Shown here: positions 1 through 32,000 of the stretch, piece after piece | Layout of the letters: the number at the start of each line of letters is the position of its first letter | Numbering within the stretch: position 1 is the stretch's first letter | Assembly (NCBI GenBank): GCA_025839675.1 | Contig: CP104013.1 | Span: 1,050,001 to 1,082,000 of the forward strand | Length of the DNA stretch: 32,000 bases | Source of the DNA: Candidatus Lokiarchaeum ossiferum | GTDB lineage: Archaea > Asgardarchaeota > Lokiarchaeia > Sigyniarchaeales > Promethearchaeaceae | Direction of reading: 5' to 3' | Translations under genes and position numbers: made by a program | The notes under the pieces: generated by a model | What the model was told of the DNA's origin: nothing | The model's database searches: none | What the model saw: the letters and a program-made list of their open reading frames with translations, nothing else

Positions 1-365
1 CATATTGATCCAACTACAACAATAGGGATGTGCAATGTTAATCGCTCCAATATAACCCAAAGATCCACTTTTTCGGGTGAAAATTCTCCTCCTCCGGGTA
101 AAACACTTTTATTTTGTTTCAATTTAATGAAAAATGGGATATCAAAAACAAAGATACAAATAACCATCATGGGATAGGTGCAAGCAACCACTAAATTGAA
201 AGCATCATTTTGGAAGCTAAAGATCATCGCAATAAAGAAATATTCTGCTAAAAATCTACTGGTAAAATGGCGCTCATATTTCAATTGCTTCTTTAATTTT
301 ATTTCATTTACCCAAATACGAAAAATAAGGCCTAAACATCCAAAAATTACCAAAAATATATTCAT
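1..365 (-). CDS. Partial small multi-pass membrane protein, function unknown; 3' end lies beyond the window edge
   Basis: Absent from the supplied ORF track because it has no stop inside the window. My hand translation of the minus strand from ATG 365..363 stays open to position 1: MNIFLVIFGCLGLIFRIWVNEIKLKKQLKYERHFTSRFLAEYFFIAMIFSFQNDAFNLVVACTYPMMVICIFVFDIPFFIKLKQNKSVLPGGGEFSPEKVDLWVILERLTLHIPIVVVGSI. It shows about 3 hydrophobic helices. It is on the same strand as the ABC ATPase and starts 75 nt downstream of that gene's stop. Confidence 0.4.
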   Translation of the reverse strand, partial: MNIFLVIFGCLGLIFRIWVNEIKLKKQLKYERHFTSRFLAEYFFIAMIFSFQNDAFNLVVACTYPMMVICIFVFDIPFFIKLKQNKSVLPGGGEFSPEKVDLWVILERLTLHIPIVVVGSI

Positions 366-440
366 TGAGAACAAGAATCACAATGTTTCACCAGATTAAA
401 ATACATCCAAAAAAAAAATAATATTAATTATATTTGTAGA

Positions 441-1532
441 TTATGAAACCTCTTGCCGAATATCGAATAAACTAACCCATTGATAATAAACTTGATAACA
501 TTCAGGACAGAAAATCACTGCCCTGGTCACCAATTGATTATTCTTCACCTTATAAGACCCATCTTCTTGATCGAAATTCTTGAGAATGTTCTCCGATTTG
601 CAGCGAGGACAAACATTAATATCTTGAAAATCAATGAAACGAAAATCAGGATTGAGAATTTTTTCCACCTTATCCTTTTCTTTCTGCATTTGTACAATTT
701 TGTCCATCTCTTGCATGCCTTCATCATCTGCATGAATAGATTCGGTACTTTCTGAATCAATTTTTCCCAGTTCCCGAATTATCTGCCCATCTTTGATGAT
801 TAAAGTCCGATCCGCAATTTTTCGGACTTCTGGGTTGTGAGTGACTATCACAATAGATTTATCCGGATTTTTTTGAATGAACTGTCTAAAAATGTTCATA
901 ATTTTTTCTGACGAGATAGAATCAATATTACCCGTAGGTTCATCGGCCAAAATAATAGTGGGATTATTTGCAAATGCCATTGCAATTGCCACTCGCTGTT
1001 TTTCCCCACCTGATAGCGTAAAAGGACGATGATGTGCACGATCTTCTAACCCGATTTCTTTAATGAGCTCATGAACTCGAGTTCGTTTATACTCATTGCT
1101 CTTCTTCGCAATAGTCATAGGCAATTCTACATTTCCTTCTGCGGTCAAACTGGGAATAAGGTTAAAAAATTGAAAGACTATACCAATTTCATTTTGCAAA
1201 ATTTGCTGCACTCCTTCATCCTTCATACGAGTAACATCAAACCCACGAATGAACACATGCCCTGCACTGGCTTGATCCATCCCAGATATGACGTTTAAAA
1301 GAGTTGTTTTTCCTGATCCTGAAGGACCCATAATCACAACAATCTCTCCAGCGTAAATATTCATATTGACTCCCTTAAGGGCGACTACTTCCAAATTACC
1401 TTGTTGGAAGATGCGAAAGACATTTTGACAACTAACGTTCACTTGCCTTTGTTTCAAGGGGACTTGTTTGTCTTGCGGTGTTACATTAGCGTCTACATCC
1501 GTTTTGGATGATTCATTTTCATTTTCGATCAT
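441..1532 (-). CDS. ABC transporter ATP-binding protein, MacB/LolD/FtsE-like, with a C-terminal four-Cys zinc-ribbon extension
   Basis: Walker A GPSGSGKTT, ABC signature LSGGEKQRVAIA, Walker B ILADEPTGNID and H-loop VTHN are present. ATG at 1532. The ABC core is about residues 37-262. It is followed by an acidic/Lys-rich linker and CPRC-x30-CPEC. The gene lies 24 nt downstream of the last FtsX-type permease gene. Confidence 0.95.
   Translation of the reverse strand: MIENENESSKTDVDANVTPQDKQVPLKQRQVNVSCQNVFRIFQQGNLEVVALKGVNMNIYAGEIVVIMGPSGSGKTTLLNVISGMDQASAGHVFIRGFDVTRMKDEGVQQILQNEIGIVFQFFNLIPSLTAEGNVELPMTIAKKSNEYKRTRVHELIKEIGLEDRAHHRPFTLSGGEKQRVAIAMAFANNPTIILADEPTGNIDSISSEKIMNIFRQFIQKNPDKSIVIVTHNPEVRKIADRTLIIKDGQIIRELGKIDSESTESIHADDEGMQEMDKIVQMQKEKDKVEKILNPDFRFIDFQDINVCPRCKSENILKNFDQEDGSYKVKNNQLVTRAVIFCPECYQVYYQWVSLFDIRQEVS
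498..611 (-). other. Zinc-ribbon-like module (CPRC...CPEC) at the C-terminus of the ABC ATPase
   Basis: Residues about 308-345 read CPRCKSENILKNFDQEDGSYKVKNNQLVTRAVIFCPEC. Two CxxC pairs 30 residues apart are the classic rubredoxin/zinc-ribbon knuckle spacing. The tgt cct cgc tgc codons are visible as the reverse complement of 600..611. Confidence 0.6.
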
Positions 1533-1556
1533 AGTTTGACATTCCTTTTTTTTTTA

Positions 1557-4500
1557 TTAAAATTGATGGAAATAATCCGTATAATTTTTTTTAGATTCAA
1601 AATAGTAGACAAGAAGATATATAATTATTGAGAAAACCGGTATCAATAATCCCACCAATAATATATCCATAAATTTGAAAAAAATGGGTGTTTTTATGTC
1701 TTGAAAGTTCAATTCAACAGCCCCTAACAATTTAGTAACAAAAATACCCTCAATTGCTCCGCTAAAAATTCCAGTGAATAAGGAAATCGTAAAAACCATC
1801 AGTGTCTCAGTTAATAAAAGCTTTAAAACACCTTTTTTTCCATATCCACGAGCTAAAAGGACACCTTGATTAAATTTATCCGCTTTCCTCAAAAATACTA
1901 ATAATATTGCAACACCAATAGCAATAATTAATCCAATAGCAATAAAATCCAAATATAGCACGGAATAAATCGTATTGGTTAAAGCACCTTCAAATATATT
2001 AACATCATCCAAATTATAAGAATTCCAATCATTATCATAGGTATATATATCAAAATTGTCAAAAGCCCCTATTTTTATTGTTGTATTCATTGTTCCTTCT
2101 ACGCAAAACTCGAAATTGGGTTCAACTACAAGATTGAAATCAAACATATGAATTATATTTTGACCATACATCATAGAAATATCTAATTCTAAAGCGTCAA
2201 TATCAACTAGCATGCATGTATAATCAGAATAATAACTTCGGTCATAATACGAAATCCCTGGAATCAGATCTACAACTGAGATAATTTTTGCAAGGTAGGT
2301 TTTAGTAAAAGTCCTTATAAAGTTTGGATCATAATATTTGATGTCTATATTAATAATTTCACCAAGTTCTACCGAATTAAGTTCAAGATATTTAGAATTT
2401 ACTGCTACCCCAAGATCAGAATCCTCAGGATTTCTATTATAATTAACTACTTCTTGAAACGGTGAAAATTTATTTTCGCTAATCAAATCTTTTCCATCTT
2501 CAGTAATACAAGTAGTGTATTTAGAGAGATTTAAGTAATATTCCATCTCATTATACCTCCCCGTGTTAAATCCCCGATATATGGTCAATACATCATCTAT
2601 GTATGTTTCATTATCTTCATTAGTCAATCCTTTGTACGTATTTTCAATATCAACTAAATCTTGACCAGATTTAACTAATCCTCGCGGACCTGGTCTATCA
2701 GCATCAAGACGATAATCAATTTCCGGAGAATATGTTATTTTAGCATCCGCCCCAGCTTCAATGTTGTACTCTATTCGTTGATACCTAACTATTGAATTTA
2801 ACATTATGTTTGAAAAGATGAAAAGTGACATAAATATTCCAATAAGGAACATAGTGGTGATGTATTGCTTTTTTCGAACCATATTTAAAGCCAAAATTTT
2901 ATTATCCTTTTTCATAATAATTCGGGAGATTTTGCGAGTAAATTTAGCAAAACGGCTAGGTTTCTCAAGTGCAAGGAACCGAATAATTGCAAAAACAAGG
3001 AGAAGTGGTGCAAAATAAAATAGAAACATTATACCACTTATCCTATATCGTAAACCATAGAATAACGATTGATAAATATCGCTATCAGAATTCAAACTAC
3101 CTAAGTAAAGAAAATAGAATATAACCGGAATTAAACTAAGTATTAGTAATAAATAAGAAATTGGCCATATTTTTTTTTCTCTTTGTGAAACACTATCCTT
3201 ATAGAGACTTCTTCGACGATTAAATAACTTTTTTCGTTTGGATTTTTTTAAATTTTGAACTCTTCCCTTCGATTCAACAAATAAATGAGGAGAACTCTCT
3301 TGAACATTCTTAGAATAAAAAGGTGTGTCTTCTAATGCAATTTTTTTTAATTTAGACTTTTTGAAAACAGATTTTTCGTCATATATTGCTTCCATTGAGT
3401 CAGAACCTAAGATTTCAAGAAGTTTATTGGTATGTAATTTACCTATATAGATTAGTGAAAGGATACTGGCAATTTGAGTAGTAAAAATTCCTACGATTAG
3501 TGAGGTAATAATAGGTCTCTCAGTTAGAACAAAAGATAGAGCTAATTCTATTCCAGATAATCCCAGAAACTGGGTCAACATATTACGGATAACATAAAAT
3601 ACACCTATACCTATAGTTGATCCTGCGAGTGATGCAATTGTTCCAATAGCAAAACCTTCAAAGAGAATTTGATTTCTGATCATTCCAGCAGGAGTTCCCT
3701 TGCTTCTTAATAATAAAAATTCTTCAATTCGACTTTTTTGTGCAATTTTTAAGGAAAAAGAACCAATTATTAAAGCAAATATCAAAATCGGAAAATTGAT
3801 TAATTGGAAAGCAATCCTAATCAAATTCAAGTCCATCCCAACATAACTCATTTGATATACCAAATAATTCATGAAGAACAGACCGTCAGGTAGATTGGAT
3901 TGAATAATTTCAGTACTAGTTTGCATTTGTGTAATTGTCGAAGAAATATGATTAAAATCTATTTTATTATGATTTGCAATAGCATTTAAAGATTGAACTC
4001 GAAACACATCGGAAGAATTCTCATTCCATTTTTGAGATAAAAATTCAGTCAGAATTGAATTTCCATAGAAATTAGATTGATTATAATAAGCAAAGACTGG
4101 TGCTTGGATATTATAAACAAAATCACGATCATCTAAATTCGGGGAAGATACATAGGTATTTGTTTTAGTGTCAAATTCGTATTCGGACCTGAAGTTCATA
4201 TTGGAAAATTGATAACTATATTTTAAACTCCCAAAAATACCCACTATTTTCACGTTTTCGATACAATATTTTGTCCATTTAGAGGGTACGACTTGGTAAT
4301 CTCCATCAATTCTTTGGAAAATGGAATCACTGGATGGTGAACAGATGGTCAAGTTGTACACATTGTTAAATGAAAAGTTCATGAATTTAGCAAACTGAAC
4401 ATCTACAAGAATTTCTTGTTCATTTTTTGGAAAAGTTCCTTTAATTAGTTTGAAGAATTTATTAAAATTTGGTGTTAAGTAGAAATTCTCTTCAGGTTGT

Positions 4501-4919
4501 AGTAGATTCATCTTTTGAAAATAATAATCGCCAAATATTGGTTTAGATGTGTTTACATTGGTATAATTCTTGTAAAAATATGAATTCTCAGAAGAGTAAA
4601 TAGACAGTTGAAAATACTCATCAATATACAATGATTTTTGATTTTCAGCAATATTTTGTATTATTGTTTTGTAATCATCAATTTCATCTGCATCCAAAAA
4701 TGAATTATTATCATGCTTTTGCATATCGTAATATGAAAATGAGTAATCATTTACCTCGGTAATATTTTCTTCTATAAATCTATTCGAAAATGAATCCGAA
4801 TAATAGGCTACACCTGCAACCATGCTTATAGCAATACTTAAACAGAATATAATTAAATATGCATTTTTTAAAGTAGATTTCGCCTGAGAGGCATAATATT
4901 TTAATCTGCCTTTGCCCAT
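1557..4919 (-). CDS. Giant fused double MacB/FtsX-type ABC permease, paralog 1 (10 predicted TM in a 4+2+4 arrangement, two large ectodomains)
   Basis: Half 1 has TM1 AYLIIFCLSIAISMVAGVAYY and a ~325-aa ectodomain with MacB-periplasmic-core-like strings (EILVDVQFAKFMNF, VKIVGIFGS). It continues with FtsX TM2-4 carrying the cytoplasmic coupling motif RIEEFLLLRSKGTP. A basic cytoplasmic linker and 2 extra TM helices follow. Half 2 starts ALNMVRKKQYITTMFLIGIF, has a ~270-aa ectodomain (GVAVNSKYLELNSVELGE, VVDLIPGI) and the FtsX motif NQGVLLARGYGKKG. A GGTGAT SD lies 3 nt upstream of ATG 4919. Confidence 0.9.
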   Translation of the reverse strand: MGKGRLKYYASQAKSTLKNAYLIIFCLSIAISMVAGVAYYSDSFSNRFIEENITEVNDYSFSYYDMQKHDNNSFLDADEIDDYKTIIQNIAENQKSLYIDEYFQLSIYSSENSYFYKNYTNVNTSKPIFGDYYFQKMNLLQPEENFYLTPNFNKFFKLIKGTFPKNEQEILVDVQFAKFMNFSFNNVYNLTICSPSSDSIFQRIDGDYQVVPSKWTKYCIENVKIVGIFGSLKYSYQFSNMNFRSEYEFDTKTNTYVSSPNLDDRDFVYNIQAPVFAYYNQSNFYGNSILTEFLSQKWNENSSDVFRVQSLNAIANHNKIDFNHISSTITQMQTSTEIIQSNLPDGLFFMNYLVYQMSYVGMDLNLIRIAFQLINFPILIFALIIGSFSLKIAQKSRIEEFLLLRSKGTPAGMIRNQILFEGFAIGTIASLAGSTIGIGVFYVIRNMLTQFLGLSGIELALSFVLTERPIITSLIVGIFTTQIASILSLIYIGKLHTNKLLEILGSDSMEAIYDEKSVFKKSKLKKIALEDTPFYSKNVQESSPHLFVESKGRVQNLKKSKRKKLFNRRRSLYKDSVSQREKKIWPISYLLLILSLIPVIFYFLYLGSLNSDSDIYQSLFYGLRYRISGIMFLFYFAPLLLVFAIIRFLALEKPSRFAKFTRKISRIIMKKDNKILALNMVRKKQYITTMFLIGIFMSLFIFSNIMLNSIVRYQRIEYNIEAGADAKITYSPEIDYRLDADRPGPRGLVKSGQDLVDIENTYKGLTNEDNETYIDDVLTIYRGFNTGRYNEMEYYLNLSKYTTCITEDGKDLISENKFSPFQEVVNYNRNPEDSDLGVAVNSKYLELNSVELGEIINIDIKYYDPNFIRTFTKTYLAKIISVVDLIPGISYYDRSYYSDYTCMLVDIDALELDISMMYGQNIIHMFDFNLVVEPNFEFCVEGTMNTTIKIGAFDNFDIYTYDNDWNSYNLDDVNIFEGALTNTIYSVLYLDFIAIGLIIAIGVAILLVFLRKADKFNQGVLLARGYGKKGVLKLLLTETLMVFTISLFTGIFSGAIEGIFVTKLLGAVELNFQDIKTPIFFKFMDILLVGLLIPVFSIIIYLLVYYFESKKNYTDYFHQF

Positions 4920-4922
4920 TAT

Positions 4923-4928
4923 ATCACC
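4923..4928 (-). promoter_or_regulatory. Shine-Dalgarno-like GGTGAT upstream of permease paralog 1
   Basis: The reverse complement of 4917..4930 reads atGGTGATataATG. GGTGAT matches the usual archaeal/bacterial anti-SD complement (GGAGGTGAT). Confidence 0.4.
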
Positions 4929-5034
4929 ATTTTTGATTGAAAGACAATTCTTCTAATTGTTTCACAATAATCACTTATTTTGAAGGGGTAATTATTTGAT
5001 ATTTTCATATTTTCGTTGTACATGTTTTCATTTG

Positions 5035-8000
5035 TTAGAATTGATGGAAATAATCCGTATAGTTTTTTTTGGTCTCAAAATAATAAACCAGAAGATATAT
5101 TGCTATGGATAGAATTGGAATTAGGAGTCCTAAAAGCAATAAATCCAGAGGATTAAAGAAAATGGGAAGTCTAATATCATTAAAATTGAAGGAAACGATC
5201 TTATAAAATTGTAAAAGAAGGACACTTTGAAGACCGCCGCTGAACAAACCAGATACAATTGAAATAGAAAAGACAATTGCAATTTCGGTCAATAATAATT
5301 TTAAAACGCCTTTTTTTCCATAACCTCGCGCTAAAAGAACTCCTTGATTATATTTATCCGCTTTTCGTAAAAATACCAATAAAATTGCAATACCAATCGC
5401 GATTATAATTCCAATGATGATTAAATCTAGATAAAAGATAGAATATACTCCAGAAACTTCAGAAAGGTTTGCGAGATCCAAATTTTTCAATGAAACAGAA
5501 TCCCAAGAGTTATCATAATATTTAAATTCTCCTATTGGAATATCATAATCTAATGCAACGTTCCATATTTGGTTTTCAATATAAGTTGAATTTAGAGCAA
5601 TTTCATAATTGAGATCAATCATTTGAAAAACTTGTGAGCCGTAAATAATATTCGAAGATAGATTCAAGCTATCAATATCAATTAAAATACACTGATCTGT
5701 GGAATAATAAAAGTAGTCCGGTCTATAGAGAATACCAGGAAATAAATCGCTTACAGCAACAATATTTACGGAAATCCTCTCGTGAACGAAATCTTCATCT
5801 TCAGGATTATAATAATCTAAATCCATTAACATAGATTCGCCGACATCAACAGAATTTTGTTCAAGAAAAGTAGGATTTACAATAATTCCAAGGTCAGAAT
5901 TATCTGGATTGTCATTATAATCTAAAGTTTGTTGAATTTTTTTAAAATGATCTTTGCTAATAGCATCTTTGTGATCTTCCGAAATAATATTGAGGTATTT
6001 AGAAAGATTGAGGAAATATCGTTGATCTTCCAAATACCCTCCATATGTATTTTTCCTTTGAACTGTTAAAACATCATTTATGAAGGATTCATTCTCAGAA
6101 TTATTCAAATTTTTGAGTGCATTTTCAAATGAAGTGAAATCATCCCCCGATTGAATTGGAGAGTCTTTTTCAAGGAATGTATCTGCAGAATCGTAATTGA
6201 ATAAAAGACTTCCAGGTAACTCCAAGTTGAGATCTGCTCCAGATGCAATATTTGTATTCACACGATCATATCTAATTATAGAATTCAAAGTTACATTTGA
6301 AAAAACAAGAACGGATATAAAGACGCCCACAAGAAACATCGTGGTGATATATTGCTTTTTTCTAACCATATTCAGTGCAACTAAGTTACTATCGCGTTTT
6401 AGGAATATCTTGGAGATCTTTTTTGAAAATTTCGCAAACCGACTCGGTTTTTCTAGGGCTACAAAACGAATTATGCCAAAAACGAGTAACAAAGGAGCTC
6501 CGATGAAAAGTATTATTAGCCCTGCAAATCCACCCATAAAAATCGAAGCGATTATCCAATAAAAATAATCATTGTTTGTCTCCGCTGCACTAATATATAA
6601 TAAAAATATAATAGCTGGAATCAAAGATAATAGAATGATTAAATATGAAAAGGGGCGTATTTTCTTTTCCTTGCTTTGCATCGTATCTTTGTATAATGAT
6701 CTTTTTCTACGAAATAATCCCTTCTTCCTTTTTTTCCCACTTGTTTCATTATTTAACGCAGGATCAGAAAGAAAATGAGGAGAACTTTCAACAACATTTC
6801 CAGAATAAAATGGAGTATCTTCCAAAGTTATATTGGCATCTTTATGTTTTTTAAAGATCGTTTTTTCATCATACAATGCTTCCATCGAATCTGCCCCTAA
6901 AATGGATAACAATTTATTTGTGTGCAATTTGCTAATAAAAACAAGTGAAATAATGCTCGCAACTTGGGTTAAAAGCGTCCCCACTATAAAAGAAGTTAAA
7001 ACCGATCTACCCGTTAAAATGAAAGGTAAAACAAGTCCAATTTCCCTTGATAAGAAGATTTTGGTTAAAATATTTCGTAAAATGAAGAAAACCCCAATAC
7101 CTAATATTGCCCCTAATAGAGTTGCAATGGCACCAATGAAGAAACCTTCAACTAAGATTTGGTTTCTAATCATGTTCTGTGGAGTACCTTTACTTCTCAA
7201 TAACAAAAACTCTTCTATTCGATTTTTTTGTTCAATTTTTAGAGCAAAAGCACCAATAAATAATGCGAATCCGATAATTGGGAGATTCAAAATCTGAAAA
7301 ACGGTTCGAGTAAACCCAATTTCATAACTAACACTCAATAATTGATTGTAGATATAATTCTCGTACCGCATGGGCAATTGATCAAACAAAATATAATTGC
7401 TGATTTGCATTTCATTTATGGTGGAAGATATATGCTGAAAATCAATCTTACTGTAATCTGCACTAGCACATAACATTTGATCTCGATACAGTCGAACGTG
7501 GAAATCATTCCACGCGGTTACGAGAAAATTTGCAAATTTCGAATTTCCATATACGTTGGATATATTATAGTAGGTGAAAAATGGAGATTGATCGCGGTCG
7601 TAAAACGAGTTATATTGAACCTCAAAGGATTCTGTCTTTGTATCAAGTAGATATCTTGAATCATAATAATCGCCCAAAATTTGATAATTATCATCCTTAA
7701 GACAACCATATATCCCTACAACTTTAATATCTGAAATATTATAGAAAATTAAATCAGAATTTAATTCGGGACCATCTTGGGTCCATTCAAATATTCCTGA
7801 ATTAGTTCCTTCTCCAACAAGATCTATTGTATAAGTTTTACCCAAGGTCAAATTCATTTCTTGTGCAAAAAGAACATCGATTAGTATTTCATTTTCACTG
7901 GTTGGATAAGTTCCATCCAATATTGTATAGAAATTTGAAAAACTGTCCGTTTGATAGAAGTTTTCTTGAACTTGATACAAATTAAAAGTGTGGCCATAAA

Positions 8001-8394
8001 ATGAACTCGCCCCATTTGGGTAAATATCCAGATTTTGACTATTATTGGTAAAGAAATAAATTTCACTCGAACGATATACGGACATCTGATAATAACGGTC
8101 AATTTTTAATGCTTCTTGAGCGTCTGTAATTTGAGTTATTTGATCTTCAAATCCAAAAATTGTTTCAGCAGAAGTGTTTCTAAATTCATGACTATTACCA
8201 TAATAACTGAAGGAATAATCAACTAATTCATTGATATTCGCCCTAATTATATAATTAGTATATGTATCTGAAAAATACGCAACGCCTGCAACCATACTTA
8301 GGGCAATACCTAAACCAATAATTATCAAATATGCGTTTTTCGTGGTCTTCCTCGCTTGTGAAAGATAATAATTTAAATGTCCGGTTTTCATCAT
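5035..8394 (-). CDS. Giant fused double MacB/FtsX-type ABC permease, paralog 2
   Basis: It has the same architecture as paralog 1 and aligns along its whole length. Shared strings include IEEFLLLRSKGTPQNMIRNQIL, KLHTNKLLSILGADSMEALYDEK, ALNMVRKKQYITTMFL and NQGVLLARGYGKKGVLKLLLTE, and the C-terminus KKNYTDYFHQF is identical. The track start at 8403 is a GTG that sits inside an SD-like GGGTGA (8400..8405). I therefore prefer ATG 8394, which lies 5 nt downstream of that SD (MMKTGHLNYYLSQ aligns with MGKGRLKYYASQ of paralog 1). Confidence 0.9.
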   Translation of the reverse strand: MMKTGHLNYYLSQARKTTKNAYLIIIGLGIALSMVAGVAYFSDTYTNYIIRANINELVDYSFSYYGNSHEFRNTSAETIFGFEDQITQITDAQEALKIDRYYQMSVYRSSEIYFFTNNSQNLDIYPNGASSFYGHTFNLYQVQENFYQTDSFSNFYTILDGTYPTSENEILIDVLFAQEMNLTLGKTYTIDLVGEGTNSGIFEWTQDGPELNSDLIFYNISDIKVVGIYGCLKDDNYQILGDYYDSRYLLDTKTESFEVQYNSFYDRDQSPFFTYYNISNVYGNSKFANFLVTAWNDFHVRLYRDQMLCASADYSKIDFQHISSTINEMQISNYILFDQLPMRYENYIYNQLLSVSYEIGFTRTVFQILNLPIIGFALFIGAFALKIEQKNRIEEFLLLRSKGTPQNMIRNQILVEGFFIGAIATLLGAILGIGVFFILRNILTKIFLSREIGLVLPFILTGRSVLTSFIVGTLLTQVASIISLVFISKLHTNKLLSILGADSMEALYDEKTIFKKHKDANITLEDTPFYSGNVVESSPHFLSDPALNNETSGKKRKKGLFRRKRSLYKDTMQSKEKKIRPFSYLIILLSLIPAIIFLLYISAAETNNDYFYWIIASIFMGGFAGLIILFIGAPLLLVFGIIRFVALEKPSRFAKFSKKISKIFLKRDSNLVALNMVRKKQYITTMFLVGVFISVLVFSNVTLNSIIRYDRVNTNIASGADLNLELPGSLLFNYDSADTFLEKDSPIQSGDDFTSFENALKNLNNSENESFINDVLTVQRKNTYGGYLEDQRYFLNLSKYLNIISEDHKDAISKDHFKKIQQTLDYNDNPDNSDLGIIVNPTFLEQNSVDVGESMLMDLDYYNPEDEDFVHERISVNIVAVSDLFPGILYRPDYFYYSTDQCILIDIDSLNLSSNIIYGSQVFQMIDLNYEIALNSTYIENQIWNVALDYDIPIGEFKYYDNSWDSVSLKNLDLANLSEVSGVYSIFYLDLIIIGIIIAIGIAILLVFLRKADKYNQGVLLARGYGKKGVLKLLLTEIAIVFSISIVSGLFSGGLQSVLLLQFYKIVSFNFNDIRLPIFFNPLDLLLLGLLIPILSIAIYLLVYYFETKKNYTDYFHQF

Positions 8395-8409
8395 TAGATT
8401 CACCCTGGT

Positions 8410-11400
8410 TTAAAATTTATGGAAGAATTTTGAAATATTCTGCCGGGATTCGATTAAAAAGGCCACATAGGAAATAATTAAAGATAATATCATAATTAAC
8501 CCGAGTATGCCGAATAGTTCACCTAGATTAGCATAAATTGGAAAATTAGTACTTTGATTTGCCACTTCAAGGTAATTTCCAACTTTTACAAAAATTGCGG
8601 AAAAGGAAAACCCGCAAAATAATCCAATGAGAATTCCAATTGTGAATATCACGATTAATTCACTAAGAATCAATTGCAATAACCCCTTTTTACCAAATCC
8701 CCTTGAGAGAAGGACCCCATTGAAGAATTTATTTTCTTTTTCTAGAGCCAAAATTAAAACTGCCAGCCCTATAGCAATTAAAATCCCTACAATAATGAAA
8801 TCAAAATATAAAACACCATATACACCCACTGTCCCTATAGTTGCCTTAAGTGAGACAGAATTCCAATTCTGATCATAAAATTCCATATGGTTGAACCTAC
8901 GAATGAATCCTTGAGTGATGTTAGCGATATGATCTTCAATTAATGATGAATTAGAAGTCAGTTCGGATGTGATATCAAATAATTGATAAATAGCATCTCC
9001 ATACATAATTTCAGGGGAACTATTAGCAAATTGTATATCGCAAGCAAGCATCGGTCGAGCAAACTGATTCACTCCAAATTTATGAAAAATTCCGGGTAAA
9101 ATTTCAATAGTTTTCAATAACTTAACCAATATTGTTGTTGAACGAACTTCTTCGGTTGAACTATTTATGAAACTAAAGGTAAAGTTGAACAAATCCCCTT
9201 CATTTTTGAGGTTGTAGGTCAGAAAATCTTGGTTAACTAACACACCGGGAGTATTATTTTCAGGATTTTTATTGTATTTTATAAGGGCTTGCATGTCCCT
9301 TCGAAATTGTCCACTAGGTAGCATTTTTTTATCTTCATCAATTATCTTCATATAATTTTCATAGTCAAAAAGGTAGGGTGTATAATTTCGAGAGGTAGAA
9401 TCAGGATTGTAGCATGTTACCATATTATTGACCATCGGATTCCCATCACTATAATTATAATTAAGGAAAGCATCTTCAAATTCAACAATATCCGACAAAT
9501 TCTCCATATACAAATTAACCCCTGAGAGTTCAGTTCGAACATCTGCCCCTATCTCAAGATTTGCATAGATATTTTCATATCGAGCGTTTGTATTCAAGTA
9601 AACGTTTGTGAAACAAAATAATGCGGTAAAAATTCCAATAATCAGGATAACAGTTTTATATTGCTTCCGTCTCACCATTTCAATGCCCACAAGAAACCCT
9701 CGTTCTTTTAAAAACCACTCAGATATTTTTTTAGAGAGATTTGCAAAGAAACTTGGTTTTTCTTTAGTAAAAAGTCGAATTACTCCTAAAGCAAAGAATA
9801 TCGGGGAAATTATAATGAATATTGTTAATACTGTTAGATTCTTTTTAAGATCAGCACTTAAAATAGCCAATTGATCAGAGGCTGATGGTAAAGATCCAAG
9901 ATAGATTAGTGCAAACAAAATTAAGGGAATCGTGGACAGAAGTATAAACGCATAGGAGAAATTAATGATTTTTGCTTCCTTCTCCTTTAGAGGATCCACA
10001 TAAAATGAAGTACCACTATCAGGTTCTCCTGAAGGAGCATTAAGTCCAGGTGAAGGATATGATTTTGTTTCTCGAACAAGTTGTCTTTGTAAATCTCTTT
10101 GTGAGTTGAAAAGATTGGTAGAATTCCATAAATTCCATTTCTTTTTTGGTTTTTTTGGTTTATCTTTTTTCTTTCTATCCGAGATTTTGGAGGGATCTTC
10201 ATCTGTAGAGATTTCCCAAGATTTTTTCCCAAATAGTGATCTTTCATCATAAATAGCATCCATTTCTTGAGAACCAATGGACGATAGCAATTCACTTACA
10301 GGCATTTTGATGACAAAACGAATGGCAATAGCGCTCCCTAAGAATGAAAGCAAAATACCAAAGAGGAAAGTATCCAAAATGGAATTCATACTTATTCGTA
10401 AAGCAACTAAGGAGGCAGATTTCATATCAAAGATTTCGATAAACAAACTACGAAAAAGGAAGAATCCTCCTGTCCCACATATCAAGCCCAATGCAGTAGA
10501 AAAAAAAGCAATAAATAGACTTTCAACGATGAATTGATTTCCTATCATCATTGGAGGTACCCCCTTACTTTTTAGAAGCAAAAACTCTTCCAAGCGGGAT
10601 TTTACTTCAGTTTTTCGAGCAAATGATCCCAATAATATGGCGGTCAATAAAATAGGAATATTCATTAATAGCAAAGTTGTTCTCACATAGTCAGTTTTTC
10701 CATAAAGTATGCGTAGAGCGGATTGTGTATAGTCTATAAATCTGTAATCGTTCGATATTTGATCCAATTGATTTCTGATAATGATATCTTCAGTTCGCAT
10801 CTTGTTTGCAAGAGAGTTCATATTGCTTAACTTGAAACTACCTCGAGAAATTATCCCTCCAACACAAATTCGAGATTCAATCAATTTTACCAAATCATTT
10901 GAATCCCACTCATTTTCAATATTATAAAAAAGATTTCGAAAATAGAACGATTTAGAATCTTTTATATAATTATAGTATGTTAAAATAGGAGCAGAATGAA
11001 TTTCTGCCGAAGAAAAAACGCCTGTTGTTTCATTAATATATGTTGGAAGAAGATTTGAGCTAAACTCAAAGACTGAAAACCGATAATTTTCCCGATTAGG
11101 TTTGAATATCCCAACAACAGTTGCATTTAAATTATACCCAAAAATTTGATCTTCAATAAAATCGGGCTGTTCATTTGGAATTGAATGATTTTCTAGATTG
11201 TCATATGCGTGGACACCGATTGCTTTTTCTCGATCAACACGAATATAAACGTTTGTGGTTTTAGATAAATTCATATTTAAATATTGAGCATATGCCGAAT
11301 CGATCAAAATTTCTCCAGGATTTTCCGGTGATCTTCCCTCAAGGATTGTGAAAAATTCTGAAAAACGATCATAGTGATAAAACTCAGAATCAAAAGCCCC

Positions 11401-11766
11401 CATGGAAAAGGGCAGTGTGTTTTGTGAGATATTATCAAATAAATCTACACCTTGAGTTGTAAAATAACTAAAATATGGAATATGATCAGGAGAATATTCA
11501 CTTTCTTCATAGAGATCATGGATGCGTTGCAATGTTCCGGGAATATTGTAAACAAGTGGAAGTTCAAAAGTATTTGAATTAAGCACCACTTCATAATCAA
11601 TAACATTATTTAATTCAATGTCAAACTTGTAGCGTTGATATGAATCAGAATAGTAACCTAACCCGGAGATCAAACTCAGAGTGATTGAAAATGCGATAAT
11701 TATTAAAATTGAACTCTTAACATTCCGCGTCCCTTGCGAGAGATAATATGTAAATCGATTTCCCAT
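8410..11766 (-). CDS. Giant fused double MacB/FtsX-type ABC permease, paralog 3 (most divergent)
   Basis: It has the same 4+2+4 TM layout. Supporting strings are GEILIDSAYAQYLNMNL, ATVVGIF, RLEEFLLLKSKGVPPMMIGNQFIVE, GIEMVRRKQYKTVILIIGIF and NGVLLSRGFGKKGLLQLILSE, with the C-terminus KFFHKF. The track start at 11862 adds 32 residues (MNSVLLLDNKIYITNCVYFCYSKLENTQRTIL) with no counterpart in the paralogs. That extension also covers a TTTATATA box. The internal ATG at 11766 (MGNRFTYYLSQG) aligns with the paralog N-termini. Confidence 0.87.
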   Translation of the reverse strand: MGNRFTYYLSQGTRNVKSSILIIIAFSITLSLISGLGYYSDSYQRYKFDIELNNVIDYEVVLNSNTFELPLVYNIPGTLQRIHDLYEESEYSPDHIPYFSYFTTQGVDLFDNISQNTLPFSMGAFDSEFYHYDRFSEFFTILEGRSPENPGEILIDSAYAQYLNMNLSKTTNVYIRVDREKAIGVHAYDNLENHSIPNEQPDFIEDQIFGYNLNATVVGIFKPNRENYRFSVFEFSSNLLPTYINETTGVFSSAEIHSAPILTYYNYIKDSKSFYFRNLFYNIENEWDSNDLVKLIESRICVGGIISRGSFKLSNMNSLANKMRTEDIIIRNQLDQISNDYRFIDYTQSALRILYGKTDYVRTTLLLMNIPILLTAILLGSFARKTEVKSRLEEFLLLKSKGVPPMMIGNQFIVESLFIAFFSTALGLICGTGGFFLFRSLFIEIFDMKSASLVALRISMNSILDTFLFGILLSFLGSAIAIRFVIKMPVSELLSSIGSQEMDAIYDERSLFGKKSWEISTDEDPSKISDRKKKDKPKKPKKKWNLWNSTNLFNSQRDLQRQLVRETKSYPSPGLNAPSGEPDSGTSFYVDPLKEKEAKIINFSYAFILLSTIPLILFALIYLGSLPSASDQLAILSADLKKNLTVLTIFIIISPIFFALGVIRLFTKEKPSFFANLSKKISEWFLKERGFLVGIEMVRRKQYKTVILIIGIFTALFCFTNVYLNTNARYENIYANLEIGADVRTELSGVNLYMENLSDIVEFEDAFLNYNYSDGNPMVNNMVTCYNPDSTSRNYTPYLFDYENYMKIIDEDKKMLPSGQFRRDMQALIKYNKNPENNTPGVLVNQDFLTYNLKNEGDLFNFTFSFINSSTEEVRSTTILVKLLKTIEILPGIFHKFGVNQFARPMLACDIQFANSSPEIMYGDAIYQLFDITSELTSNSSLIEDHIANITQGFIRRFNHMEFYDQNWNSVSLKATIGTVGVYGVLYFDFIIVGILIAIGLAVLILALEKENKFFNGVLLSRGFGKKGLLQLILSELIVIFTIGILIGLFCGFSFSAIFVKVGNYLEVANQSTNFPIYANLGELFGILGLIMILSLIISYVAFLIESRQNISKFFHKF

Positions 11767-11823
11767 TAGTATTGTCCTTTGAGTGTTTTCTAATTTTGAA
11801 TAACAAAAATATACACAATTTGT

Positions 11824-11831
11824 TATATAAA
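11824..11831 (-). promoter_or_regulatory. Candidate archaeal TATA box (TTTATATA) for an internal promoter driving the permease/ATPase genes
   Basis: The minus strand reads gataacaagaTTTATATAacaaatt. The box ends 57 nt upstream of ATG 11766, which would place a TSS about 30 nt upstream of the start codon. This is a motif match only. Confidence 0.35.
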
Positions 11832-11867
11832 TCTTGTTATCAAGTAAAAGAACAGAATTCATATTTT

Positions 11868-11895
11868 TTAGAAAAAGAAAGAAATGAAAAAAGGC
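11868..11895 (-). terminator. Oligo-T-rich tract downstream of the 1190-aa gene (possible archaeal intrinsic terminator or attenuation point)
   Basis: The minus strand after the stop at 11908 reads ...cagccTTTTTTcaTTTcTTTcTTTTTct. Archaeal termination commonly uses oligo-T runs. This is weak evidence in an AT-rich genome. Confidence 0.25.
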
Positions 11896-11907
11896 TGGTG
11901 TCTAAAA

Positions 11908-14900
11908 TTATTTGTCTGATTTTGGTTTTAATTCTTTAATTTGAGGGCGATGCTTGAACGTAATATCTTTGGGCTTTTTTTTTGTAAGAGCATCGGGTTT
12001 CAAATGAGGTTTCTCAAGTCTGATCGTATTTTCTTCATTTTGAACCAAATCAGAAGAAGGTTTGGGTACATCCGAAGTTTTCGCTAAAACAGGTGATGTT
12101 TTGGGAGATTTACTTGTGTCTGGGACCACTTTAGTTATTTTAGGACTTTCATCCGGCGCTTTATAGGGGGCAATAGTATCCCCTGAAGGTAAAACTAAAG
12201 AGGTAACGTCCGATTTAGTTGTAAACCCAGATTTTCGATTTCCTTTTGAAATATTGGATTTTAACTGTCCTTGAACCTTCCCAGGTAAAATATCCTTGAC
12301 AAGATGAATGTAAGACCCCATAAATAAATCCTTCCGTGATTTTGTTGAAATATTGAACGATTTTCCGCGCTTCATTGATCGCTTAAGTTTTTTAATATCA
12401 CGAACAATCTTTGGATATTTGTAGTACTTTTGATAAGCAATAAAAGAAGAAGTTAACCCCGCTAATGCGATACCCATAGTATAAAAAGCCCAAGACGGAA
12501 TGGAATCAGTGGGTGGAGAAATAACATTCAAAGTAATTGTAAACTGATCAAACTTATAGTTTAACCCTTTGTACACAGTGATTATGATTTTATGAATTCC
12601 TTCGGGTAAATTATTTAAGAGTATAGTATAAACGTGGTTTTCATCTTCCAAAAGCGTTCCCGACCCTAAAGCAGACTGATATTCAACCAAACATCCAGAT
12701 ATCAGGCCCCCATTGTCAAGATCTTCAACAATTACACCTAAATCAAAATCTTCACCTGGCCGTAAAGAATAAGAACTATTATAATGTTGAGAAGTAATAT
12801 TCGTACTTATAGGTCTTATTTTTATCTGGAAATTCTTTGTAAATTGGGCATAATTAGCTTTTTGAGACAACACAGTTATAAAGTGAACCCCCAATCCCAT
12901 TTCGGTAGTATTTAATTGAAAATAATAATGGCTCCCCGAGGATCTATCTGAAAATTGACTTGAATTAAGTCCAACCAATGAAAAAGTAACCGCTGAAATA
13001 ATATTTCCAGATTCCGAATCATATAAAGCCCCAGAAATATTTAAATAATGGGTTATGGGAACTTCAACTTGGGTAAACATAGAATAATCAGAATTATCAA
13101 CAAAAACACCTAAGTTCACACTACGAGGTGTTATTTGTACTTCAATCAATTCGTTGTATTCTAGATGCTTAGGAGACGAAGCTACGAGGAAAATATAATA
13201 AATTCCTATGCTGAAATTAGTTGTATCAACAATGAATTCATGTTTTGTTGAAATCTGTCGATATGAAGAAGAGGCACCAGTCAATGTTACCGCTGCATCT
13301 AAAACGACATCAAATGTCACAGAATCATAAACTTGTGCAGTTAAATTCAAAGTTGAATTGTATTCGAGGTCAATATGAGGAGATAACGTTGAATTGATCC
13401 CATTCAAAAAAATATCAAAATATGAATCTCTCCCTAATACTTTGATCCGGATTTGTTGCGAAGACTGTTCATAATTGGATTTTCCCAGATATACTGTAAT
13501 TAAATGGGTTCCTAATCCTATTTTGGAAGTATTTAATAGATATTGGTATCTATTCCCAATCTCTGAAAATTCAAAGGTGGAATCATCAATATTATTACCT
13601 ACTAAAGAAATATTTGCATTGATTAAAGGTTCCTTACTTTCAAAATCATAATACCATGAAGTAATGTTCAATTGTGTATCATAGGGAACTTCTATAATTG
13701 GTGATTCAGTTAAATTGATATCATTGGAGAAGAGATCACAATAAGTGGGTCTTCCAATAATATTTATTTCTATTATCAGAGATGGTGTGTTATACCAAGT
13801 CCCTTCATTATCCGGAGTAATTTCTAACAAGTAGGACAACCCTGCAGAAACAATAGAAGTATTGATATCAAATTCATACAATCCATCGCCCAGAAAGAGA
13901 ACAGGACTATGATTATCGACCCAATTTAGAGAAAACGCACTATTATTGATTGAAACAACTGGAGAACTTTCAGAATAATTTAGAGTGATCGTTTTCGTGG
14001 TATTCCAAATGACATCATAATTATTTTTGCCATCAAGTGTGTTTAAAGTGGTTTCAATCGGTTCCCGTGACTCTATCACATTATACCATACAATTAAATT
14101 AATATTATCAAGGAAAATAGAGACATTATTTACAAGATAGAATTCATCGGCAATATACAATAGAATAGAAATGGATGTGTTTTCACTAAATTTATTTTTA
14201 TCCAAAAACAATGAAGAAACATCAAATCCATCCCCTTCATTAGTAGATTGAATTTCTGTAGTCATTGAAGATAAGAATATTTGTTCTGAAAGATAATTAT
14301 CATTTATGCCTATTTGAATTCGAGAATTTGGAGTAAGGTATCCTATTTGTTCGCTTATATTATAGTCAAAACTTAAGGTTGCATTAACAATTTCAATTTC
14401 TTTATCTAAATACTCACTATTATTTAATTTATTAGCACTTTGAACAAGATCTAAAGTAGAAAACTGATCTATTCTTTTTTCATAACTAAATTCTAAACTA
14501 AAGTTTTTAATTAAAAGAGAATCCCAAATATCTTGATCACTCCACCAATTATCTTCACACCAAATTCTTATTCCCAGCGTTACTGTGAAATGAAAATAAT
14601 CCTTGCTTAATACTGATGTAAGATAGATAATTAATGCCTCTTCAGATGTTGCATTAAAAACTAAATCAAGTAAATCATTGGAGCCAGTATCAGAGCCTAA
14701 TTCGACAGTTTGATAAAACGCAACTTCGTAAGTATCATTTTTATCAAGATCAGATAGTAAAACATAAAATCTAGCATAGTCACCCGTCCCAAATTGAGGG
14801 GAAATAGGATCGTGATCACTTCTATCACTCGTATCATCCCCTGGGCATTCAATTCCACCCATCCACCCATCAGCAGCATCAGAAACGGAGGCATTAATTG

Positions 14901-15480
14901 TAGTTCTTACAGAAGCACTAGTAATGCGATATTCAGACATATTAACATCAGTTGTTAAATTTTTTTCCCAGTGAACACTCGGTGATTGATTCGCATCTTC
15001 ATCCCATGCATGAGAAACCTCCAACATATCTTCTGAATTGAAAAGATGGGAATCAGGAAAAACTGGAAAATTTGGATTACTTTTTTCTAGCCAATCAATA
15101 TTTGAGAATGATGGATTTATATCCGAGAAAGTATTGGAATTTCCAATTATTGTGGAATTCGAAACTTCGGTGGAAATAGCACCATCTAAATCAAATAGAT
15201 CTCCGGTTTTTTCATAATTCCATGGACTATCGCCAAAATCTGTAGTAAAAGATGGATCATTAATTAATTGTTTCGAATAAAGCGTGCTATTTTTTAGTAT
15301 AACAGAGGAGTTTGGATTATTAAATTTATTATCATTGTTATTTCCAGTATTTTTATATTCTTTAATTGTATTCTGTGTAACCACTTGACCAATAATGCAA
15401 ATCATCAATATTGCCAAGGTGATTTTTTTTTTGGGAGAATTCATTTTTATTTTTCCACCTCTAAAAGCTTGTTTTTCCAT
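11908..15480 (-). CDS. Giant type-I membrane surface protein: signal peptide, ~430-aa N-terminal domain, four to five Ig-like ~100-aa repeats, C-terminal TM anchor and a 174-aa K/P/S-rich cytoplasmic tail
   Basis: The N-terminus ...MNSPKKKITLAILMICIIGQVV is signal-peptide-like. I counted at least ~30 N-x-S/T sequons by eye in the ectodomain. Repeats span residues ~475-988 (recurring ...Y.F.LNT...G.G.H.ITV...NY....F.I.I...). The TM is WAFYTMGIALAGLTSSFIAY (res ~996-1016). ATG 15480 has GAGGT 7 nt upstream but overlaps the upstream gene by 34 nt. The alternative ATG 15444 lies 2 nt after the upstream stop and has GAGGTGG upstream. Confidence 0.85.
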   Translation of the reverse strand: MEKQAFRGGKIKMNSPKKKITLAILMICIIGQVVTQNTIKEYKNTGNNNDNKFNNPNSSVILKNSTLYSKQLINDPSFTTDFGDSPWNYEKTGDLFDLDGAISTEVSNSTIIGNSNTFSDINPSFSNIDWLEKSNPNFPVFPDSHLFNSEDMLEVSHAWDEDANQSPSVHWEKNLTTDVNMSEYRITSASVRTTINASVSDAADGWMGGIECPGDDTSDRSDHDPISPQFGTGDYARFYVLLSDLDKNDTYEVAFYQTVELGSDTGSNDLLDLVFNATSEEALIIYLTSVLSKDYFHFTVTLGIRIWCEDNWWSDQDIWDSLLIKNFSLEFSYEKRIDQFSTLDLVQSANKLNNSEYLDKEIEIVNATLSFDYNISEQIGYLTPNSRIQIGINDNYLSEQIFLSSMTTEIQSTNEGDGFDVSSLFLDKNKFSENTSISILLYIADEFYLVNNVSIFLDNINLIVWYNVIESREPIETTLNTLDGKNNYDVIWNTTKTITLNYSESSPVVSINNSAFSLNWVDNHSPVLFLGDGLYEFDINTSIVSAGLSYLLEITPDNEGTWYNTPSLIIEINIIGRPTYCDLFSNDINLTESPIIEVPYDTQLNITSWYYDFESKEPLINANISLVGNNIDDSTFEFSEIGNRYQYLLNTSKIGLGTHLITVYLGKSNYEQSSQQIRIKVLGRDSYFDIFLNGINSTLSPHIDLEYNSTLNLTAQVYDSVTFDVVLDAAVTLTGASSSYRQISTKHEFIVDTTNFSIGIYYIFLVASSPKHLEYNELIEVQITPRSVNLGVFVDNSDYSMFTQVEVPITHYLNISGALYDSESGNIISAVTFSLVGLNSSQFSDRSSGSHYYFQLNTTEMGLGVHFITVLSQKANYAQFTKNFQIKIRPISTNITSQHYNSSYSLRPGEDFDLGVIVEDLDNGGLISGCLVEYQSALGSGTLLEDENHVYTILLNNLPEGIHKIIITVYKGLNYKFDQFTITLNVISPPTDSIPSWAFYTMGIALAGLTSSFIAYQKYYKYPKIVRDIKKLKRSMKRGKSFNISTKSRKDLFMGSYIHLVKDILPGKVQGQLKSNISKGNRKSGFTTKSDVTSLVLPSGDTIAPYKAPDESPKITKVVPDTSKSPKTSPVLAKTSDVPKPSSDLVQNEENTIRLEKPHLKPDALTKKKPKDITFKHRPQIKELKPKSDK
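12517..14058 (-). repeat. Protein-level tandem repeats (~100 aa, Ig/beta-sandwich-like) within the surface protein; diverged at DNA level
   Basis: Units cover approximately residues 475-576, 577-684, 685-786, 787-890 and 891-988. Recurring features are an N-glycosylation sequon near each unit start, a central aromatic-rich strand (YQYLLNTSKIGLGTHLITVY / HYYFQLNTTEMGLGVHFITVL / HVYTILLNNLPEGIHKIIITVY) and a terminal 'I.I.V/I' strand. Confidence 0.6.
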
Positions 15481-18131
15481 ATTTTCAACCTCTTGGTTAG
15501 TATTTTCTTCTTAAAATCATCCAAAAAAGCATTACGTCTTAAGTCATCCCGCCAAGTGCAAATATCAGATACAGATTTTGAAGAAATGCCACTTTTTTGA
15601 GCAATACCATATAATTGTTCCAATCCAAGTATTGTATCATCAATTTTTGTTTCATCGAGAGATTTTAAGATGTTATTAAAAACTATTTTAACCTTTTTCT
15701 CATCAACTTTCTCAGTTTTTTTAGGTTGTTCCTTATCGTTAGATACATTGAGCTTTTCTCCTGTTTTTCCTCCAATATTATGATTGTCATTTAACTTATT
15801 TTTTTGGTTTTCTGGGTTAATTTTAGAAGCGGGTGAAATATTATCTCCAATCGACATTGAAGGAGTTGTTTGTTTTTCCAATTCTTGCTTTTTTTTATGT
15901 TGTTGGAATTTTAACGCTGGAGAAAAGGGATCCACAATTGGCATTGAAGGTTTTGCTGGTTTTTCCAATTCTTCCTTTTTTTTTTGTTGTTGATATTTTA
16001 ACGCCGGAGAAAAAGGATCCACAACTGGTATCGAAGAAGGGGCTTTTTTAGGAACTTTCTGCTCTGTTTTTACAATTTCTGAAAATTTCTTATAGGGAAT
16101 AAAGGATTTTTCATTAGATGAAGAATTTTTAGTAATGTTCTGAGGGGGCTTATCTTGACTTATATTTTTAGAACTGGTTGTAGATAGAGATTGATTTTTA
16201 TCTTCAGGTGTATCCTCAAAAGTTTCTCTCATGGATTTGATAGCTGCAGAGCTTAAAGTTCTTTTATCCGCATCGGATGTAAAAATATGGCTTTCTGGCG
16301 GTTCAATACTCAAAACATTATTAACAATTGGAGGTGCTGAAGCACCGGATGAAACGGGCGCTTCCGCCATTATGGGATGATTTGACAAAACCTTCGATTT
16401 TATCAATGGATTAGGTTTTTTACCCACAAATTTTGCAATTTCCGTCACTGGAAATCCATCTGGAAGGTTTTTGCTTGAATTACGCCAAGCATCTTCCAAA
16501 ATAGGAACAAAAATTTTGATATGCTCTGGTAATATACTCCCAATACCTGCAACCTCCAAAGGTGATTGAGTTTGTTTTTCATCCGAATTGACAATACCTA
16601 AAATAATCTCCTCATAATCACGATTAATAGCCCACAAGTTCTTCAATTTACGATGTCGATAGTCAATATTATGACGGGAATCAAAATAAGCAAGTTTTTC
16701 CTTTTGATTTTTGTCTTGTTTGTTAATATTGCAACAGATTCGCACATTTATATGATTTCGGATTTTTTTAAAGGGTTCAATGTCAATATCGGAAAGCGAC
16801 GGGGCTAGAATTAATAATCGCATTTTTGCACGTAATATTCCGTCATCTAATTGGGCTATCATACCTTCAGGAGTGCGAACAAACCAAACATCCTTCATTG
16901 TGAAATTAATCGATCCTTTGGACACTTCCCAAAATTCTTTGATAGAACTAATATTCATATCAAGCTGATCAACAATTTTCCCTAGAATATCATCAAGCGT
17001 AATAACCACTTTTTCAGAAAAAGTGTTTTTAAGCATTCCAAAGGAGCCCATAACTGAATCGGAGATATTAAGTATTTTATCTTGAGTATCAGAAAGAGTA
17101 TCATCAAATTGAGTTAATACCGTAGAAAAGGAATTTTGAAGACCACTACTTACTTTACCCGCATTTTCAGAAATGAGCCCAATTTCTTTAGTCAATTGAT
17201 CGAGCAGATATTTGAATTTGGATTCAAAAGTTTTCTGAAAATCGTCTCGAATTTTCTCCATTTGAGTATCAATACTTTTTTGAACAATATCTTCGACTGT
17301 TTTCACAATCACACCGAGTTGAAGCTTTTGCAAATTTTTCGATATTTTTTGCTTAAGCAATTCAAATTGATTAAATAATGAGATATAATGCTCATCTACA
17401 AGCCCAATACTCTGATCACGTAAAGAATTTATCCCAGTCACAATCTTCTGTTGATTTTGCAAGTGAACTAATGATTCATCAAGTAAATCACGCTGATCAG
17501 AAATATCTTTAGATAAGTTCATTTTAATATCAGAGAGATATTTGACAAAATCGAGTAAATTTTGGACACCTTGCGCTTTGTCTTCAAAATTTAAGAAGGA
17601 AGTATGTAAATCTGTTGGAGTAGAGATTTGAATCCCGCGGATCATCTGAGTAAATTTTTCAAGTTGATCTATTAAAGCAGCATAGGGAGGTAATGCTTGA
17701 TAATAAATTGTGGCACCTTGGATTTCTTTAAACAATCCTTTTTGTAAGAAGCGTCCCGCAATATTTTTAGCACGCTCCATGGGAATACTTCCAAGAATTG
17801 CGATCTCTCCCAAAGATATGGGTCCCTTGCCTGATGTGTTAAGGAAAATTTCAATTTCTTCTTCAGAAAGATCGATTGAGCGTAATACTTTGCGCGATAT
17901 ATCCTCATTTTTTTTGTTATTTTGATCTATTGATTCCACAATTTCAAAGGATTCCACTTTCAATTTATTATTGATCTGAACTATTAAATTATGGGATGGT
18001 GCTCCGTGAATTGAATTCAAAGTGTACGGAAAACTATCTTTCTGGACAGAATCAAGATTCAAATCAAATTCAATATCCTGTAAGCATTTTTTGCATCGAA
18101 ATATGATTTTTTTGGAATTATTTTTTGCCAT
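15447..18131 (-). CDS. Multidomain cytoplasmic protein: CxxC/HxxxxH knuckle, TrmB-like winged helix, ~250-aa helical region, TrmB-C/PLD-like domain, ~240-aa disordered region with 29-aa repeats, C-terminal helical domain
   Basis: IDLSEEEIEIFLNTSGKGPISLGEIAILGSIPMERAKNIAGRFLQKGLFKEIQGATIYYQALPP matches the TrmB N-terminal wHTH pattern. No TM segments are present. The track start at 18140 is GTG and I prefer ATG 18131 (MAKNNSKK...). The upstream gene's stop is at 18142..18144, so the two genes abut. Confidence 0.8.
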   Translation of the reverse strand: MAKNNSKKIIFRCKKCLQDIEFDLNLDSVQKDSFPYTLNSIHGAPSHNLIVQINNKLKVESFEIVESIDQNNKKNEDISRKVLRSIDLSEEEIEIFLNTSGKGPISLGEIAILGSIPMERAKNIAGRFLQKGLFKEIQGATIYYQALPPYAALIDQLEKFTQMIRGIQISTPTDLHTSFLNFEDKAQGVQNLLDFVKYLSDIKMNLSKDISDQRDLLDESLVHLQNQQKIVTGINSLRDQSIGLVDEHYISLFNQFELLKQKISKNLQKLQLGVIVKTVEDIVQKSIDTQMEKIRDDFQKTFESKFKYLLDQLTKEIGLISENAGKVSSGLQNSFSTVLTQFDDTLSDTQDKILNISDSVMGSFGMLKNTFSEKVVITLDDILGKIVDQLDMNISSIKEFWEVSKGSINFTMKDVWFVRTPEGMIAQLDDGILRAKMRLLILAPSLSDIDIEPFKKIRNHINVRICCNINKQDKNQKEKLAYFDSRHNIDYRHRKLKNLWAINRDYEEIILGIVNSDEKQTQSPLEVAGIGSILPEHIKIFVPILEDAWRNSSKNLPDGFPVTEIAKFVGKKPNPLIKSKVLSNHPIMAEAPVSSGASAPPIVNNVLSIEPPESHIFTSDADKRTLSSAAIKSMRETFEDTPEDKNQSLSTTSSKNISQDKPPQNITKNSSSNEKSFIPYKKFSEIVKTEQKVPKKAPSSIPVVDPFSPALKYQQQKKKEELEKPAKPSMPIVDPFSPALKFQQHKKKQELEKQTTPSMSIGDNISPASKINPENQKNKLNDNHNIGGKTGEKLNVSNDKEQPKKTEKVDEKKVKIVFNNILKSLDETKIDDTILGLEQLYGIAQKSGISSKSVSDICTWRDDLRRNAFLDDFKKKILTKRLKIWKNKLLEVEK
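15777..16040 (-). repeat. In-frame tandem repeat, 87-nt period (2 good copies plus 1 degenerate), encoding PS.P(I/V)VDPFSPALK(Y/F)QQ.KKK.ELEK
   Basis: It is directly visible on the plus strand: tttttccaattcttgc...ggatccacaattgg (from 15873) recurs as tttttccaattcttcc...ggatccacaactgg (from 15960). The offset is 87 nt, or 29 aa. The third copy (PSMSIGDNISPASKINPENQ) is decayed. Confidence 0.85.
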
Positions 18132-18141
18132 TTCACTCACT

Positions 18142-19410
18142 TTAAAATTCTATCACTTCATTGTATGTAGAAACTAATAAATCCAGAGCAATATTTGCAA
18201 CTTCTTTGGTGATGGGAGAATATAAAGAAAACTCATCGATAGAACCCATCTTCATGATTGTTCGATCGGAAATCTTATTCAAGATTTCTTCCGGAAAAAT
18301 TGTAATCGGGGTAATCTGAGCTAACAAGCAAATCCACTCCCTGTTTGCTTTATCAGTTAAAATCTTAATAATCTTGGCTTCTTTCAGTTTTGCTAACACT
18401 TTGTCCATCTCAGAAAATTCGGACAAAATATGGGGTATTTTTTTCACAGGAATTGCACGAGTCTGCAATAATGCGAGGAAATCATATATATCGGGATCTA
18501 AAAGAAAATCTGCTAATAATTCACTTTCTTCGTTTATTTTTTCAGTAGGATTGTAATTTTGGTAAAATTTATATAGCTCTTGAAGGTATTGCGTCCCCAC
18601 ATACGAGTTATGTTTCATATCTTCAACTAATTGAATTGGAGGAGAGCGAACTAAAGCAATATCTTTGACTAAAAATAAGAATTCACCTTCCCCTCTCAAT
18701 TTACCCGTCTTTTTGTTAAATTCACCCCGTGCCCAATCCCTTCGGATTAAATTGAGCTCCGTGAATGGTTTTAACAATAAATCGGTATTTATATTTCGCT
18801 TAATTTCAAGCATTTTTTGATTAAAAATCACTCGAGAAATTGGACCTTCGCGAAGAATTCTCAAGCACTCCATTCGCTCGAAACTTGAATAAATCAAAGC
18901 GGCTTTTTGTTCTTTGGATAAGTTAGATAGACGTTCGATTTGAAAAATCGCAAATTTCATCTCATTAAGAAGTTTATTTTCGATCCCTTCTACCACCCGA
19001 AAGTCATTTAAATTAGCAGTTATGAGAGTCTCAAAAACGGGCATCATTCGTTCGGTCATATGATAGAAAATTGGTTCAAACAATTCCACTTCACTTTCAC
19101 GTTCGAATAAATTGATTATCAAATATTGAGATTCATCGGTTTCTTGGTGATAATAGGATAAACATTTATATGGTGCTTCTTTCAATCGACCTACAATATA
19201 ATTTTTAATCTGACGACCCTTTTTAGTCATTATTCCTGTAGTATGATTATAGAAAAGGCGAAATTTATCATTATTTGATAGAAGATCTTCGAGATTATCA
19301 TCTTGATGAAAATTCGATAGTTCAGATACAATTTCTTCAAACTTTGGTTCAATTTCTCCCTCGTCATCTTGATTAATCTTAAATTGATAAACTATAATTC
19401 CAACAACCAT
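18142..19410 (-). CDS. Hypothetical cytoplasmic protein, first gene of the cluster; possible longin/roadblock-like N-terminal domain plus winged-helix-like C-terminal region
   Basis: The 422-aa ORF starts with ATG and has no TM segments. N-terminal pattern MVVGIIVYQF...FRLFYNH...CLSYYHQETDESQYLIINLFERESEVELFEPIFYHMTERM. This resembles the b-b-a-b-b-b-a layout and the 'YL.I.....E...AF.FL..I...F' signature of longin-type domains. That comparison is by eye only. Confidence 0.75.
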   Translation of the reverse strand: MVVGIIVYQFKINQDDEGEIEPKFEEIVSELSNFHQDDNLEDLLSNNDKFRLFYNHTTGIMTKKGRQIKNYIVGRLKEAPYKCLSYYHQETDESQYLIINLFERESEVELFEPIFYHMTERMMPVFETLITANLNDFRVVEGIENKLLNEMKFAIFQIERLSNLSKEQKAALIYSSFERMECLRILREGPISRVIFNQKMLEIKRNINTDLLLKPFTELNLIRRDWARGEFNKKTGKLRGEGEFLFLVKDIALVRSPPIQLVEDMKHNSYVGTQYLQELYKFYQNYNPTEKINEESELLADFLLDPDIYDFLALLQTRAIPVKKIPHILSEFSEMDKVLAKLKEAKIIKILTDKANREWICLLAQITPITIFPEEILNKISDRTIMKMGSIDEFSLYSPITKEVANIALDLLVSTYNEVIEF

Positions 19411-19849
19411 TTTATTTTCCCCATATTAGTTACAATTTTTTTCACTCTTACTATTCCCATTCTAGCTTCTCATATAACATTAAATTAAATTTGGTTTTAT
19501 TCTTTTCATGTTTTTCATGTGAAATTGTGGAAATATTGTGATTTGATATTTCTAAAAGGAAATCTAAAATAAATGACATTATAGAGGGAATTCAAAGATT
19601 ATTAGCTGTTTTCTGAAATTATAGAACTTGTTTTCCACGTTAAAGCCATTTATTAACAGTTTGCTCTAAGTTGGAGTGCCTTCCTAACCACTACATTTTC
19701 ATCTTCACATTAACATATACGACTATACAATTATGACTATATAAAAGTTGAGATTCAATTTTGTCTGAACATGGAAAATTTTAATTTCACTATGAGTTTA
19801 TGTGGATTATCTGAATAGCATTTAAATTATATGGAGAGAAAAGAAATTC
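19411..19849. promoter_or_regulatory. 439-nt divergent intergenic region holding the promoters of the cluster (minus) and the histidine phosphatase gene (plus)
   Basis: This is the longest non-coding stretch in the window, and no ORF or GC-rich structured RNA is evident. It contains an exact tandem 9-mer ttttcatgt x2 (19503..19520) and several TATA-like strings (gttatatg / aaatttaattta on the minus strand at 19471..19492). Confidence 0.5.
19821..19828 (+). promoter_or_regulatory. Candidate TATA box (TTTAAATT) about 25 nt upstream of ATG 19850, implying a leaderless or near-leaderless mRNA
   Basis: The sequence reads gcaTTTAAATTatatggagagaaaagaaattcATG. The spacing equals the usual archaeal TATA-to-TSS distance. 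This is a motif match only. Confidence 0.3.
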
Positions 19850-20563
19850 ATGTCAAATCTTGCAGATATTCATTGGAACCGTGATGTTCTGAATATAATT
19901 TCCCAATCAGAAGACTTAATACCAGATTTACCCGCAATTCTCATGATCCGCCATTCAGCACGAGAAGAACCAAAGGATCTACTAAATGCAATCAATGCGC
20001 CATTAACAGAACTCGGGAAAAAATTAGCTATTGAATTTGGGGATAAACTTAATATTTCAAAACAATATCGTATTTTTCATAGCCCCAAACCTCGATGCAA
20101 AAATACAGCACTTAAGATTCAAGAAGGTCTTGATGATAACCAGGTTAAAACCGAATTCAAAGGAGAATTAGATTCATTAATCCGTATAAATAGTGATCGA
20201 AACATATTTGCAAAATATTGGAATAGGGATGGGGAACATCGCTTTGTAGATTATTGGTTTAGTGGATTTTATCCAAAATGGGAAATTGAACCTGCAATTG
20301 TGGTTGCCCAACGCACAGCCAAGGATATTATGCATAATTTTCAAGAAATCGAATCAAATAAGGTAGATTTGTATATTTCCCACGATTACTCAATTCTTGT
20401 TTATTTACGGTATTGGTGTGGAATATTAGCAACCAAAGAATGGATCAATTATTTAGGTGGATTTTGGCTACAATTTCAAAAAAACCACATTTTTCTATTG
20501 TTTGGTGGTAATAAATACCACATCCCCTATCCTGCATGGTGGATCTGGAGACCAACACAATAA
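19850..20563 (+). CDS. Histidine phosphatase superfamily protein (phosphoglycerate-mutase-like branch 1)
   Basis: The N-terminal catalytic motif is LMIRHSAREE (an RHG-type motif with Ser in place of Gly). A second conserved His lies in YISHDYSI. The size of 237 aa is typical for the family. Confidence 0.75.
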   Translation: MSNLADIHWNRDVLNIISQSEDLIPDLPAILMIRHSAREEPKDLLNAINAPLTELGKKLAIEFGDKLNISKQYRIFHSPKPRCKNTALKIQEGLDDNQVKTEFKGELDSLIRINSDRNIFAKYWNRDGEHRFVDYWFSGFYPKWEIEPAIVVAQRTAKDIMHNFQEIESNKVDLYISHDYSILVYLRYWCGILATKEWINYLGGFWLQFQKNHIFLLFGGNKYHIPYPAWWIWRPTQ

Positions 20564-20565
20564 AA

Positions 20566-21693
20566 TTACGATTCATACCATTTGTCAAATTCTGAATGAA
20601 ATATATCCCAATCTTCTATAAATTGACGCAAAAATGATTGATTGAGGCAGTAAACAGTTCTTCCCATTTCTTTTTCCGTTATAACTATTTGCCTTTCAGA
20701 TAAAAAGCGAATTATTTTATAAACAGTGTGCTGAGATTTCCCCAGAATCATTTCCAATTCCAAAATACCAAGTTTTTGATCTTTAAGAGAATCTAAAATC
20801 AAAAATCTATCGAAATTTCCCAAGCATTCTGTGAATGATAAGATATATGAAGAAAAATCAATATTCACATCATTCGGGGTTGGTTCTTTATGCACAAATT
20901 CAGATTTACGATTAATAATTTTGGAATTTTCAGTGTTTTTGGTTCCTAATGAAGGAGGAAATTCGTTAAAAGATAATAGCTCTGCAATGGAATTTTCAAA
21001 AGATATAGTTTTGATTGAAAATAGAATATTTTTGTTGAACCCATGAGAATCTTTGATTGATATCACTTTACTATCAAATTTCCCGAAAAATTTTATATAA
21101 TCAAATTTTATAGTTTCATTGTCAGAAATCTGTTTGGAAAAAAGTTCATCAATTAATTGGTTTGCCGTCCACTTGAGGATAATTTGCTCTTCAAGACCAA
21201 CCATAGTTGAAAACACAGAATTAATATATTTAATAATCCCAGTTTGAATTACAACTAATCCAACACGATTTTCATCTGCAATTGTTTGAAAATTGAAAGC
21301 CTTCTGCCTTCTTTCTACATTTTTCCTATGTTTATGTAAGGCCATTTCGATTGTTGTAAACAAATCTTTTTCTTTAAAAGGTTTATTCAGATATCCCAGA
21401 GGTTCTGCATTTTTAGCGTGGTTTAATGTTTCTTCATCATTGAAAGCGGTTAAAAATATAATTGGAATATTATAGTAAGAGTAAATATATGCCGCAGCAT
21501 CCGTACCTTTCATCTCACCTTTTAACATAATATCCATGATAACAATATCTGGTTGAAATTCATAAGCCTTTTTGATTGCTTCTTGACCTTCTTTTGCAAT
21601 TCCAACAACCTCAAATTCATTGTTCTCGAGAGTCATTTTAATATCGAGGGCAGTAATTTGTTCATCTTCAACAATTAATACTTTAGATTTCAT
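20566..21693 (-). CDS. Response regulator: REC receiver + PAS-like domain + C-terminal ArsR/TrmB-like winged helix
   Basis: The REC hallmarks are VEDE (acidic pocket), DIVIMD (phospho-acceptor about D54), FLTAF and NKPF. The middle PAS-like segment reads ENRVGLVVIQTGIIKYINSVFSTMVGL. The C-terminal wHTH reads LGILELEMILGKSQHTVYKIIRFLSERQIVITEKEMGRTVYCLN. The gene starts 15 nt downstream of the kinase gene. Confidence 0.92.
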   Translation of the reverse strand: MKSKVLIVEDEQITALDIKMTLENNEFEVVGIAKEGQEAIKKAYEFQPDIVIMDIMLKGEMKGTDAAAYIYSYYNIPIIFLTAFNDEETLNHAKNAEPLGYLNKPFKEKDLFTTIEMALHKHRKNVERRQKAFNFQTIADENRVGLVVIQTGIIKYINSVFSTMVGLEEQIILKWTANQLIDELFSKQISDNETIKFDYIKFFGKFDSKVISIKDSHGFNKNILFSIKTISFENSIAELLSFNEFPPSLGTKNTENSKIINRKSEFVHKEPTPNDVNIDFSSYILSFTECLGNFDRFLILDSLKDQKLGILELEMILGKSQHTVYKIIRFLSERQIVITEKEMGRTVYCLNQSFLRQFIEDWDIFHSEFDKWYES

Positions 21694-21708
21694 TGTAAAT
21701 ACCTATTA

Positions 21709-24684
21709 TTATTTTTCATTGGGGATTTCTATGATATATTTGGTACCATGATTTAGATCTAGAGATAGGCGTCCTTTGATTTGATCCGTCAGTATAGAAA
21801 TCAATTGCAATCCAAATGTATTTGGATTTGCTAGATCAACAGATTGAGAAATTCCAATTCCATTATCAGCGACAGTTAAAATATTCTTATCACGATGGTT
21901 TTTGAATTGAATTGAAATTTTTCCTTGCGATTTCTCTGGAAAGGCATATTTAAGAGAATTTGACACAATTTCATTAATAATCAAAGTGATAGGAACTGAT
22001 TGATCTAAGGTCAACCAGATATTATCTGCTTCCACATCATTTTGAATTTGAGCGGGGTCCACATGATATGATCGTAGAAGATTACGAAGTAAAGTCTGAA
22101 TAAAGCGAATGAAGTTGATCGATTCAAAATTTTCTGAGAGATACAACGACTCATATACCACTAAAATAGATTCGATTCGATTTTTACTATTTTTGACAAT
22201 TCGAGCAAAATTGGGATCTTTATAATAGCCAGATTGCAAATTTAGCATGCTGGTAATAATTTGAAGATTATTTTTCACTCGATGATGAACTTCTTTGAGG
22301 AGAATGTTCTTTTCATTTACAATTTGTTTTAATTTTTTTTCTCGATTCTTTATTTCAGTTATATTTCTCAAAGATCCTATAATGTATTGCGACTCTCCAG
22401 CATCATTCCTAAAAATGGTGTGATTATCACCTATCCAGAAATATGACCCTTGTTTTGAAAGTGAACGGTATTCAATATTATGAGATATTTGAAGATTTGG
22501 ATTTGTCTCTAACGAAACTTCAGGAAACCTAAAATTTTTCAAATCTTCAGGATGAATTAATTGATTTATCTCATCGCTTGACATAGATTCGATTTCTTGA
22601 TGAGAATATCCAAATATTTTTTTAATAACGGGACTCATATAATCATACTTTCCAGAAATACAATTGAATTTGTAGGCAGCATCAGTTGAGTGCTCCAATA
22701 CTTCCCGGAATTTTTGTTCGCTTTTCTCAAGCATTAGTCTAGCTTTTTGCTGGAATGTTATATCTATACAAAAAGTAACTTCTTCTCCATCCCCGATTTT
22801 TAGATCTCTAAATTGTACAATTTTTTCACTATTATCTTTGCAAGTAACAATTCGTTCACGAATCTCACTTAAACCTTCATCCAAATAATTAGCTCTTAAC
22901 GGGAGACTTTTTCGATAATTCTCATTTGGATAAGCACATTCCATCCATTTTTCTGAGTTTGGAATATCCTCGAGCGTGTACCCAAACATTTCTGTAAACT
23001 TCGGATTAATATATTTTAACTCATTTTCGGAACCAGTTACCACAATTGGAAAGGGAAAATGTTCCACTATTTTCTGATATCGTTGTTGTACATGTTGAAT
23101 TTTTTTTTCAATTTTTTTTTTATCCGAGATATCTTCAAATATAGTGATAAATTCAGATTCGCTAATGCTGATATCTCGAAGAATAACAGATTTTACATCA
23201 CCATTTTTACATTGAACATTATTAATACGAGGTTCGCTTAATTGATGAGTTACCTCATTTAATTGTGCAAAAATTGAATTTCGATAGGTTTCATCTGGAT
23301 AAGCCAAATGGGCCCAATCTTCAGTTGTGGAAATTTCGTCTAAAGTATATCCAAAAGTTTCAGTAAATTTGGGATTTACATACAGATTGTGGTCTTGATT
23401 ATCGCTTATAGCTAAGGGAAAGGGAAAATTCTCAATTATAATCCGATATCGTTCTTCACTTTTTCGATACGCAATATCTAAGAGTTTTGATTCTGTAATG
23501 TCTTGAATTGAGCCAATGCTAGCCATGGGATTTCCGTTCCCATCCCGAATAAAAGTCAATGCATCTCTGAACCACTTATATTCCCCATTTTTACAAAGAA
23601 ACCGAGCATCTTGAACCAAGTTTATTTTCAAAGCAGTTGAATTTGTTAAATGAAAATTCAATTCTGCCATGTTTTTTTTTGCATCATCGGGATGAATATG
23701 GGCTAGAACAAAAGGATAAGTTATTTGTTCTTGCTTATATCCAGTAATTTCTTCCATGATGGGACCAACGTATTCATATTCTTCTGTTTTAAGATTGAGA
23801 TGATAAGAAATAGTTCTTGAACCTTCTAATACTTCTTTGAATCTATCTTCACTTAACCTCAAAGCATCTAATTGTTCAATTGAAGAAGTAATATCTCGTA
23901 TAGAACCGACAGAATAGAGAGGATTGCCATGTCTATCTTGATAGTAAGTAAATTTGTCACTAAACCACTTTATTTTTCCATTTGAACACTGAAAACGTGC
24001 AACATTCTGCATAGAAACAGTGCCATGCTTAGTTTGAGATAATTTTCTTTTTAATTTCTCTTGGTTTCGGAGCATATCCTCTTTATTTATCTTTGTTGAA
24101 ATAAAATCTCTACTTGCTTCTTTAAGTGAATATCCGGTTACTATTTCAATAACAGGACTTAAATAATCATACAGTCCTGTTTTTAAATTTAAACGATACG
24201 ATATATCATGGGAATTATCCAAGACTTCTCGAAACTGTTTTTCACTCTTGACTAGCTTATTTTGAATTGTTTTTTGTTTATCAATATTGCGGATTATTCC
24301 TAGGATGGAGACGAGTTGTTCATTCTGATTAATATTCTTTGAGAAAGATCCTTGTAACCACAAGCTGTGACCTAAAATATGTTTTCCTCGGAATTTACAA
24401 GTAAATTCGGTAAGTTTACCGTTTTGGAACTCATTGTATGAATTATTAAATATATCTATATCATCAACATGGATGATATCATCCAAGAATAATGTGTCAA
24501 AATTGCTTAAAGCATATCCTAAGACATGATATAGAGATGGGTTAGCATAAATCAGTTGACATTTCAAATTTACTTCGATTATAATGTCTCCACTTAATTC
24601 AACTAATCTTTGATATCGATAAAATTTTGATTTGATATCTTCAGAGTTTGTTATTGATGTGTGAGATTTTTTTGGATCTGTCAA
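21709..24684 (-). CDS. Soluble sensor histidine kinase: six PAS domains + HisKA_2 + HATPase_c
   Basis: The H-box is EVHHRVKNNLQIITSMLNLQ (H800; codons cat cat appear as the reverse complement of 22282..22287). The N-box is NEIVSNSLKYAF, G1 is DNGIGI and G2 is FGLQLI. I recognise six PAS units by recurring ...F(R/K)EVLE.S...Y.....G.Y.Y(L/V/M)SP... and ...RY..I(I/V)E.FPFP.... No TM segment is present. The only start before PAS1 is TTG at 24684. Confidence 0.92.
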   Translation of the reverse strand: MTDPKKSHTSITNSEDIKSKFYRYQRLVELSGDIIIEVNLKCQLIYANPSLYHVLGYALSNFDTLFLDDIIHVDDIDIFNNSYNEFQNGKLTEFTCKFRGKHILGHSLWLQGSFSKNINQNEQLVSILGIIRNIDKQKTIQNKLVKSEKQFREVLDNSHDISYRLNLKTGLYDYLSPVIEIVTGYSLKEASRDFISTKINKEDMLRNQEKLKRKLSQTKHGTVSMQNVARFQCSNGKIKWFSDKFTYYQDRHGNPLYSVGSIRDITSSIEQLDALRLSEDRFKEVLEGSRTISYHLNLKTEEYEYVGPIMEEITGYKQEQITYPFVLAHIHPDDAKKNMAELNFHLTNSTALKINLVQDARFLCKNGEYKWFRDALTFIRDGNGNPMASIGSIQDITESKLLDIAYRKSEERYRIIIENFPFPLAISDNQDHNLYVNPKFTETFGYTLDEISTTEDWAHLAYPDETYRNSIFAQLNEVTHQLSEPRINNVQCKNGDVKSVILRDISISESEFITIFEDISDKKKIEKKIQHVQQRYQKIVEHFPFPIVVTGSENELKYINPKFTEMFGYTLEDIPNSEKWMECAYPNENYRKSLPLRANYLDEGLSEIRERIVTCKDNSEKIVQFRDLKIGDGEEVTFCIDITFQQKARLMLEKSEQKFREVLEHSTDAAYKFNCISGKYDYMSPVIKKIFGYSHQEIESMSSDEINQLIHPEDLKNFRFPEVSLETNPNLQISHNIEYRSLSKQGSYFWIGDNHTIFRNDAGESQYIIGSLRNITEIKNREKKLKQIVNEKNILLKEVHHRVKNNLQIITSMLNLQSGYYKDPNFARIVKNSKNRIESILVVYESLYLSENFESINFIRFIQTLLRNLLRSYHVDPAQIQNDVEADNIWLTLDQSVPITLIINEIVSNSLKYAFPEKSQGKISIQFKNHRDKNILTVADNGIGISQSVDLANPNTFGLQLISILTDQIKGRLSLDLNHGTKYIIEIPNEK

Positions 24685-24729
24685 TTTTTCAACATCCCTA
24701 CTGCATTTAAAAAATTTTGTTTACAAGGA

Positions 24730-25152
24730 TTAATCCATTTTGCCATTGTGAGATTCTTGAATCCAATTTTTTAAGAATTGTTTTATTTCTTCCATAACTG
24801 GCTTGTTTGGGATATAAAAAGTATATTTTCCATCTTTCTGAGCTACAAGAAGTCGGGATTTTTCGAGAATCTTTACATTACGTGAGATTGTCGGTTGAGA
24901 TTTACCGATAATATTCACTAATTCAGTAACCGAATAGTTTTCTTTTCCTAAATGATATAATATGTTAAAACGATCTTTATTCCCACCAACATCTCTAAAT
25001 GCTTGATGAATTAACATTTTGCCTGAATCTTCTAAAAATTTTTTACGTTTCTGGGAAAAATATTCCAATAATTCAACTTCATTGGATTCTGGATGGAATT
25101 TTTTCAAATCTCTTAAAACAGAACTTCTTTTTTTTTTCTTTGGCTCATCCAT
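24730..25152 (-). CDS. ArsR/SmtB-family winged-helix transcriptional regulator
   Basis: RFNILYHLGKENYSVTELVNIIGKSQPTISRNVKILEKSRLLVAQKDGKYTFY fits the ArsR HTH-plus-wing pattern. ATG at 25152. It is the first gene of the ArsR-kinase-regulator operon. Confidence 0.87.
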   Translation of the reverse strand: MDEPKKKKRSSVLRDLKKFHPESNEVELLEYFSQKRKKFLEDSGKMLIHQAFRDVGGNKDRFNILYHLGKENYSVTELVNIIGKSQPTISRNVKILEKSRLLVAQKDGKYTFYIPNKPVMEEIKQFLKNWIQESHNGKMD

Positions 25153-25198
25153 TTTTGTTAATATTTCCTTTTATGTTTGATATATTTATTTAATTTTT

Positions 25199-25214
25199 AC
25201 ATATATAAATATGT
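25199..25214. promoter_or_regulatory. Inverted repeat ACATAT-ATAA-ATATGT overlapping a TATA-like string; candidate operator/promoter of the ArsR-kinase operon
   Basis: The sequence acatatataaatatgt has perfect 6-nt arms with a 4-nt spacer. It lies 47 nt upstream of the ArsR ATG (25152) in a 174-nt divergent intergenic region. Confidence 0.3.
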
Positions 25215-25326
25215 GCAAAAAATTTAAAAGCCATCACAATCTTCATTGTTTAGAAATATGTATTTTGTAAGACATAAACGTCGATATTATTTCTGAAGCA
25301 ACGAACAATCAAAGATATGTTTTACT

Positions 25327-25914
25327 ATGAAATCTATAGAATCAATAATTTGTAAGCCTTTTGTTGAAATATCTATCATTTCAAAGCAAAAATCCCCTCA
25401 AAATGAGAAGGAAATATTGATGCTTTTGATAGAGCGTATTTCGTCAATTGAAGAAATATCCATAGAATGGTTCGGATCCCATGAAAATCCATCAATAAAG
25501 GTTACTTTTCCGAGTTATGATTACTTTCACATGTTTTATAGACGCGATTTCAAAATTTTAGAAAGAGCAGCCAAAATCTTACAATCAAATATGTCAAAAA
25601 ATCGATCTATTTTACAATCCAAAGAGGATATGTGTAAGGATGATATTTTTCTCATATTAAGATATCGAACAAATTTCAAAAAACCCATGCGTGAGTCCTA
25701 TCGATATAAACAATGGTTTTCTGACATGTTGGGTGAAAAAGTCTGGACTGAAGAGATTGAAGATGGATTCTTACATTTTTTTCAGACTTTAAATGATTTC
25801 CAGAGAGTTATTTTAGATTTGACAGAGCCTTCGGGGATTCAAGAATATATTTGCATGAAAGAAGGAATACTGGACAATAAAATTTGCCAACAACTATTGA
25901 CCTTAGTATCTTAA
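25327..25914 (+). CDS. Hypothetical protein (195 aa), no recognisable motifs
   Basis: It is a clean ATG-initiated ORF in an otherwise uncovered interval and is divergent from the ArsR gene. I recognise no TM segments or catalytic motifs. Confidence 0.55.
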   Translation: MKSIESIICKPFVEISIISKQKSPQNEKEILMLLIERISSIEEISIEWFGSHENPSIKVTFPSYDYFHMFYRRDFKILERAAKILQSNMSKNRSILQSKEDMCKDDIFLILRYRTNFKKPMRESYRYKQWFSDMLGEKVWTEEIEDGFLHFFQTLNDFQRVILDLTEPSGIQEYICMKEGILDNKICQQLLTLVS

Positions 25915-25955
25915 TTAAAACTTAGATTATCCAAAATTTTTGACAATCCCAAAAA

Positions 25956-25965
25956 TTTTTTTTTT
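25956..25965 (+). terminator. T10 tract about 40 nt downstream of the 195-aa ORF (possible oligo-T terminator)
   Basis: The sequence reads cccaaaaaTTTTTTTTTTgtg. An A5/T run could also pair. It may instead belong to the next gene's promoter region. Confidence 0.3.
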
Positions 25966-26021
25966 GTGTTAGTTATCATCATGCTAATTTATTAGAATTA
26001 GTTTCCGTTAAAAATTTGAAA

Positions 26022-26744
26022 ATGAAAAACGACATGAGAACTTCAAGTCAAGTATTTCGGTTTTTAATTCTTACTATGCTAGGTATAATAAATTTTCTTA
26101 TTTTTTCTTCTCTTGCTATGCATTATTACTCTGGAGGAACTTTAGAAAACCCACAAAATATGGGCTATTCTTTTATTTCAAATAAATTTAGTGATTTAGG
26201 GATGACAATATCCTATTCGGGAGTTTCCAATAAAATTTCCTTCTTGTTATTTAATTCTTCTTTGATTCTTGCAGGAATATCACTGATTCCATTTATACTT
26301 ATAATTACAAGGTTAATAAGTGCCAATATATCCATTGAAAAGAAAAAAATGAAACAGCTTCAGATCTTAGGCATTATTGCTGCGTTAAATTTTAGTTTTG
26401 TTGGATTAACACCTAAAAATTTGCCATGGGCAATAGTCTTACACACGCTATTTCAAGATGTTGCATTTGTTGGATTATTTTTCTTCCAAATTTGGATAAT
26501 TTATCTATTGAAAAAGACAAAGTTATCCAAAATCTTACCTTTTATTTTCCAAATTGTAGTCTTGATACAGGGTGTTTATCTTCTATTCCTTTTTCGAATT
26601 ATCCCTGCAACGAATGAAATACATTGCATTGCTCAAAAAATTATCGTTTATGCGCAGTTGCTATCATTTTTAATTCAAAGCTTGCTCCTGCTCCTTAAAG
26701 AAGAGCAAACCAGAATAAACTTATTGATGAAAAAGAAAAAATGA
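26022..26744 (+). CDS. Polytopic membrane protein (about 6 TM), possibly DUF998-like
   Basis: Hydrophobic helices are FRFLILTMLGIINFLIFSSLAM, ISFLLFNSSLILAGISLIPFILII, ILGIIAALNFSFVGL, VAFVGLFFFQIWIIYLL, ILPFIFQIVVLIQGVYLLFLF and IIVYAQLLSFLIQSLLLLL. An FSDLG motif follows TM1. The track start at 26016 is TTG, and the first ATG is at 26022. Confidence 0.7.
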   Translation: MKNDMRTSSQVFRFLILTMLGIINFLIFSSLAMHYYSGGTLENPQNMGYSFISNKFSDLGMTISYSGVSNKISFLLFNSSLILAGISLIPFILIITRLISANISIEKKKMKQLQILGIIAALNFSFVGLTPKNLPWAIVLHTLFQDVAFVGLFFFQIWIIYLLKKTKLSKILPFIFQIVVLIQGVYLLFLFRIIPATNEIHCIAQKIIVYAQLLSFLIQSLLLLLKEEQTRINLLMKKKK

Positions 26745-26751
26745 AATTGCT

Positions 26752-27381
26752 CTAAAATCCAATTTTCATAAAAACAAATGGGAATTTAGCATGAAATATT
26801 TCTTGCTGCTTAATTTTTAAACCCACTTTTTCAATTAGTTTTCTTATATCTGAAAATGTAAATCGCCAGAGTTTTTCCATCAAGCCTATCTTTGCCCCTA
26901 AATTCATTAATTTTGACATGAGAGCATATTTAAAGCCCATTTTTTCCCCATGGCAAAAATCGACCACCAATATCTGACCATTTCGTTTTAACATAGATTT
27001 TGCTTCCAATAATATTTCTGAAGGTGATTCTACGACATGTAAAAGATTTACTACAATTATTTTATCATATTTCATCGCTAAATCATCTAAAGTAGGGTTT
27101 GAAGCATCTGAAACAATAAATTGTGCATCCAAAGAAGGATCGTCCAATAGCTCTAACTTTCGATTTGCAACTTTAATCATCTTTTCATCCAAATCAATCC
27201 CAATGAATTTTTTAACAATGGACAGAACAGGGATACTAATTAACCCAGATCCACATCCAAGTTCAATCACGTTATCTTCATAGGATACCGAACCAGTGAT
27301 AAGAGGAATAATAGATTTGTATAGTGATTTAAATTGCCTATCATACCTCTTTGCCATCAATTTCCACAATAAATTTACCAT
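26752..27381 (-). CDS. Class I SAM-dependent methyltransferase (small-molecule/UbiE-like type)
   Basis: Motif I is VIELGCGSGLIS, the motif II acidic residue lies in GIDLDEKM, and the post-II/III region reads KYDKIIVVNLLHVV. No DNA-methyltransferase (D/N)PP(Y/F) or PC motifs are present. Confidence 0.85.
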   Translation of the reverse strand: MVNLLWKLMAKRYDRQFKSLYKSIIPLITGSVSYEDNVIELGCGSGLISIPVLSIVKKFIGIDLDEKMIKVANRKLELLDDPSLDAQFIVSDASNPTLDDLAMKYDKIIVVNLLHVVESPSEILLEAKSMLKRNGQILVVDFCHGEKMGFKYALMSKLMNLGAKIGLMEKLWRFTFSDIRKLIEKVGLKIKQQEIFHAKFPFVFMKIGF

Positions 27382-27412
27382 TTTACTCCCTCATTCAATA
27401 TGTGAAAAAAAA

Positions 27413-28348
27413 TCAAAGATGCTTTGACAGAAATGGAATGACCCGAGATACAACTTCAGTAGTATTTTCTTGAAAGATGAGATGATCTGCACCTTCTATT
27501 ACTTGAAATTCGTTTTCTTGATTAGGGAGTCGCTGAAATAAAGCTTTCAGAAAAGTTACGCTGAACAGTTTGTCGTTCTCACCATTTATGAACATTATTG
27601 GAATTTGAATTTCTTCTGGAGGACATTTTGGAGCTTCAACTATTTGAGTCTTGAGACTAATGAGAGTATATTTCGATGCTATGAGTGGATCTTGAATTAA
27701 ATTATCAAATAACTTGGATCCATACTCTGTACTTACAAGTGACTTCTTAGGTAGGTACTTAAACACAGACATTTTTAATTTCGGGAAAATTTTGGCGAAG
27801 AAGGGCACTAAGGGAACTATCAGACGTAAAAATGCACCAATTTTTATGATCTCTTTGTGATGACCTTCATTAAAAATAGCTGCATTGTGACAGATAGCAA
27901 GATCAATTTTGGAATTTGCAGCAACGGCATAGAGGGAGGAAATGCCACCCAAACTTGAACCCATAATCGCAATTTTCCCAGGATATCTCTCCTTAATATG
28001 AGCTGTAATGAATTCTATGGAATCCGTAATTTTTTTCATAGTAAAATGTCCACGAATTCCTGAACTTTGACCATGGCCCGGTAGATCAGGTACAAATACT
28101 CGAAATCCATTACTTTTGAGTAAATATGCAAATTCCGCATAAAACCGACTGTAAACAGATGTTCCATGGATCATTATAACATTCCCTTTGGAATTATTTC
28201 CCAAATCATGACCGAATATATCCAAATGGATTTTGTCGTGTTTTGTGGAAATAAATTCTTCATGAAGTGCAGCTTCGATTTTTTTTGGATCTTCATGTCG
28301 AATATATTGATACCAGTAGTTATTTTGGTTTGAATGATATGTTGCCAT
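27413..28348 (-). CDS. Alpha/beta hydrolase (lysophospholipase / monoacylglycerol-lipase-like, Hydrolase_4 type)
   Basis: NVIMIHGTSVYSRFYAEFAYLLKSNGFRVFVPDLPGHGQSSG matches the family N-terminal block. The nucleophile elbow is GSSLGG. The acid/His region reads GENDKLF ... GADHL. The track start at 28381 is GTG, and I chose the first ATG at 28348 (MATYHSNQ...). The start remains uncertain. Confidence 0.85.
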   Translation of the reverse strand: MATYHSNQNNYWYQYIRHEDPKKIEAALHEEFISTKHDKIHLDIFGHDLGNNSKGNVIMIHGTSVYSRFYAEFAYLLKSNGFRVFVPDLPGHGQSSGIRGHFTMKKITDSIEFITAHIKERYPGKIAIMGSSLGGISSLYAVAANSKIDLAICHNAAIFNEGHHKEIIKIGAFLRLIVPLVPFFAKIFPKLKMSVFKYLPKKSLVSTEYGSKLFDNLIQDPLIASKYTLISLKTQIVEAPKCPPEEIQIPIMFINGENDKLFSVTFLKALFQRLPNQENEFQVIEGADHLIFQENTTEVVSRVIPFLSKHL

Positions 28349-28447
28349 ATCATTATTACATAAAAGCAGATATTTAAGCACACCAGTGAGAAGATTAGAA
28401 CTTAGTGTTTTTTTTTACACTAGATTAAATTACAAAATATTAAGGTA

Positions 28448-28897
28448 ATGAATACCCAAATCTCTTATATGATATTTGATAAAACTGAATGGGAACCAAT
28501 TGAAAAAATCATTATGGATTCCCAAAAAACAATTCGAACCCTCATTGAAAAGCATACTTTAACAAAAGATCATACGGATGAGCGTCAAGAATTGGAAGTA
28601 CAATGGTTTTTGAATATTTTTCGCTTTATATCCCGAAAATGGAATGTCGATATCCTGTATCAATTGAGACTTCATTCAATGTTAACTTTTAATGATCTCC
28701 GCCGACATTTAAATGATTTATCTTCCCGGACACTCTCTGATTGTCTGAAACAATTGCAAGAATATAAATTAATCACGCGAGAATTACAAGATACCCGCCC
28801 CCCTACGGTGAACTATTCTCTATCAAAAGAAGGAATGGGATTTATAGAGTTATCAATGCTATTGGTTTTCTATTTAGCCGATATCAAATCAAAATAG
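28448..28897 (+). CDS. HxlR-family (MarR-like) winged-helix regulator with a ~60-aa N-terminal extension
   Basis: ISRKWNVDILYQLRLHSMLTFNDLRRHLNDLSSRTLSDCLKQLQEYKLITRELQDTRPPTVNYSLSKEGMGF matches the HxlR signature (RKW..IL..L....F.EL......S...L...LK.L.....R........V.Y.L...G). Confidence 0.85.
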   Translation: MNTQISYMIFDKTEWEPIEKIIMDSQKTIRTLIEKHTLTKDHTDERQELEVQWFLNIFRFISRKWNVDILYQLRLHSMLTFNDLRRHLNDLSSRTLSDCLKQLQEYKLITRELQDTRPPTVNYSLSKEGMGFIELSMLLVFYLADIKSK

Positions 28898-29007
28898 AAT
28901 TGTACAATTGATTGAAAAACAATTTAGTTTTTGCGGGTGGGAGCAAGGAAAATTAACTTATGGACATACTCTTTCCATAATTTCTGGAAAAAAATTGCTT
29001 AGTTATT

Positions 29008-30021
29008 TTAAATAAGGCTTTCATCCATAATCAACGGTATTGCGGAGTAATATTTAGTACGTTTTTCAATATCGTTAAGTATATGCATTAGCTGGACAAC
29101 AATATAATGATATCCATGATAGACATTCAATTCCGAAGTTTTCTGAGAAAAATCATTAAAATATTGAGAAAATTTGGTCTTGTATTGTTCAAGTTTTTTT
29201 AACAAATTACGCTCTGTTTTTCCAAAACTATGAGTTACCGAATGCATCCGATAAGCTTTTGTATGAAGATCATAAGTTATAAGCCCAACATCAATCAATT
29301 CATCCAAGCGTCTCAGAATAGTTCTTCGATCATATTGAGTCAATTGTTCAAGTTGTGCTAAACTCAAACATTCACGAGTTAAGAAATAACAATTCAACCA
29401 AGTCATTTTTTCATCATTTTCTTGAAAATAATCTATGTCGATCAATTGTTGATGAAATTCAGCTTCGATGGACACAAATTCCGGAGAAAATTCATACTCT
29501 TCTACAAGTGGTGAGAGATTAATTTGAATAAAATCCCACTTTTTGTTTTGTTTGTGTAATTCCTCAAAATAATACCAATGAATAAACTCAATATCTTTGA
29601 TTCGCTTGACCCAATGAGATTTTTCAAATGAATTAGATAGATTCTCTTTCTGGTTGATAGCGTCATTAAAGAATTTTTTCATAAACGAGATATTTTTTAC
29701 TCGTGGATCTTGATTTCCTAATATTAACCGCCCATAGTCATAATTAATGATATATTCTTTTATTTTATCATGAATACCATCAGTTTTTATAACTTTCAAA
29801 TCCAGTAACTCGAAAAGAATCGCTGAAATTGTACTTCTAGAAAAACCAGTTAGTTTTTTTAGAACAGGTTGATTCAATCGCTTATGTATCATGAAATAGG
29901 CATAAATCTCGACACATTTTTTAGCCCTTCCATAGGAATAATTAATATCAACATAGAAATCGATGAGTTCTTTTTCATATTTTCTAATTTTTTCATGGAA
30001 ATAATGGATTTCCTCAATCAT
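29008..30021 (-). CDS. Putative transcriptional regulator with two winged-helix modules (MarR/GbsR-like)
   Basis: Module 1 reads CVEIYAYFMIHKRLNQPVLKKLTGFSRSTISAILFELLDLKVIKTDG. Module 2 reads LNCYFLTRECLSLAQLEQLTQYDRRTILRRLDELIDVGLITYDLHTKAYRM. ATG at 30021. A TTATATAAAA string lies about 50 nt upstream on the minus strand (about 30068..30078). Confidence 0.65.
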   Translation of the reverse strand: MIEEIHYFHEKIRKYEKELIDFYVDINYSYGRAKKCVEIYAYFMIHKRLNQPVLKKLTGFSRSTISAILFELLDLKVIKTDGIHDKIKEYIINYDYGRLILGNQDPRVKNISFMKKFFNDAINQKENLSNSFEKSHWVKRIKDIEFIHWYYFEELHKQNKKWDFIQINLSPLVEEYEFSPEFVSIEAEFHQQLIDIDYFQENDEKMTWLNCYFLTRECLSLAQLEQLTQYDRRTILRRLDELIDVGLITYDLHTKAYRMHSVTHSFGKTERNLLKKLEQYKTKFSQYFNDFSQKTSELNVYHGYHYIVVQLMHILNDIEKRTKYYSAIPLIMDESLI

Positions 30022-30312
30022 AATAATCAGTTTTTTTATTTGTACATTTTATTTGGAAAGTAAATACAATTTTATATAAGCATACAATTAAATTAATGTG
30101 TTTTAAGTTTATAAATTTAATTACCTTTTGATTAATGCTGTCATAATTTTCTTATTCTCAATTTAAAGAAATATTTAGAGTTTTATAAGATTTATCGTAA
30201 ATAAAATCAAGAATATCTCATTTCGAATAAAATGCTAAAGTTTAAATTTCGATGTTTCCTTAATTATTTTAGGAATCTGTTATCACCTTTGGTTAAATAG
30301 GAGAATATCTTC

Positions 30313-30774
30313 ATGCTTATACAAAAGAATGAATCTTTAGACAATGGAGGCAATGTAAAGTTAAAAGAAATAACGCAATCTTTTGATTTATTAACGACTT
30401 CAAAATTGCTAAAAAATAAAAAAAAGAATCTATTTAATCAAGGAATTAATAGGGCATTTTCACTTCATTATGATGAGATACATAATAATGCGATAAAACA
30501 ACAGATAACCATGAGCTTTAATGAAACTATTTTCGATGTGAAAGAAAATTTATTAGAGGAAACAATCGAGGAAATGATTAAATATTTCTTCTTCTCGCTT
30601 CAAATGAAATCTATTATCATAATTAGAAATTCCTTTTCTATCCCACTACAAACTCTGTTAGAAGAATTCGGGGATTTTTTTTCCAAAACAATAGAAATTA
30701 AAAAAAAGAGATGGTTGGATTATCAAGGATGCTTTTTTACAAGAAAATCAATATTCGATTCCAATTTTTTCTGA
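30313..30774 (+). CDS. Hypothetical protein (153 aa)
   Basis: It is an ATG-initiated ORF with AGGAG 9 nt upstream (ataGGAGaatatcttcATG). I recognise no motifs. Confidence 0.5.
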   Translation: MLIQKNESLDNGGNVKLKEITQSFDLLTTSKLLKNKKKNLFNQGINRAFSLHYDEIHNNAIKQQITMSFNETIFDVKENLLEETIEEMIKYFFFSLQMKSIIIIRNSFSIPLQTLLEEFGDFFSKTIEIKKKRWLDYQGCFFTRKSIFDSNFF

Positions 30775-30897
30775 ATTTTTTCAATATTTCTTTTCTATCA
30801 ACTAAATCTTCACTCATCACTCCCCCCTGATATTATCCATCGATATAAAAAAAAATTTGGGGATGAAAATTTAAGGAGAAAAAACGTACGTCTATTT

Positions 30898-31758
30898 ATG
30901 CAAGTTAAGATAACCAATGTTTATACAAATAAGGGGCAAAAGGAATTGCACTTAAAGGGAGCATGGGGAAATTCCTTTCTTATTGAATATCCTGATGATA
31001 AGATCCTATTTGATCTTGGCTGGAAAGGGAAAATATTCTTGCAAAACTTAACCCACTTGGGCCATTCTCCCAATGAAATTTCTTCGGTCGTTTTTTCCCA
31101 TGGACATCGAGACCATACAGGAAGTTTACCCCTCTTTCTTAAGAACAGAACAATAACAAAACCTTTATCCATTTATGGGCATCCTAGTATGACTGAACCA
31201 AAGAAACAGAAAATTTTGGGACCTATTCAACTCAACATGACATATCCAAACATGGATCAAATCGATCCAAATAAATATCAAGTACATTTAAACACTGATC
31301 CAGTGGAAATCCATGATAAATTATGGACAACAGGAGAAATTTTGAAGCGTAAAGAGAAGGATGGTACAAAAAAAGGATTGATACATAAAATAAACAACAC
31401 TTGGAAGCGAGATCCGTTGTTAGATGATCTATCCTTGATATTAGAAGCGAAGGAGGGATTGATAATAATTGGGGGTTGTATGCATGCAGGATTACTCAAT
31501 ACAATTGAACATGTTCATGATCAATTTAAAGCATCTGGAAAAAAAATCTCAACCATAATTGGAGGAACACATTTATTTACATCTTCACCTGAAGATATCG
31601 ACGCGATTATGCAAAAAATAGAAAATAAATATCAAATTGAACATTTTTATCTCAATCACTGCACCGGAACCAATGCACAAACAAAATTCAAAGAAAAATT
31701 CGGATCAGAAAGAGTTTCATCATGCCCTGTTGGTACACAATTATCTTTTGAAATTTGA
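30898..31758 (+). CDS. MBL-fold metallo-hydrolase (COG1237-like subgroup)
   Basis: The metal-binding motif is FSHGHRDHTG (HxHxDH). Downstream strings GGCMHAGLLNTIEHV, IIGGTHL and NHCTG are typical of the beta-lactamase-fold group often auto-annotated as dihydropterin-related synthases. Confidence 0.85.
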   Translation: MQVKITNVYTNKGQKELHLKGAWGNSFLIEYPDDKILFDLGWKGKIFLQNLTHLGHSPNEISSVVFSHGHRDHTGSLPLFLKNRTITKPLSIYGHPSMTEPKKQKILGPIQLNMTYPNMDQIDPNKYQVHLNTDPVEIHDKLWTTGEILKRKEKDGTKKGLIHKINNTWKRDPLLDDLSLILEAKEGLIIIGGCMHAGLLNTIEHVHDQFKASGKKISTIIGGTHLFTSSPEDIDAIMQKIENKYQIEHFYLNHCTGTNAQTKFKEKFGSERVSSCPVGTQLSFEI

Positions 31759-31768
31759 TTTTTTAATT

Positions 31769-31999
31769 TTAATTATTAAGGAGAAGAACACAACCAGCAG
31801 AACATTTACAACACCCATCTTCTGATAATTGCGAACAAAGTCTACAATTCGGAAATTTACGCCCTTTCATTGCACCAATAGGAAGTTTTTGTATCGCTTT
31901 AAGCCTGGAAATTCGAATTGAAAGTGGAGATCCATAATATAAAGATTGAGAACCTTTCATTATATTTTTGGGACTAAATTCTCTTGTTTTAGATTCCAT
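31769..31999 (-). CDS. Cys-rich ORF at the window edge, possibly the C-terminal part of a longer gene; function unknown
   Basis: The C-terminus reads PNCRLCSQLSEDGCCKCSAGC (a metal- or Fe-S-like Cys cluster). The first Met codon sits 1 nt from the window end, so the true start cannot be determined. Confidence 0.35.
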   Translation of the reverse strand: MESKTREFSPKNIMKGSQSLYYGSPLSIRISRLKAIQKLPIGAMKGRKFPNCRLCSQLSEDGCCKCSAGCVLLLNN

Positions 32000-32000
32000 C

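Follow-up and report, generated by a model that had tools for sequence, protein, structure and literature searches.

The closest described relatives of the genes analysed here are the type VII (MacB/FtsX-fold) ABC systems, the TrmB/TrmBL2 proteins and the longin proteins. For E. coli YbbP, the topology and a 2:1 ATPase:permease stoichiometry have been described (PDB 9GE6-8; PMC12646458). YbbP is a single 10-TM permease polypeptide of 804 aa whose TM1-2 and TM7-8 loops form large extracytoplasmic domains; TM5-6 link its two duplicated FtsX units, and the MacB/LolD-type ATPase is a separate protein. Type VII ABC systems have extracytoplasmic partners, as in FtsEX-EnvC and YbbAP-TesA, and in BceAB, too, the ATPase is a protein apart from the 10-TM double-FtsX permease (PMC12646458). 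In MacB, LolCDE/LolF, YtrF and FtsEX, 4-TM subunits of the FtsX fold dimerise. The single large ectodomain of BceB lies between TM7 and TM8, and the partner of BceB is BceS, an intramembrane-sensing kinase.

We analysed a 32,000-nt window of the Candidatus Lokiarchaeum ossiferum genome (contig CP104013.1, positions 1,050,001 to 1,082,000), in which a preliminary description had read a 19-kb row of minus-strand genes as one ABC-driven surface system. The layout itself is real: seven complete minus-strand ORFs were confirmed where they had been placed, and an eighth, a membrane ORF starting at 365, runs off the window. The spacers had been called tiny or zero. This is correct for the four junctions quoted, but the other three measure 141 nt (11908 to 11766), 115 nt (5035 to 4919) and 75 nt (441 to 365) and are not tight; the last, between the ATPase stop codon and gene 8, holds a T10 run. 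Synteny over triad loci, ABC loci and a congener contig shows that the row is composite. Two units lie side by side on the minus strand: unit A (11908-19410), a triad of 422-aa, 894-aa and type-I surface protein genes, and unit B (about 431-11816), a type VII ABC operon of three permeases and one zinc-ribbon ATPase. Taken jointly with the mechanism proposed below for the triad, we regard this two-unit reading as probable; the reading of the row as a single ABC-driven surface machine fails.

The ABC operon and its relatives

Permease A (8410..11766, minus strand; ORF 8410-11862) is a 10-TM double-FtsX protein of 1118 aa from Met33, which is taken as the real start because the homologs all align only from residue 27-33. 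It is 31% identical to permeases B1 (NEF87_000851; 1557..4919, minus strand; 1120 aa; 100% identical to P0121) and B2 (NEF87_000852; 5035..8403, minus strand; 1122 aa; matching P0122), which are 50% identical to each other. From hydropathy and sequons, the predicted topology of B1 is TM1, ECD1 (39-366), TM2-4, a cytoplasmic linker (493-589), TM5-6, TM7, ECD2 (708-991) and TM8-10, with sequons in both predicted ectodomains. The ATPase gene (441..1532, minus strand) encodes a 363-aa protein of MacB/LolD/FtsE type. Its C-terminal CPxC...CxxC zinc ribbon, already recognised in the preliminary description, has four Cys residues that are invariant in five orthologs (66-77% identity).

The ATPase matches PF00005 (E 1.5e-36), and its best NCBIfam matches are the MacB NBD (3e-63), LolD (1.2e-62) and FtsE (1.5e-57), with all equivalog cutoffs missed by a wide margin. 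PF02687 (FtsX) was found twice in each permease (49.7-55.7 bits; cutoff 25.5). The permease family profile matched YtrF (4.6e-5), LolF (6.7e-5), LolE (8e-3) and YbbP (E 0.05, a marginal similarity) in the PDB, in the TM parts only. As these Pfam, NCBIfam and PDB profile matches and the predicted topology indicate, the permeases and the ATPase are, as had been claimed, a type VII ABC system; the topology is YbbP-like. The Pfam content foreseen was present except for PF12704 (MacB_PCD), which was undetected, also when the isolated permease ectodomains were searched at E<=10. The hhalign comparison of ECD1 with ECD2 was not significant, and neither search confirmed a Porter/Sabre fold for the ectodomains.

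In the predicted topology, each permease is a pseudo-dimer of two internally duplicated halves, and its large extracytoplasmic domains separate TM1 from TM2 and TM7 from TM8. The three paralogous permeases share one ATPase; by analogy with YbbA2:YbbP1, two copies of it would bind each permease. In the closest permease pair, identity is 39-41% in the ectodomains and 59-69% in the TM and cytoplasmic parts. The specificity of the three alternative transporters would lie in these faster-diverging ectodomains.

Set against YbbAP, with which they share the arrangement of ectodomains, linking helices and separate ATPase, the archaeal permeases are longer (~1120 aa), have larger ectodomains (~330 and ~285 aa) without a MacB_PCD match at the sequence level, and carry a conserved cytoplasmic linker of ~95 aa. 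The C-terminal zinc ribbon of the ATPase, the sharing of one ATPase by three paralogous permeases and the single-membrane cell are further differences, and a TesA-like hydrolase is not encoded near the operon. The FtsX 4-TM fold unit and the NBD subfamily are shared with MacB, LolCDE/LolF, YtrF and FtsEX, but the units are fused in the archaeal proteins. Unlike MacB, LolCDE and FtsEX, the locus has no gene for a MacA/HlyD adaptor, a LolA-like chaperone or an EnvC/PcsB-like partner. Unlike BceAB, the archaeal permeases have two ectodomains, and a BceS-type kinase is not conserved beside them.

The three proteins of the triad

The first gene of unit A (18142..19410, minus strand) encodes a soluble protein of 422 aa. 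In the AF2 model (pLDDT 88.2, pTM 0.82), an N-terminal longin-like domain (residues ~1-131; beta-beta-alpha-beta-beta-beta-alpha) is followed by a helical linker and two winged helices (~166-256 and ~292-371). Foldseek searches of the PDB matched this model to FLCN/FNIP, TRAPPC2, Lst4, the Lokiarchaeota longin 8yqg and C9orf72/SMCR8, and also to an ArsR-type wHTH; match probabilities were 0.97-1.0 but E-values at least 4e-3 (4e-3 to 0.1 for the longin matches). The N-terminal domain resembles that of the longin proteins FLCN/FNIP, NPRL2/3, TRAPPC2, Lst4 and 8yqg (Foldseek prob 0.97-0.99, E>=4e-3). Unlike them, the 422-aa protein continues with two winged helices, not with a DENN domain, an NPRL2-type C-terminal domain or a GTPase, and its gene partners encode TrmB-like and type-I surface proteins rather than small GTPases. 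Pfam and NCBIfam searches with the 422-aa protein gave no match. The family comprises 180 homologs, and all those with a source name are from Asgard archaea. Paralogs that combine HhH with a double WH also exist.

The second gene (ORF 15447-18140, minus strand) would encode 897 aa from a GTG codon or 894 aa from the ATG at 18131; the latter agrees with the NCBI annotation (NEF87_000855; 15447..18131). The protein begins with a Cys2His2 beta-domain in which C13, C16, H42 and H47 are invariant or nearly so (alignment A3). The AF2 model continues with a TrmB-type wHTH (70-146), a ~250-aa helical hairpin (150-405), a PLD-like alpha/beta domain (415-550) and a C-terminal 4-helix domain (811-893), and a disordered region (563-807) carries the motif DPFSPALK[YF]QQ in duplicate. 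Foldseek matched the model to TrmBL2 (5bpd, E 6.4e-8), to the TrmB sugar-binding domain (2f5t, E 4e-5) and to the PLD folds of NucT/Zucchini/FAM83. The match to PF01978 is weak (E 0.021), and homologs carry precomputed TrmB matches. The AF2 model and Foldseek matches support the earlier view of this protein as TrmB-like. It shares with TrmB/TrmBL2 the order of N-terminal wHTH, helix and PLD-like alpha/beta domain. It differs in its length (894 aa versus ~260-340 aa), the added Cys2His2 beta-domain, a connecting helix grown into a hairpin of ~250 residues, a disordered region of ~245 residues, the extra C-terminal helical domain and the strict pairing of its gene with the longin-WH gene. The canonical HxK...D...GSxN motif is not visible in the sequence.

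The third gene (11908..15480, minus strand) encodes a 1190-aa type-I surface protein, described previously as sequon-rich and repetitive. Both features are present, as 35 N-X-S/T sequons and five tandem repeats of ~100 aa each (471-987). A signal peptide and a single C-terminal TM helix (~997-1027) were assigned by eye from the translation; the C-terminal segment scores only 1.33 in the hydropathy scan, under the threshold used. The conserved ~400-aa N-domain (residues ~70-470) gave no Pfam or PDB sequence match as a family alignment (A5). A cytoplasmic juxtamembrane motif, FIAYQKYYKYPKIVRDIKKLKRS... (~1012-1062), precedes a K/P/S-rich tail. This motif, YL[IV]AYQ..LKYP.PVRKVRKYR.TL, is kept in 53 surface paralogs that otherwise diverge.

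Linkage of the two units across Asgard archaea

The triad recurs in 86 non-redundant Asgard loci, counted as loci with a 422-aa homolog. An 894-aa homolog lies directly after the 422-aa homolog in 64 of the 69 loci with enough sequence, and an adjacent one is missing in the other five. In 30 of 44 loci, surface paralogs (1-4 copies) lie upstream in divergent orientation, no more than 1.5 kb away; in the Lokiarchaeum/Promethearchaeum lineage they lie downstream and co-directional. Permease or ABC ATPase genes were found near the 422-aa genes in none of the 86 loci, over 678 kb of flank in total (at most 10 kb on either side, and less on the many shorter contigs). Triad genes were likewise absent from five independent ABC loci (L009 of MK-D1, L010/L011, L093, L094 and L008; 103 kb), which hold one or two permeases and the ATPase. 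In P. syntrophicum MK-D1, the triad locus (from the closed genome) and the ABC locus (from a second assembly of that organism) have different neighbours. The neighbourhood linkage expected earlier thus exists between the two soluble proteins and the surface protein, across Asgard archaea, but not with the permease and ATPase genes.

A congener contig (L005) is colinear, at 79% nucleotide identity, with the window from 20844 to 11817 and from 430 to 1; blastn aligned window segments 20844-15938, 15768-15442, 14045-12817, 13447-11853 and 412-1 in order with L005 502-10437. Because the congener is colinear on both flanks yet lacks about 431-11816, the ABC block (431..11816, minus strand) is, relative to the congener, a lineage-specific insertion of 11.4 kb that separates the surface gene from gene 8. 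Its junctions were refined by local alignment to the congener, and the right edge (~11816) falls inside the spacer between the units. Gene 8 (1..365, minus strand; cut by the window edge) encodes a small membrane protein and is in neither unit; it has 89% aa identity to a 191-aa L005 gene, which on that contig comes directly after the surface gene. The presumed ABC operon of the congener is on another contig, L010, which probably belongs to the same genome as L005, judging by the same sample and similar coverage. Its first permease is orthologous to permease A (41% identity), and no gene 8 homolog lies downstream of the operon in L010.

These data bear on the idea of a single type VII ABC surface system that is made up of all eight genes and acts on the glycoprotein, with the soluble proteins as regulators. 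In its favour are the common direction of the eight genes, the very tight spacing at four junctions and the action of type VII ABCs on extracytoplasmic partners (PMC12646458). However, the tight junctions all fall inside the units, whereas the junction between units is 141 nt long with T-runs and a TATA-like box; the ABC genes and the triad are neighbours in 0/86 triad loci and 0/5 ABC loci; and the orthologous congener locus lacks the entire block. We consider this idea highly improbable, and the earlier proposal, in which the co-encoded glycoprotein is the target of the permeases, is not upheld.

The spacer that separates the surface gene from the first permease (11767..11907, minus strand) was read by sequence. 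Immediately 3' of the surface-gene stop codon stand oligo-T runs; ~60 nt 5' of the permease ATG at 11766 lies a TTTATATA (TATA-like) box. Oligo-T runs are the usual termination signal in archaea, and the runs and the box may be a terminator and a promoter. Alternatively, a block inserted by chance may now be co-transcribed and co-regulated with the surface gene in L. ossiferum only. The block is on the same strand and landed in a short spacer downstream of the surface gene, and a strong terminator hairpin was not identified there; the T-runs straight after the stop codon and the box 5' of the permease start count against such co-option, and shared regulation by itself does not imply shared mechanism. 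We judge co-option improbable, although read-through co-transcription from the surface gene is possible, given the co-directionality and the 141-nt spacer.

A proposed role for the triad

Five Asgard giant proteins (P0318, P0358, P0359, P0390 and P0371) join a sequon-rich ectodomain, partly LamG-containing, to one TM helix and a 422-like module, and their juxtamembrane segment is similar to the tail motif. In BLASTP, the window protein matches P0318 with E 1e-21 across 320 residues. These fusions argue for a physical coupling of the 422-aa protein to the conserved tail of the receptor. The most likely mechanism, suggested by conserved synteny, the conserved tail and the gene fusions, is that the receptor tail would dock the 422-aa adaptor. 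The adaptor and the TrmB-like protein would then link cell-surface events to a response in the cytoplasm, of which transcription is the most plausible form.

In 38 of 77 loci, the region 5' of the 422 gene holds an ACTTAAG element at a fixed position beside a TATA-like box. The intergenic region 5' of unit A (19411..19849, assigned to neither strand), presumably its promoter region, is common to a divergent His_Phos_1 gene, an arrangement also present in L005, and does not contain this element of other clades. Since ACTTAAG is also absent from the surface-gene promoters and so is not common to the two promoter sets, there is no sign of a common regulon. This result bears on a reading of the triad as a local transcription circuit only, in which both soluble proteins regulate the surface genes without contacting the tail. 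The wHTH domains in both soluble proteins, the frequent divergent regulator/target layout and the element beside the TATA-like box are consistent with such a circuit, and the HhH and double-WH paralogs hint at nucleic-acid binding. It leaves unexplained, however, the strongly conserved cytoplasmic tail and the receptor-TM-422-like fusions, and the surface-gene promoters lack the element. We consider it unlikely, though a serious alternative.

The longin-fold matches to FLCN/FNIP, TRAPPC2, Lst4 and SMCR8, and the abundance of longin/Roadblock proteins and small GTPases in Asgard genomes, would also fit a trafficking or sorting device, in which the longin protein reads the tail or recruits a small GTPase and the coiled-coil protein tethers. 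Yet no small GTPase gene is conserved across the 86 triad neighbourhoods, the fold of the partner protein is a DNA-binding one of TrmB type, and we know of no demonstrated Asgard endomembrane trafficking of the tail-sorting or GTPase-recruiting type. This explanation is quite improbable. We favour docking of the adaptor to the receptor tail. The triad, a conserved, uncharacterised and Asgard-specific module, is the more interesting half of the cluster.

Two neighbouring modules in one gene row

An ORF scan of the window found seven complete minus-strand ORFs running from 19410 down to 441 and an eighth, for a membrane protein (gene 8), which starts at 365 and continues past the window edge; this is exactly the layout given in the preliminary description. 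In transcription order, the first three genes (the triad) encode a 422-aa protein, an 894-aa protein and a 1190-aa surface protein, and the next four (the ABC unit, ~431-11816) encode three ~1120-aa double-FtsX permeases and one ATPase. The 894-aa protein and the 1120-aa permease are 100% identical to NEF87_000855 and NEF87_000851, respectively. The tight spacing claimed for the row holds at the four junctions that had been quoted and fails at the other three, where 141 nt separate the surface-gene stop (11908) from the first permease start (11766), 115 nt separate the second and third permease genes, and 75 nt with a T10 run separate the ATPase gene from gene 8. The first permease was taken to start at Met33 (11766) because all homologs align only from residue 27-33, and its longest ORF (8410-11862; 1150 aa) is too long. 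Oligo-T runs past the surface-gene stop and a TTTATATA box ~60 nt ahead of the first-permease start codon lie within the 141-nt spacer, and may be compatible with a separate ABC transcription unit. An Rfam search of the window gave zero matches. Beyond the triad, at 19850-25152, lie a divergent gene for a histidine phosphatase (His_Phos_1), one for a response regulator at 20566-21693, one for a HisKA_2 histidine kinase with five PAS domains (21709-24684) and one for a regulator of the ArsR type (24730-25152). In a congener (locus L005) the phosphatase gene again lies upstream of the triad, and in P. syntrophicum MK-D1 (L012) it is ~5 kb away.

All eight genes had been interpreted as a single type VII ABC surface system acting on the co-encoded giant glycoprotein. 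We assembled 86 non-redundant triad loci and mapped all seven window proteins by tblastn. No permease or ABC ATPase was found near the triad at any of the 86 loci in 678 kb of flanking sequence. The permease family comprises 19 proteins, whose source-named members are all from Promethearchaeota, and a profile scan of genome contigs with the permease alignment yielded a single fragmentary locus (L008). The ABC neighbourhoods encode one permease and the ATPase in P. syntrophicum MK-D1 and at L094, and two permeases and the ATPase at L010/L011 and at L093; no triad gene was found near the ABC unit at any of five ABC loci (103 kb). In MK-D1 the neighbours of the triad, as located in the closed genome, differ from those of the ABC unit, which was located in a separate assembly of this organism.

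The congener locus L005 is colinear with the window from 20844 to ~11817, that is from the His_Phos_1 gene to the surface-gene end, and again from ~430 to 1, with 90% amino acid identity for the 422-aa protein and 79% nucleotide identity. The 191-aa gene that directly follows its surface gene is 89% identical to gene 8. The ~11.4 kb between the two colinear stretches, which are exactly the three permeases and the ATPase, are absent from L005, and another contig of that sample, with similar coverage, carries an ABC operon with two permeases. Parsimony favours an insertion of the ABC block in the L. ossiferum lineage, because all other triad loci also lack it, and the present position of the unit is explained by such a lineage-specific event. 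No terminal repeats or target-site duplications of at least 9 nt were found at the edges of the 11.4-kb insertion. Collectively, these results separate the ABC unit from the surface glycoprotein and argue against further pursuit of the "archaeal ABC surface machine" as one system. What stands of the eight-gene interpretation are its domain calls and the tie of the two soluble proteins to the surface protein, a linkage conserved in the Asgard gene-neighbourhood survey.

The ABC unit and its relatives

The ATPase matched PF00005 with an E-value of 1.5e-36. Its best NCBIfam matches were the MacB NBD (3e-63), LolD (1.2e-62) and FtsE (1.5e-57), which place it at subfamily level only, since all fall under the equivalog cutoffs. 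The zinc ribbon attributed to it was confirmed as a C-terminal CPxC...CxxC motif that is invariant in five orthologs. Each permease matched PF02687 (FtsX, a 4-TM unit) over two stretches at 49.7-55.7 bits (gathering cutoff 25.5). Hydropathy predicted ten TM helices in all three paralogs, together with a ~95-aa cytoplasmic linker and two ectodomains in which the sequons concentrate: ECD1 (residues 39-366; ~330 aa, TM1-2) and ECD2 (708-991; ~285 aa, TM7-8). The three permeases are paralogs with identities of 50% and 31%, and divergence has been faster in the ectodomains (39-41% identity, compared with 59-69% for the membrane and cytoplasmic parts). The internal duplication of the permeases rests on the two Pfam FtsX matches, because hhalign comparisons of ECD1 with ECD2 and of half 1 with half 2 of the family were not significant. 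PDB profile matches of the family were confined to the TM parts. Of the domains anticipated in the preliminary description, PF02687 was recovered twice per permease and PF00005 in the ATPase, and PF12704 (MacB_PCD) had no match on the isolated ectodomains even at E ≤ 10. Support for placing the permeases and ATPase in the MacB/FtsX-fold (type VII) class comes from the TM unit, the NBD and the predicted topology, and does not extend to the ectodomain fold. As had been noted, no MacA-like partner is encoded with the ABC unit, nor is an EnvC-like one. PADLOC defence-system models detected generic ABC ATPase similarity only, and a defence reading was rejected.

A known transporter architecture has an archaeal relative in the ABC unit. 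E. coli YbbP, whose structure was determined in 2025, spans the membrane with ten helices; its periplasmic domains are inserted between TM1 and TM2 and between TM7 and TM8, and TM5-6 link two duplicated FtsX units (PMC12646458). The archaeal permeases match YbbP in their predicted 10-TM layout, in both ectodomain positions and in the TM5-6 linker. In contrast to YbbAP, the archaeal operon lacks a dedicated TesA-like extracytoplasmic hydrolase, and no such gene was found in or beside it in the window, L009 (the MK-D1 ABC locus), L010, L093 or L094. Its unusual features are its size, the linker, the zinc-ribbon ATPase and the presence of three permeases per one ATPase. By analogy, each permease would form a pseudo-dimer binding two copies of the shared ATPase, and the three paralogs may act as alternative transporters that owe their specificity to their rapidly diverging ectodomains. 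BceAB-type transporters have one ectodomain, between TM7 and TM8, and are encoded next to a two-component system of the BceS/BceR type. This type was rejected here, with two ectodomains predicted and no kinase conserved beside the operon (L009, L010, L093, L094); the PAS kinase and response regulator of the window (20566-24684) stand beyond the triad.

The triad across Asgard archaea

We found 180 homologs of the 422-aa protein and 187 of the 894-aa protein, and those with a named source are all Asgard (Promethearchaeota, Hermod-, Hod-, Odin- and Thorarchaeota). In 64 of the 69 loci with enough sequence, the 422-aa gene is followed after at most 400 nt by the start of an 894-aa homolog; the five exceptions include L068, where 10 kb of sequence downstream of the 422 homolog holds no 894-aa homolog. 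In 30 of 44 loci, one to four paralogs of the surface protein are encoded divergently a short way upstream, and in the Lokiarchaeum/Promethearchaeum lineage they are co-directional and downstream (L003, L005, L007, L012 and the window). One contig, Ga0315547_1000037 (L038/L047), carries two 422-aa gene copies 11.8 kb apart. Genes for a metallo-beta-lactamase-fold protein (~335 aa) and a FAD-binding 399-aa protein follow the 422/894 pair in the main clade (26 of 34 loci with enough downstream sequence, e.g. L001 13566-15846 and L002 13781-16036) and are absent from the window. No description of the triad, a combination of known folds, was found in the searchable literature, including the L. ossiferum description, the asCOG preprint, the Asgard longin/GTPase structural study and the MK-D1 glycoproteome.

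The AlphaFold model of the 422-aa protein (pLDDT 88) has an N-terminal domain with the beta-beta-alpha-beta-beta-beta-alpha order of a longin domain (by DSSP, strands 2-14 and 20-31, helix 46-57, strands 70-75, 82-89 and 95-102, and helix 108-131). The top Foldseek matches of this domain were longin domains, among them FLCN/FNIP, TRAPPC2, Lst4, a Lokiarchaeota longin and SMCR8, at probabilities of 0.97-0.99 with E-values of only 4e-3 to 0.1. The C-terminal half is modelled as two winged helices resembling ArsR-type wHTH domains. A role of the longin protein as a trafficking adaptor, to which a longin fold could point, appears improbable for a protein with a TrmB-like partner. A GATOR1/NPRL- or FLCN-like reading, in which an NPRL2-type C-terminal domain or a DENN domain would come after the longin domain, found little support: two winged helices are modelled there, and the Foldseek match to a GATOR1 chain was poor (probability 0.35). 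An ESCRT-II reading, suggested by tandem winged helices, was dropped, as no EAP30/Vps25 Pfam match was obtained and no ESCRT-II protein was among the top 50 Foldseek matches.

The 894-aa protein, with which the 422-aa protein is obligatorily paired, is folded like a transcription factor. From the N-terminus, it comprises a Cys2His2 beta-domain, a TrmB-type wHTH, a ~250-residue helical hairpin, a PLD-like domain, a long disordered region and a helical bundle. Foldseek matched it to TrmBL2 (E 6.4e-8), TrmB 2f5t (4.4e-5) and PLD folds (1e-5), bearing out the TrmB-type wHTH reported previously, and the model combines the wHTH and PLD-like domain of TrmB/TrmBL2. PF01978 reached an E-value of only 0.021 in the protein itself and is recorded for its homologs. 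A tandemly duplicated motif in the disordered region, P[IV]VDPFSPALK[YF]QQ.KKK.ELEK at residues 705 and 734 (window 15930-16040, residues ~693-765), may be a candidate short linear interaction motif.

Upstream of the 422-aa genes, ACTTAAG occurs 65-77 nt before the start in 38 of 77 loci, against ~0.2 expected by chance (e.g. L001, L026, L028, L030-L034, L036 and L037). The element abuts a TATA-like box in the context TTACTTAAGA[CA]AT[AT]ATTATATA, and a perfect palindrome, ACTTAAGT, is additionally present at -33 in seven of these loci. Other candidates for a shared palindromic operator were mostly AT-rich noise, leaving ACTTAAG as the sole real element. Its fixed position marks a promoter that is tightly conserved in the main clade. 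The transcription-factor fold of the 894-aa protein would also fit a plain local transcription circuit in which the surface-protein tail makes no contact, a reading we consider rather unlikely. ACTTAAG gives no regulon evidence, because it is clade-specific and absent from the window and from surface-gene promoters; L005 and L012 lack it as well.

Surface proteins, fusions and a possible relay

Judging from its sequence, the 1190-aa protein (35 sequons) would have a signal peptide and one TM helix towards the C-terminus, which agrees with its earlier portrayal as a sequon-rich, repeat-bearing type-I membrane protein. A ~400-aa N-domain is followed by five ~100-aa repeats, which were seen by eye and with MAFFT only; a blastp self-comparison gave no off-diagonal match. 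The N-domain family had no match in Pfam, NCBIfam or PDB sequence searches. Paralogs consist of the N-domain, TM helix and tail, typically span 480-590 aa (range 433 to 1740 aa) and are only 30-40% identical outside a shared juxtamembrane segment. Within this cytoplasmic segment the motif YL[IV]AYQ..LKYP.PVRKVRKYR.TL.R...P..V.I..R...F...Y..EL is strongly conserved in 53 paralogs (L001-L092), although the family evolves fast elsewhere. In the window it reads FIAYQKYYKYPKIVRDIKKLKRS... (12292-12447, residues ~1012-1062), and such a conserved tail is a candidate docking site.

The 422-aa family profile also found giant type-I surface proteins of Promethearchaeota (P0318, P0358, P0359, P0390 and P0371). 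In these, a sequon-rich ectodomain leads into one TM helix and then a basic juxtamembrane segment resembling that of the surface paralogs, and the cytoplasmic C-terminus is a 422-like module. P0318 aligned with the window 422-aa protein at a BLASTP E-value of 1e-21 over 320 residues, and the module comprises a probable longin-like part and a double winged helix. The ectodomains of P0359 and P0390 contain LamG, DUF2341 and Ig-like domains. These proteins are natural receptor-adaptor fusions. By Rosetta-stone logic, such gene fusions indicate that the free 422-aa protein probably acts at the cytoplasmic face of separately encoded receptors. Two further Promethearchaeota proteins, P0298 and P0310, carry N-terminal helix-hairpin-helix repeats before the same double winged-helix module, an architecture that hints at a nucleic-acid-related role for some paralogs.

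We favour a relay from receptor to adaptor to TrmB-like regulator, because of the conserved tail, the receptor/422-like fusions and the transcription-factor fold of the partner of the 422-aa protein; what goes beyond conserved neighbours and fusions is what we infer. The type-I receptors or adhesins of the surface would, while diversifying, keep a conserved cytoplasmic tail onto which the longin and double-winged-helix adaptor, fused to the receptor in some lineages, would dock. The adaptor and the giant TrmB-like coiled-coil protein would then pass surface contacts on to the genome, or to machinery in the cytoplasm. That the triad is in this way a widespread Asgard outside-in coupling device is put forward tentatively, as a possibility.

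Together, these results describe a conserved Asgard three-gene module that ties surface proteins to longin-domain and TrmB-like proteins through a tail and through fusions, and it bears on the many Asgard longin-domain proteins that have no assigned role. L. ossiferum has no S-layer and displays unidentified "complex surface proteins" (PMC9834061); if the relay is true, it could help identify these structures seen by cryo-ET. The module is present in two cultured species, L. ossiferum and P. syntrophicum, so that the hypothesis can be tested directly. If it holds, a longin-domain eukaryotic signature protein would gain a membrane-receptor context in the archaea most closely related to eukaryotes.

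Follow-up and report, generated by a model that had tools for sequence, protein, structure and literature searches.

The window analysed here is a 32,000-nt stretch of the genome of Candidatus Lokiarchaeum ossiferum B-35 (GCA_025839675.1, CP104013.1:1050001-1082000). On its minus strand, at positions 441-11766, lies a four-gene operon that encodes three giant permeases, in the order P3, P2 and P1, and then a MacB/LolD-type ATPase of 363 amino acids. The permeases, which a preliminary description of the locus had noted as tandem paralogues (1557-11766), are intact ORFs of ~1120 amino acids each. P3 (NEF87_000853, 8410-11766) is 1118 amino acids long and has an MGNRF start at 11766 that is kept in all orthologues; P2 (NEF87_000852, 5035-8394) is 1119 amino acids long when counted from its ATG, with the ORF reaching a GTG at 8403; P1 (NEF87_000851, 1557-4919; 1120 amino acids) is 100% identical to protein P0001. 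The ATPase gene, NEF87_000850 (441-1532; Pfam ABC_tran, 1.5e-36), is directly downstream of the permeases. In GenBank the permeases are labelled ‘hypothetical protein’, while each ATPase is given the name ‘Vitamin B12 import ATP-binding protein BtuD’; neither label is right and both need correcting.

It had been thought that a single ATPase gene is present, and within the window this holds, as no further ABC ATPase is found there. Just beyond the window’s left edge, however, lies a second cassette, comprising the giant permeases NEF87_000847 and NEF87_000846 and the ATPase NEF87_000845, whose gene is found ~9.7 kb past that edge. The five permeases of the two cassettes are 25-50% identical to one another, those flanking one ATPase copy being 25-34% identical to those flanking the other.

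Reading of the sequence upstream of P3 places the probable boundary of the operon at 11823-11892 (minus strand), where a T-rich tract (11872-11892) follows the stop codon of the upstream 1190-amino acid gene and a TATA-like element (TTTATATAA, 11823-11831) is positioned 57 nt ahead of the P3 ATG. With a genome of 30% GC and bacterial-type scans that were uninformative, this boundary is a tentative one. Elsewhere in the window (21709-24684) is a gene for a soluble kinase of the multi-PAS HisKA_2 type, which relatives lack beside their corresponding loci.

Fold and topology of the permeases and the ATPase

Each of P1, P2 and P3 matches the Pfam FtsX domain (PF02687) twice, at E-values of 1e-13 to 1e-15 and above the gathering score. 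Hydropathy analysis identifies ten hydrophobic segments per permease, arranged 4+2+4, and the helices of an AF2 model of P1 (pLDDT 72, pTM 0.71) agree with this layout. Lysine and arginine make up 20-25% of the predicted cytoplasmic segments but 6-8% of the predicted external ones, and it is on the external side that the two large domains are placed, one between TM1 and TM2 (323-328 amino acids in P1-P3) and the other between TM7 and TM8 (265-287 amino acids). In P1 the first ectodomain (residues 39-366, 3822-4805, minus strand) has a K+R content of 7%, eight N-X-S/T sequons and a mixed alpha/beta fold in the model; the second (residues 708-991, 1947-2798, minus strand) is delimited by hydropathy, the AF2 model and charge distribution. 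No sequence similarity is detectable between the two. The equivalent regions are 7312-8277 and 5425-6285 in P2 and 10687-11655 and 8800-9594 in P3, all on the minus strand.

Foldseek searches with the P1 model give full-length E. coli YbbP (9ge7_A) as the best PDB fold match (E 1.8e-14), the structural match being moderate (TM 0.41/0.52, 10% identity), followed by LolE, BceB, YtrF and MacB; HrtB is also matched. The model further matches the isolated periplasmic domain of LolE (5udf, probability 1.0) and the periplasmic domains of YbbP, with the ectodomains here ~50-100 amino acids larger, while Pfam MacB_PCD gives no match; a MacB/LolC-like (Porter/Sabre) fold is a candidate for these domains. 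Short helices modelled at P1 398-406 and 1015-1023 correspond to the two coupling loops. Coupling loop 1 (P1 residues 391-417, KIAQKSRIEEFLLLRSKGTPAGMIRNQ) lies between TM2 and TM3 and is encoded at 3669-3749, with equivalents at 7159-7239 in P2 and 10534-10614 in P3; coupling loop 2 (P1 residues 1011-1033, RKADKFNQGVLLARGYGKKGVLK) lies between TM8 and TM9 and is encoded at 1821-1889, with equivalents at 5299-5367 in P2 and 8674-8742 in P3 (all minus strand). Each permease is a complete fused pseudo-dimer, made up of two 4-TM FtsX modules, two linker helices and one large ectodomain per module, and its cytoplasmic face exposes a pair of coupling helices and a pair of post-TM tails. The FtsX matches, the YbbP fold match and the charge contrast thus bear out the earlier assignment of these proteins as fused 4+2+4 FtsX-fold permeases whose large domains both lie outside the cell. 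The accompanying remark that it is unusual for each half to carry a large ectodomain has to be withdrawn, since the YbbP layout with two such domains has been in the literature since 2018 and its structure since 2025 (PMC5985334, PMC12646458).

The ATPase NEF87_000850 consists of an N-terminal extension (residues 1-30), a nucleotide-binding domain (NBD) of the MacB/LolD/MJ0796 type (~31-255) and, after a linker helix, a zinc-ribbon domain at the C terminus (AF2 model, pLDDT 79). Residues 1-27 are predicted to be disordered (pLDDT below 50) and are poorly conserved among homologues. With the NBDs of MJ0796 and E. coli MacB the NBD superimposes at TM 0.89-0.95 and 39-45% identity, and it matches BceA and YbbA too (TM 0.87-0.95 across all four). 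Its best NCBIfam matches (MacB, LolD, FtsE, DevA and YbbA) score 194-214 bits, all under the curated equivalog cut-offs, indicating that it is not an orthologue of any of these. The zinc-ribbon domain (residues ~300-357, CPRC...CPEC, 462-635, minus strand) is beta-rich in the model (pLDDT 80-93) and its four cysteines (C308, C311, C342 and C345) are invariant in 38 homologues; Pfam zinc-ribbon matches to it are weak and no sequence relative was found in the PDB. The type VII NBDs matched in the PDB are ~225-250 amino acids long, compared with 363 for the ATPase here.

Conservation among paralogues and relatives

All of the motifs quoted in the preliminary description are present in the permeases: IEEFLLLRSKGTP / LEEFLLLKSKGVP, NQGVLLARGYGKKGVL / NGVLLSRGFGKKGLL and LLEILGSDSMEAIYDEK / LLSSIGSQEMDAIYDER, together with LNMVRKKQY / IEMVRRKQY, DYFHQF / KFFHKF, EILVDVQFA and IVGIF. 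Overall identity is 49-50% between P1 and P2 and 31% between P1 and P3, and its distribution is uneven. Coupling loops are 85-96% identical between P1 and P2 and 57-67% in comparisons with P3, whereas the figures for the ectodomains are 39-41% and 24-30%. A second tally over the paralogues puts the loops at 62-90% and the ectodomains at 19-39%. For P1 coupling loop 1, identity is 85% to P2 and 67% to P3; for loop 2 it is 96% and 61%. The excess in the coupling loops goes well beyond chance (binomial tail 1.6e-6 for P1-P3 and 2e-9 for P1-P2), and in an unbiased 25-residue sliding scan of P1 against P3 the two loops (P1 393-417 and 1014-1038) are the top two windows, with no ectodomain window among the top eight. 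The original observation of conserved cytoplasmic docking elements and diverged ectodomains is therefore sound. Identical residues of the permease paralogues use the same codon in 50% of cases, compared with 47% expected from codon usage; synonymous sites are thus saturated, and the conservation reflects protein-level selection rather than recent gene conversion between permeases.

The conserved elements, which include the C-terminal FHxF tail, occupy the positions at which type VII ABC permeases dock their ATPase, namely the coupling helices of TM2-3 and of TM8-9 and a minor helix at the C terminus (PMC12646458, PMC5985334). All five permeases found beside this type of ATPase carry EEFLLL[RK]SKG and G[VT]LL[AS]RGxGKKG as well as FH[QK]F in the C-terminal tail. 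At another locus (L016), two giant permeases flanking a 48%-identical ATPase paralogue have other motifs and coupling loops only 32-36% identical, and these two sets of loops are dissimilar though both permeases flank one ATPase, so that permeases with a common neighbouring ATPase need not resemble each other in their docking motifs. Coupling-helix residues are invariant in 17 homologues, single-copy ones included. Conservation of the coupling helices is thus family-wide, and what it shows is that a permease is compatible with the ATPase, which is not yet evidence that the ATPase is shared.

Among the Lokiarchaeia, loci of this kind contain one, two or three permease genes and then always one ATPase gene, of 359-369 amino acids; the presence of several permeases per ATPase gene is thus a recurring arrangement in this group. 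A permease profile search returned 102 clusters at E <= 1e-30, and the named matches are all from Promethearchaeota or Lokiarchaeota. Phylogenetic analysis, as had been proposed for dating the duplications, separates an ATPase-distal clade B, to which P3 belongs as an orthologue of the upstream permease at locus L006, from an ATPase-proximal clade A that contains P1 and P2. This split predates the divergence of Lokiarchaeum and L006, and independent permease duplications have occurred in the Promethearchaeum lineage. The gene neighbourhoods of six loci gave no conserved clue to an extracellular partner or substrate, and no conserved hydrolase or TesA-like partner gene was seen among them.

What ectodomain divergence might mean needs care. 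It had been taken to suggest three different targets, but the ratio of ectodomain to coupling-loop identity is 0.35-0.42 among paralogues and 0.40-0.45 among orthologues of similar divergence, and given this similarity the divergence does not by itself show new targets. The same ratios fit an alternative in which the paralogues are redundant or differently regulated isoforms with one substrate, their ectodomains drifting under relaxed constraint and the sharing of an ATPase being a by-product of tandem duplication. Copy number varies freely between one and three among close relatives, with P. syntrophicum having a single permease copy at the corresponding locus, as this explanation would predict. 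Set against it, however, are the age of the A/B split, both sides of which have been retained in L. ossiferum (twice) and in L006, and the state of the five ORFs, which are intact and retain family-invariant ectodomain residues when redundant copies at 25-34% identity should decay. On balance we regard the isoform explanation as rather unlikely.

ATPase copies and their proposed sharing among permeases

Across residues 34-363 the two ATPases, NEF87_000845 and NEF87_000850 (P0290 and P0291), show 100% identity, a comparison made mostly at the protein level, with DNA of the second copy covering its first 126 nt. The 15 differences between them all fall in residues 3-33, and the same 15 are kept in this strain and in a second one. 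In the second strain both copies carry S262N, E264D and A268E, and the occurrence of these strain-specific substitutions in both copies points to concerted evolution, with codons 34-363 (444-1433, minus strand) as the putative gene-conversion tract.

Could the identity instead be an assembly artefact, such as a collapsed repeat, or the trace of a very recent one-off duplication? Short-read Logan contigs do leave the repeat unresolved: they break 42 codons into the ATPase gene, one (L017) begins 34 nt inside its 3' end and another (L002) starts out in P1, crosses the ATPase gene and continues into sequence that flanks the other copy. The breakpoints are consistent with an exact repeat of ~990 bp. 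The largely protein-level comparison of the second copy also leaves some room for this explanation. However, two genomes of separate deposition (6.04 and 6.27 Mb) each annotate two 363-amino acid copies with their own N-termini and flanks, the three shared strain-specific substitutions require exchange after the strains separated, and the 25-34% identity of the flanking permeases excludes recent duplication of a whole cassette. We therefore consider an artefact or one-off event highly improbable.

The search for additional cognate ATPase genes, which had been named as a possible challenge to sharing, thus produced a second copy with an identical body. It also uncovered at least three further long-ATPase paralogues in the genome (P0076, P0084 and P0090; 47-50% identical), at least one of which has permeases of its own, and cross-pairing of permeases with these proteins may occur. 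Perhaps, then, there is no common pool, with the N-terminal 33 residues or co-translational assembly within an operon confining each ATPase to its own cassette (850 with P1-P3, 845 with permeases 846 and 847), and with distant ATPase paralogues serving some of the permeases. The N-terminal segment could in principle confer such cassette specificity, and preservation of the same 15 differences in both strains implies that it escapes homogenisation; the existence of other long ATPases, at least one beside its own permeases, is likewise in keeping with private pairing. But the segment is in large part predicted to be disordered and is poorly conserved, solved type VII systems contact the permease through the body of the NBD, which is identical in the two copies (PMC12646458, PMC5985334), and ATPase 850 would in any case be common to three permeases. 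Strictly private cassettes are in our view very unlikely.

The preferred reading, to which we assign a probability of roughly 65%, is that 441-11766 encodes a YbbAP-like type VII (MacB/FtsX-superfamily) ABC system, with several alternative permeases drawing on one ATPase. The picture suggested by the sequences is now one of five permeases, two gene copies and a single ATPase body, and five diverged permeases facing one ATPase body give stronger support for sharing than the window alone provided. Under this shared-ATPase reading, one ATPase body would power P1, P2 and P3 as well as NEF87_000847 and NEF87_000846, and gene conversion would hold the two ATPase copies identical while the permeases diverge. 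Each permease would, we infer from its two coupling loops and by analogy with YbbA2P and BceA2B, bind two copies of the 363-amino acid ATPase. YbbA and YbbP form a 2:1 complex that works by mechanotransmission and has its coupling helices at TM2-3 and TM8-9 (PMC12646458), and the BceA:BceB ratio is also 2:1 (PMC5985334). Closure of the ATPase dimer on ATP would then be transmitted through the coupling and stalk helices to the ectodomains, which would perform mechanical work on the outer side of the cell's one membrane, most likely to extract a molecule that is hydrophobic or anchored in the membrane, or to hand it over.

A bolder version would have a Lokiarchaeia-specific hub-and-spoke machine, in which one zinc-ribbon ATPase pool kept identical by gene conversion drives five or more diverged mechanotransmitters with giant ectodomains, each acting on a different component of the unusual Asgard cell surface (for example, by extracting or positioning membrane-anchored proteins or lipids), with the zinc ribbon coordinating or regulating the choice of permease. 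We offer this as speculation that is unlikely to hold.

In cultured Asgard archaea, the YbbP-type architecture has become an expanded, lineage-restricted subfamily with oversized ectodomains and a zinc-ribbon ATPase. The permeases rank among the largest surface-exposed membrane proteins of the organism, and the Asgard cell surface matters to models of eukaryogenesis. Identical ATPase copies beside diverged permeases make an unusually clear case for a motor that can be exchanged among permeases, and the locus offers a testable system for how specificity is divided between motor and permease.

Comparison with known type VII and multitask ABC systems

To our knowledge, the type VII ABC systems (MacB, LolCDE, FtsEX, BceAB and YbbAP) have been studied almost wholly in bacteria, and each known one performs a distinct envelope job via mechanotransmission. 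The closest in layout is YbbAP(-TesA) (PDB 9GE6/9GE7/9GE8), which also pairs a fused 10-TM permease (4+2+4) with a separate MacB-type ATPase, has large extracytoplasmic domains at TM1-2 and TM7-8, and has coupling helices at TM2-3 and TM8-9. YbbP is, however, shorter (804 amino acids against ~1120 here, where the ectodomains are ~325 and 265-287 amino acids long), no TesA-like partner gene was found here, and the system here belongs to a single-membrane archaeon. The ATPase here also adds a linker and zinc-ribbon domain, and one ATPase gene is accompanied by several permease genes. Orthology with YbbP was rejected on a profile-to-PDB sequence match of E 0.05, ~10% identity and the lack of a conserved hydrolase partner over six loci: the permeases have a YbbP-like architecture, yet are not YbbP orthologues.

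BceAB of Bacillus subtilis (PDB 7TCG/8G4C), a 2:1 complex, likewise has a 10-TM fused FtsX permease (a strong fold match, E ~1e-8 to 1e-5), but BceB has one ectodomain (TM7-8) and works with the BceRS two-component system. Membership of the BceAB type was rejected because the permeases here have two ectodomains and the neighbouring kinase is a soluble PAS/HisKA_2 protein that is not syntenic in relatives. The acidobacterial ADOP proteins (TIGR03434) are duplicated two-FtsX permeases that form a large paralogous family, outnumber their ATPases and have no adjacent ATPase genes, whereas here an ATPase gene ends every cassette; membership was rejected, as the ADOP model gives no NCBIfam match at E <= 0.01 and an ATPase gene is adjacent at every locus.

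In LolCDE, as proposed here, one ATPase species serves two diverged FtsX-fold paralogues from the same operon, and the ectodomain fold may be related, as the LolE matches suggest. Identity with LolC or LolE was rejected (NCBIfam LolE scores of 16-19 bits against cut-offs of 439-540). Unlike the permeases here, LolC and LolE are 4-TM half-permeases that come together in one complex; with each paralogue here already a full pseudo-dimer, any sharing would have to be between alternative complexes. Sharing of that kind is familiar from the multitask ABC ATPases, among them MsmK and MsiK of Gram-positive sugar importers and the group II ECF modules, in which one ATPase energises several alternative membrane modules. 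We know of no multitask ATPase with two linked copies kept identical by gene conversion; the established examples differ from the Lokiarchaeum system in being importers of other ABC fold types, with an ATPase gene that is usually unlinked to the permease genes.

Permeases with conserved coupling loops and diverged ectodomains

The three tandem permeases P1, P2 and P3 lie on the minus strand at 1557-4919, 5035-8394 and 8410-11766, respectively. P1 is 100% identical to NEF87_000851 in the genome of the Asgard archaeon Candidatus Lokiarchaeum ossiferum strain B-35 (6,035,313 bp), whilst P2 and P3 correspond to NEF87_000852 and NEF87_000853. Each contains two matches to Pfam FtsX and, by hydropathy, ten TM segments in a 4+2+4 arrangement. 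Lysine and arginine account for 20-25% of residues in the predicted cytoplasmic segments but only 6-8% in the predicted external ones, placing both large domains (ECD1 between TM1 and TM2, ECD2 between TM7 and TM8) outside the cell. An AlphaFold2 model of P1, built with 17 homologues as input (pLDDT 72, pTM 0.71), found E. coli YbbP (9ge7_A) as its best PDB match, over the full length and with an E-value of 1.8e-14, followed by LolE, BceB, YtrF, MacB and HrtB as well as the isolated LolE periplasmic domain. The FtsX fold, 4+2+4 layout and outward-facing domains proposed in the preliminary description are thus borne out. No match to Pfam MacB_PCD was seen in the ectodomains of P1-P3.

All of the motifs previously quoted for P1-P3 were found, and the proposed contrast between near-identical cytoplasmic elements and diverged ectodomains is confirmed. 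Overall identity is 50% for P1-P2 and 31% for P1-P3. In the coupling loops (the cytoplasmic TM2-3 and TM8-9 loops), identity is 85-96% between P1 and P2 and 57-67% between either of these and P3, compared with 39-41% and 24-30%, respectively, in the ectodomains. In an unbiased P1-P3 scan with 25-residue windows, the coupling loops (393-417 and 1014-1038) rank first and second and the segment preceding TM7 third, with no ectodomain window among the top eight; the binomial tails for coupling-loop conservation are 1.6e-6 (P1-P3) and 2e-9 (P1-P2). Gene conversion among the permeases was considered as a source of the conserved cytoplasmic motifs and rejected: identical residues share the same codon in 50% of cases against 47% expected from codon usage, pointing instead to purifying selection on the protein.

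Whether the ectodomains have diversified towards three different targets, as had been suggested, is a separate matter. The ratio of ectodomain to coupling-loop identity is 0.35-0.42 for the operon paralogues and 0.40-0.45 for orthologue pairs that are comparably diverged overall (P1 or P2 against the downstream copy at the related locus L006, P3 against the L006 upstream copy, and Promethearchaeum syntrophicum against locus L010). Judged from these alignments, the steep cytoplasmic-to-external gradient characterises the family as a whole; the data are compatible with three targets but provide no evidence for them, and a rival explanation is that the permeases are redundant isoforms.

Gene order and relatives

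The permeases belong to a series of seven head-to-tail minus-strand ORFs, transcribed in the order 422-aa ORF (18142-19410), 897-aa ORF (15447-18140), 1190-aa ORF (11908-15480), P3, P2, P1 and the 363-aa ABC ATPase (441-1532; NEF87_000850, UYP44565.1), with gaps of 15 nt between P3 and P2, 115 nt between P2 and P1 and 24 nt between P1 and the ATPase gene. The first three, which are tightly packed, were rejected as conserved components: searches of Pfam and NCBIfam gave no family assignment, tblastn against all related loci did not find them, and the interval between the 1190-aa gene and P3 contains a T-rich tract and a TATA-like TTTATATAA box, 57 nt 5' of the conserved MGNRF start. P3-P2-P1-ATPase was therefore taken as the unit. 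Scans for bacterial-type promoters and terminators gave counts no higher than in shuffled sequence. The 1190-aa surface protein has an N-terminal signal or anchor, a large external region rich in N-X-S/T and, at its C-terminus, a TM helix and a tail rich in K, P and S. The 897-aa protein carries a CxxC motif at its N-terminal end and is of low complexity in its C-terminal half.

Upstream of the cluster (20566-24684, minus strand), a soluble 991-aa histidine kinase containing HisKA_2 and multiple PAS domains adjoins a 375-aa response regulator. BceRS-like regulation by this pair was rejected, as the multi-PAS kinase is soluble and relatives show no synteny of the pair with the transporter. Some 14 kb from the cassette, a 195-aa ORF (25327-25914, plus strand) is homologous (E-value 6e-26) to L006:14622-15215, the gene directly 3' of the ATPase gene in L006, which indicates that the surroundings of the L. 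ossiferum cassette have undergone a rearrangement or an insertion.

At every locus compared (n=6) an ATPase gene encoding 359-369 aa lies 3' of the last permease gene. A single ATPase gene accompanies one permease gene in P. syntrophicum and L010, two in each of the related loci L006, L008 and L009, and three in the L. ossiferum window; no conserved partner gene was found at the related loci. A neighbour-joining tree separates an ATPase-proximal clade A (P1, P2, the L006 downstream copy and NEF87_000846) from an ATPase-distal clade B (P3, the L006 upstream copy and NEF87_000847), with the Promethearchaeum permeases forming a separate clade with its own duplication. On this tree the A/B split would predate the divergence of L. 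ossiferum from L006, and the P1/P2 duplication (49% identity) would be later than that split. When 1.84 billion cluster representatives were searched with the family profile, 102 permease clusters were returned at E <= 1e-30, mostly of 1000-1190 aa, and all named relatives are Promethearchaeota or Lokiarchaeota. In the Promethearchaeum sp. CSMAG_2396 MAG, two contigs (L011 and L012) both begin with a zinc-ribbon ATPase of the same family, so genomes of the Promethearchaeum lineage may likewise hold more than one cassette.

A second cassette and twin ATPase genes

The profile matches included NEF87_000846 (1123 aa) and NEF87_000847 (1186 aa), which lie beyond the left edge of the window on contig L017. 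This contig overlaps the window (L017:1-474 equals window 474-1 at 100% identity), beginning 34 nt inside the 3' end of the ATPase gene, and its second-cassette region (L017:1-8679) continues on the same strand as the window operon. After the overlap come NEF87_000849, a 191-aa membrane protein; NEF87_000848 (99 aa, opposite strand); the clade B permease NEF87_000847; the clade A permease NEF87_000846 (L017:5160-8531); and the start only of NEF87_000845 (UYP44560.1), a second 363-aa ATPase. NEF87_000849 was rejected as a conserved accessory subunit, being unlike the gene at the same position in L006. With the second cassette adjoining the window, the locus comprises five giant permeases and two ATPase genes; the earlier statement that only one ATPase gene is present holds for the window but not for the locus.

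The two ATPases differ at 15 positions, all within residues 3-33, whilst residues 34-363 (window 444-1433, minus strand) are 100% identical; the permeases of the two cassettes are mutually only 25-34% identical. One rival explanation is that the ATPase identity is artefactual or of very recent origin. A second deposited genome (6.27 Mb) shows the same 15 N-terminal differences between its two copies, and both copies carry S262N, E264D and A268E relative to B-35, a signature of concerted evolution. Short-read contigs end 42 codons into either ATPase gene; this break and the start of L017 are as expected from an exact repeat of about 990 bp. The sequence pattern points to gene conversion as the means by which the copies evolve in concert; the boundaries are sharp and fall at the start of the NBD and at the stop codon.

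In contig L002 (10258-12242), from another sequencing run, P3-P2-P1-ATPase runs straight into NEF87_000844, a UBC-core, E2-like protein encoded next to the other ATPase copy in strain B-35. This junction stems either from assembly across the exact repeat or from a genuine deletion that arose by recombination between the ATPase genes. Parts of the locus have diverged to very different extents: when the two L. ossiferum genomes are compared, P3 and the ATPases are each 99.2% identical, whereas NEF87_000846 and its counterpart in the comparison, P0141, are only 91.9% identical.

All five permeases share EEFLLL[RK]SKG, G[VT]LL[AS]RGxGKKG and a C-terminal FH[QK]F. The proposal that several alternative fused permeases are served by one ATPase is strengthened by these data, since the five diverged permeases all face one and the same ATPase body. 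A rival view is that pairing is private to each cassette through the divergent N-terminal 33 residues, or involves other ATPase paralogues. One such paralogue is encoded at L016 (5065-12801), an L. ossiferum locus with permeases of 1098 and 1103 aa (the latter NEF87_000118) on either side of a 347-aa ATPase, which is 48% identical to the window ATPase and retains the zinc ribbon; the L016 coupling loops differ, with 32-36% identity to those of the window permeases. The two L016 permeases have mutually dissimilar coupling loops despite flanking one ATPase.

The best NCBIfam matches of the window ATPase are MacB, LolD, FtsE, DevA and YbbA, all below equivalog cut-offs. Beyond the NBD, its AlphaFold2 model shows a low-confidence linker with a helix and then a beta-rich C-terminal zinc-ribbon domain (462-635, minus strand; CPRC...CPEC). 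Its four cysteines are invariant in 38 homologues, paralogues of 47-50% identity included, whilst Pfam zinc-ribbon matches are weak and no sequence relative was found in the PDB. A scan of the genome collection with this domain matched only Promethearchaeum genomes and did not return L. ossiferum itself. A reasonable guess is that the domain has a putative role in dimerisation or regulation of the shared motor. GenBank names the ATPases "Vitamin B12 import ATP-binding protein BtuD" and the permeases "hypothetical protein"; given the family and fold matches (MacB/LolD/MJ0796 for the ATPases, FtsX/YbbP for the permeases), this is probably a misannotation.

Comparison with YbbP

Taken together, the preliminary observation is confirmed and its interpretation holds in part, with three corrections. 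An ectodomain in both halves had been called unusual; this is incorrect. YbbP has ten TM helices, with large periplasmic domains at TM1-2 and TM7-8, a TM5-6 link, coupling helices between TM2-3 and TM8-9, and two YbbA per YbbP (PMC12646458). A 2018 MacB review likewise records both one (BceB) and two (YbbP) periplasmic domains among fused permeases, and also covers a C-terminal minor coupling helix (PMC5985334). By analogy, each permease here would bind a pair of ATPase copies, with the two coupling loops and the two post-TM tails as contact sites; dimerisation driven by ATP would then act on the stalk helices and ectodomains, the latter presumably working at the outer face of the membrane.

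P1-P3 share with YbbP the ten TM helices, two external domains and coupling-loop positions, but are YbbP-architecture permeases and not YbbP orthologues. Sequence identity is 10% (profile E-value 0.05), the ectodomains are 50-100 aa larger and the halves are far more diverged: those of YbbP are 26% identical, whereas BLASTP and hhalign found no significant similarity between ECD1 and ECD2 or between N- and C-terminal halves here. Unlike YbbAP-TesA, the locus has no TesA-like partner gene, and the best-matching solved type VII NBDs, at about 225-250 aa, align only to the NBD of the ATPase; solved NBDs of this type all lack the zinc-ribbon domain. A literature search found no paper tying L. ossiferum or archaea to these permeases. 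The system is a type VII ABC system of YbbP architecture with several new features: it occurs in an archaeon, its ectodomains are oversized, its ATPase carries a zinc ribbon, its cassettes hold multiple permeases and its two ATPase copies evolve in concert.

Follow-up and report, generated by a model that had tools for sequence, protein, structure and literature searches.

The locus raises the question of what a protein of roughly 895 amino acids does that joins a TrmB-type winged helix to a long helical region, a PLD-like domain and a low-complexity linker: whether it binds DNA, serves as a scaffold, or is not a single protein at all. The window analysed is a stretch of 32,000 nucleotides from Candidatus Lokiarchaeum ossiferum (contig CP104013.1), in which the reading frame is placed as follows.

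15447..18140, minus strand: whole open reading frame, 897 aa from the GTG at 18140
18131, minus strand: probable true start (ATG), 894 aa, preceded by the SD-like GTGAGTGA

The true start is probably ATG 18131 and not GTG 18140, because the database copy (P0001, 894 aa, 100 % identity to the ORF) starts there and the SD-like sequence precedes this ATG. The residue numbers of the initial annotation would therefore run 3 ahead of the real protein; for consistency, all residue numbers given here are also counted from GTG 18140.

A homologue search returned 187 proteins at E ≤ 1e-3, so the domain pattern is not due to chance. All six segments listed in the initial annotation are found in the ORF in the order given there, and more than 100 homologues share this order. 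The remaining doubt, that an assembly or frameshift error had joined two genes, draws on the unusual length only, together with the 257-aa low-complexity linker between the last domain and the rest. However, the succession of core, linker and C-terminal domain is kept in the alignment of 109 homologues, which come from many assemblies, among them the closed genome of P. syntrophicum, and the closest relatives cover 96–99 % of the query. A two-gene fusion is thus refuted by the conserved domain order, and we give such an artefact practically no chance. The protein represents a real, conserved and uncharacterised Lokiarchaeal family, for which a literature search found no experimental data. Its parts are arranged along the chain as follows.

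17934..18116, minus strand: five-strand beta domain with C16-x2-C19 and H45-x4-H50 (residues 9-69), from conservation and AF2 strands
17685..17924, minus strand: TrmB-type winged helix-turn-helix (residues 73-152), from Pfam, family profile and Foldseek
17325..17684, minus strand: stalk arm 1 (residues 153-272), from helices, a periodicity of 3.55 and arm-length covariation
17295..17336, minus strand: stalk tip (residues 269-282), from conservation and a helix break in the model
16914..17306, minus strand: stalk arm 2 (residues 279-409), from helices, a hendecad-like periodicity of 3.65 and covariation
16467..16910, minus strand: PLD-like domain, or N-subdomain of the TrmB C-terminal domain (residues 411-558), from Foldseek, conservation and profile search
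15705..16466, minus strand: K/S/P-rich linker (residues 559-812), modelled as disordered
15848..16036, minus strand: 87-nt tandem repeat within the linker, 2.2 copies, 85 % matches
15450..15704, minus strand: four-helix C-terminal domain (residues 813-897), from the AF2 model and family conservation

The Cys/His pairs that had been read as a possible metal knuckle are conserved across the 109 homologues, with H50 invariant and C16, C19 and H45 at 90 % or more. In the AF2 model, the strands E9-15, 22-28, 39-45, 50-56 and 62-69 place the two ligand pairs at the β1-β2 and β3-β4 hairpin turns. The domain had no match to any Pfam family, and its modelled fold resembles a two-knuckle zinc ribbon with ligands of the C2H2 type. 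At the other end of the protein, the linker of 257 aa is the longest among 109 homologues (median 60), and its tandem repeat encodes the unit PSxPxVDPFSPALKxQQxKKKxELEK. It is followed by the helical C-terminal domain, modelled as four helices with a pLDDT of about 90 and conserved in the family, L840 and W888 being near-invariant.

For the winged helix, Pfam PF01978 matched residues 86-152 of the query with E = 0.024 and 14.9 bits, which is under the cutoff of 25.6. The same family was detected in 22 of 40 family members (best 9.4e-7), and the family profile matched P. furiosus TrmB (3qph) with E = 0.0098 over the wHTH and the first part of the helix, in agreement with the assignment made earlier. 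The region closes with an invariant ALPPYAAL junction.

The long helical region is modelled as helices at 153-227, 231-272 and 279-409. The sole break in the long helices (273-278) falls on the near-invariant motif N269 L270 K272 L273 x L275 G276 V277 ... V282 (LxLGV). Across 130 homologues, the two arms on either side of this motif range from 104 to 213 and from 118 to 229 aa, with their lengths strongly correlated (r = 0.985), and fall into seven matched length classes spaced by ~21-22 aa. Whereas the helical stretch itself is present as described initially, its repeat is mixed heptad/hendecad and not purely heptad, as the hydrophobic periodicities of 3.55 and 3.65 indicate. We estimate a hairpin of ~255 aa with ~125 residues per arm and a stalk length of ~18 nm. 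Since a hairpin leads the chain back to the head, the zinc-ribbon-like domain, the wHTH and the PLD-like domain would lie together at one end.

The alpha/beta domain behind the stalk (418-553, pLDDT >90) has a PLD/TrmB-C fold according to the AF2 model and Foldseek, as the comparison with the TrmB C-terminal domain had suggested, and it is the best-conserved region in the family alignment. The sugar-binding barrel is absent from the protein. When its strands are matched in order to those of Nuc, the domain has N501-x-W503-x4-D508 at the HKD positions in place of HxKx4D, so both the nucleophile His and the Lys appear to be lost, and by the same mapping GSxN is absent after the next strand. The domain resembles a pseudo-enzyme. 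A catalytically active member of the PLD family, a phosphodiesterase or nuclease steered to nucleic acid by the wHTH, would be in line with the fold matches to NucT, Nuc, Zucchini and PLD3, with the many invariant polar residues (R467, R495, D508, E510, S535, E539 and K542; H540 at 90 % or more) and with the SPEG...AK motif at the domain start, which Nuc also has. However, the H540-x-K542 pair is located in the last helix of the model and off the catalytic strand, and sequence searches against PLD enzymes gave no significant match, which makes an active enzyme very improbable.

A Foldseek comparison of the AF2 model with the PDB returned TrmBL2 as the best match (E 4e-8 to 2e-6), followed by NucT, F13, TrmB (2f5t, E 2.5e-5; 3qph, E 3.8e-5), Nuc, FAM83 and Zucchini. 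Distant Asgard relatives with the same order of wHTH, coiled coil and PLD-like domain match PF01978 and positions 2-136 of PF11495; PF01978 is above threshold in P0284 (42.9 bits), and PF11495 reaches 22.4 bits in P0323 (cutoff 22.2). These matches bear out the earlier view that the protein derives from TrmB by great expansion. The additions are not spread diffusely along the chain but consist of a symmetric hairpin stalk, the N-terminal zinc domain and the linker with the C-terminal domain. Taken as a whole, we are highly confident in an architecture derived from that of TrmB/TrmBL2 (wHTH, dimerisation helix, PLD-like domain), in which the stalk helices fold into an antiparallel hairpin with the LxLGV tip opposite the head, and in a family that is solidly documented in Lokiarchaeia only.

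The genomic surroundings add two further proteins.

18142..19410, minus strand: partner gene, 422 aa, with a longin-like N-terminal domain and two ArsR-like winged helices
11908..15480, minus strand: type-I membrane glycoprotein with signal/anchor, NxS/T-rich ectodomain, C-terminal TM and a charged tail of ~170 aa

In 74 of 79 loci, the partner is the next gene upstream and has the same orientation. Its stop and the start codon of the target gene are separated by 1-10 nt, and its two winged helices are modelled as ArsR/SmtB-like. The glycoprotein probably starts at M13 (15444), 2 nt past the target stop codon, and homologues of it are linked in 55 of the 79 loci. In the Lokiarchaeum/Promethearchaeum clade they follow the target gene in the same direction, and elsewhere they lie upstream of it in divergent orientation; thus, the linkage survives rearrangement. 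Homologues of the FtsX permeases, by comparison, were found in none of the 79 related loci and of the ABC ATPase in just 3. The conserved neighbours are the partner and the surface protein, and not the FtsX/ABC genes, so conservation gives no backing to the suggestion that the protein regulates the cluster.

Our preferred, though tentative, reading is a dimeric DNA-binding factor of regulatory or architectural function that acts with this partner. It would dimerise via the PLD-like domain and/or the stalk, bind DNA through the wHTH and act jointly with the longin and double-wHTH protein translated from the same operon. It would act on the operon that encodes it and on the surface-glycoprotein genes linked to this operon. 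Docking sites would be provided by the stalk tip and by the conserved four-helix end domain, which is borne on a flexible linker; there, the protein could be coupled to others such as the partner or the linked glycoproteins with their cytoplasmic tails. A candidate site precedes the operon.

19480..19494, minus strand: CCAAATTTAATTTAA, 84 nt upstream of the partner ATG, matching TTAAATT-T-AATTTAA

Of 70 related loci, 21 have this palindrome at a fixed distance before the operon (-87 to -91), and the sole match in the window is at the same position, in favour of the proposed role. It may be an operator or else a core promoter element, and perhaps no more than the latter. Against a regulatory role, the palindrome does not recur before the distal surface-protein paralogues (1-2 of 49), and CTTAAG, a part of the motif, does not occur in the window.

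DNA binding by the wHTH is also not obvious from its sequence. Counting against it, the net charge is negative (mean -2.2), the recognition helix carries the conserved acidic residues E122 and E123, and conservation is highest in the PLD-like domain and not in the wHTH. Only 24 % of members have K or R at the wing tip, where no basic residue is conserved, and the invariant residues look structural and not DNA-contacting. Furthermore, Loki and Hel paralogues retain the coiled coil and the PLD-like domain but lack the wHTH, indicating that this module works without DNA binding. As the winged helix has no basic character, a serious rival reading, in our view somewhat less likely than the preferred one, is a cytoplasmic protein that acts as scaffold or adaptor without binding DNA. 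Its winged helices would be protein-protein modules as in ESCRT-II and GATOR1, the stalk tip and/or the C-terminal domain would bind the glycoprotein tails, and the partner would tie the complex to signalling or trafficking of the small-GTPase type. A hairpin with a conserved tip is how interaction platforms are typically built. The cytoplasmic tails of the glycoproteins contain conserved motifs, and the linkage to these proteins outlasts changes in gene order, although the divergent gene pairs fit a regulator and its target as well, this being the classic layout. The longin-like domain finds its best folds in a Loki Roadblock-Longin protein and in TRAPP, SMCR8/C9orf72, GATOR1 and FLCN chains, but these matches are weak (best E 0.028). 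To our knowledge, all characterised proteins with the wHTH-helix-PLD frame (TrmB, TrmBL2) bind DNA, and they are top fold matches, which argues against a scaffold. In favour of a scaffold, the partner also has its longin and wHTH domains in the order that PMC5681675 reports for NPRL2/3.

The top structural match and the missing barrel would also suit a global nucleoid organiser, which, like TrmBL2, would bind DNA non-specifically and bridge or space it with its stalks in the manner of SMC/Rad50 arms. The poorly conserved recognition helix fits non-specific binding, the conserved hairpin tip could pair tip to tip, and the family is spread widely through the lineage: a relative is encoded by 156 species representatives, and each of the two complete genomes in the homologue search gave one match, although one MAG has two loci. 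However, the net charge of the wHTH is acidic, an ATPase or other motor is lacking, and the tight operon with the longin gene and the surface-gene linkage are unexpected for a general chromatin protein. We regard this role as improbable.

Among known systems, TrmBL2, the chromatin protein and global repressor of Thermococcales (5bpd, 5bpi, 5bqt, 5box), shares the wHTH, the helix and the barrel-less PLD-like domain. Its chains comprise ~260 aa in contrast to 894-897 aa, and lack the zinc-ribbon-like N-domain, the ~255-aa hairpin stalk, the disordered linker and the four-helix end domain. Sequence similarity to TrmBL2 was detected for the wHTH only, which is acidic in the Lokiarchaeal protein, and TrmBL2 is not known to us to have a longin/wHTH partner gene.

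In the case of TrmB, the sugar-sensing regulator of Pyrococcus/Thermococcus (3qph, 2f5t; PF01978 + PF11495), the wHTH aligns with residues 9-99, and the N-terminal subdomain of the sugar-binding domain in 2f5t superposes on the Lokiarchaeal alpha/beta domain. The C-terminal beta-barrel subdomain (PF11495 positions ~137-233), which supplies most sugar contacts in TrmB, is absent. Compared to the single short helix of TrmB, the coiled coil is about sevenfold longer and folded back on itself, and N- and C-terminal domains are added.

The stalk resembles MCP signalling hairpins and SMC/Rad50 arms as a design analogy only: an antiparallel hairpin with matched gains and losses in both arms and with the tip best conserved, a pattern described for MCP length classes and the Rad50 hook. 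In contrast to these proteins, there is no ATPase head or transmembrane segment, the repeat is partly hendecad, and neither the query nor family members matched MCPsignal, SMC or Rad50 in sequence or Pfam searches.

Finally, Nuc (1byr), NucT (6ehi), Zucchini (4ggj) and the FAM83 DUF1669 domain (5lzk) have the same β-α-β-α-β-α-β4-α topology, with target-normalised TM-scores of 0.5-0.6 for the PLD-superfamily matches. Unlike the single-HKD enzymes, the Lokiarchaeal domain would carry Asn and Trp at the catalytic His and Lys positions, and this apparent loss of the catalytic site likens it to the inactive FAM83 and TrmB.

The target ORF is single and unbroken and codes for 897 aa from the GTG at 18140; the public copy has 894 aa and starts at the ATG at 18131. 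An SD-like GTGAGTGA is located directly 5' of this ATG, and the stop codon of the upstream partner gene lies 10 nt from there. Because of both features, the ATG at 18131 appears the likelier start, which means that the residue numbers of the initial annotation, retained here, are higher by 3 than in the real protein. We modeled the target with AlphaFold2 from a 109-sequence alignment (mean pLDDT 67.7) and found all six segments that had been described for it:

Target ORF and predicted parts of its protein (residue borders from the AlphaFold2 model)
15447..18140, minus strand: target ORF, single and unbroken, 897 aa from GTG
residues 9-69, minus strand: five-strand region
residues 73-149, minus strand: winged helix
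residues 153-227, 231-272 and 279-409, minus strand: long helices
residues 418-553, minus strand: alpha/beta domain, pLDDT >90
residues 560-810, minus strand: disordered stretch
residues 814-896, minus strand: four-helix domain, pLDDT ~90

The disordered linker is K/S/P-rich and, with 257 aa, the longest among the 109 aligned sequences (median 60). It contains an 87-nt tandem repeat (15848-16036, 2.2 copies, 85% matches) coding for a repeated 29-aa unit, which suggests recent growth of the linker in the Lokiarchaeum ossiferum lineage.

Among 5.8 billion proteins searched, 187 are homologues of the target at E<=1e-3, mostly 720-750 aa long and including DSAG12_03151 of Promethearchaeum syntrophicum. 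Conservation in this family extends over residues 1-558, collapses in the linker and resumes in the last 82 residues, indicating that the domain order is ancestral. The idea that the ORF is a two-gene fusion or an assembly artefact is refuted by this family-wide shared order and carries very little weight. The database labels range from hypothetical to 'helix-turn-helix domain-containing' and 'sugar-specific transcriptional regulator TrmB', and our full-text literature search found no paper describing the family. A role in a defence system is unsupported, since NCBIfam and PADLOC gave zero matches for the target, the partner and the neighboring surface glycoprotein.

With each GTDB species represented by one genome, we found at least 156 genomes that code for a relative; the two complete genomes among the homologue matches account for one match each. 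According to the record titles, the family occurs in Promethearchaeota (the NCBI name for the Lokiarchaeota phylum) and also in Thor-, Odin-, Hermod- and Hodarchaeota. The target proteins of MAGs titled Hod-, Odin-, Thor- or Hermodarchaeota share 86-95% identity with one another or with those titled Promethearchaeota, whereas the P. syntrophicum protein has only ~55% identity to the query and 40% to the nearest relative from the differently titled MAGs. Judging from these sequences, some phylum labels in the JBHL* public records must be wrong. We therefore dropped an Asgard-wide spread of the core family and trust only a range across the Lokiarchaeia. Near-identical intergenic DNA was likewise seen in differently titled MAGs of the JBHL* records (loci L019, L025, L040, L049, L059, L084 and others).

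The initial annotation had regarded the protein as an expanded derivative of TrmB, and this turned out to be correct. First, Foldseek comparison of the model with the PDB ranked TrmBL2 at the top (E 4e-8), followed by NucT, vaccinia F13, Nuc, the TrmB sugar-binding domain 2f5t (E 2.5e-5), full-length TrmB 3qph (E 3.8e-5), FAM83, Zucchini and PLD2/3. Secondly, PF01978 (TrmB) is matched by 22 of 40 family members (best 9.4e-7), and a profile of residues 70-200 aligned with residues 9-99 of Pyrococcus furiosus TrmB 3qph (E 0.0098). The N-terminal TrmB-type winged helix is thus present at the family and fold level, though the query alone stays below threshold (residues 86-152, E=0.024, 14.9 bits, curated cutoff 25.6). 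The linking helix that follows the wing in TrmB starts at residue 153, just past the ALPPYAAL junction, and is swollen in the target to a ~255-aa hairpin. The PLD-like N-subdomain (PF11495 ~1-136) is recognized through the fold matches to 2f5t and TrmBL2, with no direct Pfam match to PF11495 in the query or the scanned family members. The beta-barrel sugar-binding subdomain (PF11495 ~137-233) is missing: the folded domain stops at about residues 553-558 and disordered sequence follows. As this half of PF11495 is absent, the target agrees with the TrmBL2 subtype and not with a sugar-sensing TrmB. Sequence searches of the PDB gave zero matches for the full protein and for the PLD-like domain profile, the latter even at E<=10; the full-length profile returned only compositional matches to apolipoproteins and designed helices, plus TrmB at E 0.044.

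The alpha/beta domain served as query for an exhaustive profile search, which collected 254 clusters at E<=1e-3. The named distant relatives are Asgard (Odin, Njord, Hel, Atabeyarchaeia) with one exception, a protein labelled Candidatus Deferrimicrobium sp. (P0368). The distant Asgard relatives have an N-terminal TrmB winged helix, in some cases above threshold, then helical regions and a C-terminal domain matching PF11495 positions 2-136 (E 2e-4 to 2e-3), with total lengths from 450 to 1308 aa. Five Loki/Hel proteins of 270-330 aa (P0319, P0320, P0323, P0367, P0331) combine a heptad coiled coil with the PLD-like domain, lack the winged helix and are a separate set of Asgard paralogues; one paralogue without winged helix attains the PF11495 cutoff.

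To measure the two arms of the stalk, we anchored 130 homologues on the PPYAA junction, the L.LG[VIL] motif and the D[IV]WF strand. The first arm varies from 104 to 213 aa and the second from 118 to 229 aa, and both lengths are tightly correlated (r=0.985). They fall into seven matched classes (104/118, 125/141 for the query, 147/160, 160/179, 169/186, 191/207 and 213/229), with ~21-22 residues gained or lost jointly in both arms, as an antiparallel hairpin predicts. In agreement with this, the sole helix break (273-278) coincides with a near-invariant tip (N269, L270, K272, L273, L275, G276, V277, V282), and conservation is higher in the tip region than in the arms. Sequence and model together thus argue that the stalk is a length-matched antiparallel hairpin, with an estimated length of ~18 nm from ~125 residues per arm. 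In this arrangement, the putative zinc domain, the winged helix and the PLD-like domain share one end of the stalk, with the conserved tip at the opposite end. Matches to apolipoprotein A-IV and other helical repeats are explained by the hydrophobic periodicity of the stalk (3.55 in arm 1, 3.65 in arm 2). We discarded homology to apolipoprotein or perilipin, as the matches track the hendecad repeat and each arm pairs with the other.

At the N-terminus, the pairs C16-x2-C19 and H45-x4-H50 are strongly conserved among 109 homologues (C16, C19 and H45 at least 90%, H50 invariant). The annotated deviation from a classical C2H2 finger (C-x2-4-C-x12-H-x3-5-H, beta-beta-alpha) holds: the spacing is C-x2-C-x25-H-x4-H, and in the model the ligands sit on the turns of two distinct beta-hairpins in a domain of five strands. 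Predicted strands and conserved ligands are compatible with the two knuckles and two beta-hairpins of a zinc ribbon, which uses C4 ligands in contrast to the predicted C2H2 set of the target. Pfam scans of ten isolated N-terminal domains gave only noise-level zinc-finger matches, and weak EhbP matches in 15 of 40 full-length members were not seen again in these scans.

The PLD-like domain shows the PLD alpha/beta fold, with Foldseek matches to NucT, Nuc, Zucchini, PLD2/3, F13 and PssA (E 3e-6 to 1e-3), and the order of strands and helices in the model agrees with Nuc element for element. This fold alone would be compatible with an active PLD enzyme, but the HxK(x)4D(x)6GSxN motif appears to be lacking. 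The Nuc strand H94-x-K96-x4-D101, taken from a sequence confirmed against 1byr, corresponds to N501-x-W503-x4-D508 on the topology-matched target strand (K-N501-L-W503-A-I-N-R-D508), and GSxN is absent on the next strand. We infer this mapping from secondary-structure order rather than by computation, because hhalign against Nuc covered only the 33 columns of the N-terminal SPEG...AK motif (E 0.068). An H540-x-K542 pair is positioned in the last helix of the model, off the catalytic strand. The domain therefore looks catalytically dead in the model, and we give an active enzyme very little weight. It is the most conserved part of the protein (invariant D417, K439, R467, R495, E510, S535, E539, K542 and E549), pointing to conservation of either a ligand or an interface, the latter possibly for dimerisation, as in other PLD-fold proteins.

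Taken together, the target has a TrmBL2-type frame to which a putative zinc domain, a hairpin stalk of tunable length carrying a conserved tip and a tethered end domain have been added, and it forms an obligate gene pair with a longin-like/winged-helix protein. The genomic surroundings of the target in the window are as follows:

Neighbors of the target ORF
18142..19410, minus strand: partner gene, 422 aa
11908-15480, minus strand: surface glycoprotein, 1190 aa, with juxtamembrane SRKDLFMGSYIHLVKDILPGK and C-terminal KDITFKHRPQIKELK tail segments
441-11862, minus strand: three consecutive giant FtsX-type permeases (1150, 1122 and 1120 aa) and an ABC ATPase
19850-20563, plus strand: histidine-phosphatase-family gene, divergent from the operon, found close to the module in four Promethearchaeum loci as well
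20566-24684, minus strand: response regulator and 991-aa PAS-rich HisKA_2 histidine kinase, adjoining the phosphatase gene, not conserved in related loci

The partner is found directly upstream of the target and on the same strand in 74 of 79 related loci; four lack it, and in at least three of these the target lies at a contig end. Its family has no Pfam domain, and all named members are Asgard. In the partner model (pLDDT 86.7), a longin-like domain (1-131, beta-beta-alpha-beta-beta-beta-alpha) precedes two ArsR/SmtB-like winged helices. The fold matches are weak but consistent: the Lokiarchaeal Roadblock-Longin is the best (E 0.028), besides TRAPP, SMCR8/C9orf72, GATOR1, FLCN and ArsR-type regulators.

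A DNA-binding regulatory or architectural role of the target together with this partner is the reading that we favour, tentatively and at somewhat below an even chance. It would fit the frame, which is that of TrmB and TrmBL2, the two ArsR-like winged helices contributed by the partner and a palindrome (TTAAATT-T-AATTTAA) at a near-fixed distance of -87 to -91 from the partner start codon in 21 of 70 loci; the sole match in the 32-kb window is at -84 (19480-19494, minus strand). Upstream of the partner, many loci (L020, L034, L040, L049-L052, L059 and others) have a conserved ~45-nt element, GGTTAAATTTAATTTAATAnATTACTTAAGAAATAATTATAAG, at a constant distance. It holds this palindrome together with a second one, CTTAAG, which is absent from the window. 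In contrast, the winged helix of the target is net acidic (mean -2.2) with E122 and E123 in its recognition helix, a basic wing tip is rare, and paralogues without winged helix exist. Furthermore, the TTTCTTAAGTA/palindrome element occurs only directly upstream of the partner gene and did not recur upstream of distal surface-protein paralogues in a regulon-wide operator search, so that it may be a core promoter element. A scan of 19411..19849 for bacterial-type promoters and terminators and a repeat search were uninformative. That the target, with its TrmBL2-like frame and acidic winged helix, acts as a global nucleoid organiser strikes us as improbable.

Surface-glycoprotein homologues occur in 55 of the 79 related loci, co-directional and downstream in the Lokiarchaeum/Promethearchaeum clade, elsewhere as one to four divergent paralogues upstream. 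The start of the window copy is probably M13 at 15444, 2 nt past the target stop codon, and not 15480. Family members are type-I membrane proteins rich in NxS/T sequons, and their C-terminal TM helix is followed by a charged tail of 90-195 aa. This tail has a juxtamembrane helix of the type [ST]R[ED]xxFxxxYxxELxK[TS]xKFLKGxP and a C-terminal motif, LIEKSLEKKEELDKLV in 18 of 85 family proteins and I[RT][YF]x[RH][KR]Px[IV] in the Lokiarchaeum/Promethearchaeum clade. The wider cluster in which the protein had been placed is no conserved unit: FtsX homologues were found in none of the 79 related loci, identifying the permease part of the operon as lineage-specific, and the ABC ATPase, which has a C-terminal zinc-ribbon-like segment, in three. 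Small GTPase genes are located ~1-9 kb from the target or a distant relative in two loci (L001, 21444-22232; L005, 4783-5439 and 8453-9238); the P. syntrophicum GTPase has Gtr1/RagA and MMR_HSR1 domains, and those of L005 are Arf-like. This proximity may be chance, as Asgard genomes carry many such genes.

A scaffold or adaptor that works without DNA and joins the glycoprotein tails and the longin partner is, in our estimate, rather unlikely, albeit a reading to be taken seriously. More specific, and one to which we assign only a small probability, is a Lokiarchaeal head-stalk-tail complex for signalling or tethering, formed by target, partner and the linked type-I glycoproteins. Here, the stalk tip and/or the C-terminal domain would dock on the conserved cytoplasmic tails, the partner, with its NPRL2/NPRL3-like order, would act as a GTPase-linked switch, and the TrmB-like head would couple the complex to DNA or another cytoplasmic target. 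If true, the complex would represent an outside-in pathway in a prokaryote, assembled from components that serve trafficking and nutrient signalling in eukaryotes.

Of the cultured relatives of eukaryotes, Lokiarchaeia belong to the closest, and most of the conserved genes specific to their lineage lack an assigned role. The target family illustrates how a simple archaeal regulator frame gave rise to a large protein of several domains with a stalk of tunable length, and it offers cloneable targets in two cultured organisms, L. ossiferum and P. syntrophicum. It raises the questions whether Asgard proteins with winged helices and longin domains act on DNA or as protein scaffolds, and how Lokiarchaeal surface proteins are linked to the cytoplasm.

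Compared with known systems, the partner has no match to Pfam NPR2/NPR3, and its domain order is that reported for the GATOR1 subunits NPRL2 and NPRL3, a longin domain followed by at least two winged helices (PMC5681675). The target has no family-level Pfam match to MCPsignal or SMC/Rad50; with the MCP signalling domain and the SMC/Rad50 arms it has the design alone in common, namely symmetric insertions and deletions in both arms and a conserved tip.
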